Of a stretch of 39,796 bases of DNA, positions 1-39,796 are shown piece after piece. The notes under the pieces are model-generated. The model saw only the letters and a program-made list of their open reading frames with translations. It was not told the origin of the DNA and ran no database searches. The translations under genes and the position numbers were made by a program. How positions within the stretch are numbered: the first letter of the stretch is position 1; the number at the start of each line of letters is the position of its first letter. Source of the DNA: a virus; IMG/VR virus record IMGVR_UViG_3300037539_000019; one strand, given 5' to 3'.

Positions 1-127
1 CACCGATCAAAGGGTTTCCGTTTTGTGACATTGGCTTTGCTCCTTGCTACTGCTTGACGCTCGGGCGGCGGATTGTACGCCTCGCGTCAAAAGCTGGACA
101 GATAGACAGTGATGGCAAATTGACCCA
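1..127. repeat. Terminal overlap, copy A (identical to 39670..39796)
   Basis: Read directly: bases 1-127 (caccgatcaaagggtttccg...gatggcaaattgaccca) recur exactly at 39670-39796. Unit length is 39669 bp. Confidence 0.95.
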
Positions 128-131
128 TTCG

Positions 132-1175
132 TCAGGAAGGCGTGACGCACTCGGCCGACGAATAGGCGTATTCACCGCCCACCACATGGGTGACCGACTC
201 GACTTGCCACAGACGGTTAGCGCTGGCTCGATGGTTGCGCACGTCTAGCCGCCCCTCGGCGACAATGCCCGGGGTCAGCGGCCGGGTTATCGACATCGTC
301 GACTTGCCGCGCTGCAACTGCTTCAGCTTGGCCGCTGCCGCTTCCTGGGCGCTCTTCTGGTCGGTGTAGGTCTTGCGGATGATGTAGCGCGGGCCGACTA
401 CGCTGGCGGCGTCGTCGACCGCCTGGCCGGCGTCCTGGGCGGCCTCGCCGAAGATGGCCACCGCGCCGGCGACGATCCCCGCGACGGCCGGCACCTTGCG
501 CTGTTCGGCCTCGCTGAACCAATAGGCGACCACCGACTGGTAGTCGTTGCGCTCTTGGATGGTGACCCGCCCGCTGCTGTTCTCCGGGTCGTCGATCACG
601 GTCACCGCCAGCGCGTTACCCGTCACGCTCTTGGCTTCGCCCTTGGGCACCACCACCAGGCGCCCGCCGACCGGCTTGGCCACCGCGCCCAGCTCGCGCG
701 ACAGGCGCGTCAGCAGGTTCATATCGGATTCCGCGCGCTGATCAATGTGGGTGAACACATGCCCGGCCAGCGCCGGCGCAACGGCCGGAATATACCCATG
801 CTCGGCGGCCATCTTGGCCACCAGGGCGCCCAGGGTGATGCCGTCGAAGGTGGCGTCGCGCGGGGCCTTGATCCCGCCCAGCATCTTCGCCGCCTTGCCG
901 TGGATCACTAGCGCCTGATCGTCTAGCGGTTCTTCCAGTTCGTCGACCTGATAAGCCCCCTTGAACACCAGGGCGCCAGGCTCGCCAATCCAGACCTTCA
1001 GTTCCGCCCCGGTCGGTGGCAAGCGGATCAGGTTGTCGCGGTTGTCCAGCTCGATGGCCACCGTGTCGCTATCCTCGCCGGCGGAATCCTGAAGCGTCAG
1101 CTTCAGGAAGCGCTTGCGGATGGCGGCGGTGATGTCGTTGTCGTTTGCCGTGATTCGATAGTCGGCCTTGGCCAT
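132..1175 (-). CDS. Tail protein D (P2 gpD / R-pyocin PA0628-like)
   Basis: 347-aa ORF, last gene of the sheath-tube-E-T-U-X-D order typical of P2-like tails. High GC3. Family call from memory of gpD-like proteins. Confidence 0.8.
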   Translation of the reverse strand: MAKADYRITANDNDITAAIRKRFLKLTLQDSAGEDSDTVAIELDNRDNLIRLPPTGAELKVWIGEPGALVFKGAYQVDELEEPLDDQALVIHGKAAKMLGGIKAPRDATFDGITLGALVAKMAAEHGYIPAVAPALAGHVFTHIDQRAESDMNLLTRLSRELGAVAKPVGGRLVVVPKGEAKSVTGNALAVTVIDDPENSSGRVTIQERNDYQSVVAYWFSEAEQRKVPAVAGIVAGAVAIFGEAAQDAGQAVDDAASVVGPRYIIRKTYTDQKSAQEAAAAKLKQLQRGKSTMSITRPLTPGIVAEGRLDVRNHRASANRLWQVESVTHVVGGEYAYSSAECVTPS

Positions 1176-1184
1176 GATCCCCCC

Positions 1185-1388
1185 TTAGTCCCACAGCGAA
1201 ACCTGCCCAGGCGCTTCGGCGGCAGGCAGGTCGGGCAGCTCAATCAAGCGCCCTTCGGGCAGCACGGGGCCAAGCTGGCAAAGCCCCGGGTTGGCTTCTA
1301 AAACCGCCTCGGTAGCCCCGGGGCGGCCCGCGTAGTAGCGGTGACAAATGGCGTCGAGCATGTCGCCCGGGCGGGTGCGGTACTGCAT
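1185..1388 (-). CDS. Tail protein X (LysM-like, P2 gpX family)
   Basis: Internal ATG (1388) of track ORF 1185..1502 gives 67 aa, MQYRTRPGDMLDAICHRYY.... It starts just after the gpU stop (1391-1393) and sits between U and D as in R-pyocin/phiCTX-type clusters. Confidence 0.7.
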   Translation of the reverse strand: MQYRTRPGDMLDAICHRYYAGRPGATEAVLEANPGLCQLGPVLPEGRLIELPDLPAAEAPGQVSLWD

Positions 1389-1390
1389 CG

Positions 1391-1819
1391 CTAGACCTCG
1401 TCTTCGCCGTATTCGGATATGGACAGCGACCCCTTGCGCACAAGGGGCGTGCCGTCCTGCATGAAGTGCTCGTCGGCCACGCTCAGGCTGTCGATCACCC
1501 ACAGCCCCAGGTCGGCGCCGGATTGCTTCAGCACTCCACCGACAAGGGCCGTGCCACCAGCCACCAGGCGCAACGGCTCGCCGGCGTCACCCATGGCGCG
1601 CAGGCGGTCGAACAGCACCACGTCGGCGCGGCTGTCCGGGTGTATGGTGATTTCCAGGGTCTTGGTCGTGCTGTCCGGCCCGTGGAACTGCTTTCCAGGC
1701 TTGCGCCCGTAGCGGTCTTTTTTCGCCCAGCGCCACGACATCGAGGTCGCCAGGCTTTGGTATTCGGCTGTTCGCACACTGAAGCGGAAGTCGCCCAGCG
1801 CCATCATCGTTTCTGCCAT
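1391..1819 (-). CDS. Tail protein U (P2 gpU-like tail terminator)
   Basis: 142-aa ORF directly downstream of the tape measure gene. Size and position match gpU. Confidence 0.8.
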   Translation of the reverse strand: MAETMMALGDFRFSVRTAEYQSLATSMSWRWAKKDRYGRKPGKQFHGPDSTTKTLEITIHPDSRADVVLFDRLRAMGDAGEPLRLVAGGTALVGGVLKQSGADLGLWVIDSLSVADEHFMQDGTPLVRKGSLSISEYGEDEV

Positions 1820-1830
1820 GTAGCCCCCAC

Positions 1831-1852
1831 GAAAAAGCCGCCCGGGGGCGGC
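1831..1852 (-). terminator. Intrinsic terminator-like hairpin between tape measure and gpU
   Basis: Minus strand reads GCCGCC-CCCG-GGCGGC followed by TTTTT. It lies between the box array at 1853-1876 and the gpU start. Confidence 0.6.
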
Positions 1853-1876
1853 TTAGCTATTTCGCTAAATTGCTAG
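1853..1876 (+). repeat. 8-bp-periodic box array A1 (TTAGCTAT TTCGCTAA ATTGCTAG)
   Basis: Three phased 8-bp units with a GCT core and AT-rich spacers. Intergenic, overlapping the tape-measure stop codon. Confidence 0.85.
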
Positions 1877-4413
1877 TCGGCGTTGTCGCCCAGGCGGCCA
1901 CGCTGCCCGCGTGCGGCCTGGCGGTCGCGCGCGTCCAGCTCGGCGCGAACCTTCTTCGCGACCTGCTCTTCAGACATCCCCGGGGCAGCCTGTACGGTGA
2001 TTCCGCCGTACTGGTTGACCTGCTGCGGCGCAGCAGCTCGACCAGCAGGCGACGCCACGCCCCCCACGGCAGCCGCGCGCGTGCCACCAGCGCCCACCGT
2101 GCCAGCCTCGGCGCCGGCTCCGGCGCCACCACCAGCAGGCGCAGCAGCGGCCGCCGGCGAATCGCTGCCGAAGATCCCGCCGGCGAAGTTTTTGATCTTC
2201 TCGATAGGCCCCATGACCTTCTCGGCGATCCAGTCGATAGCCGCGCCACAGGCGTTTTTGATGCCTTCCCACAGCGTCGAGAAGAACCCCGTCAGCGGCT
2301 CCCACGCCTGAATCACCAGGCCGAGCGGGCTGAACATCAGCAGGGACTTGATAACTTCCCAGCCCATGAAAAACGCCGCCTTGATGCCATCCCACAGGCC
2401 GCTAAAGAACGTCGACAGCGGTTCCCAATAGCGCACCACCAGGGCGACCACGGCAATCAGCGCCATGATGCCCAGGATGATCAGCCCGATAGGGTTGGCC
2501 ATCATCGCGGCGTTTAGCGCCCACTGCGCCGCCGTCATCAGCGCCGCACCCACGGCGAAGGCCCGCGACGCGGTGCCCATCAGGAACACCCCGGCAGCGG
2601 CCCCCATGGCGCGAACGCGCGTTACCAGTAACGCCGCTTGCGCGCGCAGGTTGGTCAGCGTGAAGAACGCCAGCGACTTGCTGGCCAACAGCATCGCGTC
2701 GGACATAAAGGCGAAGGCGAAGCGCCCGCCGATGGTGGCCACCTTCAGGGCGATCAGCCCGACGATGGCATAGGCCACCACGGTCGACAGGAACGGGAAG
2801 CGCTCGGTCAGCATCGTGACGAAGCCCGCCAACTGCCCCAGGCTGTCGGCGGCGAACACCATGGCCGGGGCGAACAGCTTGCCGACAGCGGCCGACAGGT
2901 TGCCCAGGCGCTGGCCGAACAGGCCGAACACGGCGACCGGGCCTTGCTGCATCGCGCGGGCCATTTCTTCCGTGGTCGTCATGCCGCCGCGCAGGCTGTC
3001 GTCAAGACTGCCCATGCTGGCCTTGAGCGCGTCGACCTCGGGATATAGCAGCTTGATCAGCGCGACAGCCTCTTCGGTGCCGAACGCCTTTTGCAGCTCG
3101 GCCGCCTCGACCGCGTCGAGCGTGTCGCCGTACTTGCCGCGCAGCTCTTCCAAAATCTCGGGCATCGAACGCAACTGGTCGTTAGCATCCAGAAACGTCA
3201 GGCTCAGGGCATCGCCCGCCTTCGACGCCGCGTTCAGAAATGCCCGGTACTTGGTCGCCGCCTCGCTGCCCGACATCGTCGCTTGCAGGTGCCCCAGGAT
3301 CGACAACTGTTCGGCAAACGGCACGTTGGCCGACGTAGCTGTCGCGCCCAGGGCGGAAATGGCGCTGCTCATTTCCTGGCCGTTGGTTTTGAACGCCCGC
3401 ACGCTGGTCGCGATGCCCGCCGAAAAGTATTCGCCGAACTTGATGTCGCGTTCCTCGGCGCTCAGCTTCTGCCAGCCCTCGACCGTCGAGGCGCCGAACG
3501 CTTCGAACTGCTTGCGATAGATGCCATAGCCCGACGCGAACAGGTTGGTCATTTGCGCCGTGCTGGCCTTGGTCGCGGCGCCCGTCAGGGCCGCGATGCG
3601 GGTGAACTCGCCGACCGCCGCGTCGCCCAGGCTGGCAATACCCGACTTGATGTCGTAGGACGCGCGGATAAAGTCGCCCGTAGTGGTTCCCGCCCACTGA
3701 TCAGAGAACGCCTTGGCCTTGGCGGTGATCGCCTCGATACCCGGGTCGTCGATCTTCAGCGACCGGATTTCGCCCTGTGCGGCCGCCACGTCGCCATAGG
3801 CGTCGACCAGCTTCTTGATACCGAACACCGTGGCGCCCACGCCGACCGCGTCAGCGGTGGCAGACATCCGCATTTCGCTGTTGCGCTTCTTGATGTCGGC
3901 GACGCGCTTCTGTTGCTCGGCGACGCCGGCAAGGGCCTTTTGTTCCTTGGCCAACTGCTCGTTATAGCGCTTGGTCTGCACCTCGATTCGGCGCGTCGCC
4001 TCGCCCAGCTTGCCGGTATTGACCCCCGCTTCTTTCAGCTTCGCCCCGGTCTGCTGCAACTCCAGGCGCTCGGCCTGCTGCTGCGCTTGCAAGCGCTTGA
4101 CCTGGGCCGTCGCCTTCTCAAACTCGGCCGTCATTTTGCGCGACGGCTCGGCGGTGGCGGCCAGTTGCTGCCCCAGGGCCTTGGCCTTGGCCTGGGCGGC
4201 GGCCAGGGCGTCGCCGGTCTTGGCGCCGCGTTCCTGCAACGCCTTGAAATGCTCGATGTCCTTGGACGTGCTGCCGAGCCTGGCCAGCTCGGTTTGGGTC
4301 GACTTGATCTTGTCGCCCATCTTCGTGGTTTCGCTGGTGACCTTCTGAATCGGGCCGGTGATCTTGTCCACCAGACCCATGATCAGGTTAAGCCGCATAG
4401 AGTTGGTCGACAT
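1873..4413 (-). CDS. Tail tape measure protein
   Basis: 846-aa ORF after the E/E' chaperones. Coiled-coil-like N half, hydrophobic stretches, Gly/Ala-rich C terminus. Position is typical of gpT. Confidence 0.85.
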   Translation of the reverse strand: MSTNSMRLNLIMGLVDKITGPIQKVTSETTKMGDKIKSTQTELARLGSTSKDIEHFKALQERGAKTGDALAAAQAKAKALGQQLAATAEPSRKMTAEFEKATAQVKRLQAQQQAERLELQQTGAKLKEAGVNTGKLGEATRRIEVQTKRYNEQLAKEQKALAGVAEQQKRVADIKKRNSEMRMSATADAVGVGATVFGIKKLVDAYGDVAAAQGEIRSLKIDDPGIEAITAKAKAFSDQWAGTTTGDFIRASYDIKSGIASLGDAAVGEFTRIAALTGAATKASTAQMTNLFASGYGIYRKQFEAFGASTVEGWQKLSAEERDIKFGEYFSAGIATSVRAFKTNGQEMSSAISALGATATSANVPFAEQLSILGHLQATMSGSEAATKYRAFLNAASKAGDALSLTFLDANDQLRSMPEILEELRGKYGDTLDAVEAAELQKAFGTEEAVALIKLLYPEVDALKASMGSLDDSLRGGMTTTEEMARAMQQGPVAVFGLFGQRLGNLSAAVGKLFAPAMVFAADSLGQLAGFVTMLTERFPFLSTVVAYAIVGLIALKVATIGGRFAFAFMSDAMLLASKSLAFFTLTNLRAQAALLVTRVRAMGAAAGVFLMGTASRAFAVGAALMTAAQWALNAAMMANPIGLIILGIMALIAVVALVVRYWEPLSTFFSGLWDGIKAAFFMGWEVIKSLLMFSPLGLVIQAWEPLTGFFSTLWEGIKNACGAAIDWIAEKVMGPIEKIKNFAGGIFGSDSPAAAAAPAGGGAGAGAEAGTVGAGGTRAAAVGGVASPAGRAAAPQQVNQYGGITVQAAPGMSEEQVAKKVRAELDARDRQAARGQRGRLGDNAD

Positions 4414-4450
4414 TTCCCCACCCCATAAAAAAAGGGCCGGGCGGCCCCTG

Positions 4451-4863
4451 TCAGGACTGCCCGGCCTTACCCTGCTCGTAGCGCTCCAGGGCGATGCGGT
4501 GCCAGCGCATAAGCTCGGCGAGCGTCATGCGCTCCGTCGTCAGCGCGTCCCAGCCGGTGAAGACCAGGAAGATGTCGGCTTCCGCCTCCATCACGTCGCG
4601 CGGAACGGCGGTCACTCCATGAAAAAAGCGACCACCTCCGTTTGCACCGCCATCAGGTCTTTCGGCGACAGCAGGTCGAATTCATTGGCGGTGATGTTGG
4701 AAATGCGCGGCACCAGGGTACGGTGGGCGGTGACGTTCATGCGGATCACGTCGAACATATCCAGGCCGCGCAGCTCACCGGCGCCAGGCTCGCGGAAGGT
4801 CACTTCGGTGATTTCGGTTTCGCCGCGCTTGAGCGGGCGCTTCAGGGTGACGGGGGTAGTCAT
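4451..4863 (-). CDS. Tail assembly chaperone E+E' (product of a programmed -1 frameshift)
   Basis: Coding strand reads GCT TTT TTC (A6 run at 4622-4627 on the plus strand) three codons before the gpE stop. The -1 frame stays open with high GC3 to TGA at 4451-4453. It encodes ...DVMEAEADIFLVFTGWDALTTERMTLAELMRWHRIALERYEQGKAGQS (P2 GpE'-like). Confidence 0.6.
4612..4863 (-). CDS. Tail assembly chaperone gpE
   Basis: 83-aa ORF between the tube and tape measure genes, ending in a slippery T-run. Confidence 0.75.
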   Translation of the reverse strand: MTTPVTLKRPLKRGETEITEVTFREPGAGELRGLDMFDVIRMNVTAHRTLVPRISNITANEFDLLSPKDLMAVQTEVVAFFME

Positions 4864-4903
4864 TTCGCTAAATCCTTGATTCGCTAATTATGGAATTCGT
4901 GAC
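4864..4903 (+). repeat. 8-bp-periodic box array A2 (TTCGCTAA ATCCTTGA TTCGCTAA TTATGGAA TTCGTGAC)
   Basis: Two exact TTCGCTAA units 16 bp apart, in phase. Intergenic, abutting the gpE start codon. Confidence 0.7.
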
Positions 4904-4918
4904 GCGTGACGCCGGCCC

Positions 4919-5431
4919 TTATTGGGCCAGCGCCTGGCGGATTTCCTTGTTACGGTCTTTGCCGTTGATGCGGAAAATGTTGTTCATCTTGTCGATGTAA
5001 ATACGTTCCTTGCCGTCGACTTCGAAGTGGAAGAACTCGACCGCGATGGCGAATTTCATGGTCGCTTCCTTCTCGGGCGCCCACTCGTTGAACTCCAGCG
5101 ACTTCCAGAAGCCTTGCATTCGCACGATTACGGTCTTGATCGAGCCGTCACGGTCGACGGCACCGCGAATGGTGAACACCTCGTCGCGGCTCTCGCGCGA
5201 GCCGACAAGGTCGGTCACCTTCTCCGGGTAGTCGGAAATGGTGACTTCAGCTTCCAGCTTTTCCAGCCGGCCCAGGTCGCGCTCGATGTCGCCGGCGACG
5301 CCGGCCATGGCCGCGTCCATGGTCTTGACCACGATCTTCGGCAGCGCGACGGTATTGCAAACGCCGGCGAACGATTCGTCCTGAAAGAACGAATTCATAT
5401 CGACCAGCACACTCGGCAGCTTGGCGCCCAT
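4919..5431 (-). CDS. Tail tube protein (P2 FII-like)
   Basis: 170-aa ORF directly after the sheath gene. Size and order are typical. Confidence 0.85.
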   Translation of the reverse strand: MGAKLPSVLVDMNSFFQDESFAGVCNTVALPKIVVKTMDAAMAGVAGDIERDLGRLEKLEAEVTISDYPEKVTDLVGSRESRDEVFTIRGAVDRDGSIKTVIVRMQGFWKSLEFNEWAPEKEATMKFAIAVEFFHFEVDGKERIYIDKMNNIFRINGKDRNKEIRQALAQ

Positions 5432-5442
5432 GGATCACCCCC

Positions 5443-6585
5443 TTATTCGAAAACGGCTTCGTTGTAGCTGTTGTTGACGTGCTGGCGGAACGTCATGCGC
5501 TCGGCCACGTCGTAGAAGCCCAGGTCATAGTCCCAATAGACTTGCCCGGTGCCGATGGCGGCGATGTTCAGTTCCTTGTCGACCCAGCATTCGCCGCCGC
5601 TGATCACCTCGCGCGTCTTCAGACGGCGAATCAGCTTGTTGACGCGGTTCTTCACGCCGTCGACATAGCCCTTGGTGACGTTGCGGTCGAGCAACTCTTG
5701 GTGCGCGTACAGGATCGAATCGCCCACGATGTAGCGGATGCGCTGGTGGGGCAGCATGACCTTGTTGGCCAGGCGGTTGCCGTACAGATACCAGCCGCCT
5801 TGCTGGTTGACGATCACCGTCACGTTCTTGCTGTTGTACAGATTGGCCTTGCTGGTCGTGCTGCCGATGGCGTGGTCGATCACTTCGTCGGTGCCGAGGA
5901 TGCCGAAAATCTTGCGGCTCGACGGGCTGTGCCAATAGCCCTCTTCGTTGTCGACGCGCACGATATGGCCCGCCACGGTGGCCGACGCCTTGCGGGTCAC
6001 GACCTGGCCGGTTTCATCGTCCAGCAGCTTGACGCCGCAATTGACGAACAGCGCTTCCTGATACAGCGCGCATTCAGCGATCACCGCGGAATAGCCGGTC
6101 TGGCTGCCGTCGATGATCGGGATAGCGTTCAGCTTCTTGGCGATGGCCTCCATTTCGGCGCCGACGCCCAGCAGGTGGCTGAACTCGGGCGCGATCAGCA
6201 GGCGCGGACGCACGCCCAGCAGCGACTCGGCAGCGAGGAAGGCTTTCATGCCGGTGTACTGGCCGGTTTCGTTGTCGATGCTGCCCAGCACGTCAGCGAT
6301 TTGCGCTTCCGGCGTCTCGGCGGTATCGACACGCACCACGACCACAATGGCGCCTGTCTGGCGGTAGATGTCTTTCAGCGCGTTGCGCAGGGTGCCCAGG
6401 GTGCCGGCCTTGGCGATCAGCTTGTCGCTGTTGCACAGCACCGGGGTATTGAGCGGGAACACCAGCGGGTCGGCATCGTCGGCGGTGGCCACCAGGCCGA
6501 TGGTCGACGCCGCCAGGACTTCGATAGGACGGTCGAGGTTTTCGAGGAAGTATTGCTCGACCCCGTGCAGATAATCGGCTGCCAT
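5443..6585 (-). CDS. Contractile tail sheath protein (P2 FI-like)
   Basis: 380-aa ORF preceding the tube gene. High GC3. Family call from memory. Confidence 0.9.
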   Translation of the reverse strand: MAADYLHGVEQYFLENLDRPIEVLAASTIGLVATADDADPLVFPLNTPVLCNSDKLIAKAGTLGTLRNALKDIYRQTGAIVVVVRVDTAETPEAQIADVLGSIDNETGQYTGMKAFLAAESLLGVRPRLLIAPEFSHLLGVGAEMEAIAKKLNAIPIIDGSQTGYSAVIAECALYQEALFVNCGVKLLDDETGQVVTRKASATVAGHIVRVDNEEGYWHSPSSRKIFGILGTDEVIDHAIGSTTSKANLYNSKNVTVIVNQQGGWYLYGNRLANKVMLPHQRIRYIVGDSILYAHQELLDRNVTKGYVDGVKNRVNKLIRRLKTREVISGGECWVDKELNIAAIGTGQVYWDYDLGFYDVAERMTFRQHVNNSYNEAVFE

Positions 6586-6602
6586 TGGCTTTTCTCTCCA
6601 GT

Positions 6603-6630
6603 AGAAGAAAGCCCCCGAAGGCGGGGGCTT
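6603..6630 (-). terminator. Intrinsic terminator after the moron gene
   Basis: Minus strand reads AAGCCCCCG-CCTT-CGGGGGCTT followed by TCTTCT. Confidence 0.6.
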
Positions 6631-6661
6631 GAAGGGTTGCGGGGCGACGGCGGGGCCGGCG

Positions 6662-7159
6662 CTAGATTTCCTTGGCGGGGTTGAGCTTGAAGGTCATGCC
6701 CTTGGCCGGTTCCTGGCTGCCTTCGTGCTCGGGCTTGATCTTGAAGCCAAGGCGCACCACGGCGGCCGTGGTAGCGCTACGCTCGCGCACGAAATAGAAG
6801 CCATACCAGCGCGACACGCCGCCGCGCCGCACGGCCCGCACAAACTGCCAGCCGCCTTTGCCGGGCTTATCCTCGACGGTGTACTGGCCCAGGTAGTCGA
6901 TGGCGCATTCGCTAACGGGGCAGCTCACCCCGGGCACCAGGCGCATGTTATTGACCGGGTTGCGCACGGCGGCCCACCACCAGCGAGCAAGCCAGGACGT
7001 GACGGGTAACGGCGCAAGCGGCAAGCCAAGGCGACGCAGCAACGGCAGCAGGCCGAACAACAGCAACACCAGGCGCACCACCGCCAGCACCGCCCATTGC
7101 ACCAGGGCGAACAGAAGATCGAGGCACCAGACGGCGCCCCGCTTGAACTTGTCGAGCAT
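6662..7159 (-). CDS. Membrane protein of unknown function (moron at the Tfa/sheath junction)
   Basis: 165-aa ORF with a hydrophobic N-terminal region (VWCLDLLFALVQWAVLAVVRLVLLLFGLLPLL). It has a terminator hairpin on each side and occupies the position of P2 Z/fun. Confidence 0.65.
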   Translation of the reverse strand: MLDKFKRGAVWCLDLLFALVQWAVLAVVRLVLLLFGLLPLLRRLGLPLAPLPVTSWLARWWWAAVRNPVNNMRLVPGVSCPVSECAIDYLGQYTVEDKPGKGGWQFVRAVRRGGVSRWYGFYFVRERSATTAAVVRLGFKIKPEHEGSQEPAKGMTFKLNPAKEI

Positions 7160-7180
7160 GGGTATCCCCTTTCAGGATCA

Positions 7181-7215
7181 TCAGAAAAGCGAAAGCCCCC
7201 AGGGCGGGGGCTTTC
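7181..7215 (-). terminator. Intrinsic terminator after the tail fibre assembly gene
   Basis: Minus strand reads GAAAGCCCCC-GCCCT-GGGGGCTTTC followed by GCTTTTCT. The stem is nearly identical to the 6603-6630 hairpin. Confidence 0.6.
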
Positions 7216-7634
7216 TATGCAGCGGCGGCGAGCCAGGCAGGCGGCGACGGCCGCCCGGCAGCATCAGGAAACGCCGCCGACTCGGGCCAATCGCGAAGCA
7301 ACTGGCGCCACGCCAACAGCTCGCCGTACTGCTCAGCGGACAACGTCGTCGGGTTCGTCATATCCACTTCGTCGCGGTGGCGAGCGATCAGCCATTCCGT
7401 GCGGATCAACTCACCGTCCCGCCAGGCACGTTCGGCGGCTTCCAATTGCTCGGCGGTCAATGGCAAAGACGCCACCAGCACGGGCCGCCCTTCGGCGTTA
7501 AGCGCGAGCGCATGGCCGGCAAGTTCTCGATACTCGGCCTCGCTTAGCTCGATGCACTCTTTACCGATAGCGTCACCATATGGCGCCCCCGGATACAGAC
7601 CCAGCGTTTCAGGGCAAAAGAAATACTTACTCAT
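7215..7634 (-). CDS. Tail fibre assembly chaperone (P2 gpG / Tfa-like)
   Basis: 139-aa ORF immediately after the fibre gene. N terminus MSKYFFCPETLGLY... is typical of Tfa proteins. Confidence 0.75.
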   Translation of the reverse strand: MSKYFFCPETLGLYPGAPYGDAIGKECIELSEAEYRELAGHALALNAEGRPVLVASLPLTAEQLEAAERAWRDGELIRTEWLIARHRDEVDMTNPTTLSAEQYGELLAWRQLLRDWPESAAFPDAAGRPSPPAWLAAAA

Positions 7635-7636
7635 GC

Positions 7637-9337
7637 CTAGTTACCTATCGAGAAGTAGAAAACGGACTTAGCGCCAGTGGCATGGGTCGTATCGACAACG
7701 TCGAGCACAAGCGCAGCGGTCGAAAGGCTTGCCGGGCTGTAGAACGGTACAAACGCGCCGTTGACAATGGCCTGGCTTACAAAAATGCAAAACCCACCCC
7801 AGTGGCTGTTAGGGAAGGCCATGGGCAGCGTGGCAGTGGTTGCACCACCATTGGAAACCACAGTAACGGTGGTAAGCCCCCATTGCAGTGTGAAACCGCT
7901 CAGCCAAGAAGGCAGCGATATATAACCGTTCTGAGCTAACAGGACGGAAAAACCAGCGCGCAGCTTTTTCGGCGTGACCACCACGTCATCGAGCGTGCCC
8001 GCATTGACTTCGGCTTGCGTGCCAATGCGCAGCACGCCGCGCAGCGCCTCAGTAGCAACGGCAGCAGCCGAGCGCAGCGCCTGAAAAACACGCAAAGGCG
8101 ACATCCATTTGCCCGGCGCAGTGCCGGCTTCCGCCTCTGCCTGGCTCGCAGCATCGTCACCCGTCACAAGGGCCGCCCAGGTAGACCAGGTGCTGCCAGA
8201 CCACTGGCTTCGGCGGTAGATGTTCCCAAACGCGTCGAAGAAAAGTTGATGGCGGCCGCCTGAACTCCCGCGCTCCACATGCAACAAGGAACCAAGCATG
8301 CCAACAGCCGGCGGGGTTCCAGGCGTCGCAGACGTGACGATGTAGACGCCATTGATAGCCAGGGTGTCGATATTTGCAGCGGCGGCCGCCACCGAGGCGA
8401 CGCCGGCCTGGCCAAGCGCAACAGCGTCAGTAATGCCGTAGCCCGCCAGCGTGGTCGGGTTGGTGCCACCAACGACCCGGCCGCGCTTGTCGACGGTAAT
8501 GCTGCGATATGTCCCAACAGCCAAGCCGGTCGGGCCGGTCGCAACTTCAAACACCAGCGCCGTCGCGCCCAGGTTAATCGGGGCATCTGTGACCAACTGC
8601 CAGACGCTATCGGCATTAACCGTGCCCTGCTCGACGGGAACCAGCATCCCCGGCGTTACCTCAAGCGCGGCGTCTGCATCCGCCGCGCGCGCCCAAGCGC
8701 CGGCGGCGGCGACATAGATGCCATTCTGTGCGCCATTGGCTTGATTCTTGACCAGCACGCGGTCGCCGGCGACCAATTGCACACCGTCGATAGACAGCAG
8801 CCCGGACAACGCGATGGCGGCCGTAGTGGCGACGCGCACCGACTGCTTTGCGTCCAGCTTCGCCAGCTCCTGGGCGACATAGTCTTCGACGAATTTACGG
8901 GTGGCCAGCACCTTCGACGGGTCGACCTTCAGCGTCACGCTGTCGGGACTCAGGATGTCGAAGACCAGTTCGAAGGCGATGTCCTTGATTGCCCCCGTCG
9001 AACCGATGGGCTTGAAGCTCTCGGGCAGGTTGCCGATGAAGATGGCGTCGCCCGCCGCGTCGCGCACGATGAATTCGCGCAGCCACCAGCCACCCACGTC
9101 GAACGGCAGCACCGCATGCAGCTCGACCCAGGTTTCCGACTCGGCGGCGTCGGCCAGCATGTTCGGCGCCGCCTCGTAGACCTTGCGCTTCAGCGCGGTT
9201 TCCTGCCCCGTCGGCAGGTACTCGGCGCCGTTGCCGTCGCCGAACTCCACCAGCGTCAGCTCAAGCGGCACTTGCAACAGCGCCGCCTGTTCCAACTTCG
9301 CACGGCCCAGCGTCGTCGGAATCGTCCGATACTCCAT
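7637..9337 (-). CDS. Tail fibre protein (P2 gpH-like N terminus)
   Basis: 566-aa ORF after gpI. N-terminal region resembles the conserved gpH attachment domain. Ala/Gly-rich shaft. Confidence 0.8.
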   Translation of the reverse strand: MEYRTIPTTLGRAKLEQAALLQVPLELTLVEFGDGNGAEYLPTGQETALKRKVYEAAPNMLADAAESETWVELHAVLPFDVGGWWLREFIVRDAAGDAIFIGNLPESFKPIGSTGAIKDIAFELVFDILSPDSVTLKVDPSKVLATRKFVEDYVAQELAKLDAKQSVRVATTAAIALSGLLSIDGVQLVAGDRVLVKNQANGAQNGIYVAAAGAWARAADADAALEVTPGMLVPVEQGTVNADSVWQLVTDAPINLGATALVFEVATGPTGLAVGTYRSITVDKRGRVVGGTNPTTLAGYGITDAVALGQAGVASVAAAAANIDTLAINGVYIVTSATPGTPPAVGMLGSLLHVERGSSGGRHQLFFDAFGNIYRRSQWSGSTWSTWAALVTGDDAASQAEAEAGTAPGKWMSPLRVFQALRSAAAVATEALRGVLRIGTQAEVNAGTLDDVVVTPKKLRAGFSVLLAQNGYISLPSWLSGFTLQWGLTTVTVVSNGGATTATLPMAFPNSHWGGFCIFVSQAIVNGAFVPFYSPASLSTAALVLDVVDTTHATGAKSVFYFSIGN

Positions 9338-9957
9338 TACTCACCCCCCGGGTAAATCCTGATTACTTCTTGCGTGCGCCCACCGGCGCCCATACGAATC
9401 GGGCCGCTGATCAGCATGTCTTTCGGTTGATACGGGTACACGCGCACCGTCTCGCCCAGCAGGGCGCCCACCCCCAGGCGAGCCGAGGTGCGGCTTTGCA
9501 AATTCAGCGAGAATCCGGCCAGGTGCTGCGACTTGCGCTTCGCGCCCTCGACTGCGCGCAGCAGCTCGGCGCCAAGGCGCTCGCTCACCGGCTGGTCAGT
9601 CGAATAGATGTCCACGCGAAAGGTGCCGCGCGGCATTTCCGGCACGGCTTCAAACCATTCGGTGATCTTCACTTCCAGGCCGAAGCCAGCGACCGCCAGG
9701 TCGACGGCGCGGCGCGTGCCCTTGATGCGGTGCAGGTCGAGCGACTGCGCGACAATTCGGCGCTTCTGCTGCTCAGACCAAGCGGCGCGCCACTGGTCGA
9801 CCGACAGCGCCCAGGCCAGGAACGGCAGCACCTGGGGCGGGCACGTCCACGGGTTCCAGAGCGTTGCCGTGTCGACCTTGATGTCGCCCAGGCGATCAAG
9901 CGCCGCGTCTATGTCCCGCTCCAGCTCGGCCAGGTTCGCCGGCAAGATGCTGGTCAT
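9337..9957 (-). CDS. Baseplate/tail protein I (P2 gpI-like)
   Basis: 206-aa ORF. Its stop overlaps the fibre start (TAATG). Gene order is J-I-H. Confidence 0.8.
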   Translation of the reverse strand: MTSILPANLAELERDIDAALDRLGDIKVDTATLWNPWTCPPQVLPFLAWALSVDQWRAAWSEQQKRRIVAQSLDLHRIKGTRRAVDLAVAGFGLEVKITEWFEAVPEMPRGTFRVDIYSTDQPVSERLGAELLRAVEGAKRKSQHLAGFSLNLQSRTSARLGVGALLGETVRVYPYQPKDMLISGPIRMGAGGRTQEVIRIYPGGE

Positions 9958-10832
9958 TCGCGCACCCCAAGCGTTAGCGTGATGCCATTGCAGACGGGCA
10001 CCTGGCGTTTGCTACAACGCACGTCTTCCCACCCCTGCAAGACCACCTCTTCCACCCCCGCCGTGGTCAGCGCGGCGTCGACAGCCGACAGCACCACAAG
10101 GCCAGCCAGCCGCCACATAAGCGCGACGAACGCTTCCGCGCGGGCCTGGGCGGCGGCGATCACCATTTCCGGGTCTAGCTCGCCGTCCGGGTAGATGGTC
10201 GCGGCGATCTGGTAATAAACCACCTCGGCCGAAACCACCGCCAGGCGGTCGCCCAGGGGGCGGAAGGGCGCCAAATAGGTCGCCACCTTCGCCAGCAGCT
10301 CGGGGCTAGCAGCGCCGTCGATAGGCCCTTCATACGGCTCGGGGCCTTCTTCCTCGGGCGGGCCTTCCTTGCTCAGTACGGTTAGCAGGATTTCGCACGG
10401 GTTCGGGCTTTCGACCGAAACGCCAGCCACCAGCGGGCTAGCGCTGCGCGCGTGGAACTTGTACGCCCCTTCCGGGCCGGCCACCGACAGACCTTCGGGC
10501 GACTCTTGCAAGCGCGCCTTATAGTCGTCGTCGCTCTCGCCCTCCAGGCGCAGCACCGGCGTGTTATCCGGGTTGCGGTAGTAGGTGACCCCCAGGTGAT
10601 CCAATTGCGCGCCGTAGGCATGCGCCAGGGTCAGGGCCTTGGCCTGTTCGTTGGCGTACTGCCTGACCAGCGTTTCGCGGTACGCGGCCGCCAGCGCTAC
10701 CCGGAAGGCCGGGTCGGATGGGCTGGCGTTCTCAAGCCCAGCCTTGGCGGCCACCTCGGCGACGATGGTTTCGAAGTCGGGTTGCGGCACCACGGTAAGG
10801 GGCGGCAACAGCGCAAGATTCACCCCGGTCAT
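9954..10832 (-). CDS. Baseplate protein J (P2 gpJ-like)
   Basis: 292-aa ORF with 4-nt overlaps to both neighbours. Gene order is W-J-I. Confidence 0.85.
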   Translation of the reverse strand: MTGVNLALLPPLTVVPQPDFETIVAEVAAKAGLENASPSDPAFRVALAAAYRETLVRQYANEQAKALTLAHAYGAQLDHLGVTYYRNPDNTPVLRLEGESDDDYKARLQESPEGLSVAGPEGAYKFHARSASPLVAGVSVESPNPCEILLTVLSKEGPPEEEGPEPYEGPIDGAASPELLAKVATYLAPFRPLGDRLAVVSAEVVYYQIAATIYPDGELDPEMVIAAAQARAEAFVALMWRLAGLVVLSAVDAALTTAGVEEVVLQGWEDVRCSKRQVPVCNGITLTLGVRE

Positions 10833-11182
10833 AGCGGTATCCCCTCAAGGTCGACAGGCGTAGAGCCGTCACCGTCCAGCAGGTAGCCAGACAGATAGAT
10901 TTCGACGTGATGTTCAGCCGGGCGCTCGACGCGCATGGTCGACAGCCTGAAGTCATCCAGGCCGTTGGCCGGGTTGTTGATGGCTTCAGCCAGAAGAACA
11001 AACGCGTCCATGTAGAAGCCCGGGTCGACGTTGCGGTCGAGCATTTCGAACATGCGCGACCCGAAGTCGCGGCGCCCGACCAGCGAACCGACCGGCGTGG
11101 CGATCACGTCGCTAAGCCGCTGCCACAGATAGGGAACGCCACTGATCAGGCGGCCCGTGTTCCTGTCAGTGCCTTGTTTCAT
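10829..11182 (-). CDS. Baseplate wedge protein W (gp25-like)
   Basis: 117-aa ORF between V and J. Confidence 0.8.
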   Translation of the reverse strand: MKQGTDRNTGRLISGVPYLWQRLSDVIATPVGSLVGRRDFGSRMFEMLDRNVDPGFYMDAFVLLAEAINNPANGLDDFRLSTMRVERPAEHHVEIYLSGYLLDGDGSTPVDLEGIPL

Positions 11183-11191
11183 TGGTTGCCC

Positions 11192-11764
11192 TTACTGCTG
11201 CGGCCCCGGCGGCGGCGTCGGGCCGTGGGTGTGCTGGTTGTAGATCGCGCGGTCGGCGCTCATCTTGCGCACCGCGTCGGCGATTTCGGCGTCGCCCTTG
11301 ATGTCGCCCGTGACGCGTAACGTCCCGTCGATTTCCGTATTGCCGGTGATCTTCACGCCGCCAGGGGCGACCACCTCGGCGCGCCCACCAGCGGGCAGGT
11401 CGAGGCGGTGCATGTGGGTCTTGCGGTTGTAGGAAGTCGACCCGCCGTCGCCGTACTGGATCAGGAACAAGTCGGGGTCGCTCGATGGCGCCGCGAAGTC
11501 TTTGTGATAGCTACCCGGCAGAATCTCGCCCAGGGCCAAGTCGCCCTCGCTGATCACCGTCACACCCTCGCCCACCTCGGGCGCCCACCAGACAATCGCC
11601 TTGCCCGTGCGTATCGGCTTCCATTGCAGCCAGCCGGTCGTCATGCCCGGGCCGTACTCGACCCGCGCGACGTGCTTGCCGGGGTCGACCTCGACGATTT
11701 TGCCGCGCACGACCATTTGCGCGACCCGGCGTTCCAGCTCTTCCAGTCGCTGCAAGATGTCCAT
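11192..11764 (-). CDS. Baseplate assembly protein V (spike)
   Basis: 190-aa ORF, first gene of the V-W-J-I block. Confidence 0.8.
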   Translation of the reverse strand: MDILQRLEELERRVAQMVVRGKIVEVDPGKHVARVEYGPGMTTGWLQWKPIRTGKAIVWWAPEVGEGVTVISEGDLALGEILPGSYHKDFAAPSSDPDLFLIQYGDGGSTSYNRKTHMHRLDLPAGGRAEVVAPGGVKITGNTEIDGTLRVTGDIKGDAEIADAVRKMSADRAIYNQHTHGPTPPPGPQQ

Positions 11765-11773
11765 GCGGGGGCC

Positions 11774-12295
11774 TTATTCGGGCGGCGCGGGGCCGATGAT
11801 CACTTCGCCCGGGACGGGGTCGTCTGGCAGTTGCCAGAGGTCGCCGAGGTGGGCTTTCTGCTTCCAGTTCACAATCCAGCTTTCGAAGCCCTTGTCGCCC
11901 GGCTTGAACATGCCCGGGAACGCCTCAAGCTCGGCGGCGCGCTCGACCGCTTTACCCAGGCCGAAGCGGTTGCCGTCGAACAGGCAAAGCACCTGGGTCG
12001 CAAAATTGCGCACCTCGCGCTGTACGTTGTCGGTGGTCACGCTCAGCACGCAATGCGCCGACCAAGCCAGCTCTACCGGCGTGCGGCCACCCGTGACGCG
12101 GCCAGCGGGGCGAATCTCGACCAGCTCCAGCAGAACGGCCGGGGTCTTGATCCCGCCTTCCTGGGCGTTTACGGGGTCGTATTCGTCCACCGTCTTCAGG
12201 CTTGCGCCGAAGCGCTCGCGCAGCGCGGCGGCGATCTGGTCATGCAACAGGCCCACGTCTTCGATGGTCTGCGCGCCTTCAGCGTTTTCGCTCAT
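11774..12295 (-). CDS. Tail completion / terminator-like protein (lambda gpU position; Mu gp37-like?)
   Basis: 173-aa ORF between the Z-like gene and the baseplate genes. Function inferred from position only. Confidence 0.45.
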   Translation of the reverse strand: MSENAEGAQTIEDVGLLHDQIAAALRERFGASLKTVDEYDPVNAQEGGIKTPAVLLELVEIRPAGRVTGGRTPVELAWSAHCVLSVTTDNVQREVRNFATQVLCLFDGNRFGLGKAVERAAELEAFPGMFKPGDKGFESWIVNWKQKAHLGDLWQLPDDPVPGEVIIGPAPPE

Positions 12296-12929
12296 GGTTC
12301 ACCGCGTAATTGATTTCCTGTTCGATCAGCTCGGCGAAGCGCGCCAGGGCGCGACGCTCATAGCGGCGGAACACCTCGCCGGCCAGCTCTTCCAGCTCGA
12401 TGCCGACGCGCATAACCGGGAAACGCCCCCGGTTGCTGCTGTCATTGGCCCCGCCCAGGTCGAGAAAGCGGGCATTGCCGCCGCCCTTCTGCCGACTCAT
12501 GGCCGGCAGGTTCAGGCCCAGGGCCTCGGCGCGACTTTTGCGAATCCATACCCGGGGCGTGCCGTCATAGACGGCGCGATAGAACGCACCGTCGAAGCGG
12601 CGCCCGGCCACGCTGGTTCCGCGCTTGCCCTGCCGGGGCTGGCCGGCATTCTCGGCCGCCAGCGGCAAGGTGCCGAACCACAGAATGGCGACCTGTTCGG
12701 CGCCCTGCCCGGCCGTGGTCATGCTCCAGCGGCTTTTTAGGCCCTTCTGCGGCACGCGTAGGGCCTGGCTGATTTCGCGCGACATACGCGTCGACAGCCA
12801 ACGCATGGTCTTGCGGCGGGCGCGCTCGGCGGCCTTGCTCACCTGTTCCGGCGTGGTCTGTATCTGCGCCGTAACCCGGGTGATTTCCTGGGCAAAGCTC
12901 AGTTGAAAGCTAACGCCACTTGCTGCCAC
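12279..12929 (-). CDS. Head-tail connector protein, lambda gpZ-like
   Basis: Track ORF 12279..13019 trimmed to the GTG at 12929, which has GGGAGGG 8 nt upstream. C terminus ...FAELIEQEINYAVNHERKR and basic middle region recall lambda gpZ. Confidence 0.55.
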   Translation of the reverse strand: MAASGVSFQLSFAQEITRVTAQIQTTPEQVSKAAERARRKTMRWLSTRMSREISQALRVPQKGLKSRWSMTTAGQGAEQVAILWFGTLPLAAENAGQPRQGKRGTSVAGRRFDGAFYRAVYDGTPRVWIRKSRAEALGLNLPAMSRQKGGGNARFLDLGGANDSSNRGRFPVMRVGIELEELAGEVFRRYERRALARFAELIEQEINYAVNHERKR

Positions 12930-13284
12930 CGGCCGACCCTCCCGCCTCGCCTTCCGCGTCCTGGGCCGGCGCAAGCCAGAGCGTCGACCAGCCAGCGCCG
13001 TCGGCCTGGGGCTGGGCACAGAAGTAAACCGCGCCCCGGATCGTCAGGCGCCAAGCCTTGGTTATGCCCGCGACACGGCGGTCGCCCGTGGTAAACACCG
13101 GCTGGCGGTTCTTGAAATTCAGCCCGCCGGCACCGTTGCTGCCCTCGCGCTTGTGGTCGAAGTCGATTTCGGCATTGTCGAAGATGCCATCCACGTCGAA
13201 GCGCTCGCCGTCATCCGTCACGACCTGGGCCGTGGCGTCCTTACAAATCAGCATGGTGCGCTCGACGATGTCGAATCGGCTCAC
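12910..13284 (-). CDS. Head-tail attachment protein, lambda gpFII-like
   Basis: 124-aa ORF with a GTG start preceded by AAGAGGGG. Motifs GIFDN...PVFTT...LTIRG...WSTLWL recall gpFII. Confidence 0.55.
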   Translation of the reverse strand: MSRFDIVERTMLICKDATAQVVTDDGERFDVDGIFDNAEIDFDHKREGSNGAGGLNFKNRQPVFTTGDRRVAGITKAWRLTIRGAVYFCAQPQADGAGWSTLWLAPAQDAEGEAGGSAGGSKWR

Positions 13285-13340
13285 GGTCTACCCCTCTTTT
13301 CGCATGCGAAAACCCACCAGCAGCGGGCGGGCTTTCGGCT

Positions 13341-13369
13341 GCGAAAAGCCCCGCATACGGCGGGGCTTT
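13341..13369 (-). terminator. Intrinsic terminator after the major capsid gene
   Basis: Minus strand reads AAAGCCCCGC-CGTAT-GCGGGGCTTT followed by TCG. It directly follows array A3. Confidence 0.6.
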
Positions 13370-13373
13370 CCTG

Positions 13374-13397
13374 TTCGCTAATTCGCGCTTTCGCGCT
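13374..13397 (+). repeat. 8-bp-periodic box array A3 (TTCGCTAA TTCGCGCT TTCGCGCT)
   Basis: Three phased units. Intergenic, between the capsid stop (13400) and the terminator. Confidence 0.8.
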
Positions 13398-13399
13398 CC

Positions 13400-14326
13400 T
13401 TAGATCACGTTTTGCAGCAACAGGCCGCATTCCTTGGCGATCACCAGTTCCTTGACCTGCTCACCGACGCGCACGACATAGCCGCCCTTCATGCCGACAT
13501 CCTTGTCGTACCAGTTGGCAGCGAAACGGTCGTCGTATTGCGCGGTAGCGCCCCAGGTCAGGGTGCCGGCCGGAATCGCCACGTTCGGCGCCAGGTAGGT
13601 GAAGGCCGCATGACCTGCCCACACCCGTTTGATTTCCGGGGCCTTGCCCTTGCGGGCGATGTTGACGCGACCCTCACCGATGAAGATGTTTTCAATCTCC
13701 AGCAGGTCGATCATCTGTTGCAGCGTCACCACGCCCTTATCGCCGCTGTTGCCGTGGGCAGCGGCAACCATCGAGCGGTTGACGCGCAACTGCGTCCACT
13801 CTGCGCGACCGATGGTCAGGGTATTCGGGCGCATAAGCGGCTTGTCGAGCTGTTCCAGCAGGAACGCCAACAGGTCGGCGTCGCGGTTGCTGAACTTCTG
13901 ATCAGCCGCCAGAGCCAGGGCCGTGCCGTGGTTCGCCGCGTTGAACACGGTTTGCGCGGTACGCACCTCGCGCGACAACAGAATCAGGTCAGTGACCGCC
14001 TCAGACGCATGGTCGAGCGGGTCATAGTCGGTGCCGGCGGCCTTGTCGATGTCGCTTTGCGGCACCGTATCCTGCAAGCCGTGGTCGGCGGTCGATCCTT
14101 CCTTCTCGGTCGCATTGAACTCGACTTCCTGGGTCGTGCCCTTGCGGCTGACTTCGGTGTCAACGTGGGTCAGGCGCTCGGCCTTGTCGTACTCCCACCA
14201 CTTGAACAGCTCGCCGTCGACCGGGTGGCGCGGCATCACCTGATCAGCGATCAGCTTGTCGTTGCGGTAGGCCATCACGATGCCCGTGCGGACGGGATCA
14301 ATCGGGAACGGTGCTTGTCCAGCCAT
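13400..14326 (-). CDS. Major capsid protein (lambda gpE family)
   Basis: 308-aa ORF after the decoration and protease genes, followed by a terminator. Family call from memory. Confidence 0.8.
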   Translation of the reverse strand: MAGQAPFPIDPVRTGIVMAYRNDKLIADQVMPRHPVDGELFKWWEYDKAERLTHVDTEVSRKGTTQEVEFNATEKEGSTADHGLQDTVPQSDIDKAAGTDYDPLDHASEAVTDLILLSREVRTAQTVFNAANHGTALALAADQKFSNRDADLLAFLLEQLDKPLMRPNTLTIGRAEWTQLRVNRSMVAAAHGNSGDKGVVTLQQMIDLLEIENIFIGEGRVNIARKGKAPEIKRVWAGHAAFTYLAPNVAIPAGTLTWGATAQYDDRFAANWYDKDVGMKGGYVVRVGEQVKELVIAKECGLLLQNVI

Positions 14327-14361
14327 GTTTGCTATTCCTTTCGAAAGGGGTCAGGGGGCGA

Positions 14362-14733
14362 TTACGGGGCCACAGCGGCCGGCACGAAACCGCGTTCGAT
14401 GAACACGCGGCCGATGGTGCCTTCGTCGCCGGCTTCGTCAGCGCGGGCGATGTAGGCTTCGCCGGGCTGCGCCACCACGGCGCGACCAGCAATGTCGGCC
14501 GTCAGCAGGTCGCCGAAACCAACGGCGCCGCCATACTCCAGCTCGGTCGGGCCGCTGCGGATCACGTCGCAGACGGTGCCAGCCACAGCGCCAAGGCTGC
14601 CGGTGACGCCCATCAGCGGCGCGGCGCTCGGGCCGCCGGCCTGGGCGAACTCGCCTTCGGTGTCGTCGTAGGCCGCGATACGGAACGGCGCCACGTCTGC
14701 CGCCGCGCGGCGGCTCTCGATGTACTGACGCAT
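14362..14733 (-). CDS. Head decoration protein (DUF2190-like)
   Basis: 123-aa ORF between the protease/scaffold and capsid genes, i.e. the lambda gpD position. Confidence 0.5.
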   Translation of the reverse strand: MRQYIESRRAAADVAPFRIAAYDDTEGEFAQAGGPSAAPLMGVTGSLGAVAGTVCDVIRSGPTELEYGGAVGFGDLLTADIAGRAVVAQPGEAYIARADEAGDEGTIGRVFIERGFVPAAVAP

Positions 14734-16142
14734 TAGGCTTTACCCCCTTGAATCATCCGCGCAGCGGCGGAAACGGTGATCTTGTTACCCTTGGCGGCTT
14801 CGGCGTCGACCAGGGCGCGAGCTTCAGCGGCCAGCGTTTTCGGGTCGACGGACTTCTTGCCGCCCTCGCTTTCCGGGGCGCCCTTGACCTTGTTGGCCTC
14901 GGTATTGCCCGCGCTGTCGAGGTAGTCGGCGCCGCCCTTCTTCTCGGCGGCGATGATCTGCGCGGCGGCCTCGCCGGCAGTGGTCTTGCCGTCCACGGCC
15001 AGGGCCTGAATCAGCTTTTCGTGACCCGGCAGACTGACGGCGAACACCTCGGCGACGCGCTTGGTTTCGGCGGCGTGGCCTTCGGCGTAACCCTCCAGCT
15101 TGCCGGCGGCGTGGGCCTCCAGGCGGGCCGCCGCGACGGCGGCTTCCTTGTCGGCGCTGCCAGTGGCGGCGATGGTGGCGAAGGCTTCCGGGTGCTGGGC
15201 CTTCAGGGCCTCAGCGACGGCGGCCGCCGTCGCCCCTTCTGCGATAGTCAGAGGCATGGTGCTTGCTCCTACGTTGGTCTTGGCGGCGGTTTTCGCCGGG
15301 GGTTGGTTGAATGCGCGGGACTGCCCGCGCCCGCTCAGCTCGGCGATCAGCCCTTCCAGGCTGCCGAGGCGGTGGGCCATGCCCTGCTTGACGGCCTTGG
15401 CGCCGATGAAGGTGCCGCCGCGCCCGAAGTCGGCCAGCACCTTGTCACGCGTCACGGCCATGTTTCGGGCGACCGCGTCGAGGAACACCCCTTCGAGGTC
15501 GTCGACGATGATCTGGACGGCGGCCTGACCTTCCTTGCTGGTCGGGTCAAGCCGCTTGTTGGGCGCGTTGCTCGACACGATTTCGATGCGCTGTTCGCCG
15601 TCGACCGGCGGCAGGATGCGAAAGCCCGCCACGGTGCCCACAGACCCCAGCTCGGCGGTCGCGTCGATCACCACTTCGGAACAGGCAGAGGCCACCCAAT
15701 ACGCCGCCGAGCACGCTTGCCCGCCGACATAGGCGACGATCTTTTTTCGCCCCCGGGCGGCGTAGATCATTTCGGCCAGTTCGTTCAGGCCGTTGACCTG
15801 GCCGCCCGGCGAGTCGATCCACAGCACCACGGCGCGGACTTTCGGGTCTTCAATCGACGCCGACAGCGACTTGGCCAGCGCCTCGGTCGAGGTGCCGCCA
15901 CAGATGTCGTGCATCCAACTGGCGTAACGGGATACCACCCCGCGCACCTTGACCAGTGCCACACCGTCGCGAACCTCGACCATGGGCGCCGCTTTCAGCG
16001 ACTCGCCGTCCTGGGCGGTCAAGGCTTCCCAGCGGCCCGCCTGAAGCTCACGGCGGGCGATGGCTTCCATATCGGCCAGCATCGTCGGCGGCAACGCCCA
16101 GGCTTGCGAGGCCAGGAATTGCAAGGCCATCAGCTTCTTCAT
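14733..16142 (-). CDS. Head maturation protease (S49/ClpP-like, lambda gpC-like) fused to a scaffold domain
   Basis: 469-aa ORF after the portal gene. N half is SppA-like (...VVLWIDSPGGQV...AYVGGQACSAAYWVA...). C half is Ala/Lys-rich and scaffold-like. Confidence 0.8.
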   Translation of the reverse strand: MKKLMALQFLASQAWALPPTMLADMEAIARRELQAGRWEALTAQDGESLKAAPMVEVRDGVALVKVRGVVSRYASWMHDICGGTSTEALAKSLSASIEDPKVRAVVLWIDSPGGQVNGLNELAEMIYAARGRKKIVAYVGGQACSAAYWVASACSEVVIDATAELGSVGTVAGFRILPPVDGEQRIEIVSSNAPNKRLDPTSKEGQAAVQIIVDDLEGVFLDAVARNMAVTRDKVLADFGRGGTFIGAKAVKQGMAHRLGSLEGLIAELSGRGQSRAFNQPPAKTAAKTNVGASTMPLTIAEGATAAAVAEALKAQHPEAFATIAATGSADKEAAVAAARLEAHAAGKLEGYAEGHAAETKRVAEVFAVSLPGHEKLIQALAVDGKTTAGEAAAQIIAAEKKGGADYLDSAGNTEANKVKGAPESEGGKKSVDPKTLAAEARALVDAEAAKGNKITVSAAARMIQGGKA

Positions 16143-17758
16143 GCGTTACCCCCTGGCAACAAAAAGCCCCGTTGGCGTTTGCCTTCGGGGCTGTCGTCTG
16201 TTTCGTCGTCGGCGTCGTCGGGCGGCGCTTCCGCCGGCGGCTCTTGCCGGAACTTGCGGCGCTCCTCGATCACGCGGCGGCTGTTGATCTGGTTCCAGTC
16301 CTGGCCCAGCAAATGCCGCGTCTCGCGTTCGTGCGTGGTGATACCGATTTTCAAGCGCTTCTCTGCGGCGTTCGCCGCCTTCAGCTCGTCCAGCTCGCCC
16401 AGGTTCGGCCCGTGCCAAAGCGCTTGGCAGTAGGCCCGCCGGACAAGCGGGTCTTGAAAGAACCCCGGCAGGCGCAGCCGACCGCGCGCGACCGCCTCGG
16501 CGATCACGGTTTCGTAATACGGCTGGCACACGTCAACCACGAAGTTCGCCCGGTCAACCATGATGTAGTGGGCGAACTGCAACAGCGCCGCACGGCTGGC
16601 CGAGTAGCTGGCGGTAAAGTGCTTGATCAGCACTTCGAACGGCACACCAATCGCCCCGCCGATCATGCGCCAGAGCGCCGTCACGAACGGGTCAAAGGCC
16701 GCATTGGGGCGTCCTGGGTTGGCCGTCTCGATGCTCTCGCCTTCGTCCAGCTCATAGACCAGGCCGTCGCCCAGGCGCAGGTCGCGCGGCTGGTCGTCGT
16801 CTTCGTCGTCATCCGCGCCACCACCCAGGCCCGCGCCGGGGGCGTAGGCGTCACCGCCCCCGCCGTCACGGTCAGACTTGATGAAGACGGTGAATTTCGA
16901 ACTGATCACCGAGGCCATCAGCTCGGCGTCGATGTAGCGGCCCGCCTGCTTGATCACCTCGATAACCGGCGCCAGGTCGGGAATGCCCCGGGTCTGACTG
17001 GCCCGCATGTTGTGATTCGAATGAATCAGCACATTGCGCCGGCCCTGCTCGCCGAACAGCGGCACGCGCTGCCAGGTGGCTTTAGACCGAAGAAAGCGCT
17101 TCGCCGGGTTGACCTGAAGCACATGCACAGCCACGGCGGCGCCGTGTTCGTCCAGCTCGAAACCGCCCGACAGGGTTTCGCTGTCGGGCTTGTTGTTCGG
17201 GTTGCACACCCGGTCGGACTCGACCGACTTGAAGTGCGTGGCATACGGTGACCCGTCACGGTCGAAGTGCGGCAGCAACAGGAACGAATCGCCGTTGACG
17301 CGCGCGCTATGGAACAGCTCGGCCTGCTTTTGATAGAAGGTCTTGCGCCGCGCGGCGTCGGCCTCCAGGCAGTCGGCGGCCAGGTTGAACTCGCGCAGCA
17401 TCTGCGCCTGTAGCGCCTCGGCCTGCTCGGAAGTCAGCCCCAGGAACTCGGCGTCGATGCTCGGTTCGGGCCGTAGGCCGGTGCCGATCACATAGACGGT
17501 CTTGGTTTTCATCGCGCCATGGGCGATGGGGTTGTTTCGCTCCAAATCGCGAGAGCGCGACCGCAAGGTCGCCAGCTCGGGGTTAAGGTCGCCGTCGGCA
17601 TCCTTGCGCGAGGTAAACCACGATTTCAGGGCCGGGCGTGTTTTCGACGCGCCGGCGAACGAATCCAGGGCGTCGAGACTCATGCGATCCCGGGCGCGCT
17701 CCAGTCCCGCCGAGGCGGAAAAGAAACCGACCACGCGGTCGACGATGTTTCGACTCAT
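16139..17758 (-). CDS. Portal protein (lambda gpB family)
   Basis: 539-aa ORF between gpW and the protease gene, with 4-nt overlaps. Confidence 0.85.
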   Translation of the reverse strand: MSRNIVDRVVGFFSASAGLERARDRMSLDALDSFAGASKTRPALKSWFTSRKDADGDLNPELATLRSRSRDLERNNPIAHGAMKTKTVYVIGTGLRPEPSIDAEFLGLTSEQAEALQAQMLREFNLAADCLEADAARRKTFYQKQAELFHSARVNGDSFLLLPHFDRDGSPYATHFKSVESDRVCNPNNKPDSETLSGGFELDEHGAAVAVHVLQVNPAKRFLRSKATWQRVPLFGEQGRRNVLIHSNHNMRASQTRGIPDLAPVIEVIKQAGRYIDAELMASVISSKFTVFIKSDRDGGGGDAYAPGAGLGGGADDDEDDDQPRDLRLGDGLVYELDEGESIETANPGRPNAAFDPFVTALWRMIGGAIGVPFEVLIKHFTASYSASRAALLQFAHYIMVDRANFVVDVCQPYYETVIAEAVARGRLRLPGFFQDPLVRRAYCQALWHGPNLGELDELKAANAAEKRLKIGITTHERETRHLLGQDWNQINSRRVIEERRKFRQEPPAEAPPDDADDETDDSPEGKRQRGFLLPGGNA

Positions 17759-17970
17759 ATCGGAACCCCTTGTCGCGCCACCGGCCCACCGCGCAGGCTG
17801 CGCCGCAGGCGGTCGCGCTGTGCGTACAGCGTTTTAAGGTCGGCCATCTGCACCTTTCGCGTGCCGGCGGCGGTCGTCACCTCGACGTTTTGACCGCCCT
17901 GCAGGACGGCCAAAATCGCCTTGTCGATGGCGTCGATTTCCGCACGAATGGCGCGTCGATTGCGGCTCAT
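17755..17970 (-). CDS. Head-tail joining protein gpW
   Basis: 71 aa from the ATG at 17970 (MSRNRRAIRAEIDAID...), which forms an ATGA overlap with the terminase stop. The track ORF offers an alternative start at 17979. Confidence 0.6.
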   Translation of the reverse strand: MSRNRRAIRAEIDAIDKAILAVLQGGQNVEVTTAAGTRKVQMADLKTLYAQRDRLRRSLRGGPVARQGVPI

Positions 17971-20024
17971 ATCTGGCACTCGCTCACAGCGCCCCGGCGG
18001 CGTTTCTTCCGCTTCGGCGCCGGCGGCGCCGGCTCCGGTGGGGGCTTGGGTTTCTGTTTCACCGGCGCGCCATCTGGCGGCGCTGGCGTGTCGGTTGCTT
18101 CCGGCGTGTCTTCGCCCGGTTCGTCTAGCATTTCGTCCCCCAGGCGCGGCAGGCGATGCACCTGCTCAAGATGGGCCGCCGTCGCCGCCAAGACCTCGGC
18201 GTCGAAATAGTGGTTATCGGTGCGCAGCTTGTGCCAGAACACCCGCCCGGCCTGGGTCACAAGCCGGGCCTCGGCGACCACTTGCTGGCAGTAGTCGTCG
18301 CTGGCGTCCTGGGCGATAAACCAGGCGCCGGCATGCTCGACCGGCCACACGATGCGGGCATGCACCCAGCTCTTGAAGTGGTCGGTATGGACGTGCATCA
18401 GCTTCAGCGGCTGGCGTTCGTGCCCCTTCTGATCCACCTCGGCGAACTTGTACGGCTTATCCTGCTGCTGTCGGCCCTTGGTCGGGATCGCCCGGCCGTA
18501 GTAGCGGCGGCAGAACTGATAAACCATGTGTACCGGCGCGGCCTTGCCGCCTGGCTTATAGCCAGAGTCGACCAGCATGCGAGCAATCGGGCGGCCTTCG
18601 TAGGTCGTTTCCAGCAGCTCGCCCAGGTCTTGCCACACCTGTTCCTGTTCGGTGTCGCCCCAAATCTCGCCGTGCTCGATCAGCCACGACGAAAAGTTGT
18701 AACCGAAGCCGCGCACCACATAGACCAGGCGGTCGCCTTGCACGTCGACGCCGGCGACGATCAGTTGCACCCCGCGCGGCACCTCGCCGAAGGCATAGGG
18801 CCGGCGCAGCGCGGCGACCGACTGCCAGGCCGGGGCCTCGCCCTTGACCATGTACAGCTCGCCGAAGGCGGTATTTATCGCCGCCTGCATGCGGCCAGGC
18901 TCGCCCGACTGCATGGCAACGACGAACTTGCGGGCGCGCTGGCCGAAGGTCTGCCAGGGCGAACACAAGCCCGATACCCAAAACGACGCCGAGCTATCCG
19001 CTTCCAGCGGCGCCAGGTAGGTGCCAAACGCGACCGTGACGGTAACGCCACCCTGTTCGATCTGGACGCCGGACGCGGTGAAGCCGACCAGGCGCTGGCC
19101 AGGGGCGACGAATACGCCCCGGTCATTCATCCACTCTTTCGACTCTTCGGCGATTTCCGCCGCGCAGTGCGGGCAGTGCAGCCGGGCACCGTCAAGCGCC
19201 TGCTTGGGCGTGGCGCCGTCGGGTATGTACAGGTTCGCAAAGCGCGGGATGAAGTAACGGCCGCACTTCGAACCCGGGCACGGCCAGGCCCATTCGTGCC
19301 GCGTACCTTCTTGCCACAGCTTCCAGACCGGCGAATTGACTTCGTCCGATACCTTCCAGCGCTCGACCCCGTCGTCGTCGGTTTCCGTCTCGACGCTGCC
19401 ATAGGTCGGCGTCGAAACGATGGTCACGTTTCCGTCGATGAAGTTGCTGATTCGCGCTTCAGCCAGGGCGACCGGGTCACCCTCGCCGCCGACGTTGTTG
19501 CCCATGCGGTCGCGTTCGTCGATGAACACGTCGCGCGACGGGTGCGACGCCAGTTCGGTCGCCGAGCCAGCCCAGCCGAAGCCGATGCGCTGGCCGTTGA
19601 TGAACTTCTCGTTGATCGTGTCTTTCTTGCCCTTGGCCAGCGCTTCGAACAGCGAAGGCACCGAGCGCAACAGCTTGGAAAAACGATCCTTGCTCACCGA
19701 CTCGACGTTCTTGCGAGTCGGGCCGATGTACAGCACGGGGCCGGGGTCGTCATCCATCCGCCAGCCCACGGCGTTCAACAGCACGCCGTCGGTCTTCGAC
19801 ATCTGCGCGCCCATCACGCCGGTGACCATCTTGAACAGCGGGTCGCGGATGGCTTCGGTGATCCCCTTCACCCAGGGCGCCCGGTTGCTATTCCAGGGGC
19901 CAGGCTCAGGACTACCCGGCGGCAAGACGCGCTTGTCGTTTGCCCACAGCCAGGCGGCGCGCAGGGGCGGCGGCCTGAAGGTCTTGGCCGCCCGTTTAAG
20001 AATCCTCTTCAGTCGGTGCGGCAT
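17967..20024 (-). CDS. Terminase large subunit (lambda gpA family)
   Basis: 685-aa ORF downstream of the Nu1-like gene. Length and order are typical of the GpA family. Confidence 0.9.
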   Translation of the reverse strand: MPHRLKRILKRAAKTFRPPPLRAAWLWANDKRVLPPGSPEPGPWNSNRAPWVKGITEAIRDPLFKMVTGVMGAQMSKTDGVLLNAVGWRMDDDPGPVLYIGPTRKNVESVSKDRFSKLLRSVPSLFEALAKGKKDTINEKFINGQRIGFGWAGSATELASHPSRDVFIDERDRMGNNVGGEGDPVALAEARISNFIDGNVTIVSTPTYGSVETETDDDGVERWKVSDEVNSPVWKLWQEGTRHEWAWPCPGSKCGRYFIPRFANLYIPDGATPKQALDGARLHCPHCAAEIAEESKEWMNDRGVFVAPGQRLVGFTASGVQIEQGGVTVTVAFGTYLAPLEADSSASFWVSGLCSPWQTFGQRARKFVVAMQSGEPGRMQAAINTAFGELYMVKGEAPAWQSVAALRRPYAFGEVPRGVQLIVAGVDVQGDRLVYVVRGFGYNFSSWLIEHGEIWGDTEQEQVWQDLGELLETTYEGRPIARMLVDSGYKPGGKAAPVHMVYQFCRRYYGRAIPTKGRQQQDKPYKFAEVDQKGHERQPLKLMHVHTDHFKSWVHARIVWPVEHAGAWFIAQDASDDYCQQVVAEARLVTQAGRVFWHKLRTDNHYFDAEVLAATAAHLEQVHRLPRLGDEMLDEPGEDTPEATDTPAPPDGAPVKQKPKPPPEPAPPAPKRKKRRRGAVSECQI

Positions 20025-20541
20025 GGATGTCTAGCGCCTCCAGCATGTCGGCCGCGACCGACATGGCGCGTGTCAGTTCGTCGTCGAAAATCTGCAAGCC
20101 CGCCGCTTCGTTGCGTGCGGTGAAAACCTTGGGGATGACCTTGCGGCCCACCGGGCGCAGAATCATCGCCATTTGCGTCAAGGCGCTGGCCAGCGTCTGC
20201 TCGACAAGGTCGATGTCGATAAGCCGCTTTTGCTTCTCGCCCAGCTCCAGGGCGCGCAAGCCCTCTTCGTGCTCGCGTAGCTTCCGCTCCGCGCGCAGCT
20301 TCATCAGCTCTTCCTGTTCCTTGGTCGTCGCCTCACCGTCGACCGGGCGGCCGGTGCCAATCTGGCGCGCGACCTCGCGCTGTACTTCCCAGGCAATGGC
20401 CTTGCCCATTTCGATGCGGATGGGGTCGCCCTTCTTGCCGCTCCCCTCATAGGGCAGGCCCTCGGCAAGCCAGCGCGTGACCGTCCGTTCGGACACGTCG
20501 CGGGCGTCCGCGAACTCGCGTTTATTCAGGATCAGCGGCAT
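19996..20541 (-). CDS. Terminase small subunit (lambda Nu1-like)
   Basis: 181 aa. N-terminal HTH MPLILNKREFADARDVSERTVTRWLAEGLPYE resembles Nu1. Confidence 0.75.
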   Translation of the reverse strand: MPLILNKREFADARDVSERTVTRWLAEGLPYEGSGKKGDPIRIEMGKAIAWEVQREVARQIGTGRPVDGEATTKEQEELMKLRAERKLREHEEGLRALELGEKQKRLIDIDLVEQTLASALTQMAMILRPVGRKVIPKVFTARNEAAGLQIFDDELTRAMSVAADMLEALDIHAAPTEEDS

Positions 20542-20749
20542 AGGTCGACCGACTCGGATGGCAAACCGTCAAAAAGGGGGTCAGTGTCCACCTTGCCGCC
20601 TTTTTTCCGGCGACCTCCCGCCAGCAATGTCAAGGGTTGCGCGCCGTCGGCTGCTCACTTTTTGAACGAAATACATGGAAGAAAGGCGCGAATTCGCGAA
20701 AACCGAAAAATTCGCGAGCGGCGCGGGCCTGCCGACCGTAGAGGTGGAT
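20542..20749. other. Candidate cos / packaging-recognition region
   Basis: 208-bp non-coding gap upstream of the Nu1-like gene. Contains CGGCGACCTC (20608-20617; the same 10-mer lies in lambda cosN as I recall it). Also contains the palindrome CGCGAATTCGCG (20687-20698) and AATTCGCGA twice (20691, 20709). Confidence 0.35.
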
Positions 20750-21076
20750 TTACCCGCCAGAGGAACCTACCCCCTGGGCGGGCGCCGGCATGCCCTTCGG
20801 GGCGGCCATGGGCGGATGCCAGGCCGGGGCCTGCTGCTGCATGCACGCCAGCACCTGGGCGGCGCACGTCTTCAGCTCGGTTTCCAGCTCCAGAATGGCC
20901 GGCTCCCATTGGTCATTACCCAGGATCGCGGGGCGCCCCGGCAGGCGGCAGGCCACCAGCGGGCACGGCTCGACCTGGGTTGTAGTCGGCTGGGTCGGTT
21001 GTTTCGGGGCGGGCGAACTGCACCCCGTACACAGCAGGAACAGCACCGCGCAGATACTCAGCGACAGCTTGGTCAT
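20750..21076 (-). CDS. Outer-membrane spanin (Rz1-like lipoprotein), overlapped type
   Basis: 108 aa. Signal and lipobox MTKLSLSICAVLFLLCTGC. Starts inside the i-spanin gene in another frame and runs past its end. Confidence 0.6.
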   Translation of the reverse strand: MTKLSLSICAVLFLLCTGCSSPAPKQPTQPTTTQVEPCPLVACRLPGRPAILGNDQWEPAILELETELKTCAAQVLACMQQQAPAWHPPMAAPKGMPAPAQGVGSSGG

Positions 21077-21362
21077 TCTCTTTTAGCTCCTGAAGGGTGC
21101 GGCGGGTGGCGGCGCCGTCGCGGGCGATGGTCTGCGACAGGGCGCGGAACGCAGTATCGGCGGCGGTCATGCGCCCCATCTGCTCACGCTGGGCGGCGAT
21201 CACTTCCGACTGTTCGGCGGTGCGCGCCTGCTCTTTGGCCAACAGCTCGGCGTTATGCGTCACGGCTTGTTCGGCCAGGGCCTGGCCGTGCTCGGCGGCG
21301 TCGATGCGCCACAGGGCCAGCACGCCGATCAGCAGCGCCGCGCCCAATGCGTAAAGGTTCAT
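20916..21362 (-). CDS. Inner-membrane spanin (Rz-like)
   Basis: 148 aa. N-terminal TM MNLYALGAALLIGVLALW followed by a coiled-coil-like region. Confidence 0.65.
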   Translation of the reverse strand: MNLYALGAALLIGVLALWRIDAAEHGQALAEQAVTHNAELLAKEQARTAEQSEVIAAQREQMGRMTAADTAFRALSQTIARDGAATRRTLQELKENDQAVAEYLRGAVPAVYGVQFARPETTDPADYNPGRAVPAGGLPPAGAPRDPG

Positions 21363-21560
21363 GCGGGAATTCTCCGGGCCGGTTACGTCTCCGGCGCCCG
21401 TGCTGTAGGGCCGTGCTATGTGGGGGTCGTCACCCGCTGTCGGGGCCGGCAGCGTACCGGCGCGCTCCGGTTCCGTTATTCTCTCGACGGAACAAGCGCC
21501 CCCTGTTCTTTCGCGGTCGGGGGATAGGATCGCCCCCTTACGGCCGGGGAAGCCAAGGCG

Positions 21561-21653
21561 CTACACCATGGCGGCGAACTCCAGCGGCGCCGCGCTCACC
21601 GCCAGGCCAGCAGCCAGCAGGAACAGGGCCACACTCAACAGGCAACGGCTCAT
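21561..21653 (-). CDS. Mini-ORF: 30-aa signal-peptide-like peptide coupled to the endolysin
   Basis: Its ATG at 21653 forms an ATGA overlap with the endolysin stop. MSRCLLSVALFLLAAGLAVSAAPLEFAAMV, high GC3. Below the 60-aa cutoff of the ORF track. Confidence 0.3.
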   Translation of the reverse strand: MSRCLLSVALFLLAAGLAVSAAPLEFAAMV

Positions 21654-22165
21654 AGCTCCCACTCGCATAAGGTGCGCTCGATGGCGCGGCGGTGAATGAT
21701 CCCAGGGCAGAAGCTGCCCGAGGTTGCGCAGTCCTTACCGGCAACAAAGCGCCACTTGCTGATACCGGCGCAGGCCCTGGCGAAGTCGCCGACCTTGGCC
21801 GCCCTGGCCGGGGTTGAGCCGCAGTATTTCGGGCCGCCGATGTTGTACGAAAACAGGCCGTGCCCGGCCTGCATCGTTTGCGGCCAGCGCTCGACAGCGG
21901 CGGTGCCAATGCAGCGCTTAACGTCAGCCAGGCCGATGGCGATGGCCTCGGCGTTGCGACGGGCGCAGCCTTCGACCGTTTCCACGTCGCCGCGCTTGAC
22001 GCCCTTGGTCACGCCGCCGCAGATAGTCCAGACGCCGCCCATATCCTGATAGGCAACCAGCGGGTTGCCCTCCAGTACCGGGGTCGCGGCGGTCATGATT
22101 TCAAGGGCCGAGCCGCCGGCCACGACTGCCGCAAGAATGGCGGCCGGTAGCTTTACCCGCGCCAT
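21650..22165 (-). CDS. SAR endolysin (T4/P21-type lysozyme, GH24)
   Basis: Track ORF 21650..22477 trimmed to the ATG at 22165. N terminus MARVKLPAAILAAVVAGGSALEIM is signal-anchor-like. It is followed by E-x8-D-x5-T (LEGNPLVAYQDMGGVWTICGG). Confidence 0.85.
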   Translation of the reverse strand: MARVKLPAAILAAVVAGGSALEIMTAATPVLEGNPLVAYQDMGGVWTICGGVTKGVKRGDVETVEGCARRNAEAIAIGLADVKRCIGTAAVERWPQTMQAGHGLFSYNIGGPKYCGSTPARAAKVGDFARACAGISKWRFVAGKDCATSGSFCPGIIHRRAIERTLCEWEL

Positions 22166-22356
22166 TTGCGCCACCACGAAACAACGGCCACACGCCAGCC
22201 CGGGAAAATCAGGGTGATGATGGCAAACACCAGATAAACGACCGTCAGAACGCTGATCCATTGTTCGATGGTCAGGCCCGCCTGAGTCGCGGCGCCGTAG
22301 GCCAGCGGCGGGGTCGCCTTCGCAGCGATGGCGGACAGTTCGGGCGTGTCGTTCAC
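22153..22356 (-). CDS. Holin (pinholin-like size)
   Basis: 67 aa with a GTG start. Hydrophobic segment WISVLTVVYLVFAIITLIFPGW and basic C terminus WWRKWRG. Overlaps the endolysin start by 13 nt. Confidence 0.65.
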   Translation of the reverse strand: MNDTPELSAIAAKATPPLAYGAATQAGLTIEQWISVLTVVYLVFAIITLIFPGWRVAVVSWWRKWRG

Positions 22357-22370
22357 TTTCTTTTCCCCAT

Positions 22371-22402
22371 AAAAAAACCCCCGACCTGTTAGGGCCGGGG
22401 GT
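22371..22402 (-). terminator. Strong intrinsic terminator immediately upstream of the holin
   Basis: Minus strand reads ACCCCCGGCC-CTAACA-GGTCGGGGGT followed by TTTTTTT. It ends 15 nt before the holin start. Confidence 0.75.
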
Positions 22403-22457
22403 CAAAGGTGTGTGCGCTGATGGTCGCCGTGTCCGCAAAAACACCACGATGGGGCAA

Positions 22458-22487
22458 AGCCTACGGGAAACTGCCAAAGCCTGTCAA
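22458..22487 (-). promoter_or_regulatory. Candidate late promoter (TTGACA - 18 nt - TAGGCT)
   Basis: Perfect -35 hexamer on the minus strand (22487..22482) and a weak -10 (22463..22458). A second TTGACA lies at 22537..22532. Confidence 0.35.
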
Positions 22488-22517
22488 CAGGATGGATGTT
22501 GTTAAACATCCATCCTG
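22488..22517. repeat. 30-bp perfect palindrome CAGGATGGATGTT-gtta-AACATCCATCCTG
   Basis: 13-bp arms with a 4-bp centre, read directly. Flanked by direct repeats CCTGTCAAC at 22480-22488 and 22530-22538. Confidence 0.9.
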
Positions 22518-22557
22518 TAAAACCGCCACCCTGTCAACCCGCTTTTAACGTGCCCCG

Positions 22558-22923
22558 TCACAGCTTCAAGGCGCGATCAGCCTGGGCGAACTCGCACAGC
22601 GCTTCACGCCCCCAGGTGCCGCCGCAGCCGCGCGGCAGGGGCTTGCGGCAATTCTCGCACACCCGGCCTTCCAGCGCGCCCCGCTGCTGCTGCAACAGGG
22701 CGTTATCGCGGCGAATCAGGGTCGCGATGTACTCGGTTCGGCTGTAGGCGCCGCCGACGCCGCCGCGCACCTCGCAGCCCTCGCGCAGCATGGCCAGCTC
22801 GACCGGCCCCAGCCTGACCTCGACCTCTTCAATCCCGGCCGCTTCGTCCCGGGCGCGCTGCTCGCGCTTGCGCTGCGCCTCCGGGCTGATTTCTTCGCCT
22901 TTCTCTTCACTGTGACCCGTCAC
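22558..22923 (-). CDS. Ribbon-helix-helix-like DNA-binding protein with a Cys-rich C terminus
   Basis: Track ORF trimmed to the GTG at 22923, where GC3 becomes high. VEVRLGPVELAMLREGCEV...SRTEYIATLIRRD fits a beta-alpha-alpha RHH pattern. C terminus is CENCRKPLPRGCGG...C. Confidence 0.5.
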   Translation of the reverse strand: MTGHSEEKGEEISPEAQRKREQRARDEAAGIEEVEVRLGPVELAMLREGCEVRGGVGGAYSRTEYIATLIRRDNALLQQQRGALEGRVCENCRKPLPRGCGGTWGREALCEFAQADRALKL

Positions 22924-22925
22924 GA

Positions 22926-23103
22926 TCAGGCACCCCACCAGGCCGCGACCCACTCGACGACCAGGCACGCCCAACGGTCGAGCACCACCATGACCAGCGC
23001 GGCGCAAATCATGCCCAGGGCGGCATAGAACCCGAACCAAAACGCCCCCGACTTGCCGCCCAGGACGATCAGGGTGTCGCTGTTTTTCCGTGGTATCCGC
23101 ATC
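22926..23103 (-). CDS. Small membrane protein, reading frame interrupted at an A5 run
   Basis: AGAGGA lies 8 nt before the ATG at 23103. After 6 codons the high-GC3 frame (…NSDTLIVLGGKSGAFWFGFYAALGMICAALVMVVLDRWACLVVEWVAAWWGA*) is offset by one base across GGAAAAAC. Total length is 178 nt (3n+1). Confidence 0.3.
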
Positions 23104-23130
23104 GTTTAAATCCTCTTATGACATAGGTTC

Positions 23131-24411
23131 TTATTTCGGCTGGAACACCAGCCAGTCGGCGGCCTGGGCGTCGGTCGGCTCTCCCGCCCGTCTTGCTGCT
23201 GTCTTGTCGTGAAGCGCGGCGAAACCCTGGCCGTCGAGCCAGGCATGCCAGCGGGTCAGGGCGTCACGCTTCAGGGCCTCGCCATGGGTTTGCACATAGG
23301 TCGAATCGAGGTCACCGAGCGCGTGATTCAGCAGCAGCTTGCCGACCAGGCTGTCGATACCGATTTCGGCCCAGCGGGTACGGGCGAGCTTTCGCAGGTC
23401 GTGACTTGTCCACTCCCCCACCCCCAGGCGCTGGAAGATGTCGAAGGCTTTGCCACGGGCCAGCGGATGACCGGAACGGGTCGAAGACGGGAACAGATAG
23501 GCGCCGGTATAGCCCTTGCCCTTCTGCCATTCGCGATAGCGGGCCAGGAAGGCCACGACCTGGGGCGTCAGCGGCAACACATGGTCACGCTTGCCCTTGG
23601 TATCGCGCGCAGGAATGAACCACTCCCCGGCCATCAGGTTGACGTTTTGCCACTTGGCCAAGCGGGTTTCGGTTATCCGGGTGCCGTGGGCGAGCATCAG
23701 CACGGCGAAGGCGACATCGAGCGCGGCTTGCTGGAATTGATCAGCCCAGGACGCCAGCAGCTCAGCGACAGCCACATGACGCAGGCGCGCCCCCTTGGGC
23801 TTGATCTTGACCTTGCTGAAGTCGCCGAAGGTCACGCCGGCAATCGGGTCGGTCGCGATCAGGTCGAGGCGACGGGCACGACGAAAAGCCACCTTCAGCA
23901 CGCCGAACACGCCCTTGACGTGGGCCAGGCTGTACTCGGCTTGCAGGGGCACATATAGCAGCGCATCGAGCGCGGACTTGTTCAGGTCGGTCAGGCGAAC
24001 GGCGCCCAGGCGCGGCAGCAGATGGCGACGGATGGCCGACAGCTTGGTCGACTTGCGTTCGCCGGACAGGTGCCGGTCGATCTTCACCCGCTCGGCGTAC
24101 CAGTCCAGCACCTGGGCGACGGTATCCCAGGCGTCGACAGTGGCGGCGGCCAGCGGATCAGCCAGCAGACGGGCATGCACTTTAGGCAGGCCGTCGAGCA
24201 TGGCCTTAGCGCTCAAGTCTGGCCAGTTGCCCGCCTTCTTCCACTTCGCACCCTTGGCGTAACGGATCACAAACCAACTGCCCCGGGCGCGGTCGTGACG
24301 GTAACGGAAGCGCAGCGGGTGGCGGGGGTCTTTCAGCTCGGCGACATCACCGTCGGCGGCGTGCTTCTTAATGGCCGCGTCCGACAACTGGACTTGCAGG
24401 GTCTTGCGCAT
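23131..24411 (-). CDS. int: Tyrosine integrase, P4-type (N-terminal arm-binding DUF4102-like domain)
   Basis: 426 aa. N terminus LSDAAIKKHAADGDVAELKDPRHPLRFRYRH...GSWFVIRY is typical of P4-like integrases. The C-terminal catalytic region has HGTRITE...WTSHDLRK...LLNHALGDLDSTY. Confidence 0.9.
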   Translation of the reverse strand: MRKTLQVQLSDAAIKKHAADGDVAELKDPRHPLRFRYRHDRARGSWFVIRYAKGAKWKKAGNWPDLSAKAMLDGLPKVHARLLADPLAAATVDAWDTVAQVLDWYAERVKIDRHLSGERKSTKLSAIRRHLLPRLGAVRLTDLNKSALDALLYVPLQAEYSLAHVKGVFGVLKVAFRRARRLDLIATDPIAGVTFGDFSKVKIKPKGARLRHVAVAELLASWADQFQQAALDVAFAVLMLAHGTRITETRLAKWQNVNLMAGEWFIPARDTKGKRDHVLPLTPQVVAFLARYREWQKGKGYTGAYLFPSSTRSGHPLARGKAFDIFQRLGVGEWTSHDLRKLARTRWAEIGIDSLVGKLLLNHALGDLDSTYVQTHGEALKRDALTRWHAWLDGQGFAALHDKTAARRAGEPTDAQAADWLVFQPK

Positions 24412-24506
24412 GGTGCGGGCCTCGGCAAATGCCCGCAGGCGATGCCGGCGGGCGGCGTGGGTCTTTCTTCAGGCAAAGCGAACCCGTGACGCACGGGCGC
24501 GCCTAT

Positions 24507-24530
24507 TTAGCTAAATCGCTAATTTGCTAT
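24507..24530 (+). repeat. 8-bp-periodic box array A4 (TTAGCTAA ATCGCTAA TTTGCTAT)
   Basis: Three phased units. Intergenic, between the stop of ORF 24534..24992 and a small hairpin (CCCGTG-ACG-CACGGG, 24484-24498) upstream of int. Confidence 0.8.
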
Positions 24531-24533
24531 TGG

Positions 24534-24992
24534 TTAATGCGTGACGGGCTGTCGCTGCTCAATCGCCAAGGCCAGCTCGACAGGGGCGCGAACCGCATAG
24601 TTTCGGGCGACGCAGTCGAAAGCGCCGGAAAGCAAGTCGGCAGCAACGGGCAGACCGGCGAACGGGCAGCAGTTGACGGCGGGGCCAGGGCCGCGCGCCT
24701 CAAGATCGAACCCGCGCAGGCCGACCAGCCACCAAGCCAGCGCCATAGGGGTCAGCGGCTTGGCGAACATCAGGCAATGCACGCCCGGCGCCTGCCAGCT
24801 CCCGGCCAGGCTGTAGCCTTCAGCGCCACCCACGTCAGCGAAGCGCTCTTCGATCAGCTCCATGGCGGCAGCATCGAGCGGCAACAGCGACGCGCGGGTC
24901 GTCACCAGGCGCACGTCGAAGCCAAGGGCGGCACCGACGGCGGCCGTGTCCTGCCCCACGAAACCAGCAAACAACGGGTGAATCTTCATCAT
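24534..24992 (-). CDS. Hypothetical protein
   Basis: 152-aa ORF with an ATGA overlap to the Q-like gene. High GC3. Confidence 0.6.
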   Translation of the reverse strand: MMKIHPLFAGFVGQDTAAVGAALGFDVRLVTTRASLLPLDAAAMELIEERFADVGGAEGYSLAGSWQAPGVHCLMFAKPLTPMALAWWLVGLRGFDLEARGPGPAVNCCPFAGLPVAADLLSGAFDCVARNYAVRAPVELALAIEQRQPVTH

Positions 24993-25408
24993 GCCCCCAG
25001 GGTCTTCTCGATGGTTTCCCGCGCCTCTGCCAGCCGACGGCGGTAGGTACGCAAGCTGATCCCCAGGGCGTGGGCGTTTTCGAACTGGCCCACCCCGCGC
25101 GGGTCGTATCCTTCAATTCGGCGCCGCTCGGCCACCTGCCACCAGCCGGCGCCGTACTCCAGGCGCAGCACGTCGGCGCGCATGGGTTCAACGGCGAACA
25201 TGGCCACGACGGCCGCCTCGATCTTCGCTTCCAGGCTATCCGCCGGCTCGCTGGAACCGCCCGAGCCACCGAAGAAAATTTCGCCCTTGTTGTCGATCAG
25301 CTTGGCCAGCATCGAGCGGCCCGAACTGACCAGGGCGCCACCCTGAAAACACCACCGCGCCCACAGCTCAAGGGCGCCGTCTAAGTCGTTGCGTCCGCGC
25401 CTTGCCAT
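24989..25408 (-). CDS. Putative antitermination protein Q-like regulator
   Basis: 139 aa. LELWARW...sequence and the C-terminal HTH-like ALGISLRTYRRRLAEARETI recall the Phage_antitermQ family. Last regulatory gene of the early-left operon. Confidence 0.5.
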   Translation of the reverse strand: MARRGRNDLDGALELWARWCFQGGALVSSGRSMLAKLIDNKGEIFFGGSGGSSEPADSLEAKIEAAVVAMFAVEPMRADVLRLEYGAGWWQVAERRRIEGYDPRGVGQFENAHALGISLRTYRRRLAEARETIEKTLGA

Positions 25409-25417
25409 CCATCCCCC

Positions 25418-25633
25418 TTAGCCGCCGGCTTCGGGCGTCAGCTTGTGGCCGTTCTTCCGATCCTGACGACAGGCCGTAAACTTCAGATTGTTCGAACACA
25501 TGGGCAAGCCCAGGATAAACACCGCCCGCGCGCAGACCGAACAGCCCTTCGCGCGTATTTCCTGGGCCTCGACGATCCTGGCCGGGTCACCGTAGGCGTA
25601 ACCCGGCAGCGCCTGGCTTGGTTGCCTAGCCAT
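25418..25633 (-). CDS. Hypothetical Cys-containing small protein
   Basis: Track ORF trimmed to the ATG at 25633, which overlaps the upstream stop (ATGGCTAG). 71 aa with 4 Cys. Confidence 0.45.
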   Translation of the reverse strand: MARQPSQALPGYAYGDPARIVEAQEIRAKGCSVCARAVFILGLPMCSNNLKFTACRQDRKNGHKLTPEAGG

Positions 25634-26078
25634 CGGCCAGGCTCGACAGCGCGGCCAGGGCCAGCGGCGCACCGCCAGCAGACAAGCGAGCCAGCAGCAG
25701 CTCGGAAAGCGCCTCCAGCGGCTCGCGCACATGACGGAAACCCGCCATGCCATCCGTGACAATCGGGTCGCCGTGACGGATCACGACCAGCCCCGACGGC
25801 ATGCCGTAGACGTGCCAGACAGCGCCGCCACGACGGCGCACAAGCTCGGCCTCTTCTTCGGCCAGACAGTGAACCACCACCACCCCGCCCAGGGCGTTCG
25901 GGGCATCCTCCATGCCTTCCAGGGCGTCGGCCAGAATGCGCGCCCGGGTAGCCCCATATTCAGACTTGGGCGTCGCCTGGGCGAACGCCACAAGCTGCCC
26001 CTTGCCGGAGTCGACCAGGCGATCAGCAATCGCCACGCGTTCGGCGACAGTGCCGCCAGACAGTGCAATCAATAACAA
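25626..26078 (-). CDS. Hypothetical protein
   Basis: 150-aa ORF with high GC3. N terminus MLLIALSGG... is nucleotide-kinase-like but has no intact P-loop. Confidence 0.6.
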   Translation of the reverse strand: MLLIALSGGTVAERVAIADRLVDSGKGQLVAFAQATPKSEYGATRARILADALEGMEDAPNALGGVVVVHCLAEEEAELVRRRGGAVWHVYGMPSGLVVIRHGDPIVTDGMAGFRHVREPLEALSELLLARLSAGGAPLALAALSSLADG

Positions 26079-26100
26079 AGCATTCCCCTTGCGCCGGGCC

Positions 26101-26691
26101 TCACTGGCGGGCGCGCTCGATTTTGGTATTGCGCACAGTCTTCAAATGGTCATGCAGGGCGGCCGGTAACGGCGCCTCGCTTGCCTTAATCGCCAGCTCT
26201 ACGGCGGCTTCCGCTTCTTCAACAGTCACGTTCGTGGCACACCAGCGGCGGAATAGCTGCCGAGTGGCCGGGTCATGTGCCAGGTACGCCGGGCAATTCA
26301 GCTCAGCGATAAACCAATTGATCCACTGCTTATCCGTCGCGAACAGCACCGGCGCGCCCTCGACAATCGGCGCGGCGTCACTGGTGACCATGGCCGCCAG
26401 TTCGCCCAGCAGGGTCACGCGCAAGCGGCCGTCTTCGTTCGAACGATTCAGCACCCGGGCCAGCTCGCAATAAGCCAGGAACTCGGCGGCCGTTTCTTGG
26501 TTGCAGCCCACCGCGATCATGAAGTCACCCCAGGCGACTACCGCAGACGCGGGCGCGTCCGGCGTGCTCAGGTTTGCGACCAGCTCCACCAGCTTGACCA
26601 TGCGAGCAAAGCCCAGCAGGCCGAAGCGCTGTTCCAGCTTTCTCGAAATGACCAGCTCGGACAGACCAGCCGGAACCCTGAAACCACGCAT
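26101..26691 (-). CDS. Hypothetical early protein
   Basis: 196-aa ORF in the early-left operon. No family recognised. Confidence 0.6.
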   Translation of the reverse strand: MRGFRVPAGLSELVISRKLEQRFGLLGFARMVKLVELVANLSTPDAPASAVVAWGDFMIAVGCNQETAAEFLAYCELARVLNRSNEDGRLRVTLLGELAAMVTSDAAPIVEGAPVLFATDKQWINWFIAELNCPAYLAHDPATRQLFRRWCATNVTVEEAEAAVELAIKASEAPLPAALHDHLKTVRNTKIERARQ

Positions 26692-26707
26692 CGCAGACCC
26701 TCAATAA

Positions 26708-26971
26708 TCAGAACGGCAAACCGGCGATGCCGGGCAACTCAACAACAGGACGCGGCCAGCAACACACGCCACCTGTCGCCCTATGCGGGAACGGGTAGGC
26801 GTCACAGTGGCAAGTCGCCGAGCGCCAAGGCTTGGCATCTGCCCAGCGATCCAGCCGGCCGACCCGACTACAGGCCGGGCAGCGCGAGAACCCGGGGCGC
26901 CCCTTGAAGCGCTTGCCGCATTCCTTCGACGTGCAGCGACAGTGCTGGGGGCTAAGCCTTGAACTTCGCAC
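26708..26971 (-). CDS. Cys-rich (zinc-binding?) small protein
   Basis: 87 aa with a GTG start. Contains CRCTSKECGKRF...CPAC...CHCDAYPFPHRATGGVCCW. Confidence 0.5.
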   Translation of the reverse strand: MRSSRLSPQHCRCTSKECGKRFKGRPGFSRCPACSRVGRLDRWADAKPWRSATCHCDAYPFPHRATGGVCCWPRPVVELPGIAGLPF

Positions 26972-27188
26972 GCCCTTCCTCCAGCGCCCGCCAGAACGGG
27001 TTATAGATGCCGTTGAAATCGACGCGGCCGCCGCTCTTTTTCACGATGTTCAGCGCCGAACGAAACGACGGCATCCGCTCGAAACGGCGCCACGAATCCA
27101 CCGTCCGGCGCTTCTCCCCCAGCAGCTCGGCAGCGGCGGCGGGGCCGTCGCTGGTCGAAAGGCTGTCAATCCAGGGGTTCAGTTCCAC
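26952..27188 (-). CDS. Cro-like HTH regulator (start uncertain)
   Basis: Divergent from the CI-like gene. HTH-like AAELLGEKRRTVDSWRRFERMP. The first 27 codons of the track ORF (to 27269) are AT-rich and cover the operators, so the GTG at 27188 is preferred. Confidence 0.55.
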   Translation of the reverse strand: MELNPWIDSLSTSDGPAAAAELLGEKRRTVDSWRRFERMPSFRSALNIVKKSGGRVDFNGIYNPFWRALEEGRAKFKA

Positions 27189-27205
27189 AGTAAATCCGTT
27201 ATTAA

Positions 27206-27225
27206 CAGTATTCGTGTAAATACTG
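27206..27225. promoter_or_regulatory. Operator-like palindrome CAGTATT-cgtgta-AATACTG
   Basis: 7-bp perfect arms in the cI/cro divergent region. Confidence 0.5.
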
Positions 27226-27257
27226 GCCACGGCTTCACGTATTTGCAAGCTGTTTTT

Positions 27258-27282
27258 AGTGTTATTCACACTTTGCGTGTAT
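27258..27282. promoter_or_regulatory. Overlapping operator-like palindromes (AGTGTtattcACACT; TCACACTTTGCGTGTAT)
   Basis: Read directly. The 17-mer at 27266-27282 matches 13/17 with the 28030-28046 palindrome. Confidence 0.55.
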
Positions 27283-27327
27283 ATTCCTGACTAGGTAACT
27301 CCCCCATACACCCCTTCAGGAACCTCA

Positions 27328-27987
27328 ATGTCTGACATCCGCAAGAAGATCGGCGCGCGCCTGAAGTCGTGCCGCGCAGCGAAGGGCTGGACGTTCAACG
27401 AGACGGCGGCGCACCTGTCGGCGATCAGTGGGCAAAAGATCATCCCGTCGCGTTATGGCAACTGGGAACTAGCGATCAACACGCCGCCGCTCGAAATGCT
27501 GATCGCCCTGGGCGCGCTCTTCGGCAAGCCACCGGCCTACCTGGGCGCCATCAGCGACGACGACGGCACCGCACCCGAGGCCGGGCGCTTCACCGTGCCC
27601 GCCCTGTCCACTATCCCGACCGCCAGCGGCACCGCCGACCTGGGCGAAGACTTCTATGCACCGCGCATAACCTGGCTCGACGAAATCAAGCTCGACAAGG
27701 GCAAGATGCTGCTTATGAGCGCGCCCGACGACAGCATGGGCGGCGTGATCGAGCAAGGCGACCCGGTCATGCTCGACCTTAGCGTCACCAACGTGACGCG
27801 TGACGACATATTCGCCATCATGGTCGGCGACCGGCCTTGGTTGCGCTGGATCAAGCAACAGCTCGACGGCACCTATAGCATCCAGGCCGAAGCCCGCGAC
27901 CACTACCCCGACCAGGTCATGACCCCGGGCGAACTGGCCAAGCTGCGAATCCTCGGCCGCGTCAAGCTGATTACACACGTCCGCTAA
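27328..27987 (+). CDS. CI-like repressor (N-terminal HTH, C-terminal S24 LexA-type peptidase)
   Basis: 219 aa. HTH is WTFNETAAHLSAISGQKI. S24 features are DDSMGGVIEQGDPVMLD and a downstream Lys (RWIKQQ). Divergent from the Cro-like gene. Confidence 0.85.
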   Translation: MSDIRKKIGARLKSCRAAKGWTFNETAAHLSAISGQKIIPSRYGNWELAINTPPLEMLIALGALFGKPPAYLGAISDDDGTAPEAGRFTVPALSTIPTASGTADLGEDFYAPRITWLDEIKLDKGKMLLMSAPDDSMGGVIEQGDPVMLDLSVTNVTRDDIFAIMVGDRPWLRWIKQQLDGTYSIQAEARDHYPDQVMTPGELAKLRILGRVKLITHVR

Positions 27988-27995
27988 AAACTATA

Positions 27996-28018
27996 AGGCC
28001 CCATAAAGGGGCTTATCT
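27996..28018 (+). terminator. Weak terminator-like hairpin after the CI gene
   Basis: AGGCCCC-ATAAA-GGGGCTT followed by ATCT. Confidence 0.4.
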
Positions 28019-28029
28019 GCACACTCGAT

Positions 28030-28046
28030 TTACACTTTAAGTGTAA
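28030..28046. promoter_or_regulatory. Perfect 17-bp palindrome TTACACTT-T-AAGTGTAA (operator) in the promoter region of the plus-strand operon
   Basis: Read directly. It overlaps a TTTACA -35-like hexamer upstream of the gene at 28077. Confidence 0.6.
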
Positions 28047-28076
28047 TTAACATGAATACAAGGTAGTATCGCCCCC

Positions 28077-28358
28077 ATGACCACCGATTTGATCGCACAC
28101 TTCGACACGCTCGCCATCATCGCCACCAGCAGCGGCGCGCACCCGTTTACCGAAGACGTGCAGCAAGCCCTGTGCATCAAGCTGAACCGCAAGGCCGGCG
28201 GCGCCAACGGCATCGCCCACATGATCATGCACGCCATCAATTCAGGCGATACCGACGTGCTCGACCAGGCGGCGGCGGTCGCCTTCGAACTGGCCGAAGA
28301 ACTCCAGAAGCTGGCGAACATCGCCGGCCAGCTCAAAGCCGCCGGCCAGGCGGCCTAA
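28077..28358 (+). CDS. Hypothetical protein
   Basis: 93-aa ORF, first gene after the operator-bearing promoter. Confidence 0.6.
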   Translation: MTTDLIAHFDTLAIIATSSGAHPFTEDVQQALCIKLNRKAGGANGIAHMIMHAINSGDTDVLDQAAAVAFELAEELQKLANIAGQLKAAGQAA

Positions 28359-28384
28359 CTCAACACCGACCAAGGAAGACAGAC

Positions 28385-28837
28385 ATGCAGGCAGAAATGG
28401 AAATCCAGGGCGAAGACGTTGTCGGCGTCCCAGGCCAAGCGCTCACCTGGCGCGAATTGCGTGTCTTAGTCGGCCTCGCCGATGGCGAGAACCCCAACAC
28501 CATCGCGGCCGCAATCAACGCCGATAAGGTCGCGGTGCGCTACATAGAAGCCAGCATCAAGGCCAAGCTCGGCGCCAAGACTCACCCCCACATGATCGCC
28601 CGAGGCTTTACCCTCGGCGTCTTGTTTCCGCGCGCCCTATGCGTGCTGCTTGCCCTGGCATGCGTCGCCGAAAGCGACTTCGACGCCGTGCGCAACCGCA
28701 CCCCCAGCCGCTCGCGCGCCCCTTCCAGCCTGACCCGACTGACCCGTGCCGGCGCCGGCAGCAGTCGCGGCGGCCACCGCAGCACCTCCAGCAGCACCGC
28801 CATCGCCGCGCGCGGCGGCTTGGTCATCTTTAGCTAA
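28385..28837 (+). CDS. LuxR/GerE-type HTH protein with a hydrophobic segment and a Ser/Arg-rich tail
   Basis: Track ORF trimmed to the ATG at 28385. LTWRELRVLVGLADGENPNTIAAAINADKVAVRYIEASIKAKLG fits the GerE HTH. This is followed by ALCVLLALACVA and an S/R-rich tail. High GC3 throughout. Confidence 0.6.
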   Translation: MQAEMEIQGEDVVGVPGQALTWRELRVLVGLADGENPNTIAAAINADKVAVRYIEASIKAKLGAKTHPHMIARGFTLGVLFPRALCVLLALACVAESDFDAVRNRTPSRSRAPSSLTRLTRAGAGSSRGGHRSTSSSTAIAARGGLVIFS

Positions 28838-28861
28838 TTCGCTAATTCAATAATTCGCTTG
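28830..28861 (+). repeat. 8-bp-periodic box array A5 (TTAGCTAA TTCGCTAA TTCAATAA TTCGCTTG), upstream half of the parA operator
   Basis: Four phased units. The last one overlaps the -35 of the parA promoter. Confidence 0.85.
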
Positions 28862-28886
28862 CACTGCGCGCCCGCGCGCTTATACT
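28859..28886 (+). promoter_or_regulatory. parA promoter (TTGCAC - 16 nt - TATACT)
   Basis: Sigma70-like hexamers read directly. Sandwiched between arrays A5 and A6. Confidence 0.55.
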
Positions 28887-28896
28887 CTGCGCACAG

Positions 28897-28920
28897 TTAG
28901 CTAATTCGCTAATTCTCGCA
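28897..28920 (+). repeat. 8-bp-periodic box array A6 (TTAGCTAA TTCGCTAA TTCTCGCA), downstream half of the parA operator
   Basis: Three phased units between the -10 and the AAGGAG ribosome-binding site of parA. Confidence 0.85.
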
Positions 28921-28934
28921 AAGGAGTTAAGCCC

Positions 28935-29573
28935 ATGGGTTACAAGATCGGTTTCGGCTCGCAGAAGGGCGGCGTCTGGAAATCCACCCTCGCCCGCGCA
29001 CTCGGCACGGCGTTCGCCGCCAATGACTGGTCGGTGAAAATCGCCGACCTCGATACCAAGCAAGGCACCTGCACCGCCTGGCAACAGCGCCGACTGCGCA
29101 ACGGCATCACGCCAGACGTGCCCGTCCAGATGTTCGGCAACGTGGCCACCGCCATCAGCAAGGCCGGCGACGCTGACCTGTTGATCTTCGACGGCGCCCC
29201 GCACGCCAGCACCGAGACGGTGGAAATCGCCAAGGCATGCGACTTGATGATCCTGCCGACCGGCCTGTCGGTCGACGACCTAGAACCGACCGTCACCCTG
29301 GCCAACACCCTGGCCGACAAACACGGCATCGAGTCGCGCCGCATCGTCTTCGCCCTGTGCAAAGCCACCAGCACCGCCGAGGTGCAGGCCGCGCGCGAGT
29401 ACCTGGGCAAAACCCGCTTTGCCACCCTCGACGGCTCCATCCAGCACAAGCCCGCCTATAGCCGCGCGCTGGACGCCGGCCAATCGCTGATCGAAACGCC
29501 GTACAAGTCGCCGCGCGAACAGGCCATGCAGGTCGTACAGTCGGCCATCGCCAAATTCGAAGAACTGATTTAA
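28935..29573 (+). CDS. parA: ParA/ParF-type partition ATPase (type Ib, small ParA)
   Basis: 212 aa. Deviant Walker A region GSQKGGVWKST. Overall resemblance to ParF-like ATPases. AAGGAG lies 8 nt upstream. Confidence 0.85.
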   Translation: MGYKIGFGSQKGGVWKSTLARALGTAFAANDWSVKIADLDTKQGTCTAWQQRRLRNGITPDVPVQMFGNVATAISKAGDADLLIFDGAPHASTETVEIAKACDLMILPTGLSVDDLEPTVTLANTLADKHGIESRRIVFALCKATSTAEVQAAREYLGKTRFATLDGSIQHKPAYSRALDAGQSLIETPYKSPREQAMQVVQSAIAKFEELI

Positions 29574-29576
29574 AAG

Positions 29577-29616
29577 ATTAGCGATTTAGCTAAATCGCTA
29601 TTATGCTAATGCACGA
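29577..29616 (+). repeat. 8-bp-periodic box array A7, including the 22-bp perfect palindrome TAGCGATTTAGCTAAATCGCTA
   Basis: ATTAGCGA TTTAGCTA AATCGCTA TTATGCTA ATGCACGA. It fills the parA-parG spacer. The palindrome is at 29579-29600. Confidence 0.85.
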
Positions 29617-29637
29617 ATTCACCGCAGGAATACCCGC

Positions 29638-29916
29638 ATGACCACCAAGACCAGCACCGCCCCGCAGATCAAGACCCCGAAGCCGCCGCGCGGCAAGGGC
29701 GAGCCGCCGAAGTCTGCCGCCGACACGCCAGCCGTGGGCAACAACACCAGCACCGGCAGCGACAGCAAGCTGGTCGACCTGGGCTTCAAGGTGTCGCCAG
29801 AGTTTCGCAAGAATTTCCGGCTCTTCTGCGCCACCCACGAAATTGCCCAGGTGGATGCACTCAAGGAAGCGCTTGCGGACTACATGAGCAAAAAAGGCTG
29901 GGAACCCAGCAACTAA
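29638..29916 (+). CDS. Small centromere-binding protein, ParG-like (disordered basic N tail plus a C-terminal RHH-like fold)
   Basis: 92 aa. Pro/Lys-rich N tail, then KLVDLGFKVSPEFRKNFRLFCATHEIAQVDALKEALADYM (beta-alpha-alpha pattern). Position immediately after a small ParA. Confidence 0.6.
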   Translation: MTTKTSTAPQIKTPKPPRGKGEPPKSAADTPAVGNNTSTGSDSKLVDLGFKVSPEFRKNFRLFCATHEIAQVDALKEALADYMSKKGWEPSN

Positions 29917-29992
29917 GAAAGGATCGAGCGCCGAGGTCTTCGACCACCTCGGCGCCCGGTAACACACGCCCACCCCGCAAAAGGTAAGCACT

Positions 29993-30133
29993 ATGTCAGC
30001 GCACGATTATAGCGCCGTTTGGCGCACCCCGTTAGCAGCAATTGCCCAGGTTCCGGCCTGGCACCTGGCCGAGTTTCTGGCCACCTGCACCCCGCGCACG
30101 CGCGCGGCCATTCTTGCCCGGCTGGGCGCGTAG
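29993..30133 (+). CDS. Possible 46-aa ORF
   Basis: ATG preceded by AAGG. Moderate GC3. Below the cutoff of the ORF track. Confidence 0.3.
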   Translation: MSAHDYSAVWRTPLAAIAQVPAWHLAEFLATCTPRTRAAILARLGA

Positions 30134-30144
30134 GAGATAGCACC

Positions 30145-30342
30145 ATGGCTAAAAACGCCTTCGGCCTCGACGACCGTTATTTCAGCGAGAAGCTGGGCCA
30201 GATCGCCCGCGACGCCCATTGCTTCACCCCGGCCGAAATGACCCGCGCACTTGAAAGCCTGGCCGACGTGGCGCGCTTCCAGGCCAGCGCCGCCGCTAAC
30301 CAGCAAGCCACGACCCACCAGCACAGCGAGGCCCGCGCATGA
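30145..30342 (+). CDS. Hypothetical small protein
   Basis: Track ORF 30019..30342 trimmed to the ATG at 30145, which has GGAG upstream. 65 aa. Confidence 0.5.
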   Translation: MAKNAFGLDDRYFSEKLGQIARDAHCFTPAEMTRALESLADVARFQASAAANQQATTHQHSEARA

Positions 30343-30578
30343 CCACCCCCGTCTATTTCACTGTCACCACCCACCACTGTCAGCCCGTAAGCCGGCCCGC
30401 TGAAGGACTGGCCGAACTCACCGAGGCGGAAACCTGGGCATTCGCCCAACTGCTCAAGCGCCTGTCATGGGCCGAACTGCGCGCCTGTGCCGTGGATGAC
30501 GCCGAGACATACGACGCGCGCGACGCGGTGGCCAAGCTGCAACGCGCGTTCGCCGAAGCCGGAATCGCCCCGCGCTGA
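30339..30578 (+). CDS. Hypothetical small protein
   Basis: 79 aa. ATGA overlap with the preceding gene. Confidence 0.55.
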   Translation: MTTPVYFTVTTHHCQPVSRPAEGLAELTEAETWAFAQLLKRLSWAELRACAVDDAETYDARDAVAKLQRAFAEAGIAPR

Positions 30579-30597
30579 TCCCGCCCAGGAACGAACA

Positions 30598-30625
30598 AGC
30601 CCCGCCAAGTGCGGGGCTTTTTATT
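30598..30625 (+). terminator. Intrinsic terminator closing the plus-strand operon (convergent junction)
   Basis: AGCCCCGC-CAAGT-GCGGGGCT followed by TTTTATT. Confidence 0.75.
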
Positions 30626-30638
30626 GCGTCGTGACGCG

Positions 30639-30875
30639 TCACAGCTCAACGATAAACGACCGCACACCCAGGCCAGCGGCGAAGCGCTCCACGGCCGTCA
30701 GGCTTGCCCATACGCGCAGCGGCTCGCGCCTCGACCTCACCGGCAGCCAGTGCGCCCCCAGGCGAACGCTAAACGTCCAGCCCTGGCCACCCGGCCCGCG
30801 CCTGGCCAGGAACTCGCGCGCGGCGCCGCTGACGATCAGCGCTTGCAAGGCTTCCTCGGTATAAGCCTGCCTCAT
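30639..30875 (-). CDS. Hypothetical small protein
   Basis: 78 aa, last gene of the long minus-strand early operon. Confidence 0.55.
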   Translation of the reverse strand: MRQAYTEEALQALIVSGAAREFLARRGPGGQGWTFSVRLGAHWLPVRSRREPLRVWASLTAVERFAAGLGVRSFIVEL

Positions 30876-31195
30876 GCCCGCGCCGCCTGCTGCGCCAGGG
30901 TCGCCGCCTGCCGCTCGATCAGCTCGGCCGCGTCCAGCAACGGGAAGCGCTCAGGCCCGCACAGAAAGGCCGCGCGCTTGCGCAGGAACGCCGGCAGGGC
31001 CTCGGCCGGCGGCAATGGCTCAGCATTCCAGGCAGCGACCAGGGCGGCCAAGTCAGCGGGTGACGGATCACGCCGAACCGACATTCGATAGCGGCAGGCG
31101 CTGCACTCGATCCAATGGAAGCCCTCGTCTTGCAGCAGGCTCGCCGAGCCATCGCAGAAGGGGCGCGGGCACGGCTTCAGTTCGGGCACCATCAT
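30872..31195 (-). CDS. Lar-family restriction-alleviation-like protein
   Basis: 107 aa. LKPCPRPFCDG...ECSACRYRM...AAWNAE matches the remembered Lar pattern (LKPCPFCG...C..C...WN). Confidence 0.55.
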   Translation of the reverse strand: MMVPELKPCPRPFCDGSASLLQDEGFHWIECSACRYRMSVRRDPSPADLAALVAAWNAEPLPPAEALPAFLRKRAAFLCGPERFPLLDAAELIERQAATLAQQAARA

Positions 31196-31350
31196 CGCCG
31201 CGCCCCCTTGGCGCGCTGTTGCGTGCCGTCCTGGCGAACTAGCCGATAGTCATTGCCACGAGCCAGCCGGGCGACGTGGCGGCCGTGGTACTCCAGGGCG
31301 AAGCCGTCACGCTGTAGCGCGGCGATAGCCGCTTGCTGTGCCGTCGTCAT
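31192..31350 (-). CDS. Possible 52-aa ORF
   Basis: ATGA overlaps at both ends. MTTAQQAAIAALQRDGFALEYHGRHVARLARGNDYRLVRQDGTQQRAKGARR. Below the track cutoff. Confidence 0.4.
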   Translation of the reverse strand: MTTAQQAAIAALQRDGFALEYHGRHVARLARGNDYRLVRQDGTQQRAKGARR

Positions 31351-31652
31351 GCTCTTGGCCTCTTCGGTGGGCGCTTGTAGGGGGTCACGTTCTCCAGCAC
31401 CTGACGGACGCCGCCCGCGTCACGAAAGGCCGCGAACGCCTCGGCATGGGCGGCGCAGTAATGCAGCTCCGGCCCGTGTTCCTGGGCGTGGTACTCGCAC
31501 AGGGCGCGGTCGCAGGTCTGCCCCTCGCCCACCGGGTAATCGCACAGGTAGCCGCCCACGTCGCCGCATTCGGCGCAGTGGGGGCCGAGGTCGCCGCAGA
31601 TATGCCCGCGCGGCGCCCGGTTCGCGTCATAGAGCGTATAGCAGGCCATCAC
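31347..31652 (-). CDS. Cys/His-rich small protein
   Basis: 101 aa with multiple CxxC/CxxH motifs. ATGA-coupled. Confidence 0.55.
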   Translation of the reverse strand: MMACYTLYDANRAPRGHICGDLGPHCAECGDVGGYLCDYPVGEGQTCDRALCEYHAQEHGPELHYCAAHAEAFAAFRDAGGVRQVLENVTPYKRPPKRPRA

Positions 31653-31891
31653 GGATCACCCGGCAGTTCGCGCAACAGGTCGGCCAGGTCGCGCCACGGG
31701 TTACGGGCGAAGTCGGAACGCGCCGCGCAGCCGTCAGCATGCACGAACAATTCGCCGGCCTTGCTCGCCAGGTGGCCACGGCCGCAGGTGCGGCAGCGGA
31801 TCAGGTCGCCGTCGACCTCCCACTGGCGGGCGTGCTCGATCAAGCCACCGTCGAGCCGGCGGCGGGCTTCGTTACGGTCACGGGCGGTCAT
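31649..31891 (-). CDS. Hypothetical small protein
   Basis: Track ORF trimmed to the ATG at 31891 (ATGA overlap). 80 aa, contains CRTCGRGH...C. Confidence 0.5.
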   Translation of the reverse strand: MTARDRNEARRRLDGGLIEHARQWEVDGDLIRCRTCGRGHLASKAGELFVHADGCAARSDFARNPWRDLADLLRELPGDP

Positions 31892-32142
31892 GCCGGCACC
31901 GCCAGCAGCGAAGCCCAGGCGCTGGAATTGACCACCCAAACGCCGCGATGGCCGGGGCCAATCAGCACGCGGGCGGCGTCCAGGGCATCGAGCAACACGG
32001 CGGCGCGCCGGCGGCCGATGTTGAAGCGCCGGGCCAGGCCGACCGGGCCGACGCGGTGGCGGGCAGCGGCAAAGCGCGCGGCCGCCGCATACAGCGGATC
32101 AGCGGCGCCGGGTGGCGGGGCGTAGAACGCGACGGGCATCAT
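31888..32142 (-). CDS. FtsK-gamma-domain-like winged-helix protein
   Basis: 84 aa. DPLYAAAARFAAARHRVGPVGLARRFNIGRRRAAVLLDALDAARVLIGPG resembles the FtsK gamma domain (LY..A...V......S.S.LQR...IGYNRAARL.D.ME..G.V). Confidence 0.5.
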   Translation of the reverse strand: MMPVAFYAPPPGAADPLYAAAARFAAARHRVGPVGLARRFNIGRRRAAVLLDALDAARVLIGPGHRGVWVVNSSAWASLLAVPA

Positions 32143-32438
32143 TGGGCCACCTCGACCAGATCGCTCAACACCTCACAGCGCGCAGCCGCGCGGGCGCGGA
32201 TATGCTCGCGCAGCTCGTCGTGCTGGTCGTCTGACAGCTCGCCATAGATATAAGCGGCCAGGGTCAGCGCATCGGCGCGCCACTCCAGCCGGGCGACGGA
32301 CTCGCCCCAGGCGGCCGACTCTATCAAGCCGAGCGTGTGCTTGATCTGTACGCCGACTTGCAGACCGTCCACCACGGTGGCCAGTGCCTCGGGTAGCTGC
32401 TGGCGACCTTGCGCGGTCGTCGATGGTGATTCGTTCAT
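32139..32438 (-). CDS. Hypothetical small protein
   Basis: 99 aa. ATGA-coupled. Confidence 0.55.
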   Translation of the reverse strand: MNESPSTTAQGRQQLPEALATVVDGLQVGVQIKHTLGLIESAAWGESVARLEWRADALTLAAYIYGELSDDQHDELREHIRARAAARCEVLSDLVEVAQ

Positions 32439-32526
32439 AGGTTCTCCAGGGTGTCGGGGTCTGCGTCAAACCAGCAGGCGGGGTAATGGTATGCCACTTG
32501 CCGGGGGTCTGGTAGCCGCCGAGCAT

Positions 32527-32549
32527 GAAAAAGCCGACCAGGGGTCGGC
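32527..32549 (-). terminator. Intrinsic terminator-like hairpin inside the early operon
   Basis: Minus strand reads GCCGACC-CCT-GGTCGGC followed by TTTTTC. Confidence 0.55.
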
Positions 32550-32594
32550 GTGTTGTGGGGGGCGATTTAACAATCTCTCCGTTATGCGTAGCGC

Positions 32595-32786
32595 TCAGCC
32601 CTCGGCGCGGTAACGCTCTTTCAGATACTCGGCCGTCGCTTCCGGGCCGCCGTGGCGCTTTACAAACGCATCCAGCGGCTCGGCGTCGCCGCAGTCGGTC
32701 AGCCGGAACGGGCAGCGAATTTCTACGGCACCGCTGTCATGGCGGGCGGTGATGAAGTTGGCGCCACTCTCAAACTCGATTTTCAT
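32595..32786 (-). CDS. Hypothetical small protein
   Basis: 63-aa ORF with high GC3. Confidence 0.5.
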   Translation of the reverse strand: MKIEFESGANFITARHDSGAVEIRCPFRLTDCGDAEPLDAFVKRHGGPEATAEYLKERYRAEG

Positions 32787-32871
32787 GGGGTCGGTTCCTA
32801 CCGGCTGCGCCGGGCTTGGTTGTGGGTGCCCCTCGGTCTGTCGGGGGCGGGTTCCTTTCAGGTCGTGACGG

Positions 32872-33354
32872 TCACGCGTCTTTTGTCGGGCGGCGGCGCA
32901 GGGCTCGCAACACGGCCGCTTCTAGTGCTTCCTTGCCGCCGTAGTCGTGGCGCTGCGAATAGCTGGCGTACAGCTTGCGCAGAGGCAGCAACAGCTCTTC
33001 GATTTCATGGGCGCGCTTGGCGTCGGCCTCCAGCTTGTCGCTACGCTGTTCGGCCTCGGCGGCCTCGTCACGGACGCGCCAATCTATCCGCGCCGGCTCG
33101 TCAGACCACTGGCCTTGATAGGTGGCTTCGCCCAGCTTGCGCACCTGTTCATCTGAAAAGCTCGCGCCCCGGTAGATACCGCCGACCGCCTTGCCCTTCA
33201 GGGTTCGATATTCAAACAGCATGCGTTCGCCCAGGGCGCCGTCGACGATAACAATCACCTCGGCGCCCATCTTGCCGCTCTTCAGCAGGCGGCGGCCTGT
33301 ATACACATAATCGCGCGCGACGAACTCGGCGGCGCCTTCTTCTTTCTTGGTCAT
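32872..33354 (-). CDS. Hypothetical protein
   Basis: 160-aa ORF. Confidence 0.6.
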   Translation of the reverse strand: MTKKEEGAAEFVARDYVYTGRRLLKSGKMGAEVIVIVDGALGERMLFEYRTLKGKAVGGIYRGASFSDEQVRKLGEATYQGQWSDEPARIDWRVRDEAAEAEQRSDKLEADAKRAHEIEELLLPLRKLYASYSQRHDYGGKEALEAAVLRALRRRPTKDA

Positions 33355-33369
33355 CGGTGCGGGTTCCTT

Positions 33370-33615
33370 TCAGTTCGGGCGGTCGTCCGGGTTCTCTAGC
33401 TCCCAAAAAGCCCAGATCGTCGCGCGGGCCAATTGGTTATGCGTGGCCAAATCCAGCTCGCCACGGCCGCGCGCATAACACAGCTCGACCAGGGCTTCGA
33501 CGTGCAAGTCGTCGGCCTCTTTCAAGGTCGGCGCGGCGCGCATCGCTTCAATGCGGGCCGCTGCCTGGCGGCGCGCTTCGGCCAGCACGTCAGGGCTTGG
33601 GGTCTGCTCGATCAT
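33370..33615 (-). CDS. Hypothetical small protein
   Basis: 81-aa ORF. Confidence 0.55.
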   Translation of the reverse strand: MIEQTPSPDVLAEARRQAAARIEAMRAAPTLKEADDLHVEALVELCYARGRGELDLATHNQLARATIWAFWELENPDDRPN

Positions 33616-33627
33616 GGGGCGGGTTCC

Positions 33628-33909
33628 TCAGTGCGTCACGTCGATGGCGAACACCTCGACCGGATCGGGGCCGAAGTGCGGGTGTGTGATGGTCGTCAGC
33701 CGGCAGCCCTTCCAGGGCAACACAAGGCGCCGGGCGCTGTCGCCGCGCTTCGGATAACCGCGCGTCAGCTCGATACGGTCGAAGCGCTGCCCCTCCAGCC
33801 GGCGCCGCCAGTAGGGCGTCACCTGGCGGAACTCTTCGGGCTTGGTGCCCGCCTTGATCGCGTCGAAATACTCGCCCTTCAGGGCCAGGGTTAGGGTTCG
33901 CATATTCAC
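33628..33909 (-). CDS. ASCH-domain-like protein
   Basis: 93 aa. TLALKGEYFDAIKAGTKPEEFR...YW resembles the ASCH/PUA-like pattern. Confidence 0.6.
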   Translation of the reverse strand: MNMRTLTLALKGEYFDAIKAGTKPEEFRQVTPYWRRRLEGQRFDRIELTRGYPKRGDSARRLVLPWKGCRLTTITHPHFGPDPVEVFAIDVTH

Positions 33910-35234
33910 CCCCGATAGTCCGTCGACAGGCCCGCGTCGCGCAGGCGCTGCTCAAACACCTTGAGCGCCGCCATTGAGCCGTTGCGCTCTCTTTCGAGCA
34001 ATTCGTTTTCGCTGCGCAGCCGTTCCGCTTCGCGGCGAGCATCGGCGGCGCGCTGCATATCAGCATTGGCCACGCGCACCGTTTCGCGCACGCGATGCAG
34101 AGCGTCCAGGCAGACGACCACCGGGCCACGCTCAGCCAGCAAGGCCGCCATATCCTCGGGCAGTTGCTCGACGCCCTGCCATTGGCCGTCGACCTGATCG
34201 GCGCCAATCGCGCGCAAGGCGCGCTCGGCAGCCTCGGCGCGGGCCTGCCACTGGCGGGCCTCCCGCTCGGCCGCTTGCTGCTCGCGCTGCGCGTGCCGCT
34301 TGCCGGCCTCGGCGTTCCAGCGCATAGAGGCCAGTGGGCGGGCTTCGGCCGGGCGCCAGTCGGCACCAGGCGCGATCTTGCGCAGCAAAGCCAACTGCTC
34401 GGCGGCTGCGTCGCCGGTGGGGTTGTTGTGTTCGTTGAACAGGTCGAGGCCGTTGCGCAGAATTTTGCGCTCGGAAGCGGTCAGCATGACCGGCTTTAGC
34501 CCCTCTTTTTCCTTCAACTCGCGCAGCTTGTCGCGGCGGCGCTTCTGCCGCTCGGCACCGCTCAAGGGCTTTTTCGGCTCGGGCTGGTCGCCGAACATGG
34601 CCAGTTGTCCGTCACGCGTCACGCCTGCCAGCACGTCGACCAGCCAGGCCGGGCGCTTCTCGATCCACCGCAAATCCTCTTTCTTGATCGGCGTCAGCCC
34701 TTCGGCTGCAATCTGCGCGGCAATCTCGGCGCGCACCGCCTGTTCAAGCGTGCGGCCCATATGGTCGGTGACAGTCAGGTAAACGCCTCGGTATCCGGTC
34801 GGGCTGATAAACGGCTTATTGAAGTCCACCGCCGTCGCGTCGAAGCCCGGCGCCGAGCGCAGCCCCTGGCATTCGTATTTGACCAGCACGCGCACCCCGT
34901 CGACCTCGACCAGAAATTCGCCGTCCTGGCCCCAGTGCGGCACCTGGCCAGGCTTGGCCACATGCTGGGCATCGAGCACGCGCCCGGGGCGGGTGTCGTC
35001 GCCACGGCAGCCGAAGAACGTGCCGCCGTTCAGCTTGTAGACAATGGCGTCATGCTCAAGGGTGGTCGCCGCGCGAGCACCTTCATCGCCGGCGATGATC
35101 GCGTCGTTATAGATCGCGCGCAGGCGGCCGGCGCGGGCGTGCATCGCCTCGATGTCATCCGGCAGGCTGGCCAGCATGGCCAGGAACTCGGGCCGCTCTT
35201 CGCGCTCCAGGGGCTTGGCTTTTTTCTTCGCCAT
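33906..35234 (-). CDS. Large early protein of unknown function (globular N half, coiled-coil C half)
   Basis: The track ORF runs to 35252. The ATG at 35234 has GGAG 8 nt upstream. About 442 aa. The C-terminal 150 aa are Arg/Glu/Ala/Gln-rich heptad-like sequence. Confidence 0.65.
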   Translation of the reverse strand: MAKKKAKPLEREERPEFLAMLASLPDDIEAMHARAGRLRAIYNDAIIAGDEGARAATTLEHDAIVYKLNGGTFFGCRGDDTRPGRVLDAQHVAKPGQVPHWGQDGEFLVEVDGVRVLVKYECQGLRSAPGFDATAVDFNKPFISPTGYRGVYLTVTDHMGRTLEQAVRAEIAAQIAAEGLTPIKKEDLRWIEKRPAWLVDVLAGVTRDGQLAMFGDQPEPKKPLSGAERQKRRRDKLRELKEKEGLKPVMLTASERKILRNGLDLFNEHNNPTGDAAAEQLALLRKIAPGADWRPAEARPLASMRWNAEAGKRHAQREQQAAEREARQWQARAEAAERALRAIGADQVDGQWQGVEQLPEDMAALLAERGPVVVCLDALHRVRETVRVANADMQRAADARREAERLRSENELLERERNGSMAALKVFEQRLRDAGLSTDYRG

Positions 35235-35294
35235 CGTTCGCACTCCAGTCATGGCGCAGCCTCAATGCCAGGCCATGACTAGAATTCTACACAC

Positions 35295-35342
35295 TTAGCT
35301 AATTCGCGCAATAGCTAATTAGCATATTTGCTAACTAGCTAA
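35295..35342 (+). repeat. 8-bp-periodic box array A8 (six units: TTAGCTAA TTCGCGCA ATAGCTAA TTAGCATA TTTGCTAA CTAGCTAA)
   Basis: Longest array. Intergenic, overlapping the stop of the Rha-like gene. Confidence 0.85.
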
Positions 35343-36357
35343 GGCGTGCCGAAATGCGGGTCAGGCAAGCGTCCATGATGGCGGGCAACGCCCTGTCGGG
35401 GGCATGCAGTCTCAGCAGCTCGGTCAGGCGCTCGCTGTCCGCCAGGTCGACCACCACCGCGCCGGTCGGAACCGCCTTTAGTTGCGGCTGTCCGCCGGCG
35501 TCGATGCTCATAAGCCAGCGCTTATTGGCAACGATCAGGGCGGCCATGTTGTCGGCGATACGCTGTTCGGCCGCGTGATCCCATTGAGGCCGAACGCCGC
35601 CAGCGGCGTCCACCGCCTGCCGGCAACTGGTGAAGTAGTCCATGGCGAGGGCGCGGGCGTCACGCATAACGGGGCCGAACGAAACCGCCGGGAAGGGGCC
35701 GCCAGAAACGCCCGGCAGCGCAGCGGCCAGCCACTCGCGGAACGGCTCGGCGCGATCCTGCTGCGCCCGGCGCAGCGCATCGAGCACGGAAGGCCACGCC
35801 AGCATTTGCAGCGAACGCCCGCCAGCTTCTACGCGGGTAATCCACCCTCGATCCTGGCGGCGGGTAATGCGGTTGGCGCTGTCGAAGCCGAGAATGCGCG
35901 CCAGTACCGTCGCGCCAAACCAATAGGCGCCGTCGATTCGCGCAACTGGCAGGGCGTGGGCGCCATAGCTCAACTGGGAAAACTCGACGACGGCGGCCGG
36001 GGCCTCGACCGGCCGGGCGGCCAACTGCTCGGCCATCCAATTGAAGGCGTCGATATAGGCTTCCTTGACTCGCGCCGCCTTGGCGCCGGTGAAGCCCATC
36101 ACCAGAAAGACAAACCCGTCCTTGGTCATTTCATAGAACGGCACTTCACGCCGAACCGCCCCAGCGGCGCGGGCTTGAGCCGTGGCCGCAAAATTGCGGG
36201 CACGGAATTCGGGCGAACAGTCCAGGGTGCGGACGCGGCGCAAAACGTCGTCGTGCCGCTTTCCGAAGGCTTCGGCAACTTTCAGGGAGGTCGTGCGGGG
36301 CTGGCCGGCGACGGCGGTAACGAACTGGCGGGGGTCAAGCGTAGCAATAGCGGTCAT
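35335..36357 (-). CDS. Rha-family phage regulatory protein / antirepressor-like
   Basis: 340 aa. N terminus ...TTSLKVAEAFGKRHDDVLRRVRTL...FYEMTKDGFVFLVMGFTGAKA fits the Rha family. A second BRO/KilAC-like segment follows. Confidence 0.7.
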   Translation of the reverse strand: MTAIATLDPRQFVTAVAGQPRTTSLKVAEAFGKRHDDVLRRVRTLDCSPEFRARNFAATAQARAAGAVRREVPFYEMTKDGFVFLVMGFTGAKAARVKEAYIDAFNWMAEQLAARPVEAPAAVVEFSQLSYGAHALPVARIDGAYWFGATVLARILGFDSANRITRRQDRGWITRVEAGGRSLQMLAWPSVLDALRRAQQDRAEPFREWLAAALPGVSGGPFPAVSFGPVMRDARALAMDYFTSCRQAVDAAGGVRPQWDHAAEQRIADNMAALIVANKRWLMSIDAGGQPQLKAVPTGAVVVDLADSERLTELLRLHAPDRALPAIMDACLTRISARLS

Positions 36358-36501
36358 GGCGGAATCTCTGCGTTAGGGGAAGAACCCGCACGCCATCGAC
36401 CAAGATGGCGGGCGAAGCTGGGCGGGTTGGTCGACCGGACGCAGGGCCGGCAGGGCGTAAGCCCTCCCACCCAGCCCCACCCATAAAGGCAGAGCCGAGC
36501 T

Positions 36502-36538
36502 GCGGACACAAAAAAACCGCTATAAGCGGCGTGTCCGC
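36502..36538 (-). terminator. Terminator-like nested hairpin in the 430-bp leader upstream of the Rha-like gene
   Basis: Minus strand reads GCGGACAC-G-CCGCT-TAT-AGCGG-TTTTTTT-GTGTCCGC. The inner stem plus T7 run looks like an intrinsic terminator, and the outer 8-bp stem offers an alternative fold. Confidence 0.45.
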
Positions 36539-36721
36539 TGCGTTACCGGGCGACCAAACCCGACTGCCGATTTTGCGACAGCGGGCCGACCTTAATCCCA
36601 GCACCTTTTGACTGTCAATCAAAAGAGGCCCCCACACCCTGAAGACAGCAGGCGCAGGCATCGGATTAGCTCCGGTAATGGCCTTGGCGTAACGCCCGGC
36701 CGTGCGGCGCATTTTACACAC

Positions 36722-36753
36722 TTAGCTAATTCGCACAATAGCTAATTCGCAGC
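36722..36753 (+). repeat. 8-bp-periodic box array A9 (TTAGCTAA TTCGCACA ATAGCTAA TTCGCAGC)
   Basis: Four phased units in the divergent intergenic region. Bases 36715-36747 are 32/33 identical to 35288-35320. Confidence 0.85.
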
Positions 36754-36830
36754 AAGTCGCGACCGGAAGTTTTCGCGCGCGGCGGCACATGGCCATAATG
36801 CCCACTGGACAACCAGAGGAACCAAGCGCC

Positions 36831-37331
36831 ATGGCAATGACGAAATGCAAGGAATGCGGCACGGAAGTATCCAGCAGCGCCAAGACCTGCCCGCAATGCG
36901 GCATCAGCAACCCAGGTGTGACGGGCGGCCAGATGCTGGGCGGGCTGGTGGCCATCGTCCTGATCGGCTGGCTTGTGGTGAAGTGCTCAAGCGGCGAAGA
37001 CTCGGCGACGGCCGCCCAGCTCGACCCGGCCGCGTGCCGCGCCGACCTTCAGTGCTGGGGAGACAAGCACCTAGTCAGCGCCGGGGCCTACTGCAAGGCG
37101 CCGGTCGAGGCGCTGGCGAAGTACAGCGCCAGGTGGACGGACGGCACCTTCGAACCCAAGTTCAGCCGCTTCCGCTGGCTAAGCCAGGAACAGGGCACGC
37201 TGACATTCATCGGCGACAAGATCGAATTTCAAAACGGCTTCGGCGCATTCCAGGGCCACACCTACGAATGCGACTTCTCGCCGGCAGGCGACCGAGTGAT
37301 CGACGTGCGCGCCCAGCCGGGCAGGCTCTAA
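36831..37331 (+). CDS. Zinc-ribbon membrane protein (moron-like, opposite orientation)
   Basis: Track ORF trimmed to the ATG at 36831, which has AGAGGAA upstream. MAMTKCKECGTEVSSSAKTCPQCG zinc ribbon, TM LGGLVAIVLIGWLVV, then a Cys-containing extracytoplasmic domain. Confidence 0.6.
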   Translation: MAMTKCKECGTEVSSSAKTCPQCGISNPGVTGGQMLGGLVAIVLIGWLVVKCSSGEDSATAAQLDPAACRADLQCWGDKHLVSAGAYCKAPVEALAKYSARWTDGTFEPKFSRFRWLSQEQGTLTFIGDKIEFQNGFGAFQGHTYECDFSPAGDRVIDVRAQPGRL

Positions 37332-37349
37332 CCCCACCCACCAGAAAGC

Positions 37350-37611
37350 GGGGTTTGGGGAGCAGTGGAACCAAAAACCAACGTAAGGCTTAGCTAGAGT
37401 TCACCGCTGCCGAAAATAGGGGCGGTTATCCAGACTTTGTTTTACTGAACGACTTTTCTGCACTGCTTTTCATGCGTTTGGACGGCCTGGCGTCAGTGCC
37501 TGCCAGGGTTCGACAAAAGGATGGTTTTCCCGAACTAACCAGACGCCACAAGGGTTTGCGGGCAGGCGCTGGGCTTAAGTGCACTTTCTGTTCCGTTGCT
37601 CCCCAAACCCC
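37350..37611. other. Closed, multi-hairpin structured element (RNA, or single-strand or cruciform DNA)
   Basis: GGGGTTTGGGGAGCA-GT-GGAAC (37350-37371) pairs with GTTCC-GT-TGCTCCCCAAACCCC (37590-37611), giving 20 bp plus a 2x2 internal loop. The interior holds at least 4 local hairpins, a TTATCCAGA DnaA-box-like 9-mer (37426-37434) and an AT-rich patch. No frame has the genome-typical GC3. Confidence 0.35.
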
Positions 37612-38029
37612 AAAGCCGCCCAGGAAGGCCGACAACGCCCGACGGCCTTCCAGGCTGCCATGGTGTGGCTTTCCGCTTTTATCGCTCCAGGCGAGCGCAG
37701 AGGCGCCCAGGATCGACGAAAGAGGCAAGGCCCACCCTTGACCTGTCCGCTGGCGACGCGTAGCGGCGCGGCCGTAGGCCAGGCGCGTGAAGGCGCGAAA
37801 CGCCGACGCACGTTGGCACAGGTACGGCGCGGACTTCCTCGGCGTGCAGCAACTGGAACGGGCCGGGTTCAGGACTGCGCGCAGGTGCGGCCGCGCGGCC
37901 ACGTCCCGCCCTGGCGTAGCCAGGAAGTGCGGGCGGCAACTTTGCAGCCGGTACGGCTGCCTATAGAAAGCCACTCGGCTTGCCGAGGCATTAAAACAGG
38001 GGCTATCCCGCTGGCGGGGTAGACCTACA

Positions 38030-38300
38030 GATTCTCTTTCAGAGAAAAGGCAGAAGCACAGGGGCCACTTAAAAAATTCTAAGGACACCTAAATTTATAC
38101 CAAAACACTTAATTTCAGGCAGAACCACGGGCGCGCCCTGGCGGGAACGATCGAGGCGCTGGAATGGGCGGCGGGTGACGCTGGAAGGGGTCGGAAATGC
38201 CCCGGACGGGGCCAAGATGGCGCCGCGCGGCAAGGCGCGGCCACGGGCTAAGCCCCGCTCGATGGCAGGGCTAGAAGGCAGGGCGGGGCGTTGTAGACGG
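38030..38300. other. Candidate vegetative/plasmid origin downstream of repA
   Basis: An AT-rich stretch of about 50 bp (38068-38117) in GC-rich DNA, with CACTTAA twice. Direct repeats CGCTGGAATGGG / CGCTGGAAGGGG lie 22 bp apart (38157, 38179), and GGCAGGGC occurs twice (38264, 38277). It sits immediately 3' of the RepA-like gene, as in IncFII replicons. Confidence 0.4.
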
Positions 38301-39272
38301 CTATTCGTCTTGGCGGGATCGTTCCCACTCGGTAAAGGTGGGGAACTCGCGCATGACGCGGCGGGCGATGTCGCGCGCGGACAGGTCAGGCTGTCGCTTG
38401 GCTAGGTCGGCTTGATAGGCCAACAGCTCGGCCTGATACACGTCGCGGCCGGTGGCCTTCAGGCGGGCGGCCTGCCGGCGATTGCCCAGGGCGAAGGTCT
38501 GGACGCCGTTTTCGCCCTGGCTTCGGCGCAGGCTGTCGCGGGCGGCGGCCGCGTCCGACTTGGTCGGATGCTCGGCGCGGTAGCCGCGCCGTAGTTTCTT
38601 CAGTTGGTTCGAACAGTAGGTGCGGAAGCGCTCCAGGGCCTCGCATGAGACGGCGCCCAGGGCGATCAGGAAATGGGGGTTTACGCGCTTGATGGCAGGC
38701 CGCGCGCGCTTGCTGCCGTCGGGCTTCTCTTCGTACTGCAAATGCACGTCGATGGCGCCGGCCTTGCGCAGCCGGCGGAACGCCCGCCAGAACCTGGGCG
38801 ACGGTTCGTCGTCTTCCTCGGGGGCGGCCTTCTTCTTCAGCAGGCCAGCCACGGCGGCCAGCTCGGTGCAGCTTCTCGGGATGAAGCCGCCGTCAGGCTT
38901 CGGCACGCCAACGCGCAGCGAGGCAAATTCAGTCATCAGCAGAATGGCACGCATGACCAGCACTTCAGCGGCGCGCGCTTCCGAACGGTTCTTGCGTGGG
39001 TCGCCCGACTTGTTGCGGCGGCCGTTCAGGTTAGCCAGGCTCGGCAGGGTCGCCAGCGGGGCGTCATAGTAGAGCTTGGCCGCTTCCATCAGCTTGCGGA
39101 TGGTGTGCGGAATGCCCGCCATCCAGTCAGGATCACGGAACAAGTGAAACTCGGGCCTGTTCGGATTGTGGCCGCAGCGGTTGCCCGTGCCCAGGTTCTC
39201 CCCGGGGTACGGGTACGGCATGCGCCCCCACATAACGGAAGGCCGCCCAAGCATGGGCGTTGCGTCGGTCAT
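38301..39272 (-). CDS. repA: Plasmid-type replication initiator, IncFII RepA family-like
   Basis: 323 aa. NPNRP...IRKLMEAAKLYY, AEVLVMRAILLMTEFASLRVGV...ELAAVAGL and RFWRAFRRLRKAGAIDVHLQYEE...NPHFLIALG align by eye with remembered R100/R1 RepA blocks. Basic Arg-rich C terminus. Confidence 0.65.
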   Translation of the reverse strand: MTDATPMLGRPSVMWGRMPYPYPGENLGTGNRCGHNPNRPEFHLFRDPDWMAGIPHTIRKLMEAAKLYYDAPLATLPSLANLNGRRNKSGDPRKNRSEARAAEVLVMRAILLMTEFASLRVGVPKPDGGFIPRSCTELAAVAGLLKKKAAPEEDDEPSPRFWRAFRRLRKAGAIDVHLQYEEKPDGSKRARPAIKRVNPHFLIALGAVSCEALERFRTYCSNQLKKLRRGYRAEHPTKSDAAAARDSLRRSQGENGVQTFALGNRRQAARLKATGRDVYQAELLAYQADLAKRQPDLSARDIARRVMREFPTFTEWERSRQDE

Positions 39273-39310
39273 CAGCGTCTTTCCCTGCTAAGCAACGGGC
39301 TTGCTTAGAA

Positions 39311-39411
39311 GGTGACCGGCCGCTAAACTCTGACCTTGTCGCTGGTCGCAGAGCTTTAGCTTCTACGGTCACCGAAAACCCTGGGGTTGGCGCCCCGGGG
39401 TTTTCTTTTTT
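39311..39411 (+). ncRNA. Candidate antisense (CopA-like) RNA opposite the repA leader
   Basis: A 63-nt imperfect stem-loop (GGTGACCG...CGGTCACC, 39311-39373) is followed by a strong plus-strand intrinsic terminator (AAAACCCTGGGG-TTGGCG-CCCCGGGGTTTT then CTTTTTT, 39375-39411). No plus-strand gene ends here. A possible promoter is TTGCTT-17-TAAACT at 39301-39329. Confidence 0.35.
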
Positions 39412-39505
39412 CTAAACCCTTGTTTTTTCTCTTTCTTCTGCCCTTTCAAGCCGGGCAAGCGCCAAAATCATAGCACTGGCCCCACGGCTTGAACACTAAA
39501 ACTGT

Positions 39506-39700
39506 TTAATTTTTTTCCCCGCCCGTATCGTCCCGCAAGCTGCCGATGCCATCGAGCACCAGGCGCAATTGGGTCACCATGCCCGGATGGGTCGCCCCGC
39601 CGTGGCCTGCCTGAATAAGCAGCCATTCGACGAACTCATAGGTTCTTTCGATGGTATCGCCCTTGCTCTCACCGATCAAAGGGTTTCCGTTTTGTGACAT
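39506..39700 (-). CDS. Small acidic protein with its own promoter (function unknown)
   Basis: 64 aa. AAGGAG lies 8 nt upstream of the ATG. The start codon lies inside the terminal overlap (equivalent to position 31). Confidence 0.55.
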   Translation of the reverse strand: MSQNGNPLIGESKGDTIERTYEFVEWLLIQAGHGGATHPGMVTQLRLVLDGIGSLRDDTGGEKN

Positions 39701-39796
39701 TGGCTTTGCTCCTTGCTACTGCTTGACGCTCGGGCGGCGGATTGTACGCCTCGCGTCAAAAGCTGGACAGATAGACAGTGATGGCAAATTGACCCA
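39670..39796. repeat. Terminal overlap, copy B (identical to 1..127)
   Basis: See copy A. Confidence 0.95.
39741..39778 (-). promoter_or_regulatory. Promoter with a LexA-box-like element upstream of the 64-aa gene
   Basis: The minus strand has a -10 TACAAT (39746..39741) and a -35 TGTCCA 17 nt upstream. CTGTCTATCTGTCCAG (39778..39763) fits CTGT-N8-ACAG in 7 of 8 positions and overlaps the -35. Also present at 72-109. Confidence 0.35.

Follow-up and report, generated by a model that had tools for sequence, protein, structure and literature searches.

Partition-protein sites dispersed over a replicon have precedents, by analogy, in RK2, pSM19035 and phage N15. KorB of RK2 (IncP-1) is a ParB and a global repressor with 12 dispersed operators, and its targets of repression are operons for establishment and maintenance, the kilC/klc genes among them. 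The ribbon-helix-helix (RHH) protein omega of pSM19035 occupies repeat arrays which overlap the copS, delta and omega promoters and are the parS centromeres; six omega sites are present on that plasmid (PMC9499535). The prophage of N15 is a plasmid with four separate centromere sites scattered over its genome (PMC7205306), so the claim of a preliminary description of the present DNA, that no phage with a dispersed par-site system had been described, was overstated. An effect of the N15 Sop system on late gene expression was also reported (Ravin, Rech & Lane 2008, as cited in PMC11652158). In TP228, operator and centromere alike consist of tetramer boxes with regular 4-bp AT-rich spacers, and ParG binding is indifferent to box orientation (PMC3130281). 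At the stoperators of cluster A mycobacteriophages, a bound prophage-expressed protein, the L5/Bxb1-type repressor, stops transcription elongation (PMC9283540).

The window, that is the whole stretch of 39,796 nucleotides analysed here, is the complete circular 39.7-kb genome of a myovirus, a temperate Pseudomonas-type phage that is most likely kept as a circular plasmid. All family members also retain an integrase, and for this one a plasmid state is therefore put no higher than most likely. The lysogeny operon has the order CI, LuxR-HTH, ParA and a 92-aa ribbon-helix-helix protein (p92), a layout common to relatives of 37-42 kb from Pseudomonas, Vibrio, Aliivibrio and Aeromonas, which were deposited as circular plasmids (several) or as stand-alone contigs of ~37 kb. 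ParA has no N-terminal HTH and is thus of type Ib, and its only PDB sequence matches were TP228 ParA/ParF (5U1G, 4DZZ). The features of p92 are consistent with an RHH ParG-like centromere-binding protein: the family profile matches RHH proteins (2KEL, 3e-5), a (K/R)xG(E/A)PP motif is conserved in the N-terminal tail, and in the AF2 model, a monomer of low confidence to which no structural matches were obtained, the N-terminal tail is disordered and two helices are present.

The nine arrays of the preliminary description were all found in their places and in 8-bp register, with a total of 34 units over 8 loci (Table 1), and a search of the window for additional arrays found none. The motif stood far above shuffled controls, including those that preserve local composition. 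For TTNGCTAA, 20 strand-hits (14 sites) were counted where dinucleotide shuffles predict 1.84, and its 14 sites compare with 1.2-1.3 expected and a maximum of 5-6 in 500 shuffles keeping the local composition in blocks of 30-100 bp; TTAGCTAWWTCGC with at most 2 mismatches gave 24 hits against 1.35 expected. An unbiased 8-mer scan returned TTAGCTAA as the most over-represented 8-mer of the genome (12 observed, 0.11 expected). The intergenic placement held as well: non-coding DNA makes up 10.5% of the genome and holds 12 of the 14 exact units (binomial P ~1e-10); one of the remaining two overlaps the LuxR-HTH stop codon, and the other, a lone unit at 6908, is coding. The arrays take up nearly all of their intergenic gaps. 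Three of them had correctly been described as bracketing the parA promoter and filling the spacer after parA. Several arrays hold only 2-3 good units. Arrays 2 and 3 are weak: in array 2 two units, both TTCGCTAA, are canonical and stand 16 bp from each other, and array 3 has one canonical and two degenerate units.

Table 1. Arrays, predicted signals and regulatory genes of the window.
Feature	Position	Strand	Description
Terminator by array 1	1828..1852	-	intrinsic; hairpin GCCGCCCCCGGGCGGC then TTTTT; from RNA fold and sequence
Array 1	1853..1876		three units TTAGCTAT TTCGCTAA ATTGCTAG; gap between tape-measure gene and gpU-like tail gene
Array 2	4864..4895		TTCGCTAA ATCCTTGA TTCGCTAA TTATGGAA; gap between tail tube and tail assembly chaperone genes
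Array 3	13374..13397		TTCGCTAA TTCGCGCT TTCGCGCT; between major capsid stop codon and an intrinsic terminator
Array 4	24507..24530		three units TTAGCTAA ATCGCTAA TTTGCTAT; gap between stop codon of gene 24534..24992 and integrase gene
CI-like repressor	27328..27987	+	HTH and S24 peptidase; first identified gene of lysogeny operon; Peptidase_S24 in relatives
LuxR/GerE-type HTH protein	28385..28837	+	hydrophobic C-terminal segment; stop codon inside first unit of array 5
Array 5	28830..28861		TTAGCTAA TTCGCTAA TTCAATAA TTCGCTTG; 3-4 units, directly upstream of and overlapping parA promoter -35 hexamer
Predicted parA promoter	28859..28886	+	TTGCAC-N16-TATACT; phylogenetic footprint
Array 6	28897..28920		TTAGCTAA TTCGCTAA TTCTCGCA; 2-3 units, between parA promoter and parA ribosome-binding site
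ParA	28935..29573	+	212-aa Walker-type ATPase, deviant Walker A (SQKGGVWKST)
Array 7	29578..29609		TTAGCGAT TTAGCTAA ATCGCTAT TATGCTAA; four units filling parA-p92 spacer
p92	29638..29916	+	proposed binder; disordered N-terminal tail, beta-strand (LVDLGFKV), two helices
Predicted early promoter P_E1	35284..35311	-	TTGCGC-N16-TAGAAT
Array 8	35295..35342		six units; gap between Rha gene and 448-aa gene, overlaps P_E1
Predicted early promoter P_E2	36711..36738	-	TTGTGC-N16-TAAAAT
Array 9	36722..36753		four units; overlaps P_E2, upstream of Rha-antirepressor transcription unit

The locus resembles parFGH of TP228 in its small Walker ParA and small RHH protein with a flexible N-terminal tail, and in sites of 4-bp boxes and 4-bp AT-rich spacers with an 8-bp period. 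It differs in the core, (A/C/T)GCT instead of ACTC, in the length of the arrays (2-6 units, compared with 12 plus 8 in TP228), in the array that sits between both par genes and in six more arrays dispersed over the phage genome, and the similarity of p92 to ParG (1P94) is marginal, with E 0.039 across the whole RHH domain. With pSM19035, in which delta is the ParA, the likeness is one RHH protein and repeat arrays over several promoters; however, omega uses 7-bp heptads, 7-10 per site with at least four contiguous ones needed, on a Firmicute plasmid and not a phage. We know of no omega sites beside terminators inside structural operons. N15 is an enterobacterial siphovirus, a linear plasmid with protelomerase, whose type Ia system employs a large HTH SopB that spreads, and its sites are single palindromes instead of arrays of 8-bp boxes. 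KorB shares replicon-wide operators, and a KlcB_N domain is present in relatives of the 448-aa early gene; in contrast, KorB is an HTH protein of the ParB family that acts on single 13-bp palindromes and comes from a conjugative plasmid. The cluster A stoperators are likewise many short sites spread through small intergenic gaps of a phage genome, but their binder is the immunity repressor, a monomer on single asymmetric sites, whereas the binder proposed here is a partition protein on tandem boxes, a separate CI exists, and the roadblock role is a putative one.

The relatives were informative on what recognises the arrays. The 8-bp unit is group-specific (TTNGCTAA, TTAACGAA, AACGCTA or AGCACGAA), and in each relative the dispersed arrays are built from the same unit as its par locus, so that the unit changes together at both. 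For the three multi-locus groups, A-C, co-variation was scored from par-locus 12-mers recurring more than 400 bp away; these came back only in loci that share a unit group (diagonal, 2.3-4.4 sites; elsewhere, 0-0.5). The same co-variation was seen in the complete genomes of P. aeruginosa pPAC1.3b, VPHZ6 and the Aliivibrio phage H905. In VPHZ6, with its ~13 arrays, the par unit AGCACGAA ranks first among the 8-mers, and in H905 6 arrays were counted where 0.1 would be expected. Despite different 8-bp units, ~30 relatives have the same succession of array, promoter, array, parA, array and p92. Recognition of all arrays by a single element-encoded protein of the par system, as had been proposed together with the TP228-like architecture, is thus strongly supported by comparison of these sequences, and we infer that this protein would be p92.

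Two candidates had been named earlier, p92 and the LuxR-HTH protein, and it is p92 that is favoured. Its beta-strand reads VD(L/F)(G/N) in all members of group A and (V/A)PLNF in all others, a split that matches AGCT/CGCT versus ACG cores; these residues account only loosely for how the units differ between the non-A groups. Neither the LuxR recognition helix nor the SRYxNWE helix of CI tracks the unit type, and plasmids with only ParA and p92 keep arrays. The LuxR-HTH gene immediately precedes array 5, most relatives conserve it, and its product has a GerE-type HTH (E 1.9e-4) and a PHROG 'sigma factor' match. However, the gene is missing in the relatives L066-L070, where the arrays are identical, and in the array-carrying plasmids L140 and L230; furthermore, its helix RHIE(A/T)S occurs in both L063 (unit B) and L077 (unit A), and group A members differ among themselves. 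We therefore regard it as a highly improbable binder. Hardly more probable is a role of the arrays as operators for the CI-type immunity repressor and not for a partition protein. CI heads the operon that also holds parA and p92, overlap with early promoters and a position before int are expected of repressor sites, and CI identity to the window falls to 27-39% in the non-A groups as compared with 50-97% within group A. Nevertheless, the SRYxNWE helix is nearly the same in phages of groups A, B and C with different units, on conventional Pseudomonas plasmids the same arrays accompany ParA and p92 in the absence of both CI and LuxR, and a dimeric HTH repressor is ill suited to direct 8-bp repeats. 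The separate CI/Cro-type divergent region (~27170-27327) has different AT-rich repeats (GTGTAWAT) and not a single TTNGCTAA unit. Since the phage has its own CI-type repressor and a unit-free CI/Cro-type switch, the arrays would form a second regulatory layer and not the immunity system itself.

The location of the arrays, at the par genes, early promoters, upstream of int and at late-gene terminators, suggests that p92 probably acts as a genome-wide silencer. In P_E1 one unit lies within the spacer and the -35 hexamer is covered by units, and an 82-nt direct repeat, D2, was detected at this early promoter region. Both hexamers, TTG(C/T)GC and TAGAAT, are retained by 18 early-promoter copies from 8 phages, in which units cover the -35 hexamer and the spacer. 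The promoters were predicted from conservation and did not pass a strict sigma-70 consensus scan, that of parA falling below threshold; both parA hexamers are conserved in divergent relatives and the spacer varies. In the late region, unit 3 of array 1 contains the tape-measure stop codon (TAG), and the terminator comes directly after this array in the late-sense direction. Array 2 adjoins the chaperone start codon, with a hairpin and a copy of GTGACGCGTGAC just upstream in the sense direction, and a GC-rich hairpin follows array 4 in the sense direction.

We consider it likely that the partition system is of type Ib (ParF/ParG-like) and that p92, besides binding its centromere, represses early promoters and sits beside terminators of the late operon. 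Dimers of p92 would bind the 4-bp (A/C/T)GCT cores, spaced every 8 bp by AT-rich spacers, and would cooperatively cover the short arrays in the way that ParG covers parH and OF. The three par-proximal arrays would serve as centromere and auto-operator. At 35295 and 36722, where the arrays are predicted to extend over the spacer and -35 hexamer of an early promoter present in two copies, p92 would repress the early leftward operons for the Rha antirepressor, a Lar-like anti-restriction protein and the 448-aa gene. The pre-int and late-terminator arrays would add further p92 complexes, which may make a distributed partition complex larger, halt or terminate read-through transcription in the prophage, or do both. 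If true, one partition protein doubles as the genome-wide silencer of a plasmid-prophage.

The dispersed arrays could instead be purely extra centromere sites, bound by p92 everywhere and having no transcriptional role, their distribution being due to the compact phage genome which leaves only tiny intergenic gaps. RHH centromere-binding proteins do not spread, and the size of the complex is thus set by the number of repeats, so that 34 units across 8 loci, filling nearly whole gaps and with the four sites of N15 as precedent, would suit this explanation. We judge it unlikely, though less so than the CI or LuxR alternatives. A few positions are reused across unit groups, namely early promoters, the stretch before int, and three gaps (tape-measure/gpU, tube/chaperone and post-capsid). 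A cognate array occupies the tape-measure/gpU gap also in VPHZ6, L091, P. aeruginosa pPAC1.3b and L221, and upstream of int one was found in groups A, B, C and D as well as in H905 and pPAC1.3b; an array is likewise present in the tube/chaperone gap of H905 and at the post-capsid position of array 3 in VPHZ6. This reuse, together with the -35/spacer overlap in the 18 promoter copies, points to a position-specific function. Furthermore, a conventional P. avellanae plasmid with the same ParA-p92 cassette and unit has arrays only at par. Since ParA activation in pSM19035 needs at least four contiguous repeats (PMC9499535) and several arrays here have fewer than four contiguous good units, the small dispersed arrays may not be functional centromeres.

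Start codons are adjoined by arrays at 4864 in the window, at 3478 and 5883 in VPHZ6 and at 35339 in H905, as would be expected of RNA-level signals for translation or processing, and AT-rich tracts in a genome of 65% GC attract xenogeneic silencers, which would make the arrays generic targets of host nucleoid proteins (MvaT, H-NS). Both explanations appear very improbable. Some arrays lie upstream of promoters and hence are not transcribed, local-composition shuffles do not reproduce the motif, and the unit co-varies with the par cassette among phages of similar backbone, which a host factor or AT-richness would not do. The orientation of the arrays relative to transcription also varies. A common orientation on one strand, as claimed earlier, was true of the window and is no general rule, since it is mixed in H905. 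In the window the plus strand carries every one of the seven TTCGCTAA copies, six of them in arrays and one the lone coding unit at 6908, as well as ATCGCTAA at 24515, and the sole reversed unit is TTAGCGAT at 29578.

All nine arrays of 8-bp units claimed in the preliminary description were present at their positions and in 8-bp register, with 34 units in total. The exact unit TTNGCTAA gave 20 strand-hits at 14 sites, against 1.84 expected from dinucleotide shuffles, and the enrichment was kept when the sequence was shuffled inside 30-100 bp blocks as a control for the AT-rich gaps (14 sites versus 1.2-1.3). With up to two mismatches allowed, TTAGCTAWWTCGC matched 24 times where 1.35 matches were expected, and in an unbiased scan of the window TTAGCTAA was the top-ranked 8-mer (12 versus 0.11 expected). 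Within the window, the asymmetric units do show the plus-strand bias. Placement outside genes, claimed for every array, held for 12 of the 14 exact units, which lie in the non-coding 10.5% of the genome (P ~1e-10), but one unit covers the stop codon of the LuxR/GerE-type HTH gene. The arrays at 13374 and 4864 are weak. To our knowledge the unit matches none of the CtrA, DnaA, matS and parS consensus sites. We also rejected replication-origin iterons as an explanation, the 8-bp units being spread over eight loci without an adjacent rep gene. A host-wide intergenic repeat was rejected by an exact 16-mer scan of IMG/VR, in which GC-rich matches were confined to par-carrying relatives and the remaining matches were single chance occurrences in AT-rich contigs.

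The 127 bases at the two ends of the window are identical (an exact direct repeat, 1-127 = 39670-39796), and the window is therefore a complete, circularly assembled genome of 39,669 bp, with a GC content of 65%. No replication initiator was identified among its genes. The 448-aa early gene (33906-35252), downstream of the predicted early promoter P_E1, gave no Pfam or PHROG match in the window; the genes at the same position in relatives (L221 12867-14063; L226 11921-13225) contain KlcB_N, a domain of IncP kilC-operon proteins. A plus-strand ORF at 27007..27219 was rejected as probably the shadow of a divergent minus-strand gene (26952..27269 or shorter) facing cI, where PGAP and other gene callers place a gene of 79-105 aa in relatives. 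A Pfam search with the divergent gene gave no family, and it can be called 'Cro-like' by position and inspection only. The gap between it and cI contains GTGTAAAT, GTGTTATT and GTGTATAT repeats, which look like CI/Cro operators.

Features of the window genome, with gene content assigned from PHROG and Pfam scans
Feature	Position	Strand	Remarks
P2/Mu-like contractile tail and head module		-	
gpU-like	1391-1819	-	
Array 1	1853		between stop codon and intrinsic terminator
Tape measure	1873-4413	-	
Chaperone	4612-4863	-	
Array 2	4864		between hairpin and start codon
Tube	4919-5431	-	
Sheath	5443-6585	-	
Array 3	13374		between stop codon and intrinsic terminator
Major capsid	13400-14326	-	
Large terminase	17967-20024	-	
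Lysis genes			between head/tail module and integrase
Tyrosine integrase	23131-24411		matches Phage_integrase (Pfam)
Array 4	24507		between stop codon and hairpin before int
CI-like S24 repressor	27328-27987	+	lysogeny operon
93-aa protein		+	lysogeny operon, between CI and LuxR/GerE-type HTH genes
LuxR/GerE-type HTH protein	28385-28837	+	lysogeny operon
Array 5	28830		par-proximal
Array 6	28897		par-proximal
ParA, 212 aa	28935-29573	+	lysogeny operon
Array 7	29578		par-proximal
p92, 92 aa	29638-29916	+	lysogeny operon
Array 8	35295		at P_E1
Array 9	36722		at predicted early promoter P_E2
Two early units	starts near 36722 and 35295	-	Rha-type antirepressor, 448-aa protein, Lar-like anti-restriction protein, small ORFs

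The par locus resembles a type Ib partition system in make-up. ParA is a small Walker-type protein with a deviant Walker A motif (GSQKGGVWKST, residues 7-17) and without an N-terminal DNA-binding domain, as is typical of type Ib; it matches CbiA, AAA_31 and ParA in Pfam, and its only sequence matches in the PDB were TP228 ParA (5U1G) and ParF (4DZZ), near full length. The gene of the RHH-like p92 lies directly downstream, as expected for a type Ib centromere-binding protein. A profile of the p92 family built from 20 relatives matched the RHH protein 2KEL (3e-5) and ParG 1P94 (0.039, over ParG residues 26-74, the whole RHH domain), followed by ORF56 and CopG, whereas the single sequence found only 2KEL in the PDB, at 0.17, and scored under the family cut-off of Pfam 56B_RHH. 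The AF2 monomer of p92 (mean pLDDT 61, low confidence) is disordered over its N-terminal half, with helices at 54-66 and 69-85, and a Foldseek search of this model against the PDB gave no meaningful match; the beta-strand would form only in the dimer. The N-terminal tail carries a (K/R)xG(E/A)PP motif in which, whatever the group, G21 and P24 are invariant and P23 is present in at least 90% of sequences, and we infer that this motif contacts ParA. A parA promoter, TTGCAC-N16-TATACT, is predicted between arrays 5 and 6, both hexamers being kept in relatives with a variable spacer. Box arrays lie on both sides of a conserved promoter and take up the spacer between parA and p92, as in a type Ib centromere that doubles as auto-operator, and this layout also occurs in about 30 relatives and in conventional plasmids. 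ParG sites consist of tetramer boxes at regular 4-bp AT-rich spacers, eight in the operator and twelve in the centromere; each box takes one dimer, and inverted boxes are tolerated (PMC3130281). The par-proximal arrays match this published architecture, and they are a putative type Ib partition site.

A megablast of the par region against INPHARED phages gave no match, and relatives were found only through distant or protein-level searches. Exact-motif and ParA-anchored scans of IMG/VR yielded dozens of contigs of 37-42 kb with a common synteny: int, early-left genes, CI, LuxR in most, ParA, p92, early genes and tail. The order array-promoter-array-parA-array-p92 with its 8-bp period was kept in all relatives, and the unit varied. 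Group A, with TTNGCTAA, comprises the window and Pseudomonas relatives; group B, with TTAACGAA or TTAAAGAA, Aeromonas and Aliivibrio relatives; group C, with AACGCTA(G), L076, L079, L083 and L084; and group D, with GAAAGCAC or AGCACGAA, L091 and the Vibrio phage VPHZ6, which mixes the group B unit with AGCACGAA. A further type, CATGAAAG, was found in a 36.5-kb contig of Kushneria pakistanensis (L142, ~9860-10720), where units CATGAAAA, CATGAAAG and CATGTTTT stand on either side of the par promoter and after parA, and the protein downstream of parA still begins ...KPGKGAPP. One contig of 76,588 bp (IMGVR_UViG_3300044878_000205) holds two related, non-identical family genomes about 38 kb apart (L066 and L067); tandem prophages, a cointegrate and an assembly join are all possible explanations.

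The dispersed arrays were found to follow the par locus. For each locus, the 12-mers of its par-proximal intergenic DNA were taken and their recurrences more than 400 bp from parA were counted in every locus. The resulting matrix was block-diagonal, with means of 2.9 (A), 2.3 (B) and 4.4 (C) sites within groups versus 0-0.5 between them. Complete genomes conform to this pattern: VPHZ6 carries some 13 arrays, built from its own units, with AGCACGAA as top 8-mer, and the Aliivibrio phage H905 has six arrays versus 0.1 expected. The positions are shared: an array upstream of int occurs in groups A, B, C and D and in H905, and arrays at repeated early promoters recur across unit groups. An array in the tape-measure/gpU gap occurs in the window, VPHZ6, L091 and P. 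aeruginosa, one in the tube/chaperone gap in the window and H905, and one after the capsid gene in the window and VPHZ6. The P. aeruginosa plasmid pPAC1.3b likewise has arrays at par and at an early promoter, together with one before int and one in the tape-measure/gpU gap. Such concerted change at fixed positions is what the regulon of an element-encoded specificity factor would predict, and a host factor is therefore ruled out.

Either p92 or the LuxR-type protein had been proposed to bind the arrays, and only p92 kept its place as a candidate. LuxR is absent from L066-L070 and from conventional plasmids that carry arrays, and its recognition helix varies independently of unit group. CI fares no better: its helix SRYxNWE is common to phages with different units, these array-carrying conventional plasmids are without CI, and in the divergent region upstream of cI the repeats are of another kind (GTGTAWAT), the array unit being absent. 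The predicted beta-strand of p92, by contrast, is VD(L/F)(G/N) in all group A proteins, including the divergent L077 (38% identity), and (V/A)PLNF in all other groups, in parallel with the AGCT/CGCT cores of A versus the ACG-containing cores of the others. Since LuxR and CI fail to track the units and p92 does, the arrays appear to belong with ParA and p92, and p92 is their probable binder. In the LuxR/GerE-type protein, a hydrophobic segment (LGVLFPRALCVLLALACV) follows the HTH and precedes a Ser/Arg-rich tail; it is conserved in every group possessing the gene, and the protein may be membrane-anchored.

The same cassette was also found outside phages. The 50.6-kb mobilizable plasmid p2NCPPB4222 of P. 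avellanae encodes ParA and p92 homologues (63% identity) and has the same TTAGCTAA units on both sides of its par promoter and throughout the spacer between the two genes; scanned in full, it has arrays nowhere but at par, and a P. amygdali scaffold presents the same picture at par. In this comparison, dispersal occurs in the phage-plasmids and not in the one conventional plasmid fully scanned. Relatives have been deposited as circular plasmids, namely pPAC1.3b (42.8 kb) and those of Aeromonas veronii (37.2 kb), Edwardsiella ictaluri (36.7 kb) and V. parahaemolyticus (38.6 kb), and stand-alone contigs of about 37 kb occur in isolate assemblies. Phage-plasmids are common carriers of accessory genes. 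pPAC1.3b consists of the 37-kb phage and a Tn3-family transposon, which carries a resolvase and a RelE-type toxin (L229 37206-42774), and P. aeruginosa relatives (L221-L224, ~10360-10990) have a HigB/HigA toxin-antitoxin pair directly after p92. The integrase is kept in every family member, and both dimer resolution and integration are possible roles for it.

A strict sigma-70 scan of 24300-37000 found no promoter, and promoters were therefore assigned from conservation across relatives. Arrays 8 and 9 lie within an 82-nt direct repeat, a predicted early-promoter cassette of which 18 copies were collected from eight group A phages (2-4 per phage). Their consensus is GCTAATTAGCTA-TTG(C/T)GC-GAATTAGCTAA-N5-TAGAAT, in which both hexamers are constant and the five bases preceding the -10 vary, the footprint expected of a sigma-70 promoter. 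In these copies, and in the two predicted early promoters of the window, units cover the -35 hexamer and the spacer; group B phages have the same early arrangement with their own unit, the -35 TTGACG lying inside a unit variant. A bound RHH array would occlude RNA polymerase here. Behind every copy stands a conserved leader, about 35 nt long (18-copy alignment; window 36660-36710, L064, L073, L074, L075), with a consensus near gcgacgcacggccaggcaattc.gcccaggcc; the leader may function as an RNA element or as an additional binding site. Among the arrays beside hairpins, the array-hairpin pair of the tape-measure/gpU gap is also present in VPHZ6.

The interpretation we favour is a ParF/ParG-like system with a multi-role centromere-binding protein, for which DNA binding, repression, centromere and roadblock activity are all inferred. 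p92 would auto-regulate par, repress the multi-copy early promoters and occupy sites beside terminators and before int. It is possible, if somewhat short of probable, that a widespread family of 37-42 kb phage-plasmids, found in Pseudomonas, Vibrio, Aliivibrio, Aeromonas and probably Halomonadaceae, uses its ParG-like partition protein as a second prophage silencer acting genome-wide. The protein would keep the multi-copy early promoters shut, the arrays by terminators and int would block read-through into the integrase and late genes, and occupancy would couple plasmid copy number and segregation to lysis-lysogeny. On this reading the dispersed arrays would have arisen within the phage-plasmid lineage, since the conventional plasmid with the same cassette lacks them, and the protein and all its sites would have changed specificity in concert on at least four occasions.

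Known systems share parts of this arrangement. RK2 KorB works similarly, as a partition protein that is a global repressor. The omega protein of pSM19035 binds six parS arrays, which overlap the promoters of copS, delta and omega (PMC9499535), and the proposed partition protein would likewise have sites over promoters outside par, these being promoters predicted from conservation. A phage-plasmid already known to have dispersed centromeres is N15 (PMC7205306), which the window element resembles in its dispersed sites. However, N15 is a linear plasmid prophage with type Ia SopA/SopB and palindromic SopB sites, whereas here a type Ib ParA has a 92-aa RHH-like partner in a circular assembly, and no protelomerase was found in the window genome; the element is not of the N15 type. 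Stoperators are genome-wide intergenic repressor sites that stop elongation (PMC9283540). In cluster A mycobacteriophages the immunity repressor acts on single asymmetric sites oriented with transcription, whereas here CI is separate and has another operator region, the boxes are tandem, and orientation relative to transcription is consistent in VPHZ6 and not in H905. The window element is not a stoperator system.

A literature search found no description of a type Ib RHH system in a phage, of arrays at conserved places in structural operons, of concerted specificity swaps or of a conventional plasmid that shares the cassette and lacks dispersed arrays, and nothing on VPHZ6, H905 or RHH centromeres in phage-plasmids. 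Crosstalk between plasmid and phage functions is known mainly from P1 and N15. The nine arrays form a compact, sequence-defined candidate regulon for a type Ib partition protein inside a phage, with natural specificity swaps across at least four unit groups and a built-in control in the conventional plasmid, which has no dispersed sites. It becomes testable whether an RHH centromere binder can be a global repressor or roadblock in a phage, whether short dispersed arrays are functional centromeres, and how a protein and about ten scattered sites change specificity jointly. The cultured phages VPHZ6 and H905 and the plasmid pPAC1.3b are tractable material.

Other repeats were also noted. GTGACGCGTGAC has four exact copies in the window (4899, 15444, 27793, 34611) and one-mismatch copies at 8156, 11310 and 30631, together eight strand-hits versus 0.49 expected, the palindromic copy at 30631 being counted on both strands; the copies are mostly intragenic, and one adjoins array 2. 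CCTGGGCG/CGCCCAGG is strongly over-represented across the window genome (43 versus 6.7 expected), and the E. coli Chi octamer GCTGGTGG is enriched in VPHZ6 (12 versus 1.9 expected).

Follow-up and report, generated by a model that had tools for sequence, protein, structure and literature searches.

A probable phage-plasmid of a Pseudomonas-type host and its lambda-Int-type recombinase

A temperate phage that carries replication and partition genes together with an integrase gene raises the question of how it persists in its lysogens, as a plasmid, in the chromosome or alternately in both states. The DNA stretch analyzed here (the window, 39,796 nucleotides; IMG/VR record IMGVR_UViG_3300037539_000019) has such a gene set. 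All open reading frames (ORFs) named in the initial annotation are present at the positions given there and show a coding-type GC3 of 0.80–0.86. The genome described there as closed has identical 127-nt ends and is circularly closed; the true unit, the window minus the overlap, comprises 39,669 bp. The same element was assembled at 39,659–39,699 bp in other samples. The view of the element as a complete temperate myovirus agrees with the PHROGs and Pfam matches, by which virion, packaging, lysis, and S24 repressor modules are all accounted for (Table 1). The window represents the full circular genome of a temperate myovirus with cos packaging and a Pseudomonas-type host. In lysogens, the virus is most likely kept as a low-copy circular plasmid, that is, as a phage-plasmid.

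Table 1. Features of the window (positions in nucleotides, with strand and basis of assignment)
Feature	Position	Strand	Basis
Terminal overlap	1..127	.	100% identical to 39670-39796; assembler's circularisation signature
Virion and packaging block	132..20541	-	PHROGs matches; precomputed Pfam on identical contigs
gpD	132..1175	-	P2-like contractile tail; PHROGs/Pfam
gpX	1185..1388	-	P2-like contractile tail; PHROGs/Pfam
gpU	1391..1819	-	P2-like contractile tail; PHROGs/Pfam
Dispersed GCTAA-box array, tape-measure/gpU gene junction	1851..1886	.	Repeat/motif scan
Tape measure	1873..4413	-	P2-like contractile tail; PHROGs/Pfam
Dispersed GCTAA-box array, tube/tail-chaperone gene junction	4862..4889	.	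Repeat scan
Tube	4919..5431	-	P2-like contractile tail; PHROGs/Pfam
Sheath	5443..6585	-	P2-like contractile tail; PHROGs/Pfam
Fibre	7637..9337	-	P2-like contractile tail; PHROGs/Pfam
Baseplate	9337..10832	-	P2-like contractile tail; PHROGs/Pfam
Major head protein	13400..14326	-	Lambda-like head; PHROGs/Pfam
S49 protease	14733..16142	-	Lambda-like head; PHROGs/Pfam
Portal	16139..17758	-	Lambda-like head; PHROGs/Pfam
TerL, lambda-type GpA terminase	17967..20024	-	PHROGs/Pfam
TerS	19996..20541	-	PHROGs/Pfam
Candidate cos region, upstream of terS	20580..20750	-	Function inferred
Lysis block	20916..22356	-	Lysozyme, holin-sized ORF, 148-aa ORF
148-aa ORF, putatively Rz-like	20916..21362	-	Size and position only
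Lysozyme	21650..22165	-	PF00959 on identical product
Holin-sized ORF, putative holin	22153..22356	-	Size and position only
Late-control region	22377..22557	-	Ahead of lysis genes
126-aa ORF, late-regulator position	22558..22938	-	Gene call on identical contigs
Tyrosine recombinase, 426 aa, lambda-Int-type three-domain build	23131..24411	-	PF00589 2e-16
GCTAA-box array, 8-bp period, directly upstream of recombinase gene	24505..24532	.	Repeat/motif scan
Early operon of small ORFs, starting with Cro-position ORF 26952..27269	24534..27269	-	GC3, gene calls
CI-like, LexA-type cleavable repressor	27328..27987	+	Peptidase_S24 3.5e-7, HTH_31
150-aa LuxR/GerE-type HTH protein, between repressor operon and parA	28385..28837	+	Gene call on identical contigs
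parA promoter TTGCAC-N17-TATACT between two GCTAA-box arrays; candidate centromere/operator	28828..28922	.	Motif scan
Small ParA ATPase, 212 aa, without N-terminal HTH, type Ib-like	28935..29573	+	phrog_164, NF041546, CbiA
Third GCTAA-box array, spacer between parA and RHH gene	29576..29611	.	Repeat/motif scan
92-aa ParG/omega-like putative centromere-binding protein	29638..29916	+	C-terminal ribbon-helix-helix (RHH)
Accessory operon	30639..35252	-	Includes Lar-like and KlcB-like proteins
Lar-like restriction-alleviation protein	30872..31195	-	Lar_restr_allev 3.7e-8
KlcB-like 448-aa protein	33906..35252	-	KlcB_N and KlcB_3rd, precomputed on identical product
GCTAA-box array, upstream of klcB-like operon	35293..35344	.	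Repeat/motif scan
Rha/Bro-type antirepressor	35335..36357	-	Phage_pRha 4e-26
P1-type C4 antisense RNA (36404-36488) and a1/b1 target (36543-36595)	36404..36595	-	Upstream of antirepressor
GCTAA-box array, promoter region of c4-antirepressor operon	36720..36747	.	Repeat/motif scan
Candidate origin	37890..38112	-	Three TTARGTG boxes, conserved block with hairpin
RepA, 323-aa winged-helix replication initiator, remote IncFII/IncL-M RepA relative	38301..39272	-	Family annotation, remote homology
Predicted ~77-nt countertranscript, antisense to repA leader	39301..39412	+	Terminator scan, comparative conservation

The late-control region contains a perfect palindrome (22487-22518), a promoter-like site (TTGACA..TAGGCT), and a terminator-like hairpin (22377-22402) followed by a T-run. 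In the relative L010, the matching place is likewise occupied by a palindrome, whose arms differ in sequence and are mutually compensated. Of the CI/Cro/Q-like modules proposed earlier, CI is upheld by Peptidase_S24 and HTH matches, while the Q-like assignment of the 126-aa ORF reflects its position, the family-model search having returned no match. The early operon gave no informative family matches, and the 150-aa HTH protein matched GerE slightly under the cut-off (8.9e-5). The C4 module exceeded the gathering scores of both Rfam RF01695 (59.4 bits) and RF03163 (47.9 bits). Immunity would combine the LexA-like CI repressor with this P1-type C4 antisense RNA/antirepressor module.

RepA yielded no Pfam or NCBIfam match of its own, stayed below every curated cut-off (Pfam PF02387, TIGR03474, NF040977), and had no significant fold match in the PDB. 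Its family is annotated as "plasmid replication protein repA" on 179 PLSDB plasmids, and on pP27494_2 of P. antarctica the family member is the sole gene annotated as a replication protein. The longest contigs of most clusters of RepA homologues are element-sized (34–44 kb). Among distant family members, 26 of 57 match NF040977 (RepA_IncFII_LM), a model that gives genuine R1 RepA 271.6 bits, and an hhalign comparison with IncFII RepA resulted in 68% probability (E 4.7e-5). In Vibrio, genes of the family also border chromosomal ICE-like elements. An initiator function of RepA is suggested by its family annotation, its distribution on plasmids, and remote homology; the initiator claimed at the outset stands as a member of a plasmid-Rep family, its likeness to IncFII being remote only.

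The origin-like region was recovered as a conserved block downstream of repA. Three TTARGTG boxes with an exact spacing of 20 bp (38066-38112) are located inside the sole AT-rich patch, and this triplet occurs once, compared to zero occurrences in shuffled sequences. The conserved block following the boxes includes the invariant hairpin AATGCCTCGGCAAGCCGAG (37974-37992). Compared with the unrelated conjugative plasmid pP27494_2, the conservation of the origin block exceeds that of repA; the block is also present in pPL-38ph. The promoter of the predicted countertranscript (TTGCTT, 39301-39306, N17, TAAACT, 39324-39329) precedes a terminator (39374-39405) with a T-run. Promoter and hairpin are kept in five replicons with four compensated pairs, and the RNA matched no Rfam family. 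Judging from homology and conservation, RepA would act on the origin approximately 190–410 bp downstream of its gene, and its synthesis is probably limited by the ~77-nt leader countertranscript. A colinear winged-helix core, the position of the candidate origin, and the predicted leader countertranscript resemble IncFII/IncL-M replicons (R1 RepA, CopA/RNAI). The RepA of the window differs from these in an extra conserved N-terminal GNRCGH motif; neither a match to Rfam CopA nor a tap-like leader peptide was identified in the window.

The type Ib ParA/ParG-like cassette was confirmed as a small ParA with an RHH partner. ParA matched phrog_164 (4.6e-30), NF041546 (3.7e-26, below the cut-off), and CbiA (above the cut-off). 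The 92-aa protein consists of a disordered basic N-tail with the motif KPPRG..GEPP (KPPRR in most relatives) and a strand-helix-helix C-terminus; its sole HMM match was weak (56B_RHH, 1.3e-3), and ParG and omega models did not match its sequence significantly. GCTAA boxes are enriched (17 matches vs 1.05 expected) and form arrays on both sides of the parA promoter (28828-28863 and 28895-28922). Arrays occur at five further places that are conserved in synteny, one of them (36720..36747) within an 82-nt repeat shared with 35243-35324 (family D4). L010 and L018 have an array at the same position upstream of the recombinase gene. So does the Aeromonas plasmid L012, whose box differs and which also carries arrays at the same tape-measure/gpU junction (32860-32888, different box) and tube/tail-chaperone junction (29682-29694). 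Across 12 relatives, changes in the box sequence go along with changes in the RHH protein, namely in its beta-strand: the boxes are of the GATATC type in pPL-38ph, of the AACGA type in Aeromonas, and GCTAA in the window. With this strong comparative support, segregation would be mediated by the small ParA and the 92-aa RHH protein, the latter binding the GCTAA boxes (8-bp period) around the parA promoter. Since the same arrays lie at five other syntenic places, the RHH protein may also be a global regulator, or the genome may have several centromeres. ParF/ParG of TP228 and delta/omega of pSM19035 likewise combine a small ParA with an RHH protein whose basic N-tail is flexible, and their centromere/operator consists of short boxes every 7–8 bp around the parA promoter; omega of pSM19035 also has sites at several other promoters. 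In contrast to these systems, the window also has arrays scattered within the tail-gene cluster and in front of the recombinase gene.

Relatives inform the question whether the element exists as a separate circular molecule or as an insertion. Closed circular plasmids of the same architecture are present in cultured hosts: in A. veronii (pWP8-S18-ESBL-11_1, 37.2 kb), H. qaidamensis (45.9 kb), and P. lundensis (pPL-38ph, NZ_CP062157.2, 38.4 kb). These three closed circular records were inspected in full, and they share with the window the order Rep, small ParA and RHH protein, S24 repressor, early operon, ~425-aa recombinase, lysis, GpA terminase, and tail. Protein identity between plasmid relatives and window amounts to only 39–71%; some have a siphovirus tail, and the RHH protein and accessory genes differ (e.g., HicAB in pPL-38ph). 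Further plasmids of 36–48 kb from Edwardsiella, Halomonas, Delftia, and P. aeruginosa were added to this group on the basis of a recombinase match, their size, and their typing as non-mobilizable. The isolate Pseudomonas sp. SJZ074 has a 39.9-kb contig that ends inside terL. The exact integrase was found on 11 contigs of ≤50 kb without a host flank, phage genes lying on both sides at every place shown. Homologues of at least 55% identity are on contigs of up to ~42 kb except for two (51.9 and 76.6 kb), and inspection of the 76.6-kb contig revealed no host junction. An integrated copy of the backbone was not found in any collection searched.

A circular metagenome contig could also derive from cos-joined virion DNA or an induced replicative form. 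The element might be an ordinary integrating prophage; its rep and par genes would then be remnants or function in lytic replication, and the circular contig would be virion or excised DNA. The window stems from metagenome-type assemblies, cos phages circularise, and the published description of the Ahp2-like relatives is simply that of lytic or temperate phages (PMC8001559). This explanation is very improbable given that closed plasmids of identical architecture occur in complete genomes of isolates and that a bona fide conjugative plasmid shares the replicon unit. Moreover, the intact partition cassette, with centromere arrays that co-evolve with the binding protein, speaks for selection acting on segregation.

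The question then narrows to the recombinase within a probable phage-plasmid. The enzyme matched PF00589 (2e-16) and phrog_1 (2.4e-45), its catalytic residues are intact, and its AF2 model (pLDDT 84.9) had full-length lambda Int as best Foldseek matches. The "P4-type tyrosine integrase" of the initial annotation is a tyrosine recombinase, with the "P4-type" part resting on structure and not on Pfam arm-domain matches. Orthologues with 40–85% identity are encoded in phage-plasmids of four genera, and the lineage is present on 165 phage records and 35 PLSDB records, all of the latter non-mobilizable. Recombinases of at least 60% identity track with ParA and CI, whereas lower tiers mostly do not.

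A dual lifestyle, in which the element is usually a plasmid and, in certain hosts or under certain conditions, is inserted by the lambda-Int-type enzyme into a chromosomal attB site (e.g., a tRNA gene), is unlikely in our estimation. According to the literature, phage-plasmids may switch between states (PMC7969092), chromosomal islands harbor recombinase relatives of ~52% identity, and the three-domain fold with an arm-binding-type N-domain and intact catalytic residues is that of lambda Int. As modelled, this heterobivalent build, typical of true integrases and unlike the two-domain Cre/Xer enzymes, would count against a non-integrative role. However, the backbone was never found integrated in the collections searched, the window contains no tRNA gene, neither tRNA-like or attP-like repeats nor a tRNA fragment lie beside int, and no excisionase-like ORF was detected. 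The dual lysogeny modes suggested earlier gained no positive evidence. In P4-like satellites bounded by tRNA-Leu repeats, which carry a P4-type integrase in addition to a recombinase of this lineage, the bounding repeats belong to the P4-type integrase. A block of ~200 nt at the candidate cos region of the window is common to the far end of these satellites in Pseudomonas chromosomes, with equal spacing. PseuP_224 and Solano similarly encode a canonical integrase plus a separate recombinase of this lineage, which adjoins DnaB before the late genes. Because integrative lambdoid phages and P4-like satellites encode a separate canonical integrase in addition to a member of this lineage, a non-integrative role is favored. 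The recombinase gene belongs to the conserved backbone, and its product probably does not integrate the virus into the host chromosome.

A reuse of the integrase, for example in the manner of Cre, had also been considered; another job than integration is indeed favored, and the enzyme itself is lambda-Int-like and not Cre-like. Tentatively, its most likely substrate would be the phage's own circular DNA, with multimer resolution or monomer–multimer interconversion as the reaction; no recombination site was identified. Chromosomal insertion is less likely, and this proposal on the recombinase's role is the least certain step of the argument. Less probable still than the dual lifestyle is a replication-module enzyme, neither maintenance resolvase nor integrase, that takes part in initiation or termination or, in lytic growth, turns theta-type circles into multimers that can be packaged. 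The recombinase gene overlaps the dnaB stop in Solano, follows dnaB in PseuP_224, and is always the last gene of the early operon, with the late promoter and late genes coming right after it; cos packaging, as in lambda, needs multimers. On the other hand, the gene has its own upstream RHH-protein array in phage-plasmids, which suggests that it is controlled in the plasmid state; a target site was not found, and we know of no tyrosine recombinase with a role in replication initiation, termination, or multimer conversion.

Action of the recombinase on the element's own DNA, as proposed here, would be one of several likenesses to P1, which is also a temperate myovirus and low-copy circular plasmid with regulator sites dispersed over the genome and a C4 antisense RNA/antirepressor immI module (Rfam). 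The window differs from P1 in size (39.7 vs ~94 kb), packaging (cos vs headful), partition (type Ib with RHH vs type Ia ParB), Rep (IncFII/L-M-like vs iteron-type RepA), its LexA-like main repressor, and the recombinase (lambda-Int-like with N-terminal domain vs two-domain Cre). The resemblance to VP882/PhiHAP-1 noted before holds for the myovirus type, ParA, and size (VP882/PhiHAP-1/VHML, ~38–42 kb), but the link is loose: the sheath is 41% identical to that of the telomere phages VP585/MAR, compared to 77% for Vibrio phage VPHZ6 and 56–58% for Ahp2-like phages, and Rep is unrelated to that of VP882/PhiHAP-1/VHML-type phages at the tblastn level. Those phages are linear plasmids with a protelomerase and without an integrase, whereas the window encodes a lambda-Int-type recombinase and its relatives are circular. 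As had been observed, no protelomerase-sized ORF is present, every ORF above 300 aa being assigned (the 448-aa ORF is KlcB-like).

The combination of rep, par, and integrase genes is not the exception it had been taken for. It is conserved as the backbone of a large group that is already in the databases and includes 35 PLSDB plasmids, many IMG/VR contigs, phage PARCL1pr, and the Ahp2-like Aeromonas phages with their Rep homologue, integrase, and ParA-like protein. Phage-plasmids are a kind already known, and the present element is a further member.

The first 127 bases of the window are identical to its last 127. Assemblers typically leave such a terminal overlap when they close a circle, which makes the true length of the unit 39,669 bp; contigs from other samples encoding an identical Rep or integrase protein measured 39,659–39,699 bp. 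The G+C content varied between 61% and 69% (2-kb windows), a compact gene set was picked out by the third-codon-position G+C (GC3), and no tRNA gene was detected across the 39,796 bases. The virion block combines a P2-like contractile tail (gpD, gpX, gpU, tape measure, tube, sheath, fibre, and baseplate) with a lambda-like head and packaging set (major head protein, S49 protease, lambda-type portal, GpA-type large terminase, and small terminase). It is followed by the lysis genes, a lysozyme and a holin-sized ORF. Together with the repressor, this is a full temperate-phage gene set, and the description as a complete myovirus in the initial annotation is borne out by the tail, head, packaging, and lysis genes. 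The proposed resemblance to the VP882/PhiHAP-1 group is not close; the sheath protein is only 41% identical to that of VP585/MAR compared to 77% for Vibrio phage VPHZ6; identities to Ahp2-like Aeromonas phages are 56%–58%. As had been stated before, no protelomerase-like ORF is present, and the relatives of the element are circular records, which also sets it apart from VP882/PhiHAP-1. A near-identity DNA search of GenBank phages with positions 20000–39796 gave no match.

Closed circular plasmids of the same backbone were found in complete genomes, namely Aeromonas veronii pWP8-S18-ESBL-11_1 (37.2 kb), a plasmid of H. qaidamensis (45.9 kb), and Pseudomonas lundensis pPL-38ph (38.4 kb, NZ_CP062157.2). 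All display the gene order Rep, ParA/ribbon–helix–helix (RHH) protein, S24 repressor, early operon, a recombinase of about 425 amino acids, lysis, terminase, and tail. The recombinase lineage is present on 35 PLSDB plasmids, all 35 of which are typed as non-mobilizable. In a scan of a genome collection, the isolate Pseudomonas sp. SJZ074 yielded the one close relative, a contig of 39.9 kb that is syntenic with the window and whose end falls inside terL, not in host DNA. The exact integrase was found on 11 contigs of 50 kb at most, with phage genes on both sides at every place shown. Homologues of at least 55% identity lie on contigs of up to about 42 kb, with two exceptions of 51.9 and 76.6 kb, the latter showing no host junction within the 18 kb examined. 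The closed-plasmid relatives, the self-closing contig, and the fact that no host-flanked copy was seen are signs of an extrachromosomal state. Evidence for a plasmid prophage is good for the backbone group and indirect for the exact window element, which would share this state. Two records of the backbone are near twice the unit length (JGI 3300044878, L018, 76,588 bp; PLSDB NZ_CP085886.1, 81,985 bp with two recombinase copies). These could represent dimers, whether genuine or created by assembly, and bear on the idea of multimer resolution. A circular phage-plasmid of Vibrio crassostreae has been verified at 3–10 copies per chromosome (PMC13230959). That Vibrio phage K303 is a full homologue of TG34, a circular phage-plasmid verified by experiment, was not established: K303 encodes a member of the recombinase lineage and a ParA-like protein of weak similarity, but its candidate rep ORF is unrelated.

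The Rep protein had no match in Pfam or NCBIfam and, among the PHROGs, matched only PHROG 20951 of unknown function. Homologues were detected by tblastn on 179 plasmid records (98 from Pseudomonas, 52 from Aeromonas), many of them annotated as "plasmid replication protein repA." The best plasmid match (70.5% identity) belongs to P. antarctica pP27494_2, a conjugative-type plasmid of 30 kb on which no other gene is annotated as a replication protein; the two elements have the replicon unit in common. More than 1,000 Rep-family clusters emerged when 1.84 billion representatives were searched with a profile. In the large protein database, the longest contig of most homologue clusters measured 34–44 kb, matching the element in size. 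By homology to annotated plasmid RepA proteins, the window is thus predicted to encode a plasmid-type replication initiator. Its designation as IncFII-RepA-like would hold in the sense of a remote relation, while the curated cut-offs of PF02387, TIGR03474, and NF040977 are missed. None of 38 close and 57 distant family members matched Pfam PF02387 (IncFII_repA), and Pfam and NCBIfam searches with RepA and the 38 close members gave nothing useful. NF040977 (RepA_IncFII_LM) was matched below its cut-off of 70 bits by 26 of the 57 distant members (best E-value 2.4e-11; 18.7–22.3 bits in three members scored singly), compared to 271.6 bits for the genuine R1 RepA. An hhalign comparison with IncFII RepA yielded 68% probability (E 4.7e-5) over 131 colinear columns with a low-diversity template, and 2% with a single-sequence template. 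The AlphaFold model (pLDDT 84.5) and the sequence profile retrieved only insignificant, generic winged-helix-type matches from the PDB with Foldseek and profile searches, so no structural assignment to RepE/pi-type initiators was made. We conclude from these comparisons that Rep is probably a remote relative of the IncFII/IncL-M initiators and no member by curated standards. Family members of 50%–57% identity were also observed at the edge of ICE-like elements in Vibrio maritimus (L103) and V. vulnificus (L104), which carry TraH, TraG, and Integrase_1, so that use of this initiator family extends to integrative conjugative elements. An interpretation of the Rep genes on large Vibrio contigs as integrated phage-plasmids was discarded, because these contigs hold the ICE-like chromosomal elements instead.

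As a candidate for the origin-like region reported in the initial annotation, a conserved block lies downstream of repA. The approximately 200 nucleotides right after the repA stop codon are diverged between the window and pP27494_2, while the next 220 or so exceed repA in conservation and can also be recognized in pPL-38ph. The only AT-rich patch of this block carries three TTARGTG boxes with an exact spacing of 20 bp, a triplet with one match in the window and none in shuffled sequences, and the block includes the invariant hairpin AATGCCTCGGCAAGCCGAG. On the opposite strand within the repA leader, a putative antisense promoter (TTGCTT-N17-TAAACT) precedes a strong predicted intrinsic terminator. 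Five replicons belonging to three genera retain both elements, and the hairpin contains four base pairs with compensatory changes. The arrangement predicts an RNA of about 77 nucleotides, antisense to the repA leader and similar in kind to CopA and RNAI; no Rfam family, including CopA, covers this countertranscript. The origin-like block and the predicted countertranscript would fit a replicon of the IncFII/L-M type, which the window replicon resembles.

The ParA protein (212 amino acids) is a small Walker-type ATPase without an N-terminal DNA-binding domain; ParA profiles are matched over their full length (positions 2–197 of 203 of ParA_partition). The downstream ORF encodes a disordered basic tail followed by a strand–helix–helix C-terminus, with weak matches to RHH models (56B_RHH, 1.3e-3; PDB 2kel, E 0.17) and none to the ParG family. 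A repeat finder detected arrays of the 8-bp unit (A/T)TT(A/C)GCTAA, and the pattern GCTAAnnnGCTAA occurs 17 times in the window compared to 1.05 expected. Two arrays bracket a promoter (TTGCAC-N17-TATACT) just upstream of parA, and another occupies the gap separating parA from the RHH gene. In a comparison of twelve relatives, the box sequence and the β-strand of the RHH protein, which is the DNA-reading part of this fold, change together: KLVDLGFKV is paired with GCTAA, LVPxNFKV with CGTTAA, EKVPLNFRV with AACGCTA, and a different RHH type with GATATC. This is strong comparative evidence that the ORF encodes a ParG/omega-like centromere binder and autoregulator, as would be expected for the type Ib ParA/ParG-like cassette proposed previously, which is supported by the small ParA, the RHH-like architecture of the ORF, the tandem boxes at the par promoter, and the box–protein co-variation. 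The system resembles ParFG of TP228 and delta/omega of pSM19035. Five further arrays lie outside the par locus. In the A. veronii plasmid (L012), the box AACGA has 18 matches compared to 1.2 expected, and its arrays share three syntenic positions with the window, upstream of the recombinase and at both tail-gene junctions. Because the dispersal is conserved between the two elements, it is presumably functional, and the arrangement suggests either a global regulon or multiple centromeres.

In addition to the LexA-like repressor, a second, immI-like immunity layer absent from the earlier description is formed by a P1-type C4 antisense RNA, its a1/b1 target, and a Rha/Bro antirepressor. Both RNA models score above their gathering thresholds and are located upstream of the antirepressor gene, as in P1-type immI. 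A match to isrK overlaps the C4/a1b1 region (36404–36595, minus strand). No family model backs the label "Q-like." The 126-aa ORF is followed by a palindrome, a promoter-like site (TTGACA..TAGGCT), and a terminator-like hairpin ahead of the lysis genes, a layout similar to lambda PR'/tR'. The perfect palindrome (14-nt arms, 4-nt spacer) is located just upstream of the late promoter-like site. In the close relative L010, a palindrome in the same place has other arms, changed on both sides with the symmetry kept. A lox-like target of the recombinase was considered here and rejected: the recombinases are 85% identical and the arms differ in a compensated manner, so the palindrome is probably not the site of this enzyme. 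More probably, a late regulator with evolving specificity binds there. The accessory operon includes a klcB-like and a Lar-like gene, which are plasmid-style establishment genes carried by the phage; KlcB_N and KlcB_3rd domains are known from the kilC operon of IncP plasmids.

Positions of features in the window and of the corresponding features in related sequences
Feature	Position	Strand	Remark
Virion modules	132–20541	−	Contractile tail and head/packaging set
GCTAA array	1851–1886		Tape-measure/gpU gene junction
GCTAA array	4862–4889		Tube/chaperone gene junction
Block shared with satellites	20580–20750		Upstream of terS; probable cos site
Palindrome	22487–22518		Probable late regulator site
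ORF, 126 aa	22558–22938		Q-like by position
Tyrosine recombinase, 426 aa	23131–24411	−	PF00589
Conserved block, ~35 nt	24440–24500	−	Just upstream of recombinase start codon
GCTAA array	24505–24532		Upstream of recombinase
LexA-like repressor	27328–27987		HTH and Peptidase_S24 domains
ParA	28935–29573	+	
Putative RHH protein, 92 aa	29638–29916	+	
Lar-like restriction-alleviation protein	30872–31195	−	Accessory operon
KlcB-like protein, 448 aa	33906–35252	−	KlcB_N and KlcB_3rd domains
GCTAA array	35293–35344		Upstream of klcB-like operon
Rha/Bro antirepressor	35335–36357		
C4 antisense RNA, P1-type	36404–36488	−	RF01695, 59.4 bits (gathering 45)
a1/b1 target of C4 RNA	36543–36595	−	RF03163, 47.9 bits (gathering 46.7)
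GCTAA array	36720–36747		Upstream of c4–antirepressor operon
Origin-like block, ~220 nt	38112 down to ~37890		
Rep, 323 aa	38301–39272	−	PHROG 20951
Predicted countertranscript, ~77 nt	39301–39412	+	Antisense to repA leader
Intrinsic terminator	39374–39405		Opposite strand within repA leader
L010, palindrome	11869–11899		Other arms
L012, AACGA arrays	8646–8674, 22755–22775, 29682–29694, 32860–32888		A. veronii plasmid
L014, P4-like satellite	3500–15800		Pseudomonas chromosome
L016, P4-like satellite	3400–16300		Pseudomonas chromosome

The recombinase has a catalytic domain (PF00589, 2e-16) with the invariant residues R245, H337, R340, H363, and Y372 (R..HxxR..H..Y) and is, judged by these residues, catalytically intact. 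Colinear orthologues of 40%–85% identity are encoded in phage-plasmids of Pseudomonas, Aeromonas, and Halomonas. Apart from the catalytic domain, Pfam gave no match to an arm domain (Arm-DNA-bind_3/DUF4102) even at E ≤ 1, although the AF2 model (pLDDT 84.9) displays an N-terminal domain of a β-sheet plus helix. The best fold matches were full-length lambda Int and Tn1549 Int, with Xer and Cre ranking lower. According to this model, the protein has three domains and is built like a conventional heterobivalent integrase and not like a Cre/Xer-type resolvase, which counts against a simple analogy to Cre. Of the assignment as a P4-type tyrosine integrase, the catalytic residues and the lambda-Int-like fold stand, while neither a Pfam arm domain nor, within the sequences compared, an attP-like feature was detected. 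Just upstream of the start codon, a block of about 35 nucleotides (GCG-TCACGG-TTCGCTTTGCCTGAAGAAA) is conserved in the window and the relatives L010, L018, and L020, the recombinases of which are only 63%–85% identical; it could be bound by a protein or act as a translation or leader element.

Comparative genomics points away from lysogenic integration, opposite to what the build of the enzyme implies. Within the sequences compared, no attP was found near int, be it as a tRNA or tRNA fragment, as arm-type repeats in the non-coding gaps, or as a host match, and the window encodes no recognizable excisionase. The lambdoid Pseudomonas phages PseuP_224 and Solano carry a canonical integrase at the genome end in addition to a member of this lineage (about 46% identical), which directly follows dnaB ahead of the late genes. 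Chromosomal relatives of about 52% identity are located inside 12.3-kb islands bounded by tRNA-Leu repeats. Since these islands have their own P4-type integrase, along with a primase, and no internal att copy, the relative is a second recombinase there. The cargo of these P4-like satellites is variable and defence-like (SIR2_2, or DUF2971 plus DUF4062). A short-word BLAST of the window against the chromosomal islands found only a block of about 200 nucleotides, which matches the region upstream of terS and is probably a shared cos site; phages of this type would then be likely helpers of the satellites. The recombinase gene always closes the early operon, and in the phage-plasmids a candidate array for the RHH protein lies upstream of it. 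Among 80 IMG/VR loci, ParA is encoded in 14 and a CI-like repressor in 15 of the 23 with a recombinase of at least 60% identity, those lacking them having mostly too little upstream flank; in the tier of 46%–55% identity, ParA was found in only 2 of 57 loci. Our reading is that the recombinase would act on the phage's own circle, in multimer resolution or in the interconversion of monomers and multimers. Occasional chromosomal insertion is a live alternative, with the integrase-like build in its favor and the gene contexts pointing the other way; no target site was identified for the recombinase in the window. A broader proposal, in which action on the circle would make this lambda-Int-type lineage a new functional class devoted to the topology of replicating circles and, in phage-plasmids, part of a partition-protein regulon, is put forward tentatively and is rather unlikely to hold. 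The position of the lineage is fixed just before the late genes in phage-plasmids, in integrative lambdoid phages with an integrase of their own, and in P4-like satellites.

In outline, the element would live like P1, as a plasmid prophage that encodes a recombinase and a C4 immunity module. Reviews describe phage-plasmids as typically lacking integrases (PMC12977533) and allow that recombinases may resolve dimers or switch states (PMC7969092). For Ahp2, an integrase and a ParA-like gene were noted and no lysogens were found, and the Rep homologue went unrecognized (PMC8001559). No paper on PARCL1pr or pPL-38ph was found in the literature search. The element is probably a phage-plasmid of a sizeable backbone group, undescribed as far as we found, with hosts in Pseudomonas, Aeromonas, Vibrio, Halomonas, Delftia, and Edwardsiella. 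Some members of the group were deposited as "non-mobilizable plasmids" and others as "phages." [quoted passage not shown] The features worth following up are the conserved recombinase and the dispersed partition-protein arrays, and the co-varying protein–array pairs offer a testable model of a partition protein as a genome-wide viral regulator. If the broader proposal were true, the recombinase would resolve or make multimers of the replicating circle instead of mediating lysogenic integration, and plasmid segregation, recombinase expression, and late-gene silencing would be coupled, with partition-protein arrays conserved even inside the tail operon.
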